Of a stretch of DNA of 64,000 nt, positions 1 through 64,000 are shown one piece after another. The notes under the pieces were generated by a model. The model saw nothing but the letters and a program-made list of their open reading frames with translations. It was not told where the DNA came from and ran no database searches. Made by a program: the position numbers and the translations under genes. Position 1 is the first letter of the stretch, and every line of letters begins with the position of its first letter. Origin of the DNA: Dimorphilus gyrociliatus (taxonomy: Eukaryota > Animalia > Annelida); NCBI GenBank assembly GCA_904063045.1, contig CAJFCJ010000024.1, positions 987,777 to 1,051,776 of the forward strand. The letters are read 5' to 3'.

Positions 1-271
1 GATTCCTTCTTCCTCCATCTCTCTCTCTCTCATTCCTTCTTCTTTCTCTCTTTTATCATTGATTAGCAGACTATTAAACAACAAGGAACAAAAGAAAATT
101 TTACCTTTTGATCTCCTATTGACTATTGAAAAACGTCATTTACCAATTAAATATATCGAATATGCAAAAGAATTTTGACCACCACTTTAAGTTTATTCTA
201 ATTATCAATATTTTTCTATTTAATATCAAAAATCAGTAATTTATAAAATGTTTTCCAATTTCCTTTGAAAG

Positions 272-708
272 TTTTGTACCTATCGAGTGTTTTACGTTCT
301 CGAATATGTGCTCATGCTCATCCTACGACGCACAGCAAACACGTTACGATTACTCTTATCGTTATTATCCTTCTCTTTATCCTACTAATGACACCTGCAG
401 AAATCATTGATTTAGTTTTAAATATAAGATCACCATCGAAAGGAAAAGGCAAGTTTTTAATGGCTTGCTGCAACTTGGTTAATATTATACAAGCTATGAA
501 TTTTGCTTTAAACTTTCTACTCTATACTTCATTTAATGCGACGTTTCGAAAAACTTTAATCTCTTTGACTAGAAGATGCTTTAGATTAAGAAGACCTTTT
601 GACGATAGAAATAGCCTAAGAACATCAATGACCAGCGTTCGAGTTAGAATAAAGCATACAGAAGAAATTCCGCTGCATCACTTGCACAAAAAACACTCGT
701 TTGCCTGA
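272..708 (+). CDS. Last coding exon of a class A (rhodopsin-family) peptide-receptor-like GPCR (TM6, TM7, helix 8, tail); upstream exons lie outside the window
   Basis: The ORF has a hydrophobic TM6 (VTITLIVIILLFILLMTP) and a TM7/helix-8 signature (NFALNFLLYTSFNATFRKTL) typical of invertebrate FMRFamide-receptor-like GPCRs. There is an AG acceptor at 270-271. Confidence 0.8.
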
Positions 709-2577
709 AGAATCATTTGAAATTTACAATTCATTAAAAGGCATTTTTACTTTTGAAAACCGGAAGAAAAGTTGATAATTTTCAGATGATCTACGTTGTT
801 TTTCTTCTCTGAAAAGAAGAGATGCCTGAATATTATAATAATAATTTCTATTTCTTATTATCTTTGCTACAAGTAGTATTTGAAGGGTCTATTTACTTCA
901 TAAAATAAACATATTCATACATCTTTTGTAACTGTTTAAAATTATTATTGATTGACAGACAGACAAACAGACAAACAGATAGACAAGAAGAGGTAAAAAA
1001 AACCATGAAATCGCAAAGGATATAGATAATATAATTGATAGAAAAATTTTAATTTACACGCGTTACAAGGACTCTTAAATTAGAAATAATTCCTACAATA
1101 AAAAAGCTTTCAGTTGAATTGTGTCGAGTTGGGTTAGTACTGGGAATAATATAATCAACTATTGCCTATTAATTAGTTACTGTTCAAATATGGTTACCAC
1201 TATATCTGGGTTTGAGAAACAAAAGAAAAAAAATACAGTTTCATTAAAAAACCTCTCATATATAGATATATATTTATTTCCATTACTATAAGCGCGAAGT
1301 AGACAGACTGTCTACAAGCAGAGATCGTGAGACACATTCGCAAATAATTAAAAACATATTTAGGGAATTGATATTAGTTTCACCCTCTTAGCGATATCAA
1401 ACTTTTCTTATTGTGTTTTTTATCTATATTTTATCATTTTTCCCTTCTTTATCCGAGCAGTTTAACTATGTCAAAAACAGGGGAATGAATGATAGCGAAA
1501 TGACTATTACTAAGAGTACAAGTTTTCTGTTTTTCTTATAATTCAATTAATTTTTATTTTAATTGAATTTTTCATTTATTTTAAATATTTTAGTAATATT
1601 TTTCTTTCTTTCACGTGACATTTGTCATTAGTCAAAAAGTGATTTTTATATCTATAAAATGTCTCATTTATTAGTACACTTCAGAAAAAGTGAGCTATAA
1701 AACTTCATGACCCAAATATACTAAAGTATTAGTTACAACAACTTGTTTGACACTCTGTGACATTTATCATCTAACCATTTATCCATCTATCCATCCCTCC
1801 CTCTCTCTTTCCTCTTCCTCTTTTTCTCTCTTAATAATTAAATTAAACAAATGATACTTATTTATGGCTGTAATATACACTATATATATTTATATATAAC
1901 TAATTAAATTATCATTAATACCCTTAGGACAGAACTAGCCATTATATCATATATATAAAAGTAATGAGAGCGTTCTCGGAAAAAGTTAAGGAGAGGCTAA
2001 AAGAAAATTCAGGCTTATTAACTCTTATTCCTGTGTCTCTTTTTTCTGCTTTTTATAAGAAACATATATACTAATATACATCAACAGTAACATGTTTCAA
2101 ATTATCCAACAGAAGAAAATCGTACAGACTTTCTTGGAAATGATATCCATAATGTAGACAATGATTGAAGCCGGTTGGCTGACACATCTCTCGTCGTTAA
2201 AATCTACTCAATGCTTCTCATTTACAGACTGAATAATAGGACACGTTTTTCCAATAACCGTTTGAGCACCTTTCAAAATATATTCTCTCAGTCAATAAAA
2301 TCTAATCAATCTAAGGTGAGTAACAAGATATTCTTAAATTCCCTTATGAGAAGAATATATGGTCTGCACTTTTAGACAAGCTTAACTTTTCAAGAAATTA
2401 CCATAAATTCGATTAAAAATATAGTCTCTATATTAGAAAGGAACGAAGGCAACAAAGAAAAAGAGGAAGTGGAGATAAACAATGCGAACTTAAAAAATAA
2501 ACTTCAATTTATTTTCTATCTATTCATTGAATCGTGAAGTGAGAATAAAATAGATAAAACTGAGAGCGAAAGAGGCA

Positions 2578-2630
2578 ACGAGAGAGAGAGAGAGAGAGAG
2601 CGCGAGGGAGAGTGAGAAAGTGAGAAAGAG
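2578..2630. repeat. (GA)n microsatellite with a degenerate tail
   Basis: Direct reading of the sequence. Confidence 0.9.
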
Positions 2631-5567
2631 AAAGCGAAGTTTTCATTATTAAATAACCTTGAGAATTCTAGTGTTTTATTCTAAATAAACCTAGATATGC
2701 TATTCTTTTTTTGACATAAAATTAAAGAAGCCGCTCAAGGGGTAAACCTCTAAAAAAAATTATTGTACCTTAGACACGCTAACATCTATCAAAATCTCCT
2801 CTATTGTATCTTATTTTTGATTGAGTATTTATCTCTTTTTATTTTATTCCTAGTGACCTCTGAAGTTTGTTAGCTTTATTTCCTAGAAATATATATTATT
2901 CTCAATATCGACTTTAATTTATGCATAAAATGTTTATTAGTTTCTTTTCATCTAAAATACTTTTCTTTCTATTTAAAATAGCTTGCTTTATAACATAAAA
3001 ATGTTTTACTGAATCATTACGTTTTAGCGTATGTTGTATATTTATAGCATGAACAATATGTAGTAAACTTTGCTCCTATTAAAAATTTTCCTCCATATTG
3101 ATAAGATGCTTTGACTTTAGAATACTTTGAACCATATGTACAACTCTACCGGATTTTGATCCTGATTCTTTCGATTTATATTCTCATATATGAAACTTCG
3201 AAAATATCTTTTAGTTTTAAAAACTATGTTTCACGGTGATAAAAAAGTATATGGTACTGTTTAGGCATTTCATTAATTTCTTTCATGTTCACCTAATTGA
3301 CATTGAAAACTGATCTTTCTTTTTATCCCAAACACTTAGCTATTTATGTTTATACTTGACTCACCTTCAGAAGTCTTCAGAATGTCATTATTAGTTTTAC
3401 TAATGAATTTACTTACTAAAACCATGTATACTCTCACCAATAAATATCATGTAGAAGAAATTTAAGAGTATAAGATCTAGGTAAATAATAAACCCCTATC
3501 TTCAATGGAAACTAAACCTTAAACATTCCTCTTGCGTTTAATTTAATAAAAGGGGTTATGAGTTGAATATCTTCTATTCTCTCATTCCTTCGTTGCTTTT
3601 GTCTCTTTTTACCTGTCGGAAATATTTACTTATAATGAAAGTAATTAGGATTATTATAATTATTAACATAAGAATTTCAAAAATTTAACAAATACATTAT
3701 TAAATGATAAATCTATTATGGTACAGTTGACACATGTTTGCGATTTGATTTGACAATTCTCTGTAAATCATGTACAGAATAGAGATGTTTTAAATTTCCG
3801 TATCTAATGAATTAAGAAACTATCTTTCGTTGAAGTAATATAGTTACATAATATCAATAAAGCTATTTATTTGTTCTGTTAGGATCAAAATCAATATTTC
3901 TATGAAATGAGCCATTGCGTGACAAAAAGAAACAGCATTCTATATACTATAGATTCTGTTCTTCAGTTTATTCAGGTCTTTTTTATTGTTTGTCGGTGAT
4001 CTATGTAAAATTTAAACTAAAACGAAATATAAATCAATCTACAGCAAAACGGATTCGTGTAACTCGCCTGCAGGGATCAGTATTAGGCAAGTCGAGTGAA
4101 TAAACAATGTAACCAACGTCATGCTGATTTCAGTTCGGTTCGCATCAGAGTTACTCAAAAGAGCGTAAAAGGACTACAAAAATTTAAGTCTGTAAGAATT
4201 TTCAATACGTAAATTCTCAGTTAATAAGAAATAACGTATTTTAACATCCAAGTTTTATAAATAAGACATGAATACTGATTTGTTATATCAAACAAATCAG
4301 TAACAAATCGTTAACGTCGTTTACATTCTCAATTCAGCTACTAGTGCTTTACGACTGCTAGTCTTTGGTCAGTCACCTTTCAATCCCCTGGTCGGTCATA
4401 CTCTTAATCTTAGTATCTCTTCTATAATCGAAGAGAATACTGTAAAGTCATATTCTCAAGTTTTTTTCGACCAAGGTTAGCTAGGGAGCCGAATTACTAA
4501 TGAAATGCTTTCCTTCAAATTTATTTCGACTATCAGACATAGACTAAGTTTACAACTTAATTTACAAACAGATGCGCACGATACGCAGACAGTAAGAGAA
4601 AGAAAAATACACCTTAATCCTTTTCCATAAGAATGTTATAGAAGAAAACAATAATGGATCTACTAAAGAAAAATCAAAACAATGCCAGATTCGCCAATTA
4701 CATAACATTACTTCTATTAATTAAGAATGCTGCTTCCTTCTAGGAAGTTCTTAGTTTAAGCAAATTATCAGATGCGATGATCGACATCGATAACCAGACG
4801 AAACAATGTTACAGGTAAAATTTCACCCAGTATGTAAATAAACTGCAAAATTAAACTAGTTCATAAGTTTGGAGTTATTTATTAATAGAAAAAGCAATCG
4901 ATACTAGGTAATAAAAGTAACCTTTTTGAATGACAAGGTTGGCAACCTCAAGCATAATTAGGTCGTAACACCAGACGAAAAACTATATATTGGATATACT
5001 AATAGGATTTATTTTGTTAAAACTAAACTTTACTGTTATTATGATACTATATAAGTATCAATCACCTTATATCTATCTCTACGCTAAAGCCATTCTTCTT
5101 AGCTTATAGTGGATATATATAAGATAGAACTCAGGAAACCGATTAGAAGTACTAATTGTCCTTTCAGAACTCGAGTAAAGACCATTGTCGCGATATATTT
5201 CTAAGAATTTTACGTAATAGAGTCTCTAATAAACACACGTATTTATAATTTATTGAAACTCTTTATCGATGCATTGACAACTTATATAATTAGATAAAAA
5301 AACACCCTTTTCGTTTATTTCTCACCGTTTCTTTTTTTAGAACGCCATCTGGTGATTGTTTAAACTGCGATTTGTTCATACTATAGTCACTACCTACGCC
5401 CTTTAATATTTTACTATATGATATTAAAAAATGCGGACCTTCAGAGTCAATACTTGCCTTTGAATCACCAACATACGGGGTATACAAACACGCCCTTCTT
5501 CGGTAATTGAATGCTGCGGGTTCAAATTTTTTCAAGATTATCAAAAAGTAATTGATTTATTACGAAA

Positions 5568-8500
5568 ATGTCACTTAATCTGGAGGCGAATAAAAAGTAC
5601 ACACATGTAAGTAAAATAGCTATCATAATTAATAAGGTTTCGTAATTTCTTTAAGAGATTATGCGGTTCTATTTATTAAATGCTATACAATATCAAGTCT
5701 TATATGCTTCTCTTTATTGATTTTTGCAGTTCTCCGTACCAATAAATGAAAGTCTTCCACTCAGCATCAAAGTAAAGGCAGTTGTTGAGAAAAAGGAAGA
5801 AGTGGTAGAAAATGTCGTATCCATTGAAAAGTATGTTCACGAGAAGGATATTCTTATTGGTCAGCTAAATGTCGAAAAAGAGAGGCAAAGAGAACTTGAA
5901 ATTCAAATAGAGAGGCTAAAAAGTGAACAAGAGTCTCAGAGATTACAGATTGAGTTGAAAAGGCAAGAAGCAGAAAAACATTATGAAGAACAGGAATTAA
6001 ACATGAGAAACCAATTGAAAATGTTGCAAGAACAACAAGAAATTGAAAGGAAAAGAATTCTAGAGGAACAACTCATTCAACAGGAACATTTAAGACATCA
6101 ATTGGAACGACAAATTAAAATACAAGAAGAACTAAAAGTAACCAGCGGCGAGTCTGTTCAAAAATATGCTGAAGAGCAGGTGAATAAACAATTTATATTT
6201 ATTTATTTAAAAAAACATATTCTATCGATCTTAAAGTCTATTCTAACCTTCTAGTTTTCTCTCATTTTCATTCAATTGAAAGATAAGTGAGTTATTTTTC
6301 TTCAGGTTAAAATTCTCCTTGAACAAAGAGATGCGGGAAAAAAAAAAGAAAAAGTCACAGTTGAACATAGCACAAACACTGATTTTCAAATTCCAGAGGT
6401 GGTTACTAAAGAGACTATTATAATTGATCACAGCACGCATGAAAAAGAGGTGGAAAAAAAAAAAGAAACAATTACAGTTGAACATAGCACAAACACTGAT
6501 TTTCCAGAAATAGTTACAAAAGAAACTATTGTAATTGATAATAATCAACAACTCAGTGAAATTGAAAAATTATGGAAAGAGAAATTTGACATGCAATTAA
6601 GACAACATGAGAGATTTATTGAAGATCAGCAACAAATACACTTGAAACAGAGAGAAGTACTCGAAATGCAATTGTCGGGTGAAAGAGAAAAGCAATTCAA
6701 TCTGGAGAGAGAGCTTGACGATCTAAAATTTCAACAGGAGCAACAACGTTCTGCTTTTGAAAGGGAAAGGGAAGAACAGCTAAAAATGCAAGAATATCAA
6801 AGTCAACAAATGCAAGAACAATTGCTTTTAATTAAACTTGAACAAGAGCAGAAACAAACTGCTGAAACTCATATTATACACGAAAAATGGATATTAGAAC
6901 AAAAAGAACAGCTAGATGAAATTGAGAAAATATGGAAAGAGAAATTTGAGATTCAACAACAGCAACAGTTAAAATATTCTCAAGAACAACAAGCACTTCA
7001 TTTCAAACAACAGCAATTACTTGCTGAGCAATTGGAGGAAGAAAGAGAGAAACAGCATCGCTTAGAAATAGAATTATCCGAAATGAAAGCTGCGCAAGAT
7101 CAACAATTGCTTATTTTTGAACAGCAAAGAGAACAACAGATAAAAATTCAAGAGATGCAACAAATACAAATGCAAGAACAAATAAAACTTTTACAGGAAC
7201 AACAGGAGGCTGAGAGAATTAGGATGATTGAAGAGCAACAAATACAAAAAACAATTTTAGAGAGAGAATTAGAGCAGAAACTTATGATGAAAACACAAGA
7301 AAAAGAAATAATTACTAAGCAGCAAATAACTCAACAGCAAATATTGCAAGAGAGTCTTCTTGAAGAGCATCGAAGACAAATGGAAGAGATGGAAAGACTT
7401 TGGAGAGAAAAGTTTGATCAACAGAGATTAGAGCAAGAACGTCTATCGAGAGATCAGGAGTTAGCTTACGAAAGACAAAAACAACTGCTTGAGCAGCAAC
7501 TAGAAGAGGAAAGAAGAAAGCAAATAAGTGTTGAAGAGCAAATGCTGCAAATGAAAAAAATACAGGAGCAGCAACACTATGATTTTGAACAACAACGCCT
7601 TGAACAGAATAAAACTAGAGAATTCCAACAAAATCAATGGAAAGAACAATTAAGATTATTACAAGAGCAAAAGGAAACAGAGAGAATACAAATTCTAAAG
7701 GATCAACTTCAACAGCAGAACGATCTTAAGGATCAATTGAAAAAAGAACTTAATCAACAGCAGATAGAAAAAGAATTAGTAATGCAGCAGCAACTTGAAC
7801 AACAAAGACTTCTTCAGGAACAGTACGACCAACAGAAACTACTTCAAGAACAAATGATGGAAGAGCAAAGAAGGAAAGCCGAAGAGGCCGAAAGAGTATG
7901 GAGAGAAAAGATGGCTCTTCAACAACAGCAACAACAACAACAGCAAAAGCTAATTGACATAAAAAAATCAGAAATTAAAGAGATTCGAACTCGGCAAATG
8001 GTACCCTCCATAAACGGAAATGCTCCCTACAACTTCGTTACAGAAGAGGATGCAACAAGAAAATTAGTTCTGAGCAGTCTTGAGAGAAAAGCTCACGTTC
8101 ACAGTCAGATAAACTACGATTCGGGGAAAAGTGGCACCCCTGAGCCGGTTAGAACTCCATTTATTCCCGTTACGACCAGCCCTCCCAATACACAACCAAG
8201 TGGGCAAGCGCTGTCACCAGTTTCGACTGGATTTTATACCCCACCACCCCCAGCTACTGATATTATACCCGAAGTAGCTTTCAGACCTCCAATGTCTTAT
8301 AGTAAGCAAGAAGAGGAAGTAGTAATACGGAACGACGTTATCAATGAGTACGAAGGATCTCGTGGAAGTTCACCAGTAACCGATATGGATTTTGAAACAA
8401 AAAACCAGTTTTCTTCGAGTTCTTCTTCATCTTCGTCATTTGTGGACTTAAATTCTACTTCACCTGCCGCCGCACTCCTACAAACTTCAGCGAAAGCAGA

Positions 8501-9827
8501 GCAATCTGTTTCAGTCACTAAGACGATTACCAGCACTGCAGTTGTGAAGAAATCTGATGAATCTATTCAAAAGACTGAGCAAACGAGAAAACTTGAAGCT
8601 AAAAGTTCATTGGTAATTCCTACTTCAGAGGTAGACGGCACAACTTCAACAGCAAATGAAGATAGGAAGAACATGGTTGTAGCTATTCCTCAACCACCTC
8701 CTGTACTGCCTGCAGTAAAGGAGATTAAACCCGCTTCAGTTTTGAAAAATACTGATGAATCTTTTCAAAAGGCAATTGAAAAGCAAAAGAAAAAATTAGA
8801 AGAAAAAAGTATGGAAGCTAAGGCTACTTCTCAGGTGTCTTCTACTAAAACTACTTCTGTCTTGAAGAGGAGCGAAGAGTCTTCTGTAACCACAGCAAAA
8901 GTTCAAGATTCAGTGTCAAGTCAAAAACTTATAAGCGACGCTTTACATGACAGGTTCCAAGAAGCAGTGCCCGGATATCGAAAAGATTATATAGGTTCTT
9001 CAACCTCTTCTCTGAATACTGAAAGGCCTAAATCGGAACTACCCGACATAAAACCCGTTGTCGGCGATCCACATATTAAGTTGGACGAAGATGAAGACGA
9101 CGATGAGGAGACGATTGCAGACTATATTCCAGAAGATGATGGATGGAAAGATGGAGTAACGAGAGTTATACACATACAAGATAAATACACTCACGTATTA
9201 ATAAAGGTTAGAGTTGAGAAGGCTACGGCAAAAAATAATCCTATGCTTATCGAGTTCCTCTTCAAAGTTGCACAATTTACTCTACATCAATTTAAGAAGA
9301 GAAAGATTGAAAAGGTATAACCAGTGCTATATTTAAGATGTCGTCTTTTGCAAACTATTCTTTTCTTTTTTCAGTTAAATTTTACAGAATCGGCTCTCAA
9401 TGCCCTCAAGGTAGAACCTGACAATTTCCCCCTAAGTGATCACTTTGAGCAATTGGGCAATAAAATAAACAGTAAAGTTGCTATTCGTGGGGCAGTTTGT
9501 CGAAGATTTACTGGTCAGTCTCATGTGGGAGGAGAGATTGATGGTACTATAAAATCAGAATTAAAATGTACTATTGGAACATCCGGAGTGCTTGTAGTTC
9601 TCCATAAGACAAACAGACTCGCCCCAGCCGCAGAATTTTGTCAGCAAATTTGCGAACACATCCTTAAATTAAAGCCAAAGACGTTGGGAGTGCAAAAGTC
9701 GATTTCCCGAATAGAACCCGCTGGTTGCCTATTAGCACAAAAATTCTTAAGAGATAATACCATAAACATAGCCGATGCAGCTAGAAGATGTATGGTTCAA
9801 ATAGCAGAATTCGTATTTTGGGCTTAA
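5568..9827 (+). CDS. Large Gln/Glu-rich coiled-coil protein (~1,316 aa) with a Ser/Thr/Pro-rich linker and a C-terminal degenerate EF-Ts-like domain; exons ~5568-5606, 5730-6179, 6306-9314, 9375-9827
   Basis: Three long ORFs join in frame through GT-AG introns, all phase 0. The 13-codon first exon (ATG...CAT|gtaagt) is tentative. The last ~205 aa align by eye with the mitochondrial EF-Ts core. Confidence 0.8.
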
Positions 9828-10656
9828 TTATCATATTTAATGTTTTTATACTAATCAATACTTCAAAATGTTGAAAATTCAAGAACATTGATAATCAAGT
9901 ATAAAAAGGAGGAAAATTTTTGAAATTGGTAATAACTTAAAAAATACTAATCAGTCTTTTTTTCCGTACAATTTATAGCAATGATAACAGTTGTTAGAGT
10001 TTGAATATGCCTATTTATCTAAATATACATCATTTAAATTATTTTAAGTATATATATATAAATACATTATAAATTTATATATACTGAATATATATATATA
10101 TATATAGACAGTATTTAGTTACATTTTCTGTTATTATTATCTATTATTATCATCATTATCAAGCATACTCTTAAATTCATATATCATAGAAGTATCAGCA
10201 CGTTCCAATTTTCAACTCAGATTTAAATATATTTATGATATCGTATATAGACATTTTCTCTTCGTTTTTTTTCAATATTCCGTATAAAACTATATAATTA
10301 AAAAGAAAATTATGGGCTCCATTTCAAGGGATTATCGATATAAAGAGAAAAACATAAAAAAAATAACATCCTACATTCGTACGAAGATGAAATATCAATG
10401 TTTTATTTTTAGTGATGAATTGTTCTTATTTTTAGTTTTCTCAATAAAAAAGTGAAAAAAAAAGGCTGTCAACTTATGGAAAAAATATTCAAATAAAAAA
10501 ATATAAAGTAGGAAACAAACTAAAAGTAAAGAAAGAAAAAAGACAGATAAAGAGAAAAAAATGGATTATTAGTACCTGATACAGAAAATTTTCATAAATA
10601 TATATACATATATATACACTATATATATATACATATACAGACTATTTACAGCTAAT

Positions 10657-13252
10657 TCAAGAGCTTTTTCCCAACTCTTTTTGCAATCCATGATAAGAAT
10701 AGACATCGTATCGCTGATGACAAATATCGGGACCATATTCTAAATATTCTTTTCGGGAAACTGAATGCTTGGCGAATTTTCCACTTTCTTCGTAATATTT
10801 TCCACCTTTCCACGCGTACGTACGAGGACTTTATTTATAGAAGAGATTTTAAAATTAAACTTAATAATATATTATAAAGTATCTAAAATTAAAATTACTC
10901 TGTAACATCGAAAACACCGCAAAACGGAACAGTTTCAGGTTTATCAGGTTCAATTTCTCGTAATCTGAAACATTTAAGTGAAAAAATGGTAATAATAGAG
11001 CAGTCAGTTGATATTTTGCCAAAAATTTAACAATATAAAACAAGTAAAAGAGTGTACTTACAGTCTTTTAGCAAAACCAGGAAATTTACAAGTAGCACCC
11101 GTTAAAAGAATATTCGCGTATAAATTACATGCAATTTCTGAAAATAGTTTTAAATTGTTGAATATCTTGAATAAAGGTTAATAGAAAAGGAATACCTGAC
11201 GGAAACCTATTACAAACATCTACTAAAGCTTCTCCAATTCCCATTTCGGTAAATCCGACATCTGTTGGATTAAAGAGTAATTCTGGAATCGAAAATCTCT
11301 CGTTGTTCATTTTCACAGCTTGTTCCTAGTTAATTTATTTAAGAGTTTAGTCAACAAACAGAACAGCATTTCGAGTTTTTAATTAATCTTACATGATCAC
11401 TTTGTTCTTTTAATTGTTTCTTGCTTAATGGATATCTTACGACACCTCTTTGCCGTGTTGAAAAATCTGGTAGAACATATTCTCTGACGATTTTATTTTC
11501 TGGGTAATTCGATCTAAAAGGTGTATGATAGAAACAAAATGAAAGCAATTGGAAAATAGACATTATTAGCTCTCTCTTCAAGATAAAGTAAATAGCTTTT
11601 TTCCTTTTACCTGCTGTGCTTTAAATCGTCGTTAAAATCCAAACTTACATAACATAGATCTTCTTTCATCTGATTGACAACATAAGTTTCTGACATCATC
11701 ATCATTTGCCTTTAAAAAAATACATCGTATGGTAATTCCATCTATCGGAGAAAGAGGTAAACGGGAAAAGGACAAATGATTACCTATATGAAATTGTTTC
11801 TTTTAAATGGTTTGTTAAAATTTTGCCTCCAACGTTTATTCTAAAAATAATAATTTTTATTATTTTTAACATTCGATCTATTAAATAGAGCAAACCTGCA
11901 AACAGCTTGATCAATACGAGTTCCTTTGACGTATGGTATTATGTGAGTAAAGCTGTATCCGGAATCAATTATTATGCAATCTTTTTCAGGAATAAGTTTT
12001 AAGTGAGACGTGTCAACTTTTTCGGCTTGGTATTTAGCAAAAGATAAATCCGATGCTGTCAATAATTGTGAAATAAAGAACAAATATTCTGTATATGATA
12101 ATATTCAATAAAGTGTGATATATCATTTACAGTTTATACAGTACATATATACTGTATATATATATACATATACATGGATAAATACTGTTAAAATGCAGTA
12201 TATTACTCTATTTTAACTATCATTTAACAAGTTCTTTAAGGAAATGGAATACTGAATTTTTGTTTTGTTTATATTAACTTTATCAAAATAAATAGCTTTA
12301 ATTCATTCCAATTTCACGTGCTTTAATTTAGTAAACTGTTAACCAGATGTGGGACAATGTTTGTAAACTATTTAAGCAAGCCATCATTAAACGTCAAAAG
12401 AGATGGAAAAGGGTTAAGGGATGCCAATGCGACCCTAAACAAACGCATAGGAGTCTCTTTACCTTTTAAACCCGGTAAGTAAATATTGAACAATAAATAA
12501 TTTAATGGGAATAAGAGTAGTTTCTAAACCCTTATATACAATTGAATTTAATTAAGAACTTTTTGGCTCTTTCAGCAAACATTTATTATAATATAGAGTA
12601 AACTTTAATAAAAAGAAATAAAAGAAATACGTACGATGCACTCTCGAAATGCGATTAAATTGAAATTCTTCAAATAGAATTTCGTCCATAGCATCCTGTA
12701 TTGGTACTAAATTCATATATGGTTCAGTTATTATTACGTTACAATCTTCGTAATCAACCTAATAAAAAATGCTTTATTATATAAATTAATCTCTTAAATG
12801 GACGTATTAACTTTTTTTATATCAGGTTTGGAAAACATATAAGACCATATCTGTTTCTCTAAATCCCAATTTGTAAGAAAACCCTAAAAAGCGAAACAGG
12901 GTTATAATAATAATAAAGAGAACCATAAACAAGATATACCCTTTGGAATGGGAGCATATAATACAGGCTTGTGAGATCTTTGCATTCCTTAATCAAATCA
13001 CCAATGAATGACCTTGTTCTAACGTGCTTGGCTTTATAAATGCAATTTGGTATAATTCTGGTAGGAAAAAAAGCGGCTGGGCGATAATATGATAAATTGG
13101 TAAATATTTAAATTTTAACAAAAACTACAGTTTTTTTCTTATACATTGGAGTGAAACTTTAATTTTTTTATTATAACTTACAACGGATTCTCATCAGTCG
13201 TGTAACCAACTTTGATTTCGTAAGCACCGTTATCAAGAATAAGGGTGGCCAT
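10657..13252 (-). CDS. ACTR6: Actin-related protein 6 (SWR1/SRCAP complex subunit), multi-exon with mostly short introns
   Basis: Spliced translation gives MATLILDNGAYEIKVGY..., VIITEPYMN, CIIIDSGYSFTHIIPY, EYVLPDFST, NERFSIPELLFNPTDVG and PRTYAWKGGK, all matching ARP6. The stop TGA is at 10657-10659. Confidence 0.95.
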
Positions 13253-14617
13253 TTTTTGCGAAAGCAAAACCATTCACCAAAATTTGTTCTATTATTGCAT
13301 AGTCCAGGAAGCGCGCCATTTTCAAATTAATTTTCAAAGAATAGCAATTTGATATCCTACAAATATTTACTGAACTATTAGCGGATATTAAGAGAGCAAA
13401 CTGTAAAAATGTCGAGAGCAAAAGAAAGCAGAACATATGTTGATCGTCTAATACTGATAAAAACCGATTCCCGAGATAAACTAGTCGTTTTTGCAGATAA
13501 CGAGAGGGTTTTCGTTTTCCAGATTTTTCTAAAAATAAATTCCAGCCTGTTTTGTAAAAATACGCTTCTGTATAAGAGGAATGTTTATAAAAGTTAAAGT
13601 AGGCCTGAAAGATCGTATGCGAGGAAATTTACAATTTCGATAATATCGTATAGGATTCCTAAATAAAGACGAAAATCAAACAGACGTTCTCCCCTGAGAT
13701 GAGTAAGCGTCGTCTGTGAGAAAATTGATGGATGACAGTCATTTATTATGCAGTAAGAAAGTAGGTCACGACGTGCGTTAGACCGCAAATGTTTGTTTTA
13801 TTGCGGTTCGTTGAGAAAACGAGCTACATTGTAAATCGTCACAGATATTACGATAATTAGAAGATAATCTGTCGGCGCTTTAGAAGTTACAATGTAAAGT
13901 GAAACCGTAAATGATATCTCATAAAATATTTAGATGTCTATATTATCTGAACACCTAATATATTCATCTAATTTGCATATAAAAATGTCAAATGGGTAAT
14001 TAAAAGAGTCATTTTCCCTTAATCGAACAATAAGCTCTTTTTTAAAGCACATGAAAATTTTAAAGGTCCATTAGTCTTATCATCCATATCACAAACAAAT
14101 CGGATAGTTTCAATACAAAATTATGATATTTTTCTCCCTTTTTAAGCAATCAACTCAACTTTATGCTTTATAGCAAAGGTTACAAAGTTCATCTTTAGCA
14201 TATAAAAGTTTAATAAAATGTCGATTTTATCTATTTTTAACAATAGGCACTCTATTTTTCTCTGTTGTGCCAATCAATCATAATTTTTGACAGTAAAAGA
14301 GAAATATACTAAAATATTAAGTTAAACAGCAAATATTTTGACCTACCTTGAATAGAAACAAAGAACGAATACCAACATTTGTATACTTAACCCTAACTAA
14401 ATTGTTTTTCTTATAGAATCCTAATATTTCTGTATGAAAATCAACTTTTCCTGATAATATTTACATAATTACCTATTTATAACCAATTGTTTATTAAGAT
14501 AATACCTTAAATTGACCATTATTTCACCTATCAAAACGTGTATAATATCTATATACATTTCAATGTTTATATTAAACAAAATTTATGACCACGAATCTCC
14601 TGTAACGCCACCCCCCC

Positions 14618-14670
14618 ACTACTCTCTTACTACTACCACTACCACCACCACCACCAGCACACAACCACCC
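14618..14670. repeat. (ACT/ACC)n trinucleotide low-complexity tract
   Basis: Direct reading; it accounts for the poly-Thr in the short ORF at 14512-14760. Confidence 0.8.
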
Positions 14671-16156
14671 ACTCCCCTATTCTCCCCTTCATCTTTTCCA
14701 AACAAAATAAAAATAAAAATGAAAAGGGTAAAAATCCTAGGAGTTGTTTTCCACCTTTAGATAATATCCAGATGTTAGAAAAAACAGGTTTATCTCAATT
14801 CAAAGCAATTTGTCATTTATAAAAAGAAAAATACAGAAAATATAGATATGATACTAAAGATAATATCAATATTATTATATATCAGAAATGTTAAAATAGA
14901 TGAATGAATAAGTTTTTGCTTTCTAGACAATAAACACTTTTTACAAATAACTTTTAGTAGTAATATTACCAATGTTGATTCTTTATACAAACTCATCCAA
15001 TTATTTAGTATAAGGCAATATCCTAAAGCATTGAATCTAGTAAACCCATAAATCAAGTGCATGCAAATATATACTCTATAAAGGGAAAAACAGAATATTA
15101 CCAAATATAAAAATAAGCTGAATTTTCTGTTTCAAATACTTTTGTTGCTCGTATTTTTTTCCTTTTATTTTATAAACAATAAGTGCATGTATATAGATAA
15201 ACCATTCGAGCCAACCAACCGTAACTAAGCATGCAATTATAGTTCCTTTGACTTGAACATGATACGTTCTGCTTATAATTAAGTATATATATCAAATATA
15301 TATATATATATGTATATACTGTATATCGTGTAATAATCCATATATCATATATATTAGTATTAATATTATTGCACCAGATATTTTTTACGGTTGTACTGCT
15401 CGTAAAAAGGGAAAATTATTTAGCCTGCATTGTATATAATCAACTCGAATCAGTCTATAAATTGTCAATCTTTATTTAATCCTCTTTTTATTAGATAAAT
15501 TCAATAGACAAACCTAAATATTGCATATAGAAAAAGGATAAAGGCAATGTTTTTTTTCTTTTTATTGTTATAAACGCATGATGGATGGAGAGTAAATATT
15601 CTTTTTAGATGTAAGATAGACCCTTTTATAGAGTGAATAGTAACGGTAAAAGGGTCTTCTTATAGTCAATAAACAACTTTGTAAAAGATACCATCTTTTT
15701 TTTTAATTCAACTCTATCTGAATGATAATAGAAGACCTTTGGAAAAAGGCTTTTTATACTCGAGAAGAGAGGAGTGAAAAAAACAAACAATGTTTGAAGT
15801 TTTAGAATACGCCTATACAGTGTATATGCATAAACAGGTATATATATATATATAGGCTATTTCATTTTGATTTATTTATTTGATTACATCATGCAACACT
15901 TATCTAACAAAAGAATGTATAAAAAAATTTTTTAAAAAGAGACTAACAATTAATTTTCATCTACAAAGTCTAAACAAGGAAGAGATGTACTAATCAATTA
16001 GCAGAAAAAAAAAACTCAAATAGCAAGCCAACATTTACAGTACAAAAATTTCTTGTGTTTTTTTTTCTTAAAAAGAAAAAAAGAAAAAATAAAAGACTGC
16101 GTATTCTCTTTTTTGTCCTTTTTTTTGTTTTTGTTCCTTTTTTTTGCTTCTTTCAA

Positions 16157-19100
16157 TTATAAATTAACTGGAGTTCTAATGTATGAATTTGTCATAGGCC
16201 TAAAATGTGTTGAAGTCGGTGGTAATTGATAAGTATGTCCAGTAAAACCAGTTCTGCCACTCGAACTGCTGGCTGGTTGTCTTAGAGGTTGAAGAGTTTG
16301 AGAATTTGGCTTATTTGGAGCACTTTTACAGCATAATACTCTACGCCAAGTGTATAATGTTTTAAATGACCAAATCCACATACCAGTTGTTACTCCAACA
16401 ATTAATTGCATAAGAATTCGAATTACGAATACTATAACTTCAGGTATTGAAGCTTGGAGCGCACAATGACTTTGATGTGGGCAAGGTCTCAACATCATTG
16501 CCTTCGTTCGCCATTCTTCCATATAAGTGTATTGGTAAATATAACAGGCCAATACGACGATAGTAGGAACGGTATAAAAGACGGCAAACAAGCCTAATCT
16601 TACCATAAGCCGTTCCAATCTTTTAATGTTAAGTTCATTAGGATAAGAAGGATCGGGGGGAGGATGTCTCCTCAAGTTGAATAGACCACAAAAACCGGAT
16701 AAAATAAATAAAGTACCGATAACCAATAAGGCTGACAACGGTACGATAACGAAACCCAAGAGGGCCGTACGATCATGACCACCAACATAGCATAAATTGG
16801 TTAATTGCTCTCCATCCACTTTTCGTGCAACTATAGCAACAACTGTGGGAACAGCCGGTAAGACCCAAGCCACTATGTGAAAGTAATTTGAGAGTTTGGC
16901 GATAGATTCTTTACCCCATCCTTTTCTGGCGGCCAGGAACCATGTAAAAGTAAGTATGGTCCACCATATTGCACCAGCCATTCCAAAGTAATATAAAAAG
17001 ATGAATATGACTAAACATACTGGCTTATCAAAACCATCTTGAAGCGTGTATAATCTGTATATATATAGAGAAAAGAGATGAGTAAAGTTAAATAATATAT
17101 GAAAATATTAAGAATTCTATAACAAAACACATAAATTATTTGTTTATATAATATCAAGATAAACTCCTTCTACTCAAATTATTTCTTTACCTAAAAGAAA
17201 AACTTTGGCTTATAAAATCAATATAAATTTACTCTCTTTCTCTCTCTCTTTGTTTTCTCATGTTTAAGCATATTATACAATAGAAAGCAAATGAATACTA
17301 TATAACTCAAGTTATATAAGATCAATGTTATTTCTTGTTCTTTACTATTATAGCGTAGAGGAAAGAGTGGGAAAAAATCTGTAAATTTATCTTTGAAACA
17401 AGTCAGAAGTAAAATTTTCAGCAAACTACTTCCATACTTTAATCTTTCCCCATTGCTTTCACTCTCTTTTCTGCTATCTATATATCCTGCTCACTCACTC
17501 GCTAACTCTCTCTCTCGCTCTCTCTCTCTCCCTTACTCACTCTCTATTTAAACGATCCTGTTTTAACCTCTACAATCATTTTGTATTTATATCTCTATCT
17601 GAAAAAATGCAGAAACATAAAAAATAACAACCTGTTATTTTCTTTACCACAGGCAGTCGTCTTGACAATAGCTCGAATTATATACGGAATTGCATAGGCT
17701 GCGTAGCAAAATGCTAACATTACTACGGGTCGTTCTGGGAACGGAAATCTTGAAGCGTCCAAAGCAAACGTGAGTACGGTCAAGAATGATGTAATAAAGC
17801 AGACAGTCGCCCAGGCAGTCATCCAAGATTTGGCGAACTGTCTGTCTGTTTCTCTGAATAGCACGTCTCTATCACATGCCATAGCGCATTTCTTCGTCTT
17901 ATTGGACATCGTCGGTACATAGACAAATCTATCTGGACAACGATTTATTTGATTCCTAGCTGAGTCAGAATTTCCAAAAGTATAATAATCGTCTCTGTTT
18001 CTACTGTCTTTGCGTCTGTGATCATTCTTTCTCATATCTTTAGAAGGTGGTTGCATGCAAACTTCTCCATCTTGGTTTTCTTCGGAGATAAGGTCCTCGC
18101 ATCTATTTAAAATGAAAAGAAATAATACAAATTTTAGAAAATTTGCTTTGGTAAGATTTCTAAGAAAAGCTTTGTATATTAAAACTCGAAGCACACAAGT
18201 AGACAGAAAACCTTTAGAGCGATGAATAATACATAAGATTGATCAGTTACAGGACTTAAATACAGCCTCCAGCTATGCAGAGGGTTTTCAACATAAACGC
18301 TTGGACACTTAACGGTCAAGGGAGGAAAAGTTATTTTTATCCATTTGGTATAATGGATAGGTTGCGTAGGACTCCCGCTGTTTCAAGAAGCCCATTTAAG
18401 AGTAAATCATTAATGTTCACAGTATTCGTCCATAAAATGGGATATATATATGTATATATAGGGGCTTTTACGTGAAAAAAGGAAAGCTATAGTGATATAT
18501 ATCTTTTAGCCAAATCAGGTATAAAATCCAACGGATAAACGGTTCTTCTCCTTAGTTTACAATAGAAAAAAATTTAAAACTGTGAATAGAAGTCATCAGC
18601 AAAAGAAAGAGCCCATACTATTAGCCCTTCTCTTCCGGAGTCAATATAACGGTATAGAGAATAATAGGTATATTGACTATACTAATAAATTTGTTACCTC
18701 TTCAATCTTCTGGGTGGCTTCTATTCAATATTGTTTGGAGATACTTTTTTAAAAACTTGATTCAAATAGTCAACTATTTTTCTAGAAAATATTTCCCAAA
18801 ATAAGGACAAAATTTGTGTTTTCTTCAACTTTTAATAGGTAATTATTATATCAAGCTAATATAGAATTTTTACAGTAATGAACTGTAAATATAGCTTAAT
18901 GCCTATTCTATACTTATACATATTTATATATGTTTGTGTTAAATGTTTATATATATCTATATATATGTATATATGTCTCAATTAACTTGAAATACAATAT
19001 GGCTCTAAGACATTTGTTTGGTTTTTTTTCATTTCTTCTTACCCGCTATAATATTACTTCAGTCTTTAAAAAGACAAGCAAAAAAAGCAAAACAAAAGAG

Positions 19101-19907
19101 CGATCTTATGAATAATCTGTTACGTTTCTTCTTAATATTCTTTAAGGAATCGATTGTTTCTTTATAAAATACAAAGTTTAACTTGATAGCCTCTCTTGAC
19201 AAAACATTCTTAACTTTGAAAGATTCTCTCTACGAAGAGTAAATTGATGTTATGGTAAATTGCTAGAAGAATAATAATAATATAATGGCTTAACAGAGAT
19301 AAATCCAGGTCTACCAATGTAATAACAATTTTCTAGGAATTATTAAGTGGAGTTACTACAAATGAATTCTTTTCCTAGGCCAGTCAGAAGCAATTTTAAG
19401 TGTGACTCAGGAAGTCAATATACAGTCATCAAGCATAACACATACAAGCATGCATAGTTATAAAGTGTATATATATATATATATATATATATTTCTTTTC
19501 TAAATATACCTAATAGCAGCTGGCCAAATAACTCCAAAGACCTTCAGAGTAGTCTCACAATCCTTTTTGACTTCTTCGCATAGTTCTCTACAAGGTCTTA
19601 CGACCATCGGTTTTGGAGGATATGCATCCGAGCACATTGGAACGACAACAGCACACAAAAAGAACTTTGCATGATCGTGGCATAACGAAGTTGATTGTTT
19701 GGTCATTCTGACCAGATGCATCACAAAAGCATTTTCCGTTTCTGATTGAGCCGTGTGTCCAAAAACATTCGGCATTAAAGTATAATTATAACCAACATTT
19801 TTACAGTCATTAATTGTTATTCTCTCGCATTTTCTGTATTTAGAGGAAAAGGAAGTTGTCGTCTGAAAAATAACGCAGAGTAGGAAAAGAGATTTAACTA
19901 TTTCCAT
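16157..19907 (-). CDS. Frizzled Wnt receptor (Fz4 or Fz9/10 clade, unresolved); exons 19907-19510, 18102-17632, 17054-16157
   Basis: Signal peptide, 10-Cys CRD, a RFxxPERP-type ICL1 motif, LYYFGMAGAIWW in TM3, RLERLMVRLG in ICL3, and the KTxxxW Dishevelled motif (KTLYTW). Confidence 0.95.
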
Positions 19908-20639
19908 CTTTTGTCAAGTATTTCCTCAGATCTGTCTTATAGCATGTTGAAGAGCCTTGATTTTTATCGAAAACGACTGAAATAGGTCTAGAACGGTTAA
20001 AATCGAGCGTTGTAAATCCTCATGAGTCGTTCACAAAGAAATGAATCTCATTTGAATATTTTTAGCGAAACTAGCGACATCTGTTTGCATAATAACATTA
20101 CACTATATTTTTATCATTTTTTTCACTTAGAAGCATTTTATTTATAATTTTCTATTTAAAAATGTATAAATTATTTTTTTTATCTTTTCTATTAAATAAA
20201 TATTGTGAGTTAGTAGGGACGCCTAGGTAACTTCCGGTGCATTTTGAAACGAGCTGGCTATTCTATTATAGCTCACCGGTCCGGATAATCTAGGCCGTTT
20301 AAAGCTCTAATAGTAACTGGCTAATAGTTCTTATTCTGTATTCAAAGTGATACGACAATAGGGAATACAGGAGTATCTTAGCTTACGTTAATCCTTAAAT
20401 TTGTTATTTTTTGTTGCATAGTTAAACCTTCATGCGAAAAAACTTTCTTTCTTTGAATAAATCTTCAATGTCGCGTTTTACAATTATGTAGATATATGAC
20501 CGTGTGCATTCGTTTGTGTGTAATTAAAGTTACTTTCTGGAGTTATATAAAAACCGGTCAAATGGAAAGTACTCTTGTAACCGGTTTGTTATCGCAACAA
20601 AATATCACTCCTTCCAACTTCTATAAATAGTAAGAGAAC

Positions 20640-22788
20640 ATGTGTTATAAAACCAATGATCTCTCTTGCGAAATGTTTAAAAATTGCCCTTCGAATTATG
20701 CACGAATGAGATTGGCTATCGAAAAAAAGATTTCGTCGAAGAACTCATCGCAATCTTTTAAAGATGATGGAAAATCAAACAATTTCCGGAACTGCGGTAA
20801 TAAAAAGTTTTCAAGGAAGCAATTCGAAGATGCTATTCTAGACTACAATATGGCTATTAGGTATGCTAAGACAAAGGAAGTACTGAGTATGGCTTTAGCC
20901 AATAGATCTGCTTGTTTATTTCATATGCAATTGCACGAAAGTTGTCTGAGGGATATAGATATGGCTTTAGTGGAGGGTTATCCTAAAGAGTTAGCCTTTA
21001 AACTTCTCCAAAGAGCATGCAAATGTTGCAAAGCTCTTGGACACAAAGACGCATATTTTCAAGCATACTTTAACAAGTTCAAAGTGATTATAATATAATT
21101 AATTATATAACATAAATAGTGATCGTACTTGAAAAAAATTGAATTAGTTTATAGCTAATTCCCGTTTATAATTGTAATTGCTTGATTCTTATTAATTAAT
21201 TGATTAATTATCCTATTATCGCTTTGAGGATCATTTAAAGTATATTAAAGATGGAGAGAAAGTTTTAGGAAATTTAGAAAAGGAATTGAAAGAAGTTACT
21301 CTATCTAAAAATTCGATAGATGAAGGATTTTTCTCAGATATACCATCGTTAAATAATAATAGGAATGCTAAATTTCCTAGTTTGTCTAAATCTGTAAAAG
21401 TATGTTATACAGAAGAATATGGGCGCTACATCGCAGCTGCAACTGATTTAGAATGTGGTGAATTAATCGTGGTGGAAAAGCCATATGCGAAAACTCTGTT
21501 AACTGATTGCACGTCTAGTCATTGTGATTACTGTTTACAACAAAGCTTTAACTTAATCCCTTGTAAAGACTGCCCTGATGTTCTATTTTGCAGTTTGGAA
21601 TGCCAAACTAATGCTCAGACTTATCACAAATACTTGTGTACATATTTAGAGTATTTACGGAATGCCGGAGTTGATAGAGCTGGTCTTTTGGCAGCGTATC
21701 TAGTCAGTCGGAAACCACTGACATATTTTATTAATTTTAAAGTTGAGTATGACGATAAAAAGTACAACTTTTTGCCAACTTTTTCGAACGATTCCGATAT
21801 CGATTACGTTTACGAATGGAATTCTTATCAAAATATTTTTAGCCTTAAAACTAACGAAGAGAACCGATCTGAACAAGATCTTTTAGATAGAATAAAAAAT
21901 GCTTTGATTATTACTGACGTATTTGAAAAATCCGGCTATTTTGAATCTCAACTAAACAATGAAAATAAAAGTTGGATTGGAGGTATTATTCTCACGCATT
22001 TACAAAATTTCCCTTGTAACGCTCATTCAATACACGAAGAAATTTTAACACCTGGCTCTAGTGCAATATCTACTGAACTTGCCGAAATTGGTTGTGGAAT
22101 TTATGCTACTTTAAGGTTTTTGGGTTTATACTATAAGCAATTACCTTTATCAGATAATCATTCATTGTTAGAGTTGTTAAACGATCTACTACCAATTTAG
22201 TAAACCCAAAAATCTTATTGTACAAGTCTCTTCAATCATTCTTGTACACCGAACGTTTGTCGAATAAATTATGGTGATGATATTTGCGTTGTTAAAACAA
22301 TAAGAGCTGTCAAAGCGAACGAAGCTCTCAATGGTAACTATGGTGCTATTTTTCAAGTTGACTTGAGGAAAGAACGTCAGAAGAAGTTATTAGATCAATA
22401 TTTCTTTTTATGCCAATGTGACGCCTGTAAATTTGATTATCCTTTGTTCGAGAATCTCCCCCAATTCATATCAGACCAACATTTTAAATGTCATCATTGT
22501 GGATCGAATGTAGAAAGTAATAAGTGTAAATCTTGTTGTGAATTTAATTCACTTGACTGGTTTCATACAAAAAAGGAACTTGTAGGAAAACATGCTCTGT
22601 ATACAACAGCATTTAATGATATTGTAGAAGATTGGGCGAATTGTAAGAAGAACGAAAAAATTGTCTTGAGCTATTTAATTAGTTTAGAAAATATTGTTAT
22701 TTGGCCAACAATTGAAGCGTCTTCAGCTCAGGAATCGCTTAAGAAGATATGGTCTGTAAGTGCAAGACATAGATTAAATTATAGATAA
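20640..22788 (+). CDS. SMYD4: SMYD4-like TPR-SET-MYND lysine methyltransferase, paralog A; exons 20640-21083, 21229-22115, 22227-22788
   Basis: TPR (GNKKF...ALANRSACLF), SET-N (GRYIAA...VVEKPY), MYND (CDYC...CKDC...FCSLEC...H...C), SET-C (SLFNHSCTPN, NYG) and post-SET (CQCDAC). Confidence 0.9.
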
Positions 22789-22913
22789 GGAGAACTTTGA
22801 GATTATAACAAGGAAAGAATAAACATGAAATAGCTGTTTGTTCATTTTGAATACGTTATATTGTTTATCTTTTATTCCAAGTATATTACAAACGAGTAGT
22901 ACTTACACAATAC

Positions 22914-25900
22914 TTATTCTGCATCATTCATTAAACGAACACCAACTAGCCTACTTGTGCTAGCTGTGGATGATTCTGAAACTTGCAGATCGGAGGTATG
23001 AGGTATGTTCCTAACTAATCCTACAGATTGCATTAATTCCCAACAAGGACAATCGCAAGAAAAGTTTTCCATTTTTAGTCTTAATTCGACTTGTTGTCTT
23101 GCAAATTCGTCGCTCTTTACATCTATATCTTTCATTAGGTCCTGCAAGTCCATTAAGTTATTTATAAAATTGTTTGTTGTTGAGTCCCTTTGCTTTATCA
23201 TCTCCATTAAATGATTTATTTCCTTTCTCATGGTAGACATATCGTTGTTAGCATCATCTGCAAGGAGCTTAGGAGATTCCCTTTCTAACTTTGTATCTTC
23301 TTCGAAGCGTGTAGATTTAGAATTCCAAAATCTACTTATTAAGCGCTTCATAACCATTTCATAGGTAAGTTTTTTACCTTTAGTATTATCAGTATCAAGA
23401 TTGTGTTTGAAAAAGCTATGATATCTGTCTATATCATCGCTTCTTGTTGACTTTAACGATCTTTTTAAACCTCTTTTTTTCTTATTTGGAGAGAAAAAGC
23501 ATTGCATGAAAATATATTTTATCCATCGACAAACTCTTATCAAAGTTTTTAGAGTGGGAATTACATTGAAAGGAACGCATAATGTGTCAGTTTGCATATA
23601 ATCCAAATAGAGTCTAGTCCTTGCATATTTCCATTCAATATCTTCATCAGAAGCAATACGATCGTAAGATCTAGTCATCATAGCTATCAGCATATTAATC
23701 AAGAGGATTACTGTAGCCCAATGATATATACCAAACATAATATAACCGGCAAAGACAGTAGGAGTCCTATAGTCCAAGTTGTTAGGATTGTTTTCACCAG
23801 CTATTTCGACGTCAAAGTAACTCGCCATACCGAATGTACCCCAGAAGAGTGTTCTAAAAGCCGACATAAAACTCCCAAACTTATAACCGGCATCCCCGTC
23901 CTCTCCAAATTGGAAACTTTTTACATCAAAGTCAACTTCAATAACGGACCTATTCTTTGGTGCAAAGTTCATGTAAAGTCTGACAAAGATGAGAATAAAT
24001 GATAATAAAGTTGTGATAAGGAGAACTGAAAATCTTATCATTTCGCCTCCCATCCTAACTAAACTAATAACCAATGGCCCAATATGTTCATTGGCGATAA
24101 AAAAGCTGAAGAAACTGAGAAACATTGATAAACAACCAACTGAAAAGCATATTTCTCCTATAATACCCAAATCACTGTCAGGCCACAATCTTCTATCAGC
24201 CGGAATATTACTCCATCTTCTCTCCGCTTCGCTATTATTTGAATAAAGCAAATCTCTCCAGGCGGTTGGCGTTCGATTAAAGTAATCGATGGCCTCTATA
24301 ACCCTTGCTCTTGTATATATCACGAAAACTATATATAGCATATACAATATCATAGATATCAAGCCGAAAACGTTGTACCAATTTCTCAAAAAATACACCA
24401 ATGTATCGTGATAAACAAGTCTACCGTAACGGAAGGCAAAACCGATAACAAGTATCATAATTATCCAAAAGGTCACTTGGAACGAATAATTGCGGATGAA
24501 TTCATCCCCCAACTTTACTCCGTCAATATCTTTAAACGGGTAAACAACTTCCCTCTTCTGTATGGAACTTAACGAACAATAATCTTTAATTAGTTGTCCA
24601 GAAGTTTTATTCCTAGCCATAGTTTGTTCGCTTAAGAAAGTGCAGAACGTTTGGCTTAGTTTTGGATGAGTACTGATCCGTGCAGCTGATCCGCTTTATT
24701 TAATTAAAATTATCATAAATTAGCATAATTTAATAATAGAAATAATAATAATAATAATAATAAGAGTAATAATAAATTAGCTTACTCAATATGATAGCTG
24801 GGATCTTCTCGAATAGAGTGGATGAGGATAATGATAACAAATCCAACAGATACAATTAAATTACTCAGAAATTTAACAATAGGGGTCTTTAAGAAAGTTT
24901 TAACCTTTAGTCTCTGTAATAATTGCATTATTATGAGTAATATTAGCGAGGATTTTATTTATAAAGAACAAATTTCTTACGGTATTGAAAGGATAAATAA
25001 GATAAAAAACTGTTGCAAGTAAATAAAGGAAAATGAATGGTATAAGGTTGAGAAATGAACAGAAAATGTTGGTATTGAAGAGATGCTCGGCCAGTGGATT
25101 ATCGTAAGTTCTAGTTTGAACTTTTCGTTGGACAGACGGGTGAACGACAAACTGTGTTGAATAATGAATAAAGATTATGAATAGTTCATAAATAAATGTT
25201 CTATTATTATATACTTTTTTAAGGCCATATTGAACTGCTAATTTTAGTCTTGGCATAGTGTTATTCGTTTCGTCGTCACTTTCATTATGTAAATTAATTA
25301 ATCCGCTTTGTTCTTTTAATATAACGGATAGCTCTTCCTGATGCCTTACTCTATCTAAGAGACGACAAACGAATCCCCCCAATTGGGTTTTCAATTGTTG
25401 ATATTCTTTCTAGATAAGTATAATTTAGATTTAGTAGGCAATCTCTTCTATCTTATCTATTCTTTTTTGTCTGCTGAATGCACTCACCCTAAAATGTCTT
25501 TCCGTAATAGATAAATTGTCCATTTTCTTGGCTAATTCGAATGATTTAAAAATGGGATCGCTCCTAAAACCTATACAGAGATAAGTATCCGAAGCCAAGG
25601 CTCTATAAACATTCAATTTCGTTCTACTGAATTTTAGCTCGTCGAGTTCAAATTTCCTTTTATTTAACACCCGTTCAGATATTCTTTCCGCTCTAGCATA
25701 AAGTAACTTTACAACAGAAAACTGATTCTTTTGCGAAGCCAACATTATCGGTGTCACATCAACCATAAACAGATTCGTATCTTCCCCAATATCGTCACTT
25801 CCATCAGTTTCTAAACCTTTAGTTTCTTTTTCAAAAGCGTACATTTTAATTTTTTCGTAAATTACGTTTGTCTTAATAAAATCCTCAGCTATTTTTGTCG

Positions 25901-26522
25901 ATCCACGACTTATGGCTAATAGAAGAGCATTGTATATATTCCAATTGTTACAAAAGTTTGATTTTAAAAGTATGTTCAAAACTATAATATTCTCGTGGAT
26001 AATAGCTTTGTGTAGAACGGTATGTTTATCGTCATTTTGGCAATTAACACAGGCTCTATCTTGATATAAGAGTTTAGAGATTAAACGACTATTAACATCG
26101 CCTTGATATTCAGCTATCTTGAATAATTGTACGGTTGAGTCGTGCTTCTGCTGTTTTTCACTGTCATCTAACTGAAAAAGAAGGAAAGTCGGGTGAAGAA
26201 GAGAGAAGAGAAAAATTGATATTAGCAAAACTTTCAATATTTCCCTCTTTCATATTTTTCATCTAATAACTGATAACACTTGACAACAGATTGTTTACTT
26301 ACCAGCTTTAAATTCAATATAATGAATAAAGTTAGGGAAGGTTGCTTGCATTTTTAAAATATTTAGTAAAGATATTCGGCTATTAAACGAAAGTTAATTT
26401 ATCAATAATTAAACTCTTTGTACCTTTGAACTACGGCATACTTTGCAGTCGTAGATAACTTCAACGTTCAAATCGGCTTCATCCCGATTTTGAAGAAGAT
26501 CAATTTGCTTTGATCTACTCAT
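22914..26522 (-). CDS. TRPC-like (canonical TRP) cation channel, multi-exon; the 5' exons near 26303-26522 are tentative
   Basis: Ankyrin repeats (VTPIMLASQKNQ), TRP_2 linker (SRTKLNVYRALAS...DPIFKSFEL), RLKLAVQYGLKKFV, KTPIVKF, pore LFW, LINMLIAMM and the TRP box EWKYAR. Confidence 0.9.
24730..24775. repeat. (AAT)n microsatellite in a TRPC intron
   Basis: Direct reading of the sequence. Confidence 0.85.
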
Positions 26523-27400
26523 CCTGCTTATATTCCTTCCGCCAAAATGTCAAAGAATACTGCAGAGGAAATAGTAAATTCAATACCATAACTTGCGTCA
26601 CTCTTCCCCTCAAGAACTAAAATAGTTTTTCTATACTCTTTTAACAATTTATAATCTATTCTCAGAGCATATTCTCTTATTCAAAGTTGGCCTACAGCTG
26701 CAATATTAGTCAAGCTATTGTAAAAATGATATTAAATTCGTTTTCTTACAACTTCTGCTTTTACTACAATTAAATGTATGAAAGAAAGTATAAATGATTC
26801 ATTAATAGAAATCTTAAAAAGTATCTTAAATCTCATACAATATAGAAAGATTGAATTTTTGTATCCTATCGTCAGGGTGTTACGAAGCCGTACAACAACA
26901 ACAATATGATTATCTGCGCTCTACTTAAACTTTCTCAGTCGGCTCTTCTCTTAGCAGTTAAATATAATTTTATTGTCAAAATTCGATCGTCACGCCTATG
27001 CTTTCTTCATTAACATTTTTAAAATCTTTTCAACGCGAATTAGGCGTATTCCACTTAAACAAAACAATCAAATACATGCTTTTATTACACTACGGTAGAT
27101 TTTTATAAACAATTTCTTGGTTTTTTTTAACAATATACTTATTCAGTTCTGAATGATATGAAAAAGCCTGAAATATAGACTTTAATCGATAGTTTAAATA
27201 GATGAGGCTCTGTTGCAAATATTTGGAAAGTGTGCACAAGACTTTTTTAAAGATCCCTAGACAAAATACTATAAGTAAATACTATCAAAAAAGCATGTTT
27301 AATTCAAAAATACGTCATATTATTGTTTTTCAAAATTACCATCAATTTAATTTTTATCAAAAAAACACTTTATTTTTGTTAAATATATAATCAAAAGACA

Positions 27401-28523
27401 TTAGTCACGTCTTAATGGGAATCTATCAACTTTTACACCGTCCTTTGTTACCACGTTGATTATCAGTGAATCACCGGTATAAATATCCCTTTCTGCTGCT
27501 GAAATAAACACGTCCTTAACCAATTCCAATGCCTTATTTAAACTTAGTGGAACATGAGTAACGCCTGTTTGGTTCTTAAAACCAATCTACAAAAGATAAA
27601 ATCCAGAGTAAATTATAAACTTTTGACGTATGAGTAATGTTAACTCTTCTTTAATATATTACCTGATTATCTAAAAGTGGTTGCAAAATAGCTCCTGCTG
27701 AACCAGCTGCGCGGAAAACTTCTCTCTCATACGAACCCACAGGATCGTAGCTATAAACGCAACCTTTTCCTGGATAGAAAGTTAATAATATATATTATTA
27801 CTATAATCATAGCAAACACTAAAAGTTGATAATACAAACCATTTTCATCCAACCCTCCAATTATATTGTAGACATAATACGGAAAAAATCGTTTGTAATA
27901 TAACATTGTTGATAGCATGGCTGCAATGGCTGAGGATGACATTTTCTTATGATGATCGTGTTCGTACATCTGAAAGTATAATTTCAATGTAACATAAATG
28001 TAAGAATATGAGTTAAGTCAGGAAGGAGTAATACGAGGCCTAGTTAGAGTTTGTTAAAATTCAGTTCGCAAATCGCAAAACGAATTAATTTAACCTTAAG
28101 AAAACTAAATTTTCAATACCTTTAGTCTCCAATCCATAACTTTAGTCATCGTTAAGACATCTCCATGAAATCCAGCACAAGCTAGGACAGTTTTGTCAGT
28201 CCTGTATCAAGCAATGAGTTTAAATATTCATATAAGCGTAAATTCCGTCAACTTACAATTGATAGGTTTTTGGATAATCACGTGTATGAATAGCAAACCC
28301 TTCGCTCAGTCTGGTATCAGCTGCAATAACGGCAAAATCCTCTCCAGCTACAGCAAGAATTGTTCTGGGGGGAAAAAAAGCGATAATAGGCAAATTTCTC
28401 AAAAACTTGCCGGATCAACACTCACCCTCCATTGAAAGCGTAAGGACTCCAACGTTGATGAGATATTGCCGAATCTGAAGAATTAAGATTGCTAAAATTT
28501 CTTGTTCCGAATGCAGCCTCCAT
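27401..28523 (-). CDS. PSMB1: 20S proteasome subunit beta type-1 (beta6), six exons
   Basis: [71 protein letters not shown] and a LRRD C-terminus. Confidence 0.97.
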
Positions 28524-28828
28524 AGGAAAAATCCAAATGACAGATATTTAATCAAAATATAATGATTCGGAGTTTTTTGCTATGATAGCTTTGATAAACT
28601 GAAAAATTTTTCTCGATTCGGCAAAATATATACCAGTTTTTTCAGCCCATGCTATTCTACCGCTTTTCTTTCAGTTGCATAAGTTGTTAACTTTGTATGC
28701 GGAAAATAATGAGTCAGCTTCAAAATTAAATTTGTAAGTTGAAAACAATTTCGTATTTTCGAGATAATTTGTCTTCGATACCGAATCGTAAAACTAACCG
28801 AACGTTATTCTACACCCGGCTATTAAAG
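28524..28828. promoter_or_regulatory. Probable bidirectional promoter between PSMB1 and LSM2
   Basis: The two start codons diverge with about 305 bp between them. Confidence 0.6.
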
Positions 28829-29431
28829 ATGGTGAGTTTTTGATCCACTTAAATAACATAATAATATTTTTGCTTATTTATTAAAAAGCTATTCTACTCA
28901 TTCTTCAAATCTTTGGTCGGTAAAGACGTAGTCGTTGAACTAAAAAATGATTTATGGTAAGCGATAATAGAGTAAAAATTAGAACTCCCAAATTACATTC
29001 TAACACTAAAGAAAGTTTTTATATATTTATTGAATTTAACATACTTTTTAACATTTAATATAAAATAAAATATAATTTACTTTAGTGTTAATTAAGTACT
29101 TAGTATGATTCTTTAATTTTATTAAAGATATTGAGAAAATTTTTAAGGTTCACATTAAAATGAAATTTTTTCTGCTAATTGATCATCGTTGATATGTATT
29201 TTACACCACAGCATTTCTGGAACCTTACATTCTGTTGATCAATTCTTGAATATCAAACTTACTGATATAAATGTCACCGATCCTGAGAAGAATCCTCATA
29301 TGCTATCAGTGAAGAATTGCTTTATACGAGGATCAGTTGTTCGCTATGTCCAATTACCAGCTGAGGAATGCGATACTCAACTTTTACAAGATGCTGCTAG
29401 AAAAGAGGCAGCTCAGAGTAAAAGTCGATAA
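28829..29431 (+). CDS. LSM2: U6 snRNA-associated Sm-like protein LSm2; three exons, the first coding only the ATG
   Basis: ATG|gtgagt is followed by LFYSFFKSLVGKDVVVELKNDL and ISGTLHSVDQFLNIKL...LSVKNCFIRGSVVRYVQLP, near-identical to LSM2. Confidence 0.97.
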
Positions 29432-29649
29432 AAAATAATTATATTTACATAATTAATATGTATATAATTTGTGATTACTTTTTGTCTACATACTTTTGAA
29501 TGCTAAGATGACAATAGCTCTATACCCTATATATAGGCTTATCTACGATTATGTAATTTTGACTGATCATTAGTTAATAAAAAATAGTTTTTATAAATTA
29601 TTTTATTAGTCGAAGGCAAAAACAACTTAAGCAACTTGTTAGATATTCT

Positions 29650-32107
29650 TTAAAATTTGGCAATCCAATGTTTTCCTCCTATTGACCAGACTTTTCTGAG
29701 AAGATCTTGTCCCAAATTTATATCATGATTCGGCCACAGAGTATATTTCTCAAAAATATTCATACAATCCAAAATAATATGCTCATTCTTCTTACTAAAC
29801 TTCCAACTTTGTTTCATCTCTCCAAAAGCAGCTAGTAAGGAATGGTAGTGATTTTTTAATTCCGAAATAGTCTCACACATATTATCGTAAGATTTTTTGC
29901 AGAACACGCACTTCTTAATATAAATATGACCTCCACAAGAAAGGCATTTGAAGTTTTTCCCCGCTGCTATTGGCTTCAATTTGTTTGCAGTCGGAAAATC
30001 AAACTTACAAGCTTCGCAATCGCAATTAAAGAAGTACTGACACCATAATTTTTTCTGACGCTCTTCTGCTTCCATATCTTGAAGGGATTAGAAGTGGAAT
30101 ATAGAGAAACTTAGACAGTATCATGACATTTATACATTCATGATGATTATATAATTAGCTAGTTTTTCTAATATTTAAAATGCTAACCTTGAAAAGCAGT
30201 TCCATAATCGATAGTCAATGGGTCATTCATCTTTACTCTTCGTATGGTTTTTAAAGCAACAACATCATCGTTATAGTACACAAAACAACAATTAGGAGAA
30301 CATGAATGATTCAATAAACTAAGAGTATTATAGACTGCTGAACCTGTATTACAATGCTTTATTGATATAGCGGAATCATTCTCCTTAAATACAGCTTCAT
30401 AAGTACCAACAGCATTAGTCTCAAAAATGAGAGACTGCCTATAAATTAAACCTGCACACCAAGACTTTTCATCCAAATCCAATTCCTTATGAAAGTAACC
30501 CGCTGTCTCCAAACAATCCATAATAATTAAAGCTTCCTGAGCTTTAATAAAACAATTCAAAAGACTAGTCTTCAAAACTTTTGCACTATTGGCCTTTAAA
30601 TAGAAATAATTCCAATAGCTATCATGCCTATAAACATAATCAACATCTGACGAGTTTGAGAAAGTCTTCAGAAACTTATACTTATTTTCTAGCCATTCCT
30701 TTCTTAAACGAAGAAAAAATTCTGAATTCCTCCTTGTAAAGAGTCTATAAGTTAGAAAGCCCGACCGGTTAATATCAGACATTCTCAAGTGTTTCAAAAA
30801 GCCGCAAGCAAACTAAGTCGAGTTTTTACATACTTGTATTTATGACTAAAATTAATTATTTTTACCAAGTTATTTAATAAGAATATGTGACCTGAATTAT
30901 ATTAATTTCTAAGAAAAATTAGGTGGATGAATGCTTAGTGAACAAAATAAATAATGTTAAGTGATGAGATGTTGAGCATACTCATGAAAGGTGAGCATCA
31001 CAATGAAAGCATTTACATGCATCCAAGGACAAGTATAGGTGAGTAACGTCATTATAATGACAAATATATATGGCCTAGAAAAAAGAAGAGTATTTTGAGT
31101 GTTGATCTCATGAATAATTTTCTTAATTTTCCTATCAGTTGTTTTATGAAAAAACTCGACTTGATGAAAATAACGAGCATTATCCATACAAATTCTACTG
31201 CAATATAAAACGTCCGGGCAATAGTCGCAAGGAATCAAACAATAATTGCGTTCTAAACAGTTATCGCAATGACTGGATATCATGGATTCAGAATCGCAAT
31301 CTAAAACTCTTTCAAATGGTTTTTCAACAGCAACGAGTTGCCCAATGGCGAGATCTTTCGTAGATTTTATGAAACGACCTTGCTCTTCCGTATAATGTAC
31401 TACTACATCATGGGTTAGACTAGGGAACTTCGAATTAGGTATTTGTATCTTGGGTGTGCGAGAAAAAAGGTGCGAATAATTGTCTTGTTTATGAGTAGTA
31501 ATAGCTAATAAATCCTATATAACATATACATATATATATTAGTTTTTTTATTATAAATAATTAAAAATTGCTTTAAAAATTCAATTACCTTTAATAACTT
31601 CTCAATTTTTTCACCTTTCATTTCAATGCCATCCAAGGACTTTTTAAACTTTTTCACGCATTCTTTTACTTTATCTTTTAGACCTAAAGCCTTGTAAGAC
31701 TTGCAAGCTCTATAATATAGCTTATATTCTAGTTCTTTCGGATATCCTACTTCTAGAGCCATGTTGATATCTCTTAAACAGCATTCATATTCTTCTATTT
31801 GAAATAGAACTGCCGACCGATTCGAGTAGGCTAAGCTTAGATTTTTACCAACAACTGCATATCGAATAGCTACATTATAATGGAGGAGAGCATCGTTAAA
31901 TTTAGTTTCAGCGAATTTCTTGTTGCCTTTTTCGCGGTGTTGTTCCGAGTAGGTGTCGTTTTTAAAGTTCTTCTTTGCTTTTACAAAACTTGGATTAAAT
32001 TGATAAGCAATTTTCATCCTATCAAAATCATTGTCGCAAGTAGCAAATTTATCGTATAATTCACTACTTTCGTCCGTTTCGGCGAATGGATAAACGCACT
32101 TTTCCAT
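29650..32107 (-). CDS. SMYD4: SMYD4-like TPR-SET-MYND lysine methyltransferase, paralog B; exons 32107-31589, 31504-31161, 30812-30188, 30077-29650
   Basis: Same domain order as paralog A: TPR, GRFIKS...AVEKPF, MYND (CDNC...CDYC...YCSRIC...HQFAC), SLLNHSCSPN, DYG and CDCEAC. Confidence 0.9.
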
Positions 32108-35100
32108 GTTTTGAGTTATTATAAATTAACACGTTAAGTACGATACAAGAAATGGCGACTTGTCAACTCAATAGAACATTCTAAAAATGAGATAGATGGC
32201 GCTATAATAACTTCTTTTCTGTTCGAAAATTCTTGATTATTATATAATCTTTGGGTAAGTTAAAGAGTAAGACGTTGATCGATTTATCTTGAAGACTGAC
32301 GTAAGAGAATCTGGAAAGACAAAGTATTTGGGTAATTTTTCATAGATGTCGGCAGCTTTTTGTGTTCTTTTATTAATAGCTAGGGGTGTACGAAAATATG
32401 TAACGTACGCGTTCCCACAATTGAGACGTTGCGCCAACGTCAAAGAATAATATAGGAATATACATTAAATCAATAAATTCATTTGATAAATTAGGGCCGG
32501 GTGCAATGGAAATATATCATGAGAAACACTTGTCTCTATCACTCTAATACCTTATAAATTTTCTTTTCGTTTCTTTATAGAATTAGAGCTTTCCCGATAG
32601 CTGTACTAGTTGAGACAACTTTTCCGGCAGTTTGTAACGTTATGCACGGCATGTTTGGTGAGGACATAAATATTGCTTAATTCACATGGAAAAGTACAAT
32701 TGTCTGTCGTAAATCTTCTTTAATGACAAATTATTGTGCATTTTTTACTCTTTGAATGTTATTAATTCTTGCAAAGAATACACAAATCTTCAAAATATCA
32801 TGCGTAAATGTTTGGTTTCTTCTTAATGATATTTCCACGATAATATAAGATTGTGTGGTCTCTCTCGATTTAATATGAGAATACCGATATATTTTTATAA
32901 TTATGAAGAATGTTTATTTTTCCCTTTTGATGTAATTGTCCAAAGAGAGGGATCTTACTTTATCATTATATACATCACGTATTTTAAATATATTAAGCAA
33001 TATCCTCAATATTGCTTTAATATTATTCGTATATTTGACCTCGTTGGGGCTGCTGAGGTAAGAAGCCGTTGAAATCTCTAAGTATACGTCTCTTTTGCAT
33101 ACGGATGTAATTTAGGAAAATGGTGAAGAAAAACGGAAGTAAGTTTTATTCTAAGTAGATGAACAAAGAGTGAAAAAAAGAGAAAGACAGAGAAAGACAG
33201 AGAAAGAGAGAGAAAAGAAAATGGAAGAAGAGAAAGACAGAGATATAGAGAGATGAATAGAGAATTAAGGGGATGGTATTAAAGAAAAAGGGAAAGAGAA
33301 TAGAGAAATAACGAGAAAACTCCTCGTTGTTCAATTATCCTTTATCAGATTGTAAAAAATATTTATATGATAAATTTCTGATTTCCGTTGTCAATCTTTC
33401 GCCTCCACGTAGATAGGAAGCTGAACAAATAATCCTTTTTTTTTCATAATACCGACACGTCTATTTCGTAATAAATTAAGAAAAAGATAAGTTTATTTAA
33501 TTACTTTGTTTACATGTTGTTATATTAAGCATTTCGTTTAACAGTGAACTTGTGTCATTAGCTGAATCTAGGGGTCTTAGTAATTGACATTACAGAAAAG
33601 TCTTTGTCACGCACTTGCAGTCAAGCAGAAATATAGTTCAATAAAGTCATGAATAAAAGTAACGCCCACTTAGTTTATTTTCTTTCAAGATACCGTTTTA
33701 TAATTGATGCAAAATGGTGAATGGAGACGAATTAGACTAATATAAATGTATTTAAACGGCTGCATTTGTCAAAAGCAGTCGGCTAGAAACCAATAATTGA
33801 TGAGAAATAGAAGAGGAATGAGAGGTAAAGCAGGTGGTGACTGCTTTATTATTGTTTAAAAATGAGTAAAAAAATACTATAATTCAATGTATAATACTTA
33901 TTCAGAGAGAGATTGCATTGTTCAAACACTGTGAATAGATAGCATTAACGTTAGTCAAAATTTTTTTCCATAGATTTTTACGGCCCATCGATTCTAATTA
34001 CGAGATTAAGTAATATATATTAAGCGAAAATCGAAAGATCATCCACCATTCTTAACGAAAATGCACGAGCGATACTCTTTTATATTCCTTCCTTCCTAGA
34101 AGTAATGATATTAACATTATCATGCTATCATTTACATTATTCAATATATTTCTGGTTTGATTTCTAGTTCGCTATCTTCTTCAAGGCTTAATAAACATTA
34201 TTTATGGATAGCTGGAGCCAATACCAAAATGCTGTTACTAATAATTTCTTGTTCTTGCATATTACTAGACTTTCTAAGAGTTTTTTTCTTTCTAAACGAA
34301 AAAGTAGGGTATAAATTATTTATTATTTGAATTGATACACGCTGTTTAAAAGAGAGAACAGCAAAAAAATAATCAGTAAATGGTCACTTAGCAATCAAAA
34401 CGAAAAAAAAGATCTAATCAAGCTAGAGAGACTTTACTATACCCCCATTAATAAACATAAGACTGGCGTATTCCTTTATCAATATTTGGCGGTAATAAAA
34501 GAAACTGAAGAGAAATTAATACAATATATATGCATTTCTTGTATGTTTTGCTTATATACATATCTTTATAACAATATATTTTTCCTCTTCATAATTGTTA
34601 AATAATAAAAGAAATAAATAGTAAAAACAATAAGAGAAAGACAAACTAAATTGATTAATAGAAATACGTTAAATCTTAAAGTTACTATTAAAAAGTTTTT
34701 TCAGAATTATTCTGATAATATATGCTGTATATATATATTTATATGATTACTCATATATATTCTTTGAAAAAAACATATTCTATTAATAGACAATTCAGAC
34801 ACGCTAATCTGACTATAAACGATAATATTTCATATTATACTTTCATATAAAAACTAAAATATTTTTATTCTTTATACTAACAATTCCTTAAATATAGTTA
34901 ATTTATAGTTTCTAGCATCAATGACATAAGATTAAGCTATTGTTAAAAATTTTCTGTACGAAAAGACTTCTAATTGAAAAGCATAATAATACTTGTATTG
35001 TATAGGATAGCCTACTATTTTCATTTATTTTTAACATCAAATACAATTTTATATAAAAAAGAGGCTCTATCTGACATATTTTAGTCTATGGAGTACGGTC

Positions 35101-35138
35101 CAAGTAGTGACAGTTGGCAGTTTAAATAACCGCATTTT

Positions 35139-35307
35139 CGGAACCGGAAGTTGGTTTCTGCCACAGCACATTTTCGTATATACACAGAAGGAGTGATCTC
35201 AAAAAAACTTTCATAACCACTACCGGAACACGATTATCTTATCACACATTTAAATTCTCAAAGAAAATTCTGCTAAAAGTAGCCGGTCTAGCCTGCTTCC
35301 GGTTCCG
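35139..35307. promoter_or_regulatory. DDX1 promoter with ETS-type CCGGAA motifs, including an inverted pair of CGGAACCGGAAG
   Basis: CGGAACCGGAAG at 35139-35150 and its exact reverse complement at 35296-35307, both within about 220 bp of the DDX1 ATG. Confidence 0.55.
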
Positions 35308-35356
35308 GAGTGATATCACGTTGCGAAAAATTTCTGCCTAAAATCTCACTGTAAAA

Positions 35357-38300
35357 ATGACGGCATTTGAAGGTTAGTGACCCTAATAATTTAAGTCAAT
35401 CTCAGGATGACATGATGATTTACCTAAAGAATACTTTAATTCCCTTTCAACCGGCACATTCAAAAAGTCACTGTCCTTTATTTTTGTTGTTGTAAGCCTC
35501 GGTCCGGAACAGGCCTAGATGCACCTGAATTGTATTCTTTGCCCTGGATAGATAGCGTCAGCTTTTTATATTCTGTCTAGACCACCCTGGAACATTTTAT
35601 GAGTTACGTAAGCTCCAAAAAAATATATGCGATTATTCTAAACCCTATTCTCTGATCAACGAAAATACCAAACTCTGATTTTTTCTTGAGTAAAGATAAA
35701 TATGGCTTGTTTCAAACAGAAATGGGTGTTATGCCAGAAATCGGGCAAGCTGTTGAAGATATGGATTGGAGGTTGGTAAAAGATGTTTCTTTGTTGTTTC
35801 TCATTAGTTGCTTGTTTTTAAGTGGCCGTTAAAGCTAATTTATGACCTTAGGATTGTCCATTCCCGATACAGAAGTCAAATAGTATCAATAGTTAAGTTT
35901 AGAGTTTTTTTTTAATTCTTCTTTGTGTAAAAAATTAATAAGAGGTTTCAAAATATTGTATTAATATATACAGTATATATATACAGTATATAATTCATTA
36001 TATGTAAGTTTCGAGAAAGAAAACGCATTAAACATCTTCAGTAGATCTAGAAGTTGTTAGGCAATAATCTGTAACTAATAGCTGATTTCAAATGAAAGGC
36101 TAACGAATCAATTAGCATATCTTATCATATCAAAAAATAAAGTTAATAGATTAAGAAGCGATATAAAATATTACATTGTCTGGAAAATAAATGTAATGTT
36201 TGATTATGTTATATCATAGTTTCATAAAAAAAATGTAAAATTTATATCGTTTGTATATGAACTCTGATCAGGTGTACCTGTCCCTGTTAAATAAAAAGCG
36301 CGCACAGTTCAAGAGCCAGAAAAGGTTCTATCAACCGATATACAGTGTCCCTTTAAGATGACACCTGTTGCAATTTATAATCTCTTTAAATACGATTCTA
36401 TCACTCTCTGAAGTGATATATTAATGCAAAAATAATATTTCTTACCGAAGAATCAATTCCTTTATATATTTCAAATCTTTATTAATCGTAAATGTATATA
36501 TTTCACTTTTCATTTTATAGCAAGTATTACTTGAATATTATGCATATAGGGGTATTTGCATATAAGCGTATATACAGGATATATATATTTGCAAAAGTAT
36601 ATGTATACACAAATGCTTATATAATACGTTCAATCTATAAAACGGTTGCATATATTTCTCTTAAAATACAACCTGGACGAATACTACTATAGCTTTAATT
36701 GATTTCAGCTTTTTATAATAAAAAAAAGTATATAGCTCTCATAAATATGTCTTACGCCAGTGAAAGATGGTTTTGTTATACATTTGGTTTAAATTAGCAT
36801 ACTACATAAACATATTTCATATAAGTTCCGTGACCCTCAGAAATGAGGAAACTCTGCAATTTCTAAATCATAAAAAGTATATTGACCCTTCGCTTAGGTA
36901 AACATTTAACAAGGCAACGCAGCACCTGTGCTTCATTTAAATATTATCTAAGAGTTTGTGAGCGTTTTTTTTTTATATATGCATATATGACCGATATCTT
37001 GTATATTTTAACCTTAGCTTTGCTTTCTATTAAAGACGAATGCATTAACTTTGGCTCGAATATAATGATAAAGTTGGTAGTAAAATTAGATATTAAATTC
37101 GAAATTAAAGATTTTATAGCCTAAAAAAACACTATTTACTGAGTGTAGATTAATTTCTTTCAGCCTTTTATCGTTCTTCCTCTCAACTTTTTATTATTTA
37201 CGCTAATATATATATACGTACTTTATTGACCTGGATACACCTATCATAAAAACGATTGAACGAGAGATGAAATTTGAATCTTTCGAGCCACTTGGTGAGC
37301 GTCGCCAATTGATAAACGGTCGTTATCGAGTTAACTTGATGAAGGAGAATATTACAATTTGTAAATGTTTAGAAAAAAATTCTCCATAATTCTTTAACGG
37401 TCAAACGCTAATAATGAAATTTTCAATATTTCCAACCTTTACAAGAAGTCTATTTCTTCTCTGTTTACATTCGATGTTATTATCAGGAAATTAAGATTTT
37501 TTTAAACTGAAGTACGATAAATGAATTTAAGGCGAAAAAACGAGCCATCTTTGGAACGAAATGTGTTTGAAGGCAGTTTATCCTAAATAAAAGGTGATTG
37601 AAATAACAAACAAAATGTTTTTAATGGAATCCATTTTATAGCGATCAAGTTTATACACTCATATTTAGTTTCTGAGAATCTTCAAGTTTAATTGAATGAT
37701 TTGTTATTTTTTCTATCGGTTTATTTTAAATTGTCGAGTAATCCCTTGTACAATAGGTGAAATTTTGAATTTTTATTTATCCATACAAGTGCAACCGTTT
37801 TTCGCTGTAACACTGTCAATGTAATTTATAATTGTCTGGTTCCATTGTCATTTACGTTTACTCGAAAAGAAATTGTCTGATTTAAAAATATTACAAAGGT
37901 ACAGACAGAAAGTATTATTGAAATTTTACTAGTTTTAGTTATCTATTCATGCCACTAGACTTGACGCACGCTTATCGATGAAAAATAATCTTTTTCTTCT
38001 TTGCCAAATGGTTTTTTGCGCGGGAAAAAGACAATTGGTCCGCTTTTAGAAAAAGAAAAGTGTCGACTTTATTTCTATTAAATATGGATAACTAATAAGT
38101 TTTTCTTGCTAAATTGCATAAATGAAAACATTAAAGAAGCTATTCTTTTGTTTACCATAACATTTTTTATTAGCAAAATAGCCTCTCTCTAAATAATGGA
38201 AATGTTCCTTTCCTTTTACATAAATTAAGGTCCATGACCATTTTATAAATATATCATCATCAAGTTTTCACCCCTGACAATTTCATAGTATTAGTTAATA

Positions 38301-41300
38301 CAATATTTCCATCTATTAAAGAATTGTATGTAAATAAGGATTCCCTCTGCAGCTACAATTCTTACTTTGTTCAAAGTGACCGTGAAAAATTTCGACTTCT
38401 CTACACGATAGCAGAGGTAGTCAGTTAAATGAGAGAGATGATACTCTTTAACCCAAATCTTTGCATGTTGCCAAATTAATAGACATGTTAATTAGCACAA
38501 TGGACATTGCTAAATCTGCCTGTTCACACGAAATTAGACTAAATTTTTTTCCCACTTGTAAACTATACTTACCATCGAATTATGACAAGTTGTTTTATTT
38601 AATTTATCTTTTATATTTATAGGCAAGAATCCTGTGGGCTTTGTTTACTACTAAACAATTCCAAATCTTAATTAGAAGTATGTTTAATAATATAATAAAC
38701 CTATCTAGTTGTCGACCATTAATCATAGAGCCGAGTCAGCTAATTTATAATATCAATGAAATATATCTTTTGCGAAATACCACTCACGTAAATCAAACTG
38801 AAATAGACATTCTAGATTACCTTAACGACATTACTGGATTAACTTGATCTGTCAATTTAAAAAAAAGATCCAAATTTACCAGAAAACAAGAGACTGTACA
38901 TGTGACCTATAAACGAAGCACCTGCCATTAAAGACATATGGAGCCGATTGCACGGACAACGGCCGGTGTATTTGACTAATATTTCCTTCTGTTTTGTATA
39001 TATTCCGTAGCAGTTTCATCGTAATTTGATCTCGCAAAGAAAAAATGTTTTTGTAGTTTCATATAACTTTAAGGCCGATAACTTACAAATATGTTATTTC
39101 TTTCTCCTTGAATACAATTCTATTTTCGCACTCGATAATCTCTAAGCTATACAGGTATATTACTTAATCGTTAGAAATGAAAACTTGGCTCTTTGTTGGC
39201 GTGTTAGAAAAAATTCAACATGATTTAATTTTTTCAGATAGTAAATATTTTATTTTTAATACATATACAGTATATTTATTTATTTATTTATTTATAAGCA
39301 TGTTAGTATTCAAACATTTTATTTAATTCTTAAAGATTAAGTTCTTACTTTAGGTATTTGATAACTAGCTTATTACCGGTAAGAAAGCATTAAACAGGTG
39401 TCAATTCTTTTCCTGTAATTTAACCTTTTTGCGCTCGACTGCACTCTCGGCTTGCTATAAATTATTTGAACGTTTTTTATGCTTAATTTTAAAAATATCG
39501 TGTTCAAAAAAACGATGTGCTAAACAGTTAAATTACTTATCTCTCAAATTACTTCAATTATATTAAGCTGTTGTACTTGAACATATATTCCATTACTCTG
39601 GAAATGCTATCAAAGTTTATTTACTTTTGCTTACTGTATTTTGTTACATTAGTCTGTAAATAAACAATTAATGTTGAATACATCAACAATTTTTAAACAA
39701 AAAATAACATTCAAAGTAAAGTATTAGTTTTTTGAAGACAATGAACGAAAATAAAGATTTCTTTTGTTTATAATAATTAGATAGAGTTAATTTACATTGG
39801 ATTATCTTCTAAATAGAGAAAATTATATTATATTGCGATAAAAAACACCCATAATTATGGTGTATAAAACAAAGTATGTCACACACTGCCAGTCAAAATA
39901 GAAAAAACTTAGTCATATTTACAGTGTTTTTTTTTCTTTCTTTCTATTTATATATATATATACAAATTAATAAAGCAGAGGTATTGAAAAAAAACTATAC
40001 TCTAAAAACTGAAATGTTTAAAATGAAGAATACGAAGCATCTAATAAAAACTTAAGCGGCCCTTGAAAAACAATACTTCGTCTAAAGATCGAAGTGAATA
40101 TTCATCATTGTTTAGTCTGAATTTACCGGCTGTAGTATTAGCTAACTGTTTATCGACTGGTTATGAGAATCTTTTGTCTGTCATTACATATTTGCTTGCT
40201 CCACTAATACCTTACTCTTTTCATAGCTTGCCAACGGATGTTCAAGCAGAAGCCATTCCACTTATTCTTGGGGGAGGAGACGTTCTAATGGTAAATAAAA
40301 AATTAATATTATTCTTGTAAAAAAAACGGAATATATCTAATATGAAAATACTTTTCATTATTAGTCATTCTGTTACTTATTGATTTTCGTTGTAATTTCT
40401 GTTTAAGGCGCTAAAAAAAAGCCTTACAACATATAACTTCAATTTACCAGACATTTCTTTTTGAAAACACACATTCTAAATTGGCGCATCATATGAAAAT
40501 ATATCACTCTTTGTGGCACAGACGTTAAGAGAGCTCTTGACCTTCTTTTACATCTAGAAATTTAATTAATCTCTCCAACAGCCACTTCCCTATTACAGAG
40601 TAGAATTGTTTTTAACCGATGCTTCATCCTGTTATTTTTCTGTTTTTCTGTTGAAAGAGATAGTGATAAGGAATAATCTGTCAATTGTCCAAGTTGGCAA
40701 TTATGCTTTAAAAAATACTTATCACTTGTATAAATGATTTAAATTTTTTTTAGTAAGAGTTGTTGAAGAGTTAATTCAATTGAATTCGTTTTGAAAATAG
40801 TTCACTATTCTTTAGCACTTTAGAAGACATCTATTATATTATGAGGGTATAAAGGTAAACTAACAAAAACCCCTTCAATCCCTACTTTTTACAATTTACT
40901 ATAGTCTACGAAGAAAATCTTTATGTACTCTTAGATAACGTAAGAAATATTTAAGCGTTGAACTTGCTCTAAATTACACAATTGAATGTCTTACGTAAGA
41001 AAGTATAATATATAAAAGGACATCAGTTAGTTATGACACTTAAATAAGCTTTTATAGCATAAGGGAGTGTACTAGACTCCTTTTGTATTGAAAATTCAAT
41101 CGTGTGACTAGGCCCTTATCTGCTTTCCCGCTCTTTTTTATTATCTCGCAACATAAATCTTAAGAAAAGAAGACTTACGACAGATATGCTCTCCCATACA
41201 TCTTGGCCAAACGGCCGACTTTTACGAGCAACGGTTTGCTCGTAAAAATTGGGCACGGGGATCGAATTCTACCTCTATATAGGCCTATACATTTTTCGCA

Positions 41301-41821
41301 TCGCCCAGGCACCGCAGCTTTTTGTTTGCCCGGTTATGACGTCATGTCATGAATATTAATGAGGCGGCGACGCGAAACGCGAGGCAGTCGTACGTCTGGC
41401 GGCGGACCGGTGTGTATCGAAGTTTTATTTATTCAATATATAACAGTTTATCTATATAGTTCGATATTCGTTATTATTTATTAGATCTATATTTCTTTAT
41501 ATGAAAAAAAAATAGCAACATTTAGATGGTAGAGTGAAAATTGACAAATGTAAAGTTATGAAGTTTTACGATTTGTATTGATGCGGGTGACTGATTATAA
41601 TGAAATAAATGGCGAATGAAATATATTTTGCAATAAAACATAAAGTATATAAATATATAAAAGGAATATATTACTTGTTAAAAGAACTAACATTCTCTCA
41701 TCGAATATGAATATTTCTATTCGCTATTTCTTTTCGAGTCATTTTTTTTGTAACTTATCAATAATATTTGCCATTGCAGCTGTTAACTTATAAAGGATAT
41801 TATACAGAATTCATATAAGTC

Positions 41822-41855
<34 letters not shown>

Positions 41856-41866
41856 GTATATCTGTC

Positions 41867-41900
<34 letters not shown>

Positions 41901-44900
41901 CTTATATACAGTATGTAGATCTTTACATCTTATAACAGAATGACATCGCCTGTAGGTGCACTAATTTTTTTGCGACACCCAACTAAATCACAAGAAAACT
42001 GAAGGCTTTTGATAAAAAATGTATAACAATACTTTTAAAGGAGCGATAAACTCGAAACCTACTGCGCTCAAATACTCTTGAAAATTTATTCAACCGTTTT
42101 TTATATAACAGTTTAAAACTATTTTATTAAACTCTTGTAAGTAAAAATAGAAGTAGTGAATTAGTTTTAATAAGAGAATATCTATCTATCTGTTCCCCTA
42201 TTTTTTTTTTTCCCTATACTATTTAATGAAGAATAAGCAGAGGTGAGATAACACTTATCTTATCTTTAAGATATCTAGGTCATGGAAATTTTGAAAATTT
42301 TTTTTGTAACCAATTCAACCGAAATTTCTATTTTAGAATTCGAACATTTTTAGATACCGTTTCAACTCGTTAAAAAAAAGATAGTTAATAAATTCATAGG
42401 TTTTTTTATATAAATTTTTAATTAGGTGACAATTTGTATTCTTAGTTTCTTTAACGTCTGTTAAAGTCTTTGTTCTCTCTACTTAAACGATGGATAATTT
42501 TATCAATTAAAAGTTTACAGTGAATATAAATTTGAACTCATTAGACTTTTTCTCTTTCAATTCCCTTTTCATTTCAAATTCTACCTTGTTAGTAAAAATA
42601 GGAAATTTTTTTTAAACCACGTTACAGTTTTTGACAATAGGAAGGGCATTGTCATTTTTCTCTTTTGACCTTTAATTCCATCAAGTTGAGACTCTTGGGA
42701 AAAAGTCATCATTTATTACTTAGATATTAACAGGCTCATATCGGAACCGCGACTAGAGCATATTAGAAAAAGAGATTTTACTAAGAATCCAATTTCAAAC
42801 CGCCGGTTTTTCAAACCACTAAGTTTCATCATAATTGCTACTTGTTGTATATTGTCTTGTAATCGAATATTTTTGTAAATAGATATAAATAGTATCTATA
42901 AAAACAAATTGTATCCATTCTTTATATGGAGTCTATTTAGACTTTTCAACGTTTGCAACAATTTAACGTCTCTTAAAAAAGACTGACATGAAGGACGTCT
43001 TTTAGCTTAAAACATTCACAGGAATATGAGATAATAAAGCGCAATTTTTTATGGTGTTGAATGAGTATAGGGGTTGCCCTTTGAAATGCAATGACCCTGG
43101 ATAGTTGCTATGGCCTTCCTTTCTATTCTTCCTACTAACGCTTTTTTTCCCGAACAGGCCGCCGAAACTGGCAGTGGCAAAACAGGAGCATTTTGTTTGC
43201 CGATTATACAAATTGTACAAGAAACTCTTAGAAATGTTAGGGAGAACAAGGGAAATAAGGGTGGAGGTGGAAGTGGAGCAAGCGGTGGAACTTCAAAGAG
43301 TAAGTATTTTGTTTGGTTGTTTTTGGTTTTTTTGCTAAAAAAATAGAAAAAACAGAATTTTTCATTTATAGACTATTTCTATTCATTGATAATAATGTTT
43401 TATTAACAAATAGTTTATTGGAAAATGCTATTACTTCACTGTCATCTGCGTTTTGTACATATCAATTACTTCGAAATATACTGTATGACTCGGGTTACCC
43501 TTAGAAACAAAATATTTCGATTAAAATTCACTTTTTGAAAAGTTTTTAGTAGACTTCTTAAATTTCTTAGATGTATGCAACAATTATAGATAATCAACCA
43601 CCTAAATAGAAAGTAAGTCAGCACTTACCCTTAAAATAAAAGCTAGACTGCTTATACTAATAGATTAAGTATTGATAATAAAAATATAAAAAAGGAGAGA
43701 AATAACTCCCTTTCTCTTGAAGATTTGATAAACTTTTAATTGAAACATTTTCGTATTTCAAAGTAACGAAATTTTTGACTGACGTACCATGTAATTCCTT
43801 TTCATCGGTAAAAAACTTTATTAGAGAACCTCTACCGTTCGGGGCAGATGGTCATCAATAAGCTTTCTAAAATACGAAGAGCCGGCCTCTCAACTATCAG
43901 TGCTTTTGAGATTTCATTGGATTTGATTACAATCTCGCTTGAATAAGTGTCAAAAATAACCTATGACCCTTTTCAAATATAGCGTGAATATTCGACCGGT
44001 TCAACACAGGAACTGCTTATTGAATATTCGCTATATCAATGACAGAATCGTGCTTTAACCTTCATCTATGACTTTAATACACAAAAAAAAAATTTCCAAT
44101 TTAGTTGATATAGAATGGTGATTTATAAAAGCATTTTATTTTGTGTTATACTTAAATGTAATATGTTTGCAGTGTTAAGCTGTTTCGTAAACTTTAAGTT
44201 AAACATCTCAAAACTACTACTCTTTTGTGTATGATTTATTAAAGGTCATGTATTGAATTCCGGCGAAACGTGAATAATTTTTCACGCGGAAGTAATGCCA
44301 CTTAAAATAGAATAATAGCCTTTTTCAACTAAAAACGCCCGATCATTAATTGACAGTTTCTCGAGAAATTTTTCCTCTGACAAAAATTTATCATACGATT
44401 TTCCCTTCAGATTAATCTCTTTTAACTTTCAGACTCGAAATGGAAGATGAACCCTTTCGATAGGGGAGATAAATTAGCTATCGATTCAGACGGAACACTA
44501 TGCCAAAGTAGAGATGCTAAAATATGGCAAGGAACAAGATCTAATAAAGGCGTAGTTGGAAAAGGGAAATATTATTATGAGGCTAAAGTAACAGATGAGG
44601 GACTATGCAGAGTTGGATGGTCAACTGCAAAGGCTTCTTTAGATTTGGGGACTGATAAAGAAGGATACGGATTCGGAGGAACTGGAAAGAAAAGCTTCGG
44701 AAGACAATTTGATACTTACGGCGAGGTAAGCTGAAACTGACCGCTAAATAGTATATAACTGTAGACCATATCAATTAGAGCTAAATAGATACTTAATAGC
44801 TTAATCCTTAAGTAAAGAGTATTGAACAATTTTTTTAAGAAAGATACTACAATTTAATTGTTGAATTTGGAATATTTGATATTTGACGAAGCTCTTTTAA

Positions 44901-47900
44901 AATTAATGTTTGAGGCAATAAACTCATAGTGGATCATAAGCAATTTTTTGCTGACTCTTCATATTTGAAGAAGATACGTATAACTACTATACGTAGTTAG
45001 CTTACTTGCTAAAAAATGGGTTTTTTCCTTCCTTGAGAGCCATGCGCTAACTTTTTTACGTAATTTAAATTGATTACTCCAAAAAATCGTGTTATAATGT
45101 ATCATCATTCGTCGTATTCTAAGTGCTCATAAGCACTTTTTAATGCAAACGTACATACTAAATTGAACTGAATTAAATATTCTGTTAAAATCTTCTTACC
45201 TATATATACAGTATATATATATTAGTAGTTAAAATAATTATTTATTCCTGTTGCAATTTCATTATTAGAATCGCTTAAGGGTTAAAAGATATATTCGCAG
45301 TCATTATTCCGTATCATCAGTTCTTAGTCATCATACCCTAAGCATAGTAAATCAATTTTTCGGATGGGCGACTCTAATCTTATACAATAAATAGGCTTTT
45401 GGTATTAACGACGTTATCGGCTGTTATCTGGATTTGGATTCATACAGCGTTAAATGGTCGAAGAATGGTGAGTAAATTATTTTGTTCTCTCTGTATTACA
45501 AAGTACAAACTATTGGAAGTATTTTTGTTATTAATAACATGTCAGTGGAAAATGTTGTGCAAATATTTTGTAAACGTTCTCTAGATAAGGTTATCGTTTG
45601 GGGTAGCTTATTTTCAAATATTTCTTCGGACCTATTACGATTTATATAAATAAACAGTGCTATATATTTCTTTACATTTGTATGAATTTTATTCACCAGG
45701 AGTTGATTTTGGAAAAGCCTACGATATTCCCGCACATTTACAGAATGAGACCTTCTACGCTGCTGTGTGCCTTAAGGTTACTTTTTTTTTCTACCAAAGA
45801 TTTGTTTAACCTATTTTGTTTCTTTTAGAATGCGGAAATGAAGTTCAATTTCGGTCACCAAAAATTTGCTTATGAACCAAAAGAAAACTTTAAAGGGCTA
45901 AATACTGCTGACTCAAGTAACATTGTCGTTTCTAAGATTTCAGGTATTTGCTTTGTTGGGACAAAACACCTTATGTTGATAGTAACTTTTTTTGCTAAAA
46001 ACAAAATACTAAAACAATTTAACGCAACAGGTGGCTCTACTGGTCCCGTCACCAAACGTCCGAATGCTCCTTACTCAATTATTATTGAACCTAGTCGAGA
46101 ATTGGCTGAGCAGACCTACAATCAGATAATAAAGTTTAAGAAGTATTTGAAAGATCCAAAAATAAGGTATGTTAGGTCAAAAATTCATGTTATTATCAAA
46201 GCCTATTGTGGAAGAAATATTTCTTTTACATTCTGTTAATCTGTGGTAACTCTATCGTAGTTTGTCTTCTACAAACGTTCATGTACTTAGACGTTGTGTT
46301 TCTTCCTTTAGTGGACATTTAGCGCAAATTACCAGCATACTTTTGTATACGCCAAAGAGAATATCCTTTTAAGTTACAATTAGATATCGATTCCTTTCTC
46401 TAAAAATAATCATAACTCATTTCTAAATATTTTCCATAGAGACTGTATTTAAAAAGGATAAAGATAGAATTCCTATAAAAGCGCCATCTCTTGTCGTACG
46501 CAATACCTTTAGCAAAAAGATTACTTGTAGTCTCTATGACCTAATTAGCAAAAAAAACCTCTTTTCTCTGTTTTAAGCAGAAATACTGTAGTAAATGCAT
46601 TTATGCCTGTGTAAAGAATTCTTTAAAGTAGACGAAATCTTCAGTCTGAATTTAATTTAAAGCTTTTTACTGTTAATAACATTTTACATTTCTGTACACT
46701 TTATGTTGTAGCATAATATGTAAGCATAATGAATTATCAATCTTAATGTTTTGTCTACTGAAACTGTATACTGTACTTTAAAGGAAAACAGTAGATACTT
46801 AATTTTTTGATAATTAAGAAGCCATGCTTTAAAAGATCTTTCAAATATTTCCCTCAGAGAATTGCTTATAATTGGTGGAGCTAGTGCTAAAGAACAAGTA
46901 GACGCCCTAAATTCTGGTATTGATATAGTTGTAGGAACACCTGGGCGATTAGAGGATTTGATTTCTTCTAATAAATTGGAATTATCGGCTTGCAGGTATT
47001 TTTTTACTAAGAAAATTTTTTATGCCTGACATTAGAAAGTGATTTATTTGCTCTTCTAGATTTTTTGTTCTCGACGAAGCCGATGGCCTACTTTCTGCTG
47101 GTTATGGTCATTTAATTGAACGGTTACATAGGTCTATCCCAAAAGTGACTAGTGATGGGAACAAACTACAGATGGTTGTGTGTTCCGCCACACTACACTC
47201 TTTTGATGTTAAGAAAATGGCAGAGAAATTAATGCATTTTCCTACTTGGATAGATTTGAAAGGCCAGGTAACTTAAATTTTTTTTCTTTCTCTTTTTTAA
47301 AGACAAACTGTGTACTTATTGCATTTTTAACCTGCAAATTATCAGCTAAATTGTCATAAAAGGTTGTTAAAAAAAGGATTAAATGAAGGTTGTTAGTTTA
47401 CAATTAATTAATTTACAAAGTGGTTTAGAGATTGAAAAAAAAAGAAATAAGCTTTTTTAAACGGTTTTATTTAAGTAGATGTAATTAAGCCCAAATAAGA
47501 GCATCTTCGACCTTGAAGTTTGTCTCCAAGATCCATTAATATGGTAGAAATTGCTTTCAAACATAATTAGTCACGAAACATTTTTAATGTCAGTAGGATG
47601 TTTTACCAATCTATATTCAAGTTAAAGGGTACCATCTAGACTACCAGAAAGGTAGAACTCCCTTTTTTTCTATTTTTTAACTAAGTACCTTCAATTAGGC
47701 TTGAGATTAGATATTAAAACTATCTTTAGGTCGAAAACATCTGCCTTTAATAGACTGGCTAAACATATTTTACTATATGCTTCATTATCCCAAGAGAAAT
47801 ATAAAACAAACATTTTAAAAGAGATATAGAAAGATATTACCTAAATCCTATGTGTATCCTATTGACAAATCACAAATATTACCAGTTCCTATAAAATACA

Positions 47901-50900
47901 GTATAGAGATCCTCCTCAATTAATATTGCATTTAGTATTTTCTAGAAATAGACAAAGAGGTATTGGCTTTTTTTTTATATACCATATATGTACAAAGCTA
48001 TTATAATTTTATATTTTACATAAACATGAGAATGCATAGTAACGCTCTTCAATAGGTAATGATACAAAAGCCTTCACAAGGTGATTATTAACAATTGTAG
48101 AAAGCTTGCTTTTTTTCGCTTTTTCTTTGGTTTACCAACGTTACTAGTAGATGCGTAGTTGATTTCTTAATCAAAGAAACTTGAAAGAAAACTCTACTCG
48201 TAGTTAGGAAAAGAAATATAATATACATAAATATAATTTCATTTGTTTTGAAAGTAAATTATTTCTCTAAAAATTATCACTCGCCCAAGTAGAAACACTC
48301 GCTAGGGAAGTGCTTTGCCATACAATACTTGAAATATTTATATCTCTTGTTATATATACAGTGCATACGCGTACAAATATGTACATCCATAGATGCATAT
48401 AAATATTAGGGATTGACATATTTTAACTAGAAATATTTGTTGAAAATGACTATTAACTAAGCATAAAAAGTAGATATAAAGCAGTAATTAATATATAAAC
48501 TCAGTATGGATTAATTTTTTTCGTTTTTCTTTCAGCTATGTAATTTTTTTATTCTTGAGATGTTATTTTACATTTACCTGATCGGTATTTATACTAATTA
48601 CACTTTTATTCATAAGAAAATCCCTTGCAATTAATGAAAAGGGTCACTGCAAGTAGGTAGATGTAGGAAAAGAATATTATAGGAAAGCGAAAAAAACAAG
48701 TTTAAGCGTATTTTAGTAGCTTTATGACTTTTACATATAATACAAGAACCTTCTCGCCAGTGAGACGAATACTAAGTTGACTCTGCAGCAAAAAGTCAAT
48801 GAGATTTTTCAATACAAAATTAACAGACTCTGGTGAAATCCTCTTCACGTCTATAAAATTTTGATACACATTTCGTGCAAATTTTGTAAAAATATAGGAA
48901 ATCTAGACTAATTATTACCATAAAATGAATATGATATCAGAACTTGAATGTTTCGTAGATAATTATATCTCCTCCTTTTCTCTTGTTAGCTTTTGTTTAA
49001 CAAAGACTATTTAAAAAATAATATTAAAAGAGAAACCAACAAAGCTTTTTTGTCAACTTTCATCAAAAATAAGTATTTTTCAATCTACTTAAGGATGTCT
49101 TAAATTTTTTGTTCTTTGTACTATAATTAATGTGTTACTATCCGACTTAGCTATTACTATTTTTTTTGAAATAGGATAGTGTTCCCGAGACCGTACATCA
49201 CGTAGTATTAACTGTTGATCCAAGAAAAGATGAATCGTGGAAAAGCATACGGAACGGAATACAAACGGACGGTGTCCACCATAACGATAAACAAAGAATG
49301 AATGTTGAGACTGCGGGTTTGTAAATTTTTAATACCCTTCTTGCTTATCAGGATTGCAACAAATTCGTTTACCTCTAGGCTACTAGAATAAGATAGCGTT
49401 AGTTTTTTTTCTTATTCTATTGACAATGTAATATACAAGCATTAAAGTCATAAGTCATACAGAAAATATCCTTGAAAAGTTATAACAATGAATTTCTATA
49501 CAAAATGTATGATGGAAAAAAAAACTACAGTCCATAAGAATAGCATAAAAACAATCTCAGTCAAAGACATCTATATACAATATATACAGTAGGTTGATTT
49601 AAAATGTATATGAAATGCAAGCAAATCCTCCCTACTTCTCCTCCGAGGAAATATCTGCAAGCTGTATTCCCTTTTGAATTGTTAAACATAAATAGAGAGC
49701 AATCTGTTCGACTTGTAAATCTTTTAGTTCTGCAGATAGATTCAAGTAAGAATATATCTTTTGAATTAGGGTATAATGTGTTTGCCCTTCGTACTAAATC
49801 GTTAATTCGCGCACAGAAATTCGTCAGTTATAATCAAAGTCTCCAAGGTTATTTGTTGCTATTTATTACTACCGGTTGTAAATCAGGTTAAAACGGCTTT
49901 AGTGAGTGATTCTAATTGATTGTTACTGCCTAACCCTCGTTGTTCTATTAAGGTTGACCCGAGGGAGCATTACGAATTATTTTTTACTTGAAAAAATTAG
50001 CTTTTCTTGCCTACAATGGCCACAAGCAGAATCCACAATGCTCGTATGATGAAGTGGGGTTAATTCCTACTTATCCTTATTTTCTAAATCACATCCTATT
50101 GGTGTATTTCAGCTGTGGTTAAGGAGCATTATAAGAAATTGATTTTTGAAGCCTGGTTATTCCATTTTGTCGAATTTTCAGTTCCTATTGAAATTAGGAT
50201 TGTAGAGCATTAATGATTTTTTTTAGCTGGTTATTGTTGTATTTGTTGTTCCTTTTTTTCCGAAAGGTTTATTTACATTAATTCAATGTTAAGGTTACAA
50301 TCACATATAACAATTTTACACTGTCTCAATCAATTTGGCTCATCATCTTTTCTTAATCATACTCACCTGGTTTACATTGTTTGCATTGTTTTAGCATTAT
50401 TTCTGATCCATCTTCAACTGTTTCAGCGTTTCGACGACTTTTCGGTCTCTTATAACAAATTCTATAAAAGCCTCGAATTCCAGGTGCTGTCAATTGAATC
50501 ATAACCGCAGTAAAACTACAGTGAGCAAAGGCAAGCACTTGAACAACGACATCGGCCATTTGTATTTGTGCTTTCCATTTGCTATCTATCAGTTGTAGTG
50601 CAGTCGTTGAAAATTGAATAATGTTAATTAGAATAAGAGGGAAATTTAAAAAAATATAACTTAGAAGAATAAGAAGAGAACACTTTGACCAAGCTTCTTC
50701 TGTTCTATCGAATGTCAAGTTAACTTCATCTTCTTCGATTTGTCGTGAATGCAATTGAAATTTTTGTCGACTTCAGTTAGGTTTTTATTATTTTTCGAAT
50801 TCCATTTTTCAAATTTAAAGATAGCTTCTATTATGGGTTGTACATCTATTAACTCTAGAATACTCTCTCTCTCTCTCTCTCTCTCCCTCTCTCTCTCTCT

Positions 50901-52835
50901 TTCTCGCTCTCTCTTTCTCGCTCTCCCTTTCTCTCTCTCTGCCATTTCTTTCGACGTATATTTGTGTTGACGTAAAGTTGGCACAAGTCTAAGCTATTTA
51001 TTATTTTAATATATATACATATTTTTGAGGACGTATTTTTTAGAAAGATGTACAGATATCGGCTGTATTAACGTTATATAAATCTTAATACTACATAAGG
51101 CACAACTGCAATAGATGAAAGGAGCTTTGATTGTCTTAAGTTATATTTTACCTCTCTTAAGATGAAAAATGGTTTTAATATTTAGCTATATTGAAATTTG
51201 GTCTTGGGAAAATAATAAAAACCCCCTACCTAATGCCAACAGTAACGGCAAAAGCTATTCCGATACCGAACAATATCGGTGCATAAGTGTTTAGACTTGC
51301 AATTACGTAGGGCCAGTAGAGCGTATGAAAATCTGGATATACCAAATCGAAATAACACCCCCATATCTTGTCGATAGTATGAGACCACATGGCGTGAACA
51401 TCTATTGATAAAACTCCTATGAAAGCCGCCGTTGCAAGGCATTTGGCTTTAAAGGGCGAACATATGAAAGAAGGTTTGAAAAGAAACACTGCCCTTTCAC
51501 CGCCCATTAGCACAGTACACCATGCAGTCCAATGAAGAAATGTTTGGTCCGTAACTGTATGTAATTTACAAGTCCATTCATACAATTGAGTGAGATGTCT
51601 AGTTTCTGTAAGCTTTGAAATTGCGTCTAAACCGGGATCTAATAAAAGAACCAGAACGTTTGCTGAACAAATTAACTTAGCGAAAGATGCAGTACAATGT
51701 TCATGATTGATGTTGGAGAGAGAGGGAACAATAGCTAAATTACCAAATATTCCTATTACCGCCAGAATGGGTAGCACGATTGATGTAAAATAGTACTTCA
51801 CCGACTCTTCCGTAGTATTGAGGAGCGTATTATTTGAGGTCCTGTTCATGTTCCTGTACAAAGAAAGAGCGTTAGAACTGGTTAAAAGAAAATTTTATTC
51901 TAAAGGAAATGAATCTATAATTAGGAGATTGCTATATTTGGTAGATGTGCACTTTTTTTAATTGGAAAATTTCTGCACCAACATGGTATTTCAATTGTAA
52001 ATCATTATTACAGTTTGTTCTAGAACAATAAATATGGGAGAAAAAAGTTATTGCTTTTGTAGGCCTAGATGTTAGAAAAGAATAAAAAAGCAGGGCAAAA
52101 CAAGGAAAAATCAACAATCATCATGTAAGAAAATAAGCCTGTTTGCATGTTAATGGGGATCTGTTGAAGGTACCCTTACGTATATTACTAGGCTGCCACC
52201 AAGATTAGCTGGAAATTCATCACGTGATTGTGCCACCGTGTTAGTTTTTTGTAACAACCGGAAGAACCTACCATCTGAATTGTAGACATTCACTTGTTTA
52301 AGTCTGAAAAAGGGCTTTAATCTTTTCATATTTCCTAATAAGCCCTATGAAGAGCCTGATATTTACGTAATATTTTCTATTCATTCGTTACTTTTTTCTT
52401 TTATTTAAAAGTTTCTTTTACATTAACAGCACTTTACGATCAAAACCTCTAATATTCGATTATATAGTTTGTTCTTTTTTCTCCTACTGTTACATCTTAT
52501 TTACCCACCTTCTTTGACTAGAGAATCTATCAACTATTTTATGTCTAGCTTGCTATTTCTTTCTTTCCTTTACCTCCCACTCTTGATTCTTAAGAATGTT
52601 AGAATTTTTTCAACATTTTTAATGTAATAGTCTCCAATAAATAGCATCAAGATATATACCATGATATCTACTTGTACTTAATTAAATGCTATAAATCTAT
52701 GTGTTTATCTTAACTGTTAAGAAATTTGACATCCAATAGCATCTTAATACAAATTAGTAAAGGGCAACGTTAATTAAGGTGAAGTGGCAAATCTTAAGAC
52801 ATGGCAAAATCAGATAAAATGTGTACCTGTTGTTG

Positions 52836-52867
<32 letters not shown>

Positions 52868-54738
52868 CTGTATATATATAGTGTATCTAAAAGTATACCC
52901 TATACGTATTACGAACTAGATATCTGTTTGTTTTGAAACGAAAGACATAAAATGTTGGACAAAGTTTATTATTAAAGGTAAATTAGTATGATCAACTTGT
53001 ACATTTCATTTGATTAAAAATATTTGTTACTGCTTTCATCACAGATGGATTGTAACTTTCTACTTGACTATCGTATAATATGTAATCTCTTTTCTCAATC
53101 AAAAGTCTGTTCCAAGACCGTTGTATAATTTTATCTTTAATTACCCGTTATCAATCTTCAATTTCAACAAATTGAGCTTTTAAAGTGGTACATTTAATGA
53201 AAAACATTAATTAACACCAAATCTAGTAAGGCATAAACGATTTACACTTATCTCTTTGATTTATAAATCTTGTAAAATTTGTCAAAAACGTCTGGTAGAA
53301 ATATTTTCATTTATAGCTATATTCAACTAATATATCTATATAATTAACCTGAGAATAACCTAAGGTGTAGTAATTGGTTTCGTTTCTAAGTTTTTAAAAA
53401 AGAAAAGTCTTGATTAAGAAGTAGGATATCTCAACAAGCTATTGAAAAAATTGCGTTTAATGACTTGAGGTAGTCGGTTGTATAGTAAAGAATTTCACCG
53501 GCGGACTATGCAGCCGTCTAACTTTGGTTATTTCACGCTAACTCTACGAAAGCTTAATATTATGTTACTTACGATTGTTGTTGGAGGATGACGGACGTCA
53601 GACTGAGGAGCTGAGCTAAAAATTTTACAGATGGCGCTCTCTCCATCAAATACTGGATGCTCTTTTAATAATTGCATCTCGTAATTTTACGGTTTAATTT
53701 AGTTAGTAAGGAACTTTATACGTTTCCTTTTTAAATTGATTATAACATCTAGATATCTTCTTTGATATTAACCTTTAGATTTGCCTTTCATGTCATATAG
53801 TCTATTTAGTACATTTTGCTTAAAAAGTACTAGTACAAAGTGTATGTACAAGCTTATTTTAAATGATGTGTTCCTGTACGTTTATTTTATTTATGAATTA
53901 AAAAATGTATTTATTAAAGGGCCATTTAGTTTTATCTTGCTTTTGTATTAATTCTTTTTTTACTTATTTAACACATAGTCTGATTAATCGCCTATAACAA
54001 AGAGATATCTGTCATTATTTCTTTCTATTTTCACTCTTTTTTTTCTCTATCAACATGACAATTAAAACAACTCAATGTACAAGAATACGTCAAAAGCTTC
54101 TAGCTGTAATCGATGTTGTTGTAAAAATATCTGTCTATATACTGTATATATCTCAGAGAGGAAAAATAACGATGTCTTTAATTAATAAAAACAAAAAACA
54201 ATAAACAAAATGTAGCCTAATGCACTAAGATGGATTAATCTTTTCATTTATTTTCATCCAAATAATCTTTAACAAACAATTAACACAACTATCTAAATGG
54301 TTGAAATTGTAAAATAGCATATGGTACACGACCGAGTAGTAATTAGTTCGGTTCGATAACAAAAGGTATCTTAAGGCTAAAAGCGGTTAATCGTGCCAAC
54401 GAAAGAATATAAGATATATATTATATACATGTATACTTTTGTATGCTACATGTATAAATTATACTAAACCTATTATATATTCCTTAATCAATTTATATTT
54501 ATAAACAATGATATATATGAGAAAATTATTGGGAGATAGAGCACGCAAAGACTCTTCTTCTAGAGTACAAATATTTATCTCTTAGTTTTAAATAATAAGT
54601 AAAATATATGTGAAAAATAATGAAAATCGAAAATAGTGCTTTGAAGTTTCTACTCTTTCATAAAGTGTTTTTCATCAGACAGTTTCTTCATGTACTGTAT
54701 ATTAGTTAGCGAGCTGGGTTCGTAGGTAGGTAGGTAGT

Positions 54739-54771
<33 letters not shown>

Positions 54772-56673
54772 GTCTATAGTGTATACTATTTAACAATATC
54801 TACGTATAAATTCGTTTTATATAATAAATTCGCTCTCTCTCTATCTCTGTTCGTAAACAACATCACCATTTAAGAAAAGGAGAACAAAAAAACAAAAGAT
54901 TTTCAAGTACAGAAAAACTAACACCTAATGTTTTCGTTAAGTGACTTGAAAAATTGATTATTGCACATGAGAAAACTTTTATGAATTATTTAATTTCTTA
55001 GTTATTATACGAGGAAAAGTCGTTGTTAAAGTTACTTATCTATCAAATAATAATTGATTGAATTACATGGAAGTGGCTAATCCTTTTTGCGAGTAATATC
55101 AAATAGAATAGGAAATTAGGCTTAATAAATAATCTGCTTTTGTTATTGAAGTAATTGTTTATAGTAAATAATTTTCAACAGTGTTGAATTAACGTTCTGA
55201 GATATTCCCAAAAATAAATAAACAAATATATTTACTATAATATATTTACTATATATCAATAAATGAAAGAAAAAGAAAGTTAAAATAGACGAAGAACGAC
55301 AATATGCAGCTATGTAATTTTATTTTTTTTCTTTTTTCTATATTTCAAACAGAATCATTATCAGAGGCGGTTAAATTACTGAAAGGTGAATACACTATTC
55401 GTGCTATCCGAAAGCATAAAATGGATCAAGCCATCATTTTTTGCCGAACGAAATTAGACTGTGATAATTTAGAATTGTATTTGAAAAGTCATGAGAATCA
55501 ACGAGGAGAGCTCAGCTGTGTATGTTTACACGGCGATAGAAGACCCAATGAAAGGACAAGCAATTTGCAAAAATTTAAGGTTAGTGTACCTGTATTTGAA
55601 ATTTTTTATTTTACTAATCGAACTTTATCTTCTTATTGAATCTCCAATTATTTTTCATTGTTATCTTTGTATACTTGCTTTCAGAAAAGAGAGGTCAAAT
55701 TTCTCATATGTACTGATGTAGCTGCCAGAGGATTGGATATTTCAAAATTACCCTACGGTAATAACTGCTCTTTTAAAAAAATTAAACTTTTATCTTATCA
55801 GCACTTTTACTTCAGTAATTAACGTTACTTTGCCGGATGAGAAGCAGAATTACGTGCATAGAATAGGCAGAGTTGGACGAGCAGAGAGAATGGGTCTGGC
55901 TATATCATTTGTTTCAGCTGTGAAGGAAAAAGTACGTGACGTAATCCTTCAATAACTAATTTGTCCTTAAACTCTGATCGTTACATACGTGACAGTATAA
56001 ACGGAATTTCTCAATTTTCTCAACTTTTTTTCTTATGTTAATTGAAAAAAAAATAGAAGGAAATAGCTTTAATATAGTTTTTCTAGTTATGAAGAAAAAA
56101 CACAGCAAAGAGAGTTGTGAATGAATAATTAATGATATCGTTCATTTTATTTTTCATGCCCTCACTTTTAACCACCTTTGCTTTTGTCGTTTTTCTATTT
56201 TTATTGTAGAGCTACGCTTAGATTCAATTCAGTAAAATAACGATTTATCCCACGTAATTCGTAGTATTCTTAGAAGCAATTGATTATTCATTTATATGCG
56301 TATACAAAAATTCTTCTCTTTCTAGGTTTGGTATCATTCCAATTGCTCAAATCGAGGAAAAAACTGCTATAATACTTTACTAACTGATCACGGAGGGTGC
56401 TGTATCTGGTACAACGAACCTCAGTACCTGGCCGACATTGAAGAACATCTAGGCGTCACCATTGACAATGTCGGTACAGATTTAGATGTTCCGGTGAATG
56501 AATTCGATGGAAAAGTTTCTTACGGACAAAAGAGGAAAGTTGGTGGTGGAACGTACAAAGGCCACGTTGATATTCTAGCTCCGGCAGTCCAAGAATTGGC
56601 AAATTTAGAAAAACGCGCTCAAACATCATTTTTAAGCTTTGCTCACGAGAAACCATTTATATCAACTCAATAA
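35357..56673 (+). CDS. DDX1: ATP-dependent RNA helicase DDX1 (DEAD-box with SPRY insertion), 16 exons: 35357-35372, 35720-35771, 40227-40290, 43158-43299, 44433-44725, 45395-45467, 45700-45776, 45829-45943, 46031-46166, 46858-46995, 47060-47267, 49175-49316, 55353-55579, 55685-55757, 55816-55931, 56326-56673
   Basis: [47 protein letters not shown] (GLCRVGWST), [27 protein letters not shown] and [13 protein letters not shown], all collinear with DDX1. Confidence 0.97.
41173..41420. promoter_or_regulatory. GC-rich island in DDX1 intron 3 (candidate enhancer or internal promoter)
   Basis: About 52% GC by hand count over 41201-41420 against an AT-rich background. It contains TGACGTCA (41337-41344), a TATATAG, GGCGGC boxes and a 12-bp perfect inverted repeat. 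Confidence 0.45.
50353..51849 (-). CDS. Divergent class A GPCR nested antisense in DDX1 intron 12; exons 51849-51230 and 50770-50353 (3' end uncertain)
   Basis: N-terminal N-glycosylation sequons, seven hydrophobic segments, TM1 GNL, a TM3 cysteine (EWTCK), an ECL2 cysteine (WGCY) and ERA at the DRY position. Confidence 0.8.
50862..50942. repeat. (CT)n/(GA)n microsatellite within the nested GPCR intron
   Basis: Direct reading of the sequence. Confidence 0.9.
53461..53530 (+). ncRNA. let-7: let-7 microRNA precursor; mature 5p at about 53466-53487 (UGAGGUAGUCGGUUGUAUAGUA)
   Basis: 20 of 21 nt match canonical let-7. The 3' arm (ACUAUGCAGCCGUCUAACUUUGGUUA) folds back over 26 positions with only three mismatches, and the loop is 18 nt. 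Confidence 0.93.
54739..54768. repeat. (AG)n microsatellite
   Basis: Direct reading of the sequence. Confidence 0.9.
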
Positions 56674-58182
56674 CTTTTTCACTATTTGCATGAATATTGT
56701 TATTCCGTAAATTATTACTATTTGGGATTCGTCTGTCTGCTAATTCTAATTTAAGCGTAGAGCTCTAAATATATTTAGTATCATTCAACAATGACTTTCA
56801 TCTTGAAAAAGTACCAAGTTCGTCGAGTACACTGCATATGGAAACGTAATAAGGACAATGGAGTAGTACTTTCCTTATATATATTAATTGGGAGGTCGAG
56901 ACTAAATTTAAAATCTTTGTTTTTTGCTCTTACACTATTTTGCCAATAGAAAGCTATATTATCAGTAATGATTAACTAAGGTTGAAAAAACATATTCAGT
57001 ACACGCTATTAAAAGGAGAGACATTTCCATAAGCGCACTGCTTTGAAGTTGTATAGGCTTCGTTAACCCGTTGATAATTGGCTACTAAATAACAAAAGAG
57101 AAAAAACAATTATTAATTACTATTTTGTTTTATTATTTCATAAAAATTGTACCATGCATGGATAGTATAATATCATGAATACATATATAACCCTAACCCT
57201 AATACATCTATACACAAGTTAAATATACAATCTTTAGCGTTAGCATAAGTATACAATGTTACAAACTAACAATCTTATTAAACGTATATTTCTGTAATGC
57301 TAAAATTCTCTTCGTAGAGTTAATAGTTTTAGTAGAGTTTTTGTTTGTTCTCTTATTCTTTATCCAGTCTTCCCCTTTCTTTCGTTCTTTAAGTGGTTTA
57401 TTTTGGCAAGAAATTACAAATTATATTTAATATAATAAAGTAAAGATAGCTTACAATTACAAAATTGGCATTTACTCTTTATTCATTTATAGAGTAAAAA
57501 CTCAGCTTATCATAGTTTTTTTGTGCTACCGACAACTAAACAAATAGTTTCTTTCCTTATTTTCATCTTCTAGGCAAAAGAAATAGAAACATCAACAACT
57601 AAATGTGTTCGTATTCTCTTTTCGTATCCTGCGTCGAATTATTTGATGTTTCTTTTTAATGTGAGTATTTAGATGATCAACCCTCCGATAAGATTTCTTG
57701 CAAAATTCACAGACAAACGGCCTATATTGACTATGTACACTTCTATGTCTCTTTAGTTCGGAGAGTCGATAGAAACTCCAAGGGCAACTTTCGCATTTAT
57801 AATTTCTTATTGCTGAAATAAATTAAATAGCGATATTATCAAAATTTTTGTTCTCACCGAATAAAACAACAAAACAACAAGAACCAAACAATTTAACAAT
57901 AATAATAAAATACAATAGATCGTTTTTCAAGAAAGAACCAAGGCCACGTTAACCTCTGCGATTTGTTAGAGAAAAAAGGATGAATGGCTAGCTATCCTTG
58001 AAATATTTAAAATTCAAGACTATGTTATAGAACTTTACAAGGCTGTCTTGGAAAATAAAGATCAAGCACATATTTAAAGCAAGCTGCCCTTGAAAAGAAA
58101 AAAAAAACAGTTTCAACCTATTGATATTTCTATTATTGAATTTAAAACTTTATTTATATATTTATATACTTCTATATATATT

Positions 58183-58862
58183 TTAGGTACGATCTAAAAG
58201 TATTATATATTTTGTATTTATATTTATAGAAGTTAACTTATTTTAATAATTTTTTTTATATTATAGCCTATAGTCTACTCAAGAAAAATTAACTATTCTA
58301 TTCCTTAATAGTCCACCCCATTGTTTATACATGTTAGCCATTTGGATTGAAGTATATATATCCCGTTCCGATAAAAGGAGGATGATTTTCTCCTCAAAAA
58401 CTCCCGGATGTCTTTTTTTAGCTCATCCAAATTTTTGTAACCAACTCCCCTGATATGATGTTTTAATCGTCCAAACAGGTAAAAATCAGATGGGGCCAAA
58501 TCAGGGCTGTATGAGGGATGTGGACATACAGACGATCCCTGATTTCCGATAAAATCTGTTGTGTACAGACTGGTGGAGATGATGTGTGTTTGTAGGTTAG
58601 GGAAGCCCTCTTTGATTCAGGATCATAGAGCTGAACCCAAGGTTCATGCCCACAATAGCTTTTTAACCTTGTGTGAATAGTCTTTGAAGAGGTTGTTGCT
58701 TGCACCGAAATAATTTTGTAGTGGCTTGACAGAGCCAAATGAAAGTTTTCACAATGAAAGTTTACAGATTAAGTAATATATTTACAGTTTAAGTATCAAT
58801 AGTATTAGTCACGCCGTTTTAAAATTACAGCAAATTGTATGATATTTTCAGATCGTACCTAA
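58183..58862 (-). mobile_element. Internally deleted, frameshifted mariner (Tc1/mariner) element of about 680 bp
   Basis: TIRs of about 32 bp start TTAGGTACGATCT (58183 onward, and the reverse complement ending at 58862, followed by TA). Transposase fragments include WVQLYDPESKR, HPSYSPDLAPSDFYLF and FYRNGIYILQSKWLTCI. Confidence 0.9.
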
Positions 58863-59263
58863 TATATGTATATATAAATGTATCCTTATGTAGGTATATA
58901 GTAATATGTTGTTTATTATATTTTTGTTTGTTTTCTGTAAAACTCTTTTGACAAACTACTCAACCTAGAATAATTCCATTTTACTATTCCTAGTTCATCG
59001 TACTCCTTAATTTTCTCTTCTCGTTGACTCCCACTCTTTTTTTTTCTCTCTCTCTCTCTCGCTCTTTCTCTCATCGTTTCCCTCTACTCATTTTTAACAC
59101 TCTAGTATTAATTGTTATTAATATTTTATATATATTTATATCCAATAGCGTATATAGCTTACTTAGATATTATATATATTAGCCAAAGGTTTTATATCAT
59201 AATATAAATTACAAATCGTCAAATACGTTATTTCTAGCCTCACTCAAATAACTATTATAACAC

Positions 59264-59653
59264 TTAACTAAATCGGTAATAGCAATAATTGCTAAGTAAA
59301 AAACAAAAATTAACTTTCTTATTACTGGCTATATAGGAAATTTTAAATTTAAACAAAAATTTACCTGATTGCTTCTTTATTCTATAATATGTCATCTTCT
59401 TTTTTTCGGTTAGTTTATCCTGGTTTGTACAATCTGGATTAAAGCCTGGATATGGAAGATGTGGTATTGTATTCCATTGGAATATTATCTCATCATCCTC
59501 ATCTTCCTTGTCCGATTCGTTCGGGCATTTCGTTAAGCCAAAAGGGCAATAAATCAAAGGTGGGGGTTGCAGTTCAACATAGAGCAATTCTGGTATATTT
59601 TTCATAACTAGGGTCTTTTTAGACGGTTGATTAAATTGCGCAATATACCACAA
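59264..59653 (-). CDS. Putative coding exon(s) of an unidentified gene
   Basis: A 129-codon open frame with Pro-rich and acidic segments and a CAG|gtaaat donor near 59365; no recognisable family motif. Confidence 0.35.
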   Translation of the reverse strand: MWYIAQFNQPSKKTLVMKNIPELLYVELQPPPLIYCPFGLTKCPNESDKEDEDDEIIFQWNTIPHLPYPGFNPDCTNQDKLTEKKKMTYYRIKKQSGKFLFKFKISYIASNKKVNFCFLLSNYCYYRFS

Positions 59654-61312
59654 GTTCCAATTCTTCGGACTCTTTATTTCCTCCTTAGATAGTAGGCGAA
59701 TGAACAGTTATTTATACGGGGCCTATTTAACAGGCCTAGCCTTAGAAGGCCCAGCAGCAGTCTTTTATCGAAGCTTTCAGATATTCGTCATGTATAAATC
59801 AGTTATAAAGAGAGTAATTATATTTGGCAATCGTTTCTTAAAATCTCTTCATAGAACTGTCATATATAACCGAGCAAAAGATACCTTCAGAGCTTGTCCT
59901 CCAAACAGCCTATACTGTATATCCCTGACCCAATATTAGATAAATAAAAGTAACAAACTAATAGATATATATAGATATAATTGATCTCTTAATAACAGAG
60001 TTTCAGAAAAATACCAACCGATGATAATGCAAATGACGAAATACTTAATTAGTTTTCCGTACTCCTCTTCTCAATTAGGCTCTGTCTTTAATCCAGGAGG
60101 AGTGAAGTAAGTCTCTCAATTAGAGAGATAAAAAAAAAAAGAAAAAAACAAAACGCCAAAAAAAAAAGAAAAAACAGAGTCAAAAAAGGGAAAAAGAGAT
60201 AGGCGAAAAGTAATTTTAAACCTTTTGCGTGAAACAGTCCTTCCATACAAAAGTTTTGATTATACTGTAATTTTTTTTTTAATTAAATAAACAAAAACCC
60301 TCTTTTCTTATTCTTGTCTTTTAAAGAAAAATGTTATAAAATATCTATTTTAAATTCCTAATTCTAAATAGAATGTAATAATTTTTTATATCGTTAATCC
60401 TTAAATAAATAGAGCTATTGTTACCTAATCCATTTCTTTTTTATACGAAGCTGAAAAAAGGATTTTCTCTTCTTTATTCTCTCCTTATAATAAATACTCA
60501 AACCCGTTAAAAGGCCTAATACTTTATTTCTTCTAGTCTCTCTCGCCAGACAACCCAGACCGATATAACAAAAAAGATTGTCTTGATAAATCGACTATCG
60601 ATATTATATTCTTTCTCTTTTATGCTTCTATTAATACATATATAAATCTAAATGAAAAATTCTTCTGTTAGATTTCTCTATTTTTCGTGTCAGCCTTTTT
60701 TCTACAGAATTAAACCTATATCATCTTTACTTAGTCTTTTACTTGAATTACTAATAAAAAAGTGAAGTAAAACTGTTATATAATGAATCATTAACGCTGC
60801 TACACGGGATAGAATATTACAATGTTACCCGTTGTTTACTCTTGTATATTGTGTCAACAAATTAATAAGCGTTTCCTTTAGAAAAAAAAAAACCAAAAGA
60901 ACAAATAACGATCTGATCTCGAGTTTTATTCGTTTACAGTCTTCACTCTCGCCTTTACTCTGTACTATTTTGTCATTATTGTTCCATCTTCGAATTTCCA
61001 ATTTTGCTGTTGCTGGTCTCCTCTTACAGTATCTCGTTTACCTGAAACAAAATTCCTTGGGAGAAAATACAGAAGCTTTTGCATTAATCTATTGACTTAG
61101 GTCTTCTCCCAAAGATGGCGCTAATCAGTAAAGAAGTCTGTCTAAATTTGGATAATTTCAGAGGGCGAGGATATCAGTAGTGAAAGTGCCAAAGAGGAAG
61201 AAAAACCAAATAGGAAATTGTATTGTAGTGTTGTACCGGTGAAAATGTAAAAAGTAAAAATTCTTAAGTGAATGCAGTTTTAAAGAGGAAAATTGTCTAT
61301 TTGGTGGTATCA

Positions 61313-63290
61313 TTATTTTTTTTTGGATTCGTACTTGTTATTATAATTGCAATAATTCTGCAAAAAGGTTACTGGTTTTAAATATTGGCTTGCTTGGGTG
61401 GAGGATTTGGGTTCTTCGTCAATACTTTTATCTGGCAAAATCGTCTTATTTGTAAAGGACAAGTTCAATAATTTATACAAATATGATATAAAATGAGCCA
61501 TACCATCTTCTTGTATTAAGTTACTATGGTTTGTCTGATTTGGCTCGCTTCTACGAAATGAGACGTTCCTTTTAGTATTCCTACCATTACTTGCTTGAGA
61601 TGTCATCGCCGTGCTTAATGGGTCCGACTGCGGAAAATCGCAGAAATTCTGATTATCCATTCCCTGACCTGCCCTAGCTCTCATCGGACAAGGCGTTCTT
61701 TTGATTTAATAAATATAAAAATAGTAAACAAAAGAAACAAAGAGAAAGCATCATTTACTAATAAACCCCTGTCATCTTAATTTTCTTTCATTTTCCCCCC
61801 ATTTAAGAAAGCTAACCTTGAAGGCGATATATAAATACGGATAGGCATTTCTGCTCCACATAGGCCAACAAACAACCGCTCATTTTTTTCGTTATACGTC
61901 ACCACCAAAGGGGCGCAAAGTCTATCCTCGATACAAACGCATTCTCGTAAGCCGAATTCATTGACCTTGACAATTCTGTTATAGCCAGCTTCAACGAGAA
62001 GGAAACCGGACGGAAATTCACATGCACCTCTTGGGCAGCAATATCCGTCTATTCGCTTAAATATCGTCTTATAATCGACTTTACCGACCAGCCATACATT
62101 GTGATTATCGCTAATAATAGTTATTCTAGTGTGGGTGTTATTTGCCATCCATAGGCAAGTGGAATCTATAACGTTCATACTATCTGGCAGTTTTTCTTTA
62201 CTCTCTAAACGAGCGCAACCCGGAGTCCATTCGCTTAATGTATAATAGCAATCGCCTTTTACTATACCAATAACAAGGACATCACCAGTAGATTGTATAC
62301 AATGGCAACACTTGACATCGTCAAATTCACCAACAATAATAGCTCTCCTTCTCAATACAATTCTATGTAAAGACCAACAACTCGACCCGCTCCTGGCAAC
62401 GAAATAGAGACCACTGCCATCTTTAGTACAAGTAACTGATATTACTTCACCGTTGAATAAATGGTACTTTTCACAGACGAAATTATTTTTGCTAACAGTA
62501 AACTCGGCCAATTCTTTGTCTGTGGCGACAATTATACCAATCGGGGTAGAACAAATGTCATTCGGTAGACCTTTTGAACAAAAATCACTATTTAATATAA
62601 AGCTATTAGGACCTGGTTTTGTCATTATGGGATCATTAAAAATGGCTATTATTTTTGGTACGTCCATCCCAGTTTTGAGAATTCCATCTTCCTCAAAGCA
62701 TACCTCTTTCCAAGGTGGTAATTCTGGAATGTCTAAATGCTCCGCGTCTAATCGTACTTGAACGCAAGCTTCTTTTGTTATTTCAATAAAAGGAGCCTCT
62801 CTTATTAAATAATCAACGTAATCAACTTTTTTTTCTATCAGATCCTTATATTCATTTATCATAATACATGCTTTATGAAGAGATTGGGCATATTTTTCTT
62901 CTACCTTCGAGACTTGCCTTTTTAAATCGTCCTCCTGAACTTCAATGGCCTCTATACATTCCTCGTAAGATTTCTTATGGGCATTTTTTAATTCTTCGGC
63001 ATTAATACCGATCCTCCTATGAATTTCGCTAATGTATTCTTGTAATTTTAAATCTCTTTTGTTTTCGATTTCTTCCAATTGAAAGCGAACTTTCCTAGAT
63101 ACGTCTTTGAGTGCATTTAGAACACCGCTTAACTCTTTTATTCGACAATCGGATTGTCGTCGAACATTTACTAAGAAATGAGTATCGTGGAATGCTACAA
63201 TACAATTAGGACAAACTGGAGTATTGCAAGTTGCGCAAAAATTTTCGCATTTTTCATCATGCTGCCGGCAGGTTGTATACCTTGTATAGG
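61313..63290 (-). CDS. TRIM-like protein: B-box, coiled coil, NHL-like beta-propeller and low-complexity tail; both termini uncertain
   Basis: The frame is open upstream of the listed TTG start and encodes a B-box type 2 (CRQH-x7-CATC-x4-CPNC-x4-HDTH). A heptad-rich segment and propeller-like repeats (PRGACEFPSGFLLVEAGYNRIVKV) follow. An in-frame splice (AG|gttagc...aaag|A) joins the ORF at 61313-61684. Confidence 0.7.
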
Positions 63291-64000
63291 CTGAAATGGT
63301 AGATTGATTCTTATCCGTTTTGTTCGTTTCGTTGTCTAATTCGTTATTAGCCTTGAACGTTTTAAAAGAACATATATTTTTATCAGATTATTTGTCGTTA
63401 ATATATCTTAAAATAGCTAAATACTACGAAAGCTGAGAATAAATTACTAGTTTATATTTAAAAATTTTTTAAGGAAATAATAGGAAATATTTACTTCCGG
63501 TTTATTCTGCATGTCATTATAGGTCTTTCCCAAAGACATTTTTTTTATCGACTAAAACATAAGAGCATCTTATTAAAACATGAAGAAAGATATGATATTT
63601 TAATATTCTACTAATTAAATAAATACGTATATAAAGTTATTAAAAACTAACTAAACTCTTGTTCCTTTGACATTTTGAGGATTTATCATTGTTCTATAAA
63701 AGGGAAAAAAACAAACATTTTAGAATTATTATTTTTTAAAATAGGTTAAAAAGAATACTATTTGTTACCTTTGATATTTTCTTAGACTCATCATCCTTAT
63801 TTTAAAATTGCGTAGTTATAAATATTTCTATTTTATTGCCGAATACAAACCTTTAACTTTAGTTCTTTTTGTCTTTGTAATCCTAAATGTTTACGTTTTA
63901 ATTTTAATAAAGTCTCCCATTTTCAAACAGTTTCGTATAAATCGTAAATTATTTACCTTTATCCGATTTTCTATGCATTAAAGTTAATAAAGTATATTAG

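What the first reader, a model, noticed from the sequence alone, without database searches (positions are those of the whole stretch)
9150..9827. Degenerate mitochondrial-type EF-Ts core fused to the C-terminus of a giant coiled-coil protein
Seen: the last ~205 aa are in one reading frame with the coiled coil. Alignment by eye to human TSFM, recalled from memory, is nearly gap-free: KDGVTRVI vs KEGLIGLL; VLIKVRVE vs VLVEVNCE; PLSDHF...K vs SLKDQL...K; HVGGEIDG vs YVGSYVHG; IGTSGVLVV vs LGKYGALVI; ICEHILKLKPKTLG vs LGQHVVGMAPLSVG; LLAQKFLRDNTI vs MLSQPYLLDPSI; VQIAEFV vs VSVVDFV. The phase-0 intron (IEK|LNF) appears to fall at the TSFM YSK|GFL junction, which I recall as an exon boundary and which needs checking. 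Established: EF-Ts uses the (E)TDFV motif to displace Mg2+/GDP from EF-Tu and needs its N-terminal helical domain. Here the motif reads EKATA, and the N-terminal domain and transit peptide are absent. Inference: a duplicated TSFM was recruited as a non-catalytic module on a ~1,100-aa rod, an architecture I do not recognise.
Basis: partly seen in the sequence, partly recalled or inferred. Interest (0 to 1): 0.85.

Follow-up and report, generated by a model that had tools for sequence, protein, structure and literature searches.

The report
Dead EF-Ts domain on helical protein
A small marine worm makes a 1,316-residue protein whose last 205 residues are a degenerate copy of the mitochondrial translation factor EF-Ts; it belongs to a small, unstudied family of such "dead EF-Ts" proteins, which means a housekeeping factor was reused for an unknown purpose.

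Summary
Window 9150-9314 plus 9375-9824 encode one domain, joined by a 60-nt phase-0 GT..AG intron that a 3,429-nt spliced contig crosses. The gene has four exons (5568-9827) and encodes 1,316 aa.

The domain is a true EF-Ts core of the mitochondrial type:
- Pfam EF_TS is the only family hit. It is sub-threshold here but above threshold in three relatives.
- A family profile finds only bovine mitochondrial EF-Ts in the PDB (E 4e-9).
- AlphaFold models match 1xb2_B (Z 21.7, 205 residues, 2.8 A).

The catalytic signatures are gone. TDFV reads KATA, and its Phe is absent in every relative. The GEN motif and the N-terminal UBA-like domain are also missing.

The interpretation needs correcting. This is not a local TSFM duplicate grafted onto a rod. 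It is a member of an older, uncharacterised family; the only named member is Helobdella HELRODRAFT_159474. The family consists of an N-terminal short motif, a disordered spacer and a C-terminal pseudo-EF-Ts. The roughly 700-aa Q/E-rich helical stretch is the lineage-specific insert. It shows no heptad periodicity but has excess i/i+4 charge pairs.

The intron is ancestral to the family. Its identity with a TSFM exon boundary could not be tested, and the function is unknown.

The parts
5568..5606 (+). Exon 1: start codon plus 12 codons; an in-frame TGA lies upstream at 5553
   Evidence: Sequence; spliced contigs of X1 and X2 join about 5603/5606 to 5730
5730..6179 (+). Exon 2 (150 codons): N-terminal family motif and the start of the Q/E-rich helical region
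   Evidence: X2 contig joins 5606|5730 and 6176|6303 with GT..AG ends; sequence
5730..5774 (+). N-terminal short motif FSVPINESLPLSIKV, shared with relatives (VYSVPLQTTATINI type)
   Evidence: Alignment A7; identical in ortholog L003. The motif is short, so significance is modest
6306..9314 (+). Exon 3 (1,003 codons): helical repeats, S/T/P-rich linker and the first 55 residues of the EF-Ts-like domain
   Evidence: ORF; X2 contig covers 6475-9312
5871..8096 (+). Q/E/K/R-rich helical region, aa 61-760 (spans the intron 6180-6305). Four repeats are marked by [LIV]W[KR]EK[FM] at aa 252, 372, 528 and 694. No Pro or Gly between aa 289 and 729
   Evidence: Composition Q20 E19 L11 K10 %. No heptad periodicity: z -0.9 at period 3.5 and 1.1 at period 7. 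i/i+4 opposite-charge pairs 81 against 48.7 +/- 5.6 in shuffles. 68-77% identical to ortholog L003
8097..9149 (+). S/T/P-rich, probably disordered linker (aa 761-1111) with a few conserved islands
   Evidence: Composition S15 T9 P9 %. 33-58% identity with indels against L003, pN 0.33
9150..9314 (+). EF-Ts-like core, first part: beta-hairpin, degenerate TDFV loop and helix
   Evidence: Family profile match starts at aa 1112, which is nt 9150. Aligns to bovine EF-Ts chain residues 67 onward through the family profile
9219..9230 (+). Position of the EF-Ts TDFV motif; here it reads K-A-T-A
   Evidence: The loop differs even in ortholog L003, which also has a 3-aa insertion
9315..9374 (+). 60-nt phase-0 GT..AG intron inside the domain; ancestral to the family
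   Evidence: Spliced X2 contig. Same position and phase in L001 (acceptor at 8739|8740) and in L013. 58 nt in L003
9375..9827 (+). Exon 4: the remaining 150 residues of the EF-Ts-like core plus the stop codon. The protein ends right after the last beta-strand
   Evidence: Pfam EF_TS; PDB 1xb2_B; model and Foldseek; 76% identical to L003 with pN 0.154 and pS 0.724
9768..9797 (+). Family-specific signature IADAARRCMV (consensus VAEAARRSFV); the most conserved block of the family and not an EF-Ts feature
   Evidence: Alignments A3, A6, A8 and the C-terminal alignment
9828..9963 (+). 3' untranslated region
   Evidence: X2 contig ends at 9963; an X1 contig covers 9654-9904

Best explanation
Shown. 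The gene at 5568-9827 (+) is real, expressed and spliced, has four exons and encodes 1,316 aa. Its last 205 residues fold as the two-lobed core of elongation factor Ts and are closest to the mitochondrial form.

Shown. The protein belongs to a small uncharacterised eukaryotic family. The only named member is the leech protein HELRODRAFT_159474. The common plan is a short N-terminal motif, a variable and mostly disordered spacer, and a C-terminal EF-Ts core that ends at the last beta-strand.

Shown. In this family the Phe of the TDFV motif is never kept. That Phe is the residue EF-Ts pushes into EF-Tu to expel Mg2+/GDP. The GEN motif and the His of the YxHG turn, both listed as EF-Tu contacts, are replaced. 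The N-terminal UBA-like EF-Ts domain is absent.

Inferred. The domain no longer catalyses nucleotide exchange. It acts as a binding module (a pseudo-GEF). Its functional surface is probably the family-specific pair of helices FSxQLCxHI and VAEAARRSF in the second lobe.

Inferred. The protein is not imported into mitochondria, because the N-terminus is not presequence-like.

Inferred. In this worm's lineage the spacer grew into about 700 aa of tandemly repeated, charged, Pro/Gly-free helix. That would hold the N-terminal motif and the C-terminal module far apart, as a spacer or tether. The binding partner is unknown. It could be an EF-Tu-like GTPase or something new.
For: Gene model and splice. 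Expression was seen in two studies, X2 and the coral metatranscriptome X1.

Homology to EF-Ts:
- Pfam EF_TS is the only consistent family. The window's exon 4 scores 20.1 bits. P0018, P0007 and P0002 score 28.3, 29.9 and 30.8 bits, above the cut-off of 27.
- The family profile's only PDB hit is 1xb2_B, E 4.1e-9, over profile positions 13-220.
- The AlphaFold model of relative P0007 has pLDDT 86.8 and pTM 0.82.
- Foldseek gives 1xb2_B at E 1.6e-16 and TM 0.75, and all 20 significant hits are EF-Ts.
- VIA-align gives Z 21.7, rmsd 2.8 A, 205 residues; unrelated folds score 5.8 or less.
- The best ESM Atlas match by shape is 'Elongation factor Ts, mitochondrial', TM 0.80.
- The window's own exon 4 model hits 1xb2_B at E 5.4e-7.
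- A family profile built without this lineage covers the spliced protein at aa 1112-1315, 131 bits.

Selection: against ortholog L003 the domain has pN 0.157 and pS 0.731, and the rod has 0.144 and 0.863. The architecture and the downstream actin-like gene are conserved.

Loss of catalytic features: alignments. The role of TDFV, Asp80/Phe81, Ile125/Gly126 and His147 is taken from PMC3747624.

Family plan.
Against: - No experiment or partner prediction was possible, so 'binding module' and 'non-catalytic' rest on missing motifs only.
- An acidic residue (E or D) persists at the Asp80 position in most relatives, though not in the window. The helix His and the P..LG motif shared with EF-Ts are kept. 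Some EF-Tu-type contact therefore cannot be excluded.
- The AlphaFold model of the whole domain is of a relative that is about 32% identical, not of the window protein. The spliced sequence could not be submitted by reference.
- Localisation was judged by eye only.
- The N-terminal motif is short and its match is weak.
Confidence: 0.8

Rival explanations
1. The domain is still a working regulator of an EF-Tu-type GTPase. It would bind mitochondrial EF-Tu, or a cytosolic relative such as eEF1A, through the retained second lobe. It would then either exchange nucleotide weakly or sequester and tether the factor along the long helix.
For: - The whole two-lobed core is kept under purifying selection.
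- The helix His, the following P..LG and the LL.Q.F..D.T block shared with true EF-Ts are nearly invariant in the family.
- Most relatives keep an acidic residue at the Asp80 position.
Against: - Phe81, the Gly126 (GEN) equivalent and the His147 equivalent are replaced throughout the family.
- The TDFV loop is not conserved even between the two closest orthologs, which also differ by an indel there.
- The N-terminal EF-Ts domain that contacts the EF-Tu G domain is absent.
- The strongest conservation is in a family-specific motif, AEAARRSF, that EF-Ts lacks.
Confidence: 0.15
2. The resemblance to EF-Ts is chance or convergence, and the domain has an unrelated origin.
For: - The window's own Pfam score is below the curated cut-off (20.1 against 27).
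- Its single-sequence PDB E-value is only 0.012.
- Identity to EF-Ts is 13-21%.
Against: - Three relatives pass the Pfam cut-off.
- The profile E-value is 4e-9, with no other PDB family hit at E up to 1.
- Z is 21.7 over 205 residues, against 5.8 or less for other folds.
- Language-model features point independently to EF_TS.
- Colinear motifs run along the whole domain.
Confidence: 0.02
3. The gene model is an artefact: two neighbouring genes, or a decaying pseudogene, read as one.
For: The domain is split by an intron, and the 972-aa exon 3 segment tested (window 6399-9314) has no Pfam hit above the cut-off.
Against: - One spliced contig spans 6475-9963.
- The domain begins 55 residues before the intron, inside the large exon.
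- The ortholog has the same layout, with a 58-nt intron that must be spliced.
- pN is far below pS.
- There are no stops or frameshifts in 1,316 codons.
Confidence: 0.01

Closest known systems
Mitochondrial elongation factor Ts (TSFM; bovine EF-Tu/EF-Ts complex, PDB 1XB2 chain B)
   Same: - Same two-lobed core fold (Z 21.7, rmsd 2.8 A, 205 residues).
- It is the only PDB sequence hit of the family profile (E 4e-9).
- Like the mitochondrial form, the family lacks the long coiled-coil hairpin of E. coli EF-Ts.
- Shared sequence blocks: the G..G.LV hairpin, the helix with His followed by P..(L/V)G, and LL.Q.(F/Y)..D..I.
   Different: - No N-terminal UBA-like domain and no presequence-like N-terminus.
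- TDFV is replaced by KATA, and Phe is never kept in the family.
- The GEN motif and the His of the YxHG turn are lost.
- The protein stops right after the last strand.
- The domain sits at the end of a 1,100-residue non-EF-Ts region.
- It carries a family-specific AEAARRSF motif.
Hypothetical protein HELRODRAFT_159474 of the leech Helobdella robusta and unnamed relatives (P0024, P0025, P0004, P0018, P0002)
   Same: - Same C-terminal pseudo-EF-Ts domain with the same signatures.
- Same end point of the protein.
- Similar N-terminal motif.
- The domain is preceded by an acidic stretch and a GW dipeptide.
   Different: - They are 361-598 aa, with a disordered S/G/T-rich or acidic spacer and no long helical repeat region.
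- The window protein is only about 30-45% identical to them in the domain.
- The window protein lacks their roughly 19-residue basic loop.
PETs / PSRP-7-EF-Ts polyprotein of green algae and plants (plastid EF-Ts fused to S1 domains). Cited from my own knowledge, not checked here.
   Same: A rare case of an EF-Ts module encoded in one reading frame with unrelated domains.
   Different: There the EF-Ts units are canonical and active and serve plastid translation. Here the module has lost its catalytic signatures.
Charged single alpha-helix (ER/K-type) spacers such as those of myosin VI/X and caldesmon. Cited from my own knowledge.
   Same: Long Pro/Gly-free E/Q/K/R-rich sequence with an excess of i/i+4 opposite charges and no heptad pattern.
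   Different: The region is much richer in Gln and Leu than classical ER/K helices and is built of repeats of about 120-165 residues. Whether it is monomeric or pairs as a coiled coil was not determined.

Membership tests
Elongation factor Ts (Pfam PF00889 EF_TS; functional EF-Tu nucleotide exchange factor) | EF-Ts core fold with subdomains N and C | tested here: met
   - Relative P0007 model against 1xb2_B: Foldseek E 1.6e-16, VIA Z 21.7.
- Window exon 4 model against 1xb2_B: E 5.4e-7.
Elongation factor Ts (Pfam PF00889 EF_TS; functional EF-Tu nucleotide exchange factor) | Sequence score above the Pfam gathering cut-off (27 bits) | tested here: inconclusive
   - Window exon 4 alone scores 20.1 bits and L003 exon 4 scores 19.8.
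- The spliced domain could not be submitted.
- Relatives P0018, P0007 and P0002 pass at 28.3-30.8 bits. P0024, P0025, P0026 and P0004 do not, at 21.9-25 bits.
Elongation factor Ts (Pfam PF00889 EF_TS; functional EF-Tu nucleotide exchange factor) | TDFV motif (E. coli Asp80/Phe81) that displaces Mg2+/GDP from EF-Tu | tested here: not met
   - The window reads KATA and L003 reads RGKD.
- Relatives read TEAV, TEKV, TEEA, TEKA, HEST and TDEM.
- Phe is absent in all.
- The role of the motif is taken from PMC3747624.
Elongation factor Ts (Pfam PF00889 EF_TS; functional EF-Tu nucleotide exchange factor) | N-terminal UBA-like domain (EF-Ts_N) that contacts the EF-Tu G domain | tested here: not met
   No Pfam EF-Ts_N or UBA hit in the window's exons or in the full-length relatives P0002, P0024, P0025 and P0026. 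The profile match to 1xb2_B starts at chain residue 67.
Elongation factor Ts (Pfam PF00889 EF_TS; functional EF-Tu nucleotide exchange factor) | Other EF-Tu contact residues: the Ile125/Gly126 'GEN' motif and His147 of the YxHG turn | tested here: not met
   - The HMM alignment places family consensus q-l-n-e opposite bovine L-G-E-N.
- It places 's' opposite the His of VHG.
- The window has G-N-K and I-D-G. L003 has A-K-K.
- The contact list comes from PMC3747624. Mapping it to E. coli numbering rests partly on my memory of that sequence.
Elongation factor Ts (Pfam PF00889 EF_TS; functional EF-Tu nucleotide exchange factor) | Mitochondrial (or plastid/bacterial) location and GDP-exchange activity | not testable with these tools
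   The N-terminus has acidic residues at positions 6 and 20 and no Arg, so it does not look like a presequence. No predictor or assay was available.
Unnamed pseudo-EF-Ts family (HELRODRAFT_159474-like) | EF-Ts core at the extreme C-terminus, with the signatures FSxQLCxHI...P..LG and LL.Q.F..D.TI.VAEAARRSFV.I.DF | tested here: met
   - The window reads FCQQICEHI...P..LG and LLAQKFLRDNTINIADAARRCMVQIAEF, and ends 4 residues later.
- The profile built without this lineage gives 131 bits.
Unnamed pseudo-EF-Ts family (HELRODRAFT_159474-like) | Short N-terminal motif (V/F)(Y/S)(S/V)(V/P)P(L/I)(Q/N)....(L/I)(N/S)I near residue 15-45 | tested here: inconclusive
   It is present as FSVPINESLPLSIKV at aa 14-28 and is identical in L003. 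It aligns with VYSVPLQTT.T(I/L)NI of P0024, P0025 and P0026. The motif is too short for a statistical test.
Unnamed pseudo-EF-Ts family (HELRODRAFT_159474-like) | Phase-0 intron 14-15 residues before the conserved D(G/N/R) of the L.L.DG turn | tested here: met
   It is seen in the window at 9314|9375, in L003 at 4145|4204, in L001 at acceptor 8739|8740, and in L013 (acceptor ...tctctag|GTGCGC).
Canonical two-stranded coiled coil | Heptad periodicity of hydrophobic residues | tested here: not met
   - a/d occupancy is 0.416 against 0.435 +/- 0.012 in shuffles.
- Fourier power gives z -0.9 at period 3.5 and z 1.1 at period 7.
- This was my own crude test, not COILS or Marcoil.

The most novel reading that the evidence does not exclude
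Animals, at least annelids and about a dozen further unidentified eukaryotic lineages, carry an ancient cytosolic paralogue of mitochondrial EF-Ts. It has lost exchange activity but still docks onto an EF-Tu-fold GTPase, such as the TUFM precursor, eEF1A or a relative. It would act as a pseudo-GEF that tethers or sequesters that factor. The N-terminal motif would anchor the other end, and in dinophilid worms a helical spacer of up to roughly 100 nm would set the distance between the two ends.
Probability: 0.2. Interest if true: 0.8.

Novelty: new variant of a known kind. Interest (0 to 1): 0.62.

Why it matters
EF-Ts is treated as a single-purpose housekeeping factor that is confined to bacteria and organelles. 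Outside plastid polyproteins, and apart from its capture by RNA phage replicases, I know of no described case where its fold was reused.

This gene shows that the mitochondrial EF-Ts core was duplicated and stripped of its catalytic motif and N-terminal domain. It has been kept under selection at the end of otherwise disordered or helical proteins in several lineages.

This gives a concrete pseudoenzyme family to test:
- Does a dead exchange factor still bind a translational GTPase?
- What is the AEAARRSF surface for?

The family is invisible to routine annotation. The leech member and the window protein score below the Pfam cut-off, and the leech member is labelled hypothetical.

The dinophilid version also shows a disordered spacer being replaced by a 700-residue repeated charged helix.

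Tried and rejected
- Word-indexed homology search with alignment A2 returned three proteins. Low-complexity words from the first sequence probably swamped it, so it was uninformative.
- The same search with the trimmed alignment A6 added only exon-sized fragments and again the leech protein. No other named animal protein was found in the 128-406 aa length window. Longer members cannot be excluded.
With A8 it gave four loci, and only L013 added anything new.
- Literature searches found nothing on such a domain in animals. I searched for EF-Ts-like or TSFM-like domains, for the Pfam and InterPro accessions, and for the sample and locus identifiers.
- An ESM Atlas feature search of the N-terminal 70 residues of P0024 gave no usable hit.
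- Including the short exon 3 pieces in a MAFFT alignment misplaced them on the second lobe. I left them out of the alignments used for folding and profiles.
- P0017, a hit at E 7.7e-4, is a low-complexity repeat protein. I discarded it.
- The DNA around P0023, which sits on a 2.1-Mb contig, could not be fetched.
- The TSFM exon boundary could not be checked. PMC6434145 has no exon information, and no TSFM gene was within reach.
- The spliced 208-aa domain could not be submitted to Pfam, PDB or AlphaFold, because it has no reference and reading through a stop is barred. Instead I used exon 4 by reference, a relative for the whole domain, and a local HMM in the sandbox.
The read-laying run used 5,501 letters.
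Full report
**1. What is in the sequence**

On the + strand a long open frame (6399-9320) ends in ...KKRKIEK followed by GTATAA. After 60 nt and a TTTTCAG acceptor, a second open stretch in the same frame runs from 9375 to the stop at 9825-9827.

Laying two public runs on 4900-10400 (5,501 letters) gave direct evidence for the splice:
- Run X2 has a 3,429-nt contig that lies on 6475-9312 and continues at 9373-9963. It skips 60 nt with GT..AG ends. Its contigs are spliced, so it is transcript-derived.
- The same run joins 5606|5730 and about 6179|6306.
- A second, independent study (X1, a coral metatranscriptome) has 95-99% identical contigs on exons only and shows the first junction.

Together with the sequence this gives the gene model. 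Exon 1 is 5568-5606 (ATG at 5568, in-frame TGA at 5553). Exon 2 is 5730-6179. Exon 3 is 6306-9314. Exon 4 is 9375-9827. All introns are phase 0. The protein is 1,316 aa with no internal stop.

**2. The C-terminal domain is an EF-Ts core**

- Exon 4 alone (150 aa) hits Pfam EF_TS at E 5.2e-4. The score is 20.1 bits, below the curated cut-off of 27.
- Its best PDB sequence match is bovine mitochondrial EF-Ts, 1xb2_B. The match is E 0.012, query residues 8-147 against chain residues 127-269, nearly gap-free.
- Language-model features point to EF_TS clusters.
- An exhaustive phmmer search of 1.84 billion representatives found only 17 proteins. One is a 77% identical ortholog (P0001). The rest share 29-47% identity.
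- Three of the relatives pass the Pfam cut-off for EF_TS: P0018 at 28.3 bits, P0007 at 29.9 and P0002 at 30.8. JGI had auto-named P0007 'translation elongation factor EF-Ts'.
- A profile of 19 family sequences finds exactly one PDB sequence at E up to 1. It is 1xb2_B again, at E 4.1e-9, over profile positions 13-220 against chain 67-271. No bacterial EF-Ts reached the threshold.
- An AlphaFold model of relative P0007 is confident (pLDDT 86.8, pTM 0.82).
  - Foldseek puts 1xb2_B first (E 1.6e-16, TM 0.75), and all 20 significant hits are EF-Ts.
  - VIA-align gives Z 21.7, rmsd 2.8 A and 205 aligned residues for 1xb2_B. Bacterial EF-Ts score Z 18-20, and everything else scores 5.8 or less.
  - The best ESM Atlas match by shape is a cluster named 'Elongation factor Ts, mitochondrial' (TM 0.80).
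- The window's own exon 4 model is confident from residue 46 on. It also finds 1xb2_B first, at E 5.4e-7.
- An HMM built in the sandbox from the family without the window or its ortholog matches the spliced window protein as one domain. It covers aa 1112-1315 at 131 bits and runs straight across the exon junction.

**3. The gene is under selection and its layout is conserved**

Locus L003 is a Logan contig from another species. It has the same exon layout and the same actin-like gene downstream on the other strand. Its intron is 58 nt, so it cannot be read through.

| Region | Identity to L003 | pN | pS |
|---|---|---|---|
| Helical region | 68-77% | 0.144 | 0.863 |
| Linker | 33-58%, with indels | 0.329 | 0.79 |
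| EF-Ts-like domain | 73-76% | 0.157 | 0.731 |

Synonymous sites are saturated, while non-synonymous change is low in the helical region and the domain. This is not a pseudogene.

**4. Catalytic features are lost**

EF-Ts uses the strictly conserved TDFV motif (E. coli Asp80/Phe81), together with Ile125/Gly126 of subdomain N, to open the EF-Tu nucleotide site. It uses His147 and other residues of subdomain C to hold EF-Tu domain III (PMC3747624).

- At the TDFV position the window reads KATA (nt 9219-9230), and the close ortholog reads RGKD with a 3-aa insertion nearby.
- Other family members read TEAV, TEKV, TEEA, TEKA, HEST and TDEM.
- The Phe is never present.
- The GEN motif and the His of the VHG turn are also replaced.
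- No member has the N-terminal UBA-like EF-Ts domain.
- What is most conserved is a family-specific block, consensus VAEAARRSFV (IADAARRCMV here, nt 9768-9797). Next comes the helix FSxQLCxHI followed by P..LG.
- All members stop 4-6 residues after the last beta-strand.

From this I infer that exchange activity is lost and that a new or modified binding surface lies in the second lobe. That step is inference, not a result.

**5. The family, and what is special here**

A length-matched search starting from a relative's full ORF found P0024 (598 aa), P0025 (566 aa), P0004 and the only named member. That member is 'hypothetical protein HELRODRAFT_159474' of the leech Helobdella robusta, 361 aa. 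It scores 23.3 bits on EF_TS, below the cut-off, which explains why it is unannotated.

- These proteins and P0002 (a complete 466-aa ORF) have a disordered S/G/T-rich or acidic middle and no long helix.
- They share a short motif near the N-terminus, VYSVPLQTT.T(I/L)NI. The window has FSVPINESLPLSIKV at the start of exon 2. This is suggestive only, because the motif is short.
- At 60% identity the C-terminal 100 residues fall into 14 clusters. The family is therefore sparse but not confined to one lineage.
- Apart from the leech, the source organisms are unknown.

Other follow-up notes of this scan name the genome as the annelid Dimorphilus gyrociliatus. I did not verify this. It fits the 31% G+C content and the 60-nt introns.

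The pseudo-EF-Ts protein existed first, and the helical region was inserted or expanded in this lineage.

**6. The 'coiled coil'**

- Residues 61-760 are 39% Gln plus Glu.
- There is no Pro or Gly between residues 289 and 729.
- There are four repeats, marked by [LIV]W[KR]EK[FM] at aa 252, 372, 528 and 694.
- Hydrophobic residues show no heptad signal. The a/d occupancy is below that of shuffles, and Fourier analysis gives z -0.9 at period 3.5 and z 1.1 at period 7.
- Opposite charges at i/i+4 are enriched, 81 against 48.7 +/- 5.6.

This looks more like a charged single alpha-helix or a weakly pairing helix than a classical coiled coil. My test is crude, so the point stays open. Residues 761-1111 are S/T/P-rich linker, not rod.

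**7. The intron**

The phase-0 intron at K|LNF is also present at the same aligned position and phase in two distant family members:
- L001, with acceptor ...ctcctcag|GAGACA before ETMNATQMGQVIMADRR.
- L013, with ...tctctag|GTGCGC before VRLTPFHLNKMKLDDGR.

It is therefore ancestral to the family. The relatives have further introns that this compact genome lacks. Whether TSFM genes have an exon boundary there could not be tested.

**8. Comparison and verdict**

By fold and by descent this is an EF-Ts core of the mitochondrial type. By the defining functional features it is not an EF-Ts, because the TDFV motif, the N-terminal domain and the listed contact residues are not met. It belongs to an undescribed pseudo-EF-Ts family.

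I found no paper on such a domain in animals.

The best-supported reading is a non-catalytic binding module at the end of a spacer protein. A retained, non-catalytic grip on an EF-Tu-fold GTPase remains possible, at about 15-20%.

Novelty: a new variant of a known kind. Interest is moderate to high for people who study pseudoenzymes and the evolution of translation factors. It is limited by the lack of any functional handle.

Noticed in passing
window 10139-12100, minus strand: A multi-exon actin-fold gene (actin-related protein) lies tail-to-tail with the finding's gene. One exon gives a weak Pfam Actin hit (E 0.006). The same neighbour follows the ortholog in L003, so the synteny is conserved.
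   Followed up: partly
window 8097-9149 (aa 761-1111): Inside the poorly conserved linker, a few islands are nearly identical between the two species: NGNAPYNFV..EEDATRKLVLSSLERKAH, TGFYTPPPPATDI and ALHDRF.EAV.GYRKDY. They may be short binding motifs. No Pfam match.
   Followed up: no
window 6330-6470: Exon 3 begins with a short tandem duplication (…TVEHSTNTDF..PE(V/I)VTKETI(I/V)ID…, present twice). The ortholog L003 has it only once, so this is a recent 36-residue duplication in this species.
   Followed up: partly
L013 290-400: In this unidentified relative the TDFV position reads TDEM, so the Asp is kept and the Phe is lost. This is the least degenerate version seen and may be closest to the ancestral state of the family.
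   Followed up: no
L001 5926-7344: A reverse-transcriptase (RVT_1) retroelement sits inside the 4.4-kb intron that splits the pseudo-EF-Ts domain of this unidentified large-genome relative. A second contig (L002) carries a near-identical copy of the locus, probably the other haplotype.
   Followed up: no
window 265-708, plus strand: An open frame running in from the window's left edge looks like the C-terminal part of a seven-transmembrane receptor. Another note of the scan calls it an orphan peptide GPCR. Pfam gave no hit at E up to 0.01 for this fragment.
   Followed up: partly

Follow-up and report, generated by a model that had tools for sequence, protein, structure and literature searches.

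The question raised by this locus is why several of its introns have two ends that are complementary to each other, and whether this complementarity results from chance, from the origin of the introns or from a role in their removal. The material was a 64-kb window (the whole stretch of DNA that was analysed) of the annelid Dimorphilus gyrociliatus (GCA_904063045.1), with a G+C content of approximately 30%. A preliminary description of this window had named five introns with complementary ends, and all five repeats were found again at their places:

21084..21228, plus strand: intron 1 of SMYD-A (SMYD4-like, DgyrCDS13322), 145 nt, donor GTGATT, acceptor GAG.
21078-21093 with 21214-21228, plus strand: helix of SMYD-A intron 1, exon position -6 to intron position +9/10 with the last 15 intron nucleotides, a 21/25 repeat.
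22116..22226, plus strand: intron 2 of SMYD-A, within the SET domain, 111 nt, donor GTTTTT, acceptor AAG.
22112-22129 with 22200-22217, plus strand: helix of SMYD-A intron 2, exon position -4 to intron position +14 with intron positions -27 to -10, a 16/17 repeat in which the mismatch is a G.U pair.
30813..31160, minus strand: intron 2 of SMYD-B, 348 nt, donor GTCGAG, acceptor TAG.
31162-31145 with 30832-30815, minus strand: helix of SMYD-B intron 2, exon position -2 to intron position +16 with intron positions -20 to -3, a 17/18 repeat.
50771..51229, minus strand: intron of a GPCR gene (DgyrCDS13329) nested antisense in a DDX1 intron, 459 nt, donor GTAGGG, acceptor AAG.
51228-51209 (extendable to about 51191) with 50794-50777 (extendable to 50812), minus strand: helix of the GPCR intron, intron positions +2 to +21 with -24 to -7, a 15/15 repeat (27/33 if extended).
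18103..19509, minus strand: intron 1 of Frizzled, 1407 nt, donor GTATAT, normal pyrimidine-rich 3' end; the repeat has 11 exact positions, a bulge and a short second stem, and sets a purine run against the pyrimidine tract.

The splice junctions, so far inferred, agree with RNA contigs (SMYD-B intron 2) or with the official annotation (both SMYD-A introns and the GPCR intron). Spliced RNA contigs from runs X2 and X4 skip exactly 30813-31160, and unspliced contigs occur in X2 and X3. The junction FNKFK/DHLKY of SMYD-A intron 1 is present in the annotated proteins P0151 and P0162, and the junction GIYATL/SLFNHSC of intron 2 in the isoform P0162, so that both introns agree with the annotated 630-aa product of DgyrCDS13322; the isoform P0151 (471 aa) retains intron 2. 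The GPCR junction VTVGI/SRQKF is present in the annotated protein P0154. A search for Logan transcripts encoding the full SMYD-A or GPCR proteins returned only the genome record.

The complementarity was scored against two kinds of controls, namely 3000 random pseudo-introns of the same length taken from the window (ungapped score), and mismatched pairs made by re-pairing real intron ends. Against the pseudo-introns p was at most 0.004 for each of the five introns, and at most 0.001 for the two SMYD-A introns, SMYD-B intron 2 and the GPCR intron. Against the mismatched real ends the four best introns reached p ≤ 0.005 and Frizzled intron 1 p = 0.02-0.03; for these four the complementarity lies above that of control pairs. 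The five repeats score 11-15, compared to 4-7 in ten control introns. A scan of the whole window yielded about 70 inverted pairs with a score of at least 12 within 2.6 kb.

To these scores a comparison with a sister lineage, R1, can be added. It is represented by syntenic Logan contigs (L001, L003 and L010) with exons 74-89% identical to those of D. gyrociliatus. The arm pairs were compared via each lineage's own duplex and not via MAFFT columns; MAFFT misplaced one 3' arm, that of SMYD-A intron 2. In R1 the scores of the four introns are 11-16, while eight control introns have no end-pairing in either lineage (score 4-8). The intron interiors, compared with a pairwise aligner against shuffled sequence, align no better than shuffles. 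Beyond position +6 the ungapped identity of the arms does not exceed that of controls in three of the four introns, and it is therefore the pairing that was kept.

This is also seen in the individual changes. SMYD-A intron 1 is paired at 14 of 14 positions in R1 (L001 3300-3538), with a C-G pair replaced by U-A at exon position -4, a synonymous TTC/TTT change, and U.G by U-A at +2; its longer fold is not conserved. SMYD-A intron 2 (L001 4429-4528) keeps a 16-bp helix in which positions 9, 12 and 14 are altered on both sides. SMYD-B intron 2 (L003 4013-4370) is paired at 15 of 15 positions with U-A turned into A-U at +11. The GPCR intron (L010 4621-5071) forms an 18-bp helix with one bulge, its U-run and A-run having been shortened together, and its 5' arm is kept in a third lineage (L007) as well. 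This leads to five robust two-sided changes (SMYD-B intron 2 at +11, SMYD-A intron 2 at +9, +12 and +14, SMYD-A intron 1 at exon -4) and four one-sided changes that are switches between G.U and Watson-Crick pairs, a covariation signal that consists of few events in two lineages (three for one arm) and in which shifts in homopolymer length inflate the numbers for the GPCR intron. In a simulation that distributes as many substitutions as were observed over the two arms, independently of each other, a helix as stable as that of R1 arises with P = 0.0015, 0.019, 0.0035 and 0.0005 for the four introns.

Frizzled intron 1 behaves differently. Its ends in R1 (L001 and L008) score 6 at -7.4 kcal/mol, as controls do, and since the repeat was lost in the sister lineage this intron is indistinguishable from chance. 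Two further candidates in DDX1 were rejected: a 16/17 repeat between exon 46140-46156 and intron 46835-46851 (intron 46167-46857), which has strong splice sites, and a 26-nt intron-exon repeat; neither is conserved in R1. The Frizzled and DDX1 repeats look like chance, and they served as negative controls for the conservation test. The proposed class of five introns thus holds for four, which lie far beyond chance and are conserved, but not for Frizzled intron 1. Chance complementarity in AT-rich introns would be favored by the base composition of the window, by the abundance of inverted pairs and by the loss of the Frizzled and DDX1 pairs, yet for the four introns it is scarcely credible: their individual p-values and the low control scores are set against it, all four helices recur where the interiors are randomised, and the sister-lineage comparison already refutes it, leaving it to stand for Frizzled intron 1.

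The comparative sequence data show that the terminal helix of the four introns is under selection. As the pairing was kept by matching changes on both sides while the middles drifted, it is almost certainly functional in splicing. The arms themselves are unrelated to each other in sequence, as the preliminary description had noted. A search of the window against Rfam gave zero matches, which places the helices outside the known RNA families.

The four introns share a common anatomy. Their first 15-20 nt pair with a segment near the other end, which stops 1-21 nt short of the 3' splice site, and the GU of the 5' splice site lies inside the paired stretch in all four introns and in both lineages. 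In the three SMYD introns the helix also takes in 1-8 nt of the upstream exon. The acceptor used is always the first AG past the helix. The conserved helices comprise 14-18 bp and enclose loops of 70-420 nt; folds of the full-length introns contain 14-33 end-to-end pairs with a mean pair probability of 0.88-0.97 in the terminal helix, and the duplex energies range from -16 to -25 kcal/mol, in both lineages alike. Stable end-to-end pairing that is conserved with covariation between two lineages is what is expected of a structure-bridged intron.

The splice signals of these introns are poor. The non-consensus character ascribed to the SMYD donors is reflected in the numbers: the donors of the four introns match CAGGTAAGT at 4.75 of 9 positions, compared to 6.1 in control introns (p = 0.001). 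The odd hexamers GTGATT, GTTTTT, GTCGAG and GTAGGG are conserved in R1. Three of the four acceptors are AAG or GAG, and the pyrimidine fraction is 0.41-0.53 in three of the four introns. All eight orthologous copies are GT-AG introns.

We therefore favor as the probable explanation that these are four spliceosomal GT-AG introns with poor signals, in which a selected terminal helix clamps the weak splice sites together. The suggestion that end-pairing is selected to rescue weak sites is supported by helices kept in R1 by changes on both arms and with donors weaker than those of controls. The helix would loop the intron shut and place the weak donor beside the branch and acceptor region, and an intron of 100-460 nt may thereby look very short to a spliceosome tuned to about 66 nt; the median intron length of D. 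gyrociliatus is 66 bp, and its short introns are spliced best (PMC7854359). Structure, rather than strong U1 and U2AF signals, would then enforce the pairing of the splice sites, and the acceptor would be chosen as the first AG downstream of the helix.

Two arguments can be raised against such a clamp. With the 5' splice site buried in the helix, U1 should bind less readily and not more so, and the retention seen in two of the four introns (SMYD-B intron 2 and SMYD-A intron 2) is just as compatible with a helix that inhibits or regulates splicing. The helix could accordingly be read as a brake that sequesters the 5' splice site and slows splicing, is conserved for that role, and leaves retained or detained introns that tune expression. 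The position of the donor GU within the helix in all four introns and both lineages is in line with this, and so are the RNA contigs of SMYD-B intron 2: one contig of X2 retains it fully, the X2 depth in its bin is about one quarter of that in the adjacent exons, and contigs of X3 enter it from both sides, while the neighbouring intron 3 is without retention. For SMYD-A intron 2 there is the annotated isoform that retains the intron and is truncated inside the SET domain. However, weak donors and acceptors already splice poorly by themselves, making an added brake unnecessary, and the weak hexamers are conserved in their own right. Spliced forms dominate in X4 and correspond to the annotated full-length products, and the depth of contigs is a poor gauge of level. 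We consider this reading unlikely and retain the clamping of weak sites as the preferred one.

A different kind of explanation concerns the origin of the introns only. The arms could be the terminal inverted repeats (TIRs) of MITE-like DNA transposons that made the introns, and persist by inertia or by processes at the DNA level, for example repair of one arm templated by the other, without any role in splicing. A gain is suggested by the positions of the introns. They differ between the two SMYD4 paralogs, the end-paired SMYD introns being specific to their paralog, in accordance with the earlier observation, and the nearest SMYD4 homologue from outside, P0003, is encoded by a single reading frame of 694 aa without interruption, on a 2.27-Mb contig; as P0003 is intronless, each of the five SMYD introns was probably gained. 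SMYD-B intron 2 (348 nt) and the GPCR intron (459 nt) have MITE-like lengths, and a TA-GGG...CCC-TA pattern, similar to Tc1/mariner, can be made out in the GPCR helix. Mariner-type MITEs occur in the D. gyrociliatus genome (PMC7854359). The duplex energies of the sense and antisense strands do not differ consistently, a symmetry compatible with maintenance at the DNA level.

What argues against this explanation is the lack of copies and of insertion marks. A blastn comparison of the five introns with the window gave only (TA)n and (GA)n matches and no further copy. For SMYD-B intron 2 the comparison was extended to the genome run X1, whose DNA contigs match positions 26300-32250 at a likeness of at least 80% only in scraps of 22-39 nt besides the locus itself, and the intron is single-copy by this measure. 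The many near-identical copies that mark introners are hence missing in the window for all five introns, and genome-wide for SMYD-B intron 2. Inspection of the flanks in both lineages revealed no consistent direct repeat or target-site duplication; for SMYD-B intron 2 the candidates are CA/CA in R1 and CA/TA in D. gyrociliatus, and a possible TA/TA at the GPCR intron is inseparable from the palindromic end of the helix. Neutral arms should moreover have been randomised as the interiors were. The arms coincide with splice sites and weak signals, and arms 100-450 nt apart are poorly suited to templated correction. An origin-only explanation is thus quite improbable.

R1, with exon identities of just 74-89%, has all four introns, which consequently predate the split and are not recent. 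The proposal that several TIR families are now generating introns here, with active introner families behind the four introns, is not supported. Since the nearest SMYD4 homologue from outside lacks introns, an ancient transposon origin is nevertheless possible: the arms may go back to TIRs of elements inserted long ago into genes that then had no introns. At present the arms are unique, are maintained by selection and do not belong to an active family.

The last alternative is an excision guided by the helix outside the standard pathway dependent on U1 and U2AF, as proposed for the nonconventional introns of euglenids, with GT-AG being incidental or partly required. Both splice sites are located at the base of the helix, and the donors GTCGAG and GTTTTT are extremely poor matches to U1. 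GT and AG are, however, exact in all eight orthologous copies, the first-AG acceptor at a variable distance of 1-21 nt is what spliceosomal scanning predicts, and the two cuts are not at a fixed offset on the helix, all of which makes this alternative very improbable. Cutting of the RNase III type was rejected because this offset takes values between 3 and over 10 nt.

The four introns resemble several known systems without coinciding with any of them. A mirtron is a short intron that folds in its entirety into a hairpin, the stem measuring at least about 22 bp and the loop being small. The pairing of the two intron ends is shared with the introns described here, but their 14-18 bp helices and 70-420 nt loops do not agree with a mirtron. 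Yeast introns can contain "zipper" stems between the 5' splice site and the branchpoint. In zebrafish, bridging helices can impose the pairing of splice sites in (AC)m-(GT)n introns (Lin et al. 2016, PMC4691745). With both of these systems the four introns have in common the complementary opposite ends of a GT-AG intron and weak or dispensable polypyrimidine and U2AF signals; unlike them, Dimorphilus has arms of unique sequence in place of simple repeats, its helix extends over the 5' splice site (and over exon nucleotides in SMYD) where theirs stays within the intron, the host belongs to the spiralians, and the evidence is comparative.

The hairpin-ended introns of the tunicate Fritillaria borealis are thought to be derived from MITEs and to be removed by the major spliceosome despite poor signals (PMC11282704). 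They are likewise found in an animal, at lineage-specific positions and with inverted-repeat ends, but have AG-AC, AG-AT or other non-GT-AG borders and recognisable repeat families, whereas the Dimorphilus introns are GT-AG, single-copy within the sequences compared and older than the lineage split. Nonconventional and "intermediate" introns of euglenids share the paired ends, the conserved structure near the ends, the absence of a polypyrimidine tract and a suspected MITE origin; they differ from the canonical Dimorphilus introns in having non-canonical borders, with a short CAG/CTG pairing at +4 to +6 and -8 to -6, and are excised after conventional splicing, yielding circles (PMC11282704). 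Introners (Gozashti et al. 2022, PMC9860276) also occur in aquatic hosts at lineage-specific positions and have inverted-repeat ends with splice sites at or near the repeat, but the Dimorphilus introns have no multi-copy family that was found, no clear target-site duplication and no recent origin.

The genome paper of D. gyrociliatus makes no mention of end-paired introns of this kind. For the annotation they have a practical aspect, as one of the four (SMYD-A intron 2) is read through in an official gene model, truncating the SET domain. The introns reside in a compact, slowly evolving genome and are specific to a gene or paralog. They touch on the questions how a new intron becomes spliceable and to what extent RNA structure can replace splice-site signals, represent a natural series for structure-assisted splicing in a bilaterian, and form a link between ordinary GT-AG introns and the hairpin introns of transposon origin in tunicates and protists. 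As a tentative and more far-reaching idea, in a subset of Dimorphilus introns the terminal helix, and not recognition by U1 and U2AF, might set where the spliceosome cuts. Such introns might have started as inverted repeats inserted into genes without introns, and could represent a spiralian counterpart of the tunicate and euglenid hairpin introns with borders that are still GT-AG. If true, this would explain the tolerance of donors as poor as GTCGAG.

The terminal pairing of four introns with weak splice sites is under purifying selection. They belong to two SMYD4-like paralogs (SMYD-A introns 1 and 2, SMYD-B intron 2) and to a GPCR gene. The genes of this AT-rich window (Dimorphilus gyrociliatus, GCA_904063045.1, contig CAJFCJ010000024.1; G+C approximately 30%) were mapped from open reading frames and sequence:

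Frizzled, exon 1 at 19510-19907, minus strand
SMYD-A, 20640-22788, plus strand, protein DgyrCDS13322/13323 (SMYD4-like)
TRP channel, between SMYD-A and the proteasome gene, minus strand
Proteasome beta subunit, after the TRP channel, minus strand
LSM gene, between the proteasome gene and SMYD-B, plus strand
SMYD-B, 29650-32107, minus strand
DDX1, from 40063, plus strand
GPCR (DgyrCDS13329), 50353-51861, antisense, nested in one DDX1 intron

An Rfam scan of the whole window at gathering scores gave zero matches, so that the let-7 noted earlier at 53461-53530 lies below the Rfam threshold.

The preliminary description had claimed inverted repeats at the ends of five introns, the four and Frizzled intron 1, and all five were found as stated:

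SMYD-A intron 1, 21084-21228, plus strand, end repeat 21/25
SMYD-A intron 2, 22116-22226, plus strand, end repeat 16/17, the mismatch being a G.U pair
SMYD-B intron 2, 30813-31160, minus strand, end repeat 17/18
GPCR intron, 50771-51229, minus strand, end repeat 15/15, extended 27/33
Frizzled intron 1, 18103-19509, minus strand, 11 exact, a bulge and a short stem after it

Compared to 3000 random pseudo-introns of equal length drawn from the window, each of the five reaches p <= 0.004. With the ends of real introns in all mismatched combinations as the reference, the four reach p <= 0.005 and Frizzled intron 1 p 0.02-0.03; the end-pairing score of control introns is 4-7 in D. gyrociliatus. A window-wide scan also returned a candidate GT..AG unit of about 197 nt at 59802-59998 (plus strand) with inverted arms of 22 nt and a score of 13.

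The junctions inferred for the four agree with RNA contigs (SMYD-B intron 2) and with annotated proteins (SMYD-A introns, GPCR). Three RNA runs and one DNA run were mapped on 26300-32250, and ten more RNA-confirmed introns from this contig mapping served as controls. Spliced contigs in the RNA runs X2 and X4 omit precisely 30813-31160, a single X4 contig of 1971 nt joins all four SMYD-B exons, and the intron is independently confirmed by the paralogs, which align gaplessly across the junction (YHKYLCTYLEYLRNAGVDRAG vs FHQFACGFLKHLRMSDINRSG). The annotated DgyrCDS13322 (630 aa) carries the junctions FNKFK|DHLKY and GIYATL|SLFNHSC, therefore both SMYD-A introns are as inferred; the junction VTVGI|SRQKF in DgyrCDS13329 equals the inferred GPCR intron. 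SMYD-B intron 2 is also found unspliced in one X2 contig (30783-31190) and is entered from both sides by contigs of the third RNA run (X3), and the neighboring intron 3 gives no unspliced signal in the same RNA contigs. An annotated 471-aa isoform, DgyrCDS13323 (20640-22200), runs into SMYD-A intron 2 and stops there, with its SET domain truncated.

With SMYD-A exon 2 as query, an open reading frame of 76% identity was found on a Logan contig of 17.7 kb. This diverged sister lineage (R1; L001/L003; runs SRR23372216/28/29/31) has the same gene order (Frizzled, SMYD-A, TRP, proteasome, LSM, SMYD-B), and more contigs from the same runs hold its GPCR/DDX1 region (L010/L014) and Frizzled exon 2 (L008). 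Exon identity to D. gyrociliatus is 74-89%, and most intron interiors are unalignable. Over 26300-32250, the D. gyrociliatus DNA run X1 contains no second copy like the R1 region, so R1 is a different organism rather than a paralogous region. For a third lineage closer to R1 (R2; L007, SRR31837527), the sequence covers only the first GPCR exon plus 95 nt of the GPCR intron. In X6, a metatranscriptome run from coral, 14% of the sampled words of 26300-32250 are present, so the sampled coral may harbor an animal similar to Dimorphilus. Upstream of SMYD-B, at 32242-33852, four blocks without a long open reading frame are 81-88% identical to R1; they may be non-coding sequence that is conserved, or a gene with small exons that the annotation lacks.

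All four introns are present in R1 at identical positions and with the same odd donors.

End pairing in D. gyrociliatus and R1 (ungapped score, duplex energy in kcal/mol)
SMYD-B intron 2: D. gyrociliatus 15, -21.3; R1 16, -22.4
SMYD-A intron 1: D. gyrociliatus 13, -21.6; R1 12, -16.3
SMYD-A intron 2: D. gyrociliatus 14, -22.9; R1 11, -17.7
GPCR intron: D. gyrociliatus 15, -23.5; R1 14, -25.0
Frizzled intron 1: D. gyrociliatus 11, -14.6; R1 6, -7.4
Eight control introns: D. gyrociliatus score 4-7; R1 score 4-8

The proposed class of five introns thus stands for the four and falls for Frizzled intron 1 (6, -7.4 kcal/mol in R1). The interiors of the four align between the lineages no better than shuffled sequence, SMYD-B intron 2 is conserved at both ends only, and in three of the four the ungapped identity at +7..+20 and -25..-4 is not above controls. 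It is complementarity rather than sequence that is preserved. From D. gyrociliatus to R1, SMYD-B intron 2 changes from U-A to A-U at +11, and the U.U mismatch at +12 is a pair in R1. SMYD-A intron 2 changes at +9 (G-C to A-U), +12 (U-A to A-U) and +14 (U.G to A-U). In SMYD-A intron 1 exon position -4 changes from C-G to U-A, where the synonymous TTC/TTT is mirrored by G to A close to the acceptor. Another four changes affect one side only and switch between wobble and Watson-Crick pairs. Each arm of the GPCR intron is one nucleotide shorter within a homopolymer run (U5:A5 to U4:A4); the automatic pair-change count for this intron is inflated by such run-length shifts and was not relied on.

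If the observed number of substitutions is put independently on each arm, simulated helices are as stable as those of R1 with P = 0.0015, 0.019, 0.0035 and 0.0005 for the four. When each intron is folded in full with its flanks, the terminal helix has a mean pair probability of 0.88-0.97 in both lineages, and control introns give nothing consistent. The R2 GPCR intron keeps 22/25 of the 5' arm, and the sequence past the arm is unalignable even to R1. The claim of selected end-pairing is supported by these retained helices, two-sided changes and randomized interiors. Within the GPCR intron a 60-nt block (50953-51013) with 84% identity to R1 and two ACGTC motifs may serve as a regulatory element, either for the GPCR or for the DDX1 intron that hosts it.

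The single additional intron-end repeat of the window-wide scan lies at the DDX1 intron 46167-46857 (691 nt; exon 46140-46156 with intron 46835-46851, 16/17). It was rejected as probably chance on account of its strong splice sites and of its decay in R1 (to about 10/17, without compensation). Chance repeats, here and in Frizzled intron 1, fail to survive the lineage comparison. A 26-nt inverted match (23/26) of 44930-44955 in a DDX1 intron to 45854-45879 in a downstream DDX1 exon has no R1 equivalent at the homologous place.

The four share their anatomy. The donor GU lies inside the 5' arm, which starts at -2 to -8 in the SMYD introns and at +2 in the GPCR intron; 1-21 nt separate the 3' arm from the intron end, and the acceptor is the first AG past that arm in 8/8 copies (four introns, two lineages). 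The donors are weak, as had been claimed for the SMYD introns, with 4.75 of 9 positions matching CAGGTAAGT compared to 6.1 in controls (p = 0.001, the two lineages not being independent). Three of the four have AAG or GAG acceptors and three a pyrimidine fraction of 0.41-0.53. Since controls of 110-690 nt with good signals lack a helix, it accompanies weak signals and not length alone.

The D. gyrociliatus spliceosome is tuned to introns of approximately 66 nt (PMC7854359). Pairing in the pre-mRNA would probably bring the donor close to the branch/acceptor region, in the manner of the bridged introns of zebrafish (PMC4691745). The main difficulty for pairing as an aid is that the 5' splice site is buried in the helix and two of the four introns are retained, which makes a regulatory brake a serious rival. 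The comparison of sense with antisense does not separate maintenance at the RNA level from maintenance at the DNA level.

Regarding origin, we infer that the four may stem from old insertions. The five introns of SMYD-A and SMYD-B share no position (0/5), as had been claimed for the three end-paired ones, and the nearest outside SMYD4-like homologue found (P0003, on a contig of 2.27 Mb) is an uninterrupted open reading frame of 694 aa; together this points to an ancestor lacking introns and to five later gains. Mariner-type MITEs exist in the genome (PMC7854359), and the GPCR helix ends in TA-GGG...CCC-TA. The active TIR families proposed earlier are not supported, as there are no additional copies in the window, nothing beyond 22-39-nt scraps at >= 80% likeness in X1 DNA contigs for the SMYD-B stretch, no consistent target-site duplication, and the split from R1 came after the gain of all four introns.

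The four would work like structure-bridged spliceosomal introns. They resemble the introns with hairpin ends described in tunicates and euglenids (PMC11282704), but have canonical borders and no repeat family. In the window, and for the SMYD-B stretch in the X1 contigs, they also lack the multi-copy feature that defines introners, which a survey places in two animal groups only (PMC9860276). Hairpin or non-canonical introns go unmentioned in the genome paper (PMC7854359). End-paired introns are of interest for intron evolution and splicing, and they are directly testable.

Follow-up and report, generated by a model that had tools for sequence, protein, structure and literature searches.

The locus described here raises the question of whether a let-7 sequence that departs from the consensus at nucleotide 10, and that lies within an intron of DDX1, is a working microRNA gene and, if so, how it is transcribed. 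Few animal microRNAs are as rigidly conserved as let-7. We investigated the locus in a 64,000-nucleotide stretch of DNA from Dimorphilus gyrociliatus (hereafter the window; G+C content about 31%, in keeping with the published 32%), together with contigs from public sequencing runs. Coordinates of the relevant features are collected in Table 1.

Table 1. Features of the let-7 locus and its host intron, with positions counted from the first letter of the window.
Feature	Position	Strand	Basis and remarks
DDX1 exon preceding the let-7 intron	49175..49316	+	translation; conserved in contig L002 at 3059-3199
DDX1 intron containing let-7 (6036 nt; coding intron 11 in the present map)	49317..55352	+	flanking exons; RNA contigs
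Nested, spliced multi-pass membrane-protein gene	50353..51861	-	ORFs; RNA joint; ortholog in L002
pri-let-7 core: basal stem, arms, loop	53451..53533	+	83-nt exact run versus L002
let-7 precursor hairpin	53460..53531	+	RF00027 match; fold z -4.9
Predicted mature 5p arm	53466..53486	+	seed canonical, C10; arm from homology only
Terminal loop, 18 nt	53487..53504	+	fully conserved; without GGAG; GGCG at 53500-53503
Predicted 3p (star) arm	53505..53526	+	G53516-C10 pairing, from predicted fold
Conserved block after the hairpin	53582..53606	+	about 58 nt downstream; 1 mismatch versus L002; GGAG at 53583-53586
Alternative splice donor, TTA/GTAAGG	53705..53706	+	spliced to the acceptor of DDX1 exon 12 in a single X2 contig
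DDX1 exon following the let-7 intron (exon 12; Helicase_C)	55353..55577	+	human DDX1 8tbx_A, E 6.5e-29; Pfam

The predicted mature 5p arm is a let-7 21-mer with an intact seed at its 5' end (nucleotides 2-8, GAGGUAG, 53467-53473) and with C at nucleotide 10 (53475). Twenty of its 21 letters equal those of the Rfam let-7 consensus, nucleotide 10 being the sole difference; given a 22-nt mature RNA, the presence of A where the consensus has U at nucleotide 22 is a second small difference. The 21-mer is unique: even when up to three mismatches are allowed, the 64-kb window holds no further match, and the number expected by chance is zero.

The surrounding RNA forms a stable hairpin of about 70 nucleotides in which both arms are paired. 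The minimum free energy fold of 53451-53545 on the plus strand has -34.9 kcal/mol (z -4.91), a value that none of 200 shuffled sequences equaled, and in its dot-bracket representation C10 begins a 12-bp helix with G53516 as its partner. In the Rfam consensus, nucleotide 10 is an upper-case A with U as its pairing partner, and the change to C and G is thus compensated on both arms. The first-pass annotation of this DNA had claimed a let-7 copy with C10 and an intact seed, a canonical A at this position, a stem preserved by pairing with G53516 and a loop that lacks GGAG; all four claims were confirmed, the last for the whole terminal loop. The Rfam let-7 model, RF00027, matches the hairpin over its full length (model positions 1-84) with 45.8 bits (E 5.6e-8 per 1 kb, or 1.3e-6 over 24 kb), compared to a gathering score of 53.5, and the deficit falls mostly on the short loop. 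A scan of the whole window against Rfam at gathering scores gave no match.

Much of the evidence for function comes from a second species. A word search with the peptide of DDX1 exon 12 led to P0001 (85% identity), whose Logan contig, L002 (24.9 kb, run SRR23372228), is collinear with 46079-57825 of the window. L002 carries an identical let-7 hairpin, including C10 and its partner G, within the same DDX1 intron. In a 7-kb MAFFT comparison of the two sequences, the longest exact match is the 83-nt run that makes up the pri-let-7 core, while the intron is identical in about 71% of aligned columns and the flanking DDX1 exons are 80-82% identical. The third codon positions of DDX1 differ in 37% of cases (190 codons). 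Because the 83 nucleotides are identical despite this divergence, purifying selection acts on the whole precursor, down to its basal stem and 18-nt loop; a neutral stretch of this length would almost never be expected to survive unchanged at such a distance. The alignment also shows that L002 keeps two known Microprocessor determinants, namely UG at -14/-13 (53452-53453) and CNNC about 17 nt past the 3p cut (53544-53547). Judged from these sequences, the locus is a genuine, selected, lineage-specific let-7 variant, and the proposal of a functional but lineage-modified let-7 is supported.

Two other readings of the locus were considered. It might be a non-functional or decaying extra copy, with working let-7 genes elsewhere in the genome, as could be suspected of a copy that is solitary and deviates from the let-7 consensus. 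We regard this as very improbable: a decaying copy is contradicted by 83 nucleotides that are perfectly kept, loop and basal stem included, at the third-position divergence just given, and its substitution at nucleotide 10 is compensated. Second, the conserved block might be a DNA element, or its active strand might be the minus strand, encoding an antisense microRNA like mir-3596. The Rfam mir-3596 model does match the minus strand, with 39.9 bits. However, this score is far under the gathering score of 96, and the mir-3596 model is simply let-7 antisense. The minus-strand fold of the let-7 region is also no better than those of shuffled sequences (z -0.54), and a GT..AG junction (see below) indicates plus-strand RNA. 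We therefore accord this second reading scarcely any probability.

An assembly error at C10 can also be excluded. An RNA contig from a separate study (run X2) spans 52966-53705, including C10 and G53516, with no differences from the window, and the second species has the same letters. Run X2 behaves as RNA-seq data, with spliced contigs and with exon depth far above intron depth.

Public data contain further relatives of this worm. Contigs of run X7, labelled organism C, map to 50001-55933 at 85-95% identity, introns included, and differ at the end of the exon that precedes the let-7 intron. Another sequence, P0121, is distinct from both the window and L002. These observations point to at least three closely related lineages of the worm group in public data. 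No X7 contig lies on 53401-53600, and since these are RNA contigs, this is uninformative as to the hairpin. A search for a third species with the gene nested in the let-7 intron found only P0121, whose 967-nt contig stops short of let-7. Finally, a metagenome scan with the C10 21-mer returned one match, L001, which we attribute to chance; the contig is unrelated and coding-looking, contains no hairpin and does not resemble the window.

The host gene is DDX1, whose plus-strand exons encode the SPRY, DEAD and Helicase_C domains (Pfam); the exons were searched singly. Downstream of the let-7 intron, RNA contigs join 55577 to 55683 and 55756 to 55815. The exon upstream of the intron sits in what otherwise appears as an 8-kb gap in DDX1. 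In contigs from three runs (X2, X3 and X6), the final letters of this exon stand just before 55352/3, which confirms the junction of the two flanking exons. The hairpin is thus within a confirmed intron and on the same strand as DDX1, as had been claimed. The position had also been given as intron 12. That it is a DDX1 intron is borne out by the RNA junction, but the number is less certain: there are 11 homology-supported coding exons upstream. An acceptor-like site immediately 5' of the ATG at 35722 suggests one extra short 5' exon, so that intron numbers 11 and 12 are both possible.

DDX1 is long in other respects as well. Between its 5' exons (35722-43160) are introns of about 4.4 kb and 2.9 kb, and the one with let-7 measures 6 kb. 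The median intron of the D. gyrociliatus genome is 66 bp (PMC7854359). By this measure DDX1 is an unusually stretched gene, which suggests regulatory or nested content in its 5' introns too.

At four other invertebrate-looking DDX1 loci, all of them compact, the let-7 hairpin is absent, and the association of let-7 with DDX1 is therefore lineage-specific. The first-pass annotation had drawn attention to a link between DDX1 and the processing of primary microRNAs. Given the four DDX1 loci without let-7 and a DDX1 3'UTR without a let-7 site, we consider this a mere coincidence of names. We also considered a loop in which let-7 regulates itself, and rejected it; seed sites in the window occur at the level expected by chance, and there are none in the DDX1 3' end or in the nested gene.

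As to transcription, the X2 contig over the hairpin passes straight from 53705 to 55353. The 1647 skipped nucleotides have GT..AG ends, and no letters are shared at the joint. This shows plus-strand transcription across the hairpin that is joined by splicing to DDX1 exon 12, in line with the suggestion that let-7 and DDX1 are co-transcribed. This observation comes from one contig in one run, with a modest depth of 16.5, similar to the value of about 19 in the remaining intron, and RNA contigs cannot reveal transcript starts or levels. In L002, the donor at 53705 reads GC. The spliced contig may be a minor cryptic-splice product of the DDX1 pre-mRNA, or it may represent the first exon of a transcript that begins inside the intron. 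The hairpin does not appear to be a mirtron: its ends do not meet splice sites, being 4.1 kb from the host intron's donor, 1.8 kb from its acceptor and about 180 nt from the alternative donor. In this part of the intron, a 60-nt stretch of the window (53962-54021) is replaced by six letters, CTTACT, in contigs of X2 and X3, which come from two studies. The difference is either a strain indel or a local assembly error.

The alternative of an intron-internal start deserves consideration. It holds that a functional let-7 has its own intronic promoter, with a first exon that carries the hairpin and has DDX1 exon 12 as its default splice partner. The promoter could be a divergent one that also serves the nested minus-strand gene, near the TA-rich region at 52830-52965. 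The X2 contig begins at 52966 and is spliced from the strong GTAAGG donor at 53705, and contig depth falls at the TA repeat from 75 (51230-52827) to 16.5 (52966-53705). ATAC peaks in unusually long introns were described in the genome paper (PMC7854359). However, the start of the contig coincides with a skipped repeat and hence is no mapped 5' end, and the depth at the hairpin equals that of the remaining intron, as pre-mRNA would give. Moreover, the donor is not a GT in L002. We therefore consider an independent promoter unlikely, if worth keeping in mind.

It is instead probable that this dinophilid annelid has, in an intron of DDX1, a functional microRNA gene of the let-7 family. Its transcription proceeds on the strand of DDX1, in the simplest case within the DDX1 pre-mRNA, whose promoter we infer would then drive it. 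The gene lies on the plus strand, 4.1 kb into the 6-kb intron. We further infer that the hairpin would be excised by the ordinary Drosha/Dicer route, and that the chosen arm would be 5p, yielding a product with the canonical let-7 seed and with C at nucleotide 10; the accompanying U-to-G change on the opposite arm leaves the stem intact. Since nucleotide 10 belongs neither to the seed nor to the usual 3' supplementary pairing, the set of let-7 targets is expected to be largely unchanged.

The let-7 intron has other contents. On its opposite strand, 1.6 kb from let-7, is the nested membrane-protein gene, with an intron (50771-51229) that is evident from a minus-strand joint of 50770 to 51230 in X2 and X7. 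Its protein is 93-96% identical across three lineages, and so is better conserved than DDX1. There was no further relative of the protein in a word search at E<=1e-5 and no Pfam match, and the gene looks to be an orphan confined to dinophilids. The same intron also holds a non-coding block of about 220 nt (49990-50207) that has about 93% identity with L002 and includes exact runs of 43, 59 and 28 nt, and is thereby conserved above the 80-82% of the DDX1 exons. On neither strand does this block have an Rfam match or a significant fold, and its part at 50055-50200 likewise lacks a structure signal. The block could be an enhancer, or could belong to the nested minus-strand gene as its 3'UTR. Elsewhere in the window, two adjoining minus-strand ORF fragments (58305-58738) resemble, by eye, the C-terminal part of a mariner/Tc1-type transposase split by a frameshift; they have no Pfam match at E<=0.01.

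No match to mir-100 or mir-125, or to any other microRNA family, was found in the window or in L002 at E<=1, and so the let-7 in the DDX1 intron is solitary. MirGeneDB 3.0 already includes D. gyrociliatus, with an annotation made from the genome alone, so that this locus is probably catalogued. The novelty first attributed to the variant was therefore overstated. A search for the C10 variant sequence, both as RNA and as DNA, found nothing in the literature covered. The let-7 in the DDX1 intron represents a known gene in a lineage-specific form, rather than a new kind of gene.

A compensated change at the otherwise fixed nucleotide 10, kept in two species together with a frozen loop, constitutes a natural experiment, and the C10 copy bears on which constraints within let-7 are imposed by targets and which by processing factors. 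The solitary let-7 also documents that the ancient let-7 cluster has broken up in an annelid otherwise noted for conservative genome evolution. Neither the change at nucleotide 10 nor the break-up of the cluster alters the general understanding of let-7.

A separate issue is LIN28. The absence of GGAG from the loop had been taken to mean that LIN28 control may be altered. However, according to Stefani et al. 2015 (PMC4408804), the pre-let-7 loops of annelids, molluscs, flatworms, flies and nematodes generally lack GGAG. Since protostome loops are generally without GGAG, its absence here is ordinary, and the idea of altered LIN28 control is unsupported. In place of the loop GGAG that vertebrate-type LIN28 recognition would require, this loop has GGCG at the homologous place (GGag in Rfam). 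The zinc knuckles of LIN28 chiefly read the first and fourth G (review PMC3759924). The same study (Stefani et al. 2015, PMC4408804) reports that the site to which LIN-28 binds in C. elegans contains GGAG and lies 170 nt past the 3' end of the hairpin. Like the C. elegans pri-let-7, our locus combines a loop without GGAG with a conserved, GGAG-bearing block downstream. Unlike it, the block is only about 58 nt downstream and contains one conserved GGAG, and neither significant structure nor a second hairpin is predicted there. A single GGAG is by itself weak evidence. Nonetheless, the frozen loop with its GGCG and the downstream GGAG block could be candidate sites for a LIN28-type regulator, to the extent that conserved motifs suggest this. 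A broader and doubtful conjecture, to which we would give only a small chance, is that dinophilids have dismantled the ancestral mir-100/let-7/mir-125 cluster and have no canonical let-7 but only several derived copies, each of them caught in an intron of a protein-coding gene; in the C10 copy, the conserved GGCG loop and the GGAG block would dock such a regulator. If it is true, docking at the GGAG block would be the first control of let-7 from outside the loop in a protostome other than a nematode.

In comparison to known systems, the closest reference is the canonical annelid let-7. In Capitella teleta and Platynereis dumerilii, it belongs to a tight mir-100/let-7/mir-125 cluster (Hertel et al. 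2012; PMC3384580). The D. gyrociliatus locus shares with it the seed, the 5p arm, the hairpin architecture and a loop without GGAG (PMC3384580; PMC4408804). It differs in the C10-G pair, in the lack of mir-100 and mir-125, and in its location in the intron of a protein-coding gene as opposed to a polycistronic cluster. An intronic let-7 has counterparts in vertebrates, in which let-7 cluster F is in HUWE1 and locus J is in WDR82 (Hertel et al. 2012); these are likewise co-oriented with a conserved housekeeping host. However, the host here is DDX1, and the arrangement is of independent origin, with four other DDX1 loci being without let-7. Finally, as in the restructured let-7 systems of flatworms and nematodes, which have several paralogues, the ancestral cluster is broken up, the seed is intact and the changes lie 3' of it. 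Unlike those systems, the present case comes from an annelid lineage that has been described as genomically conservative, and the copy in the DDX1 intron has only one or two changes.
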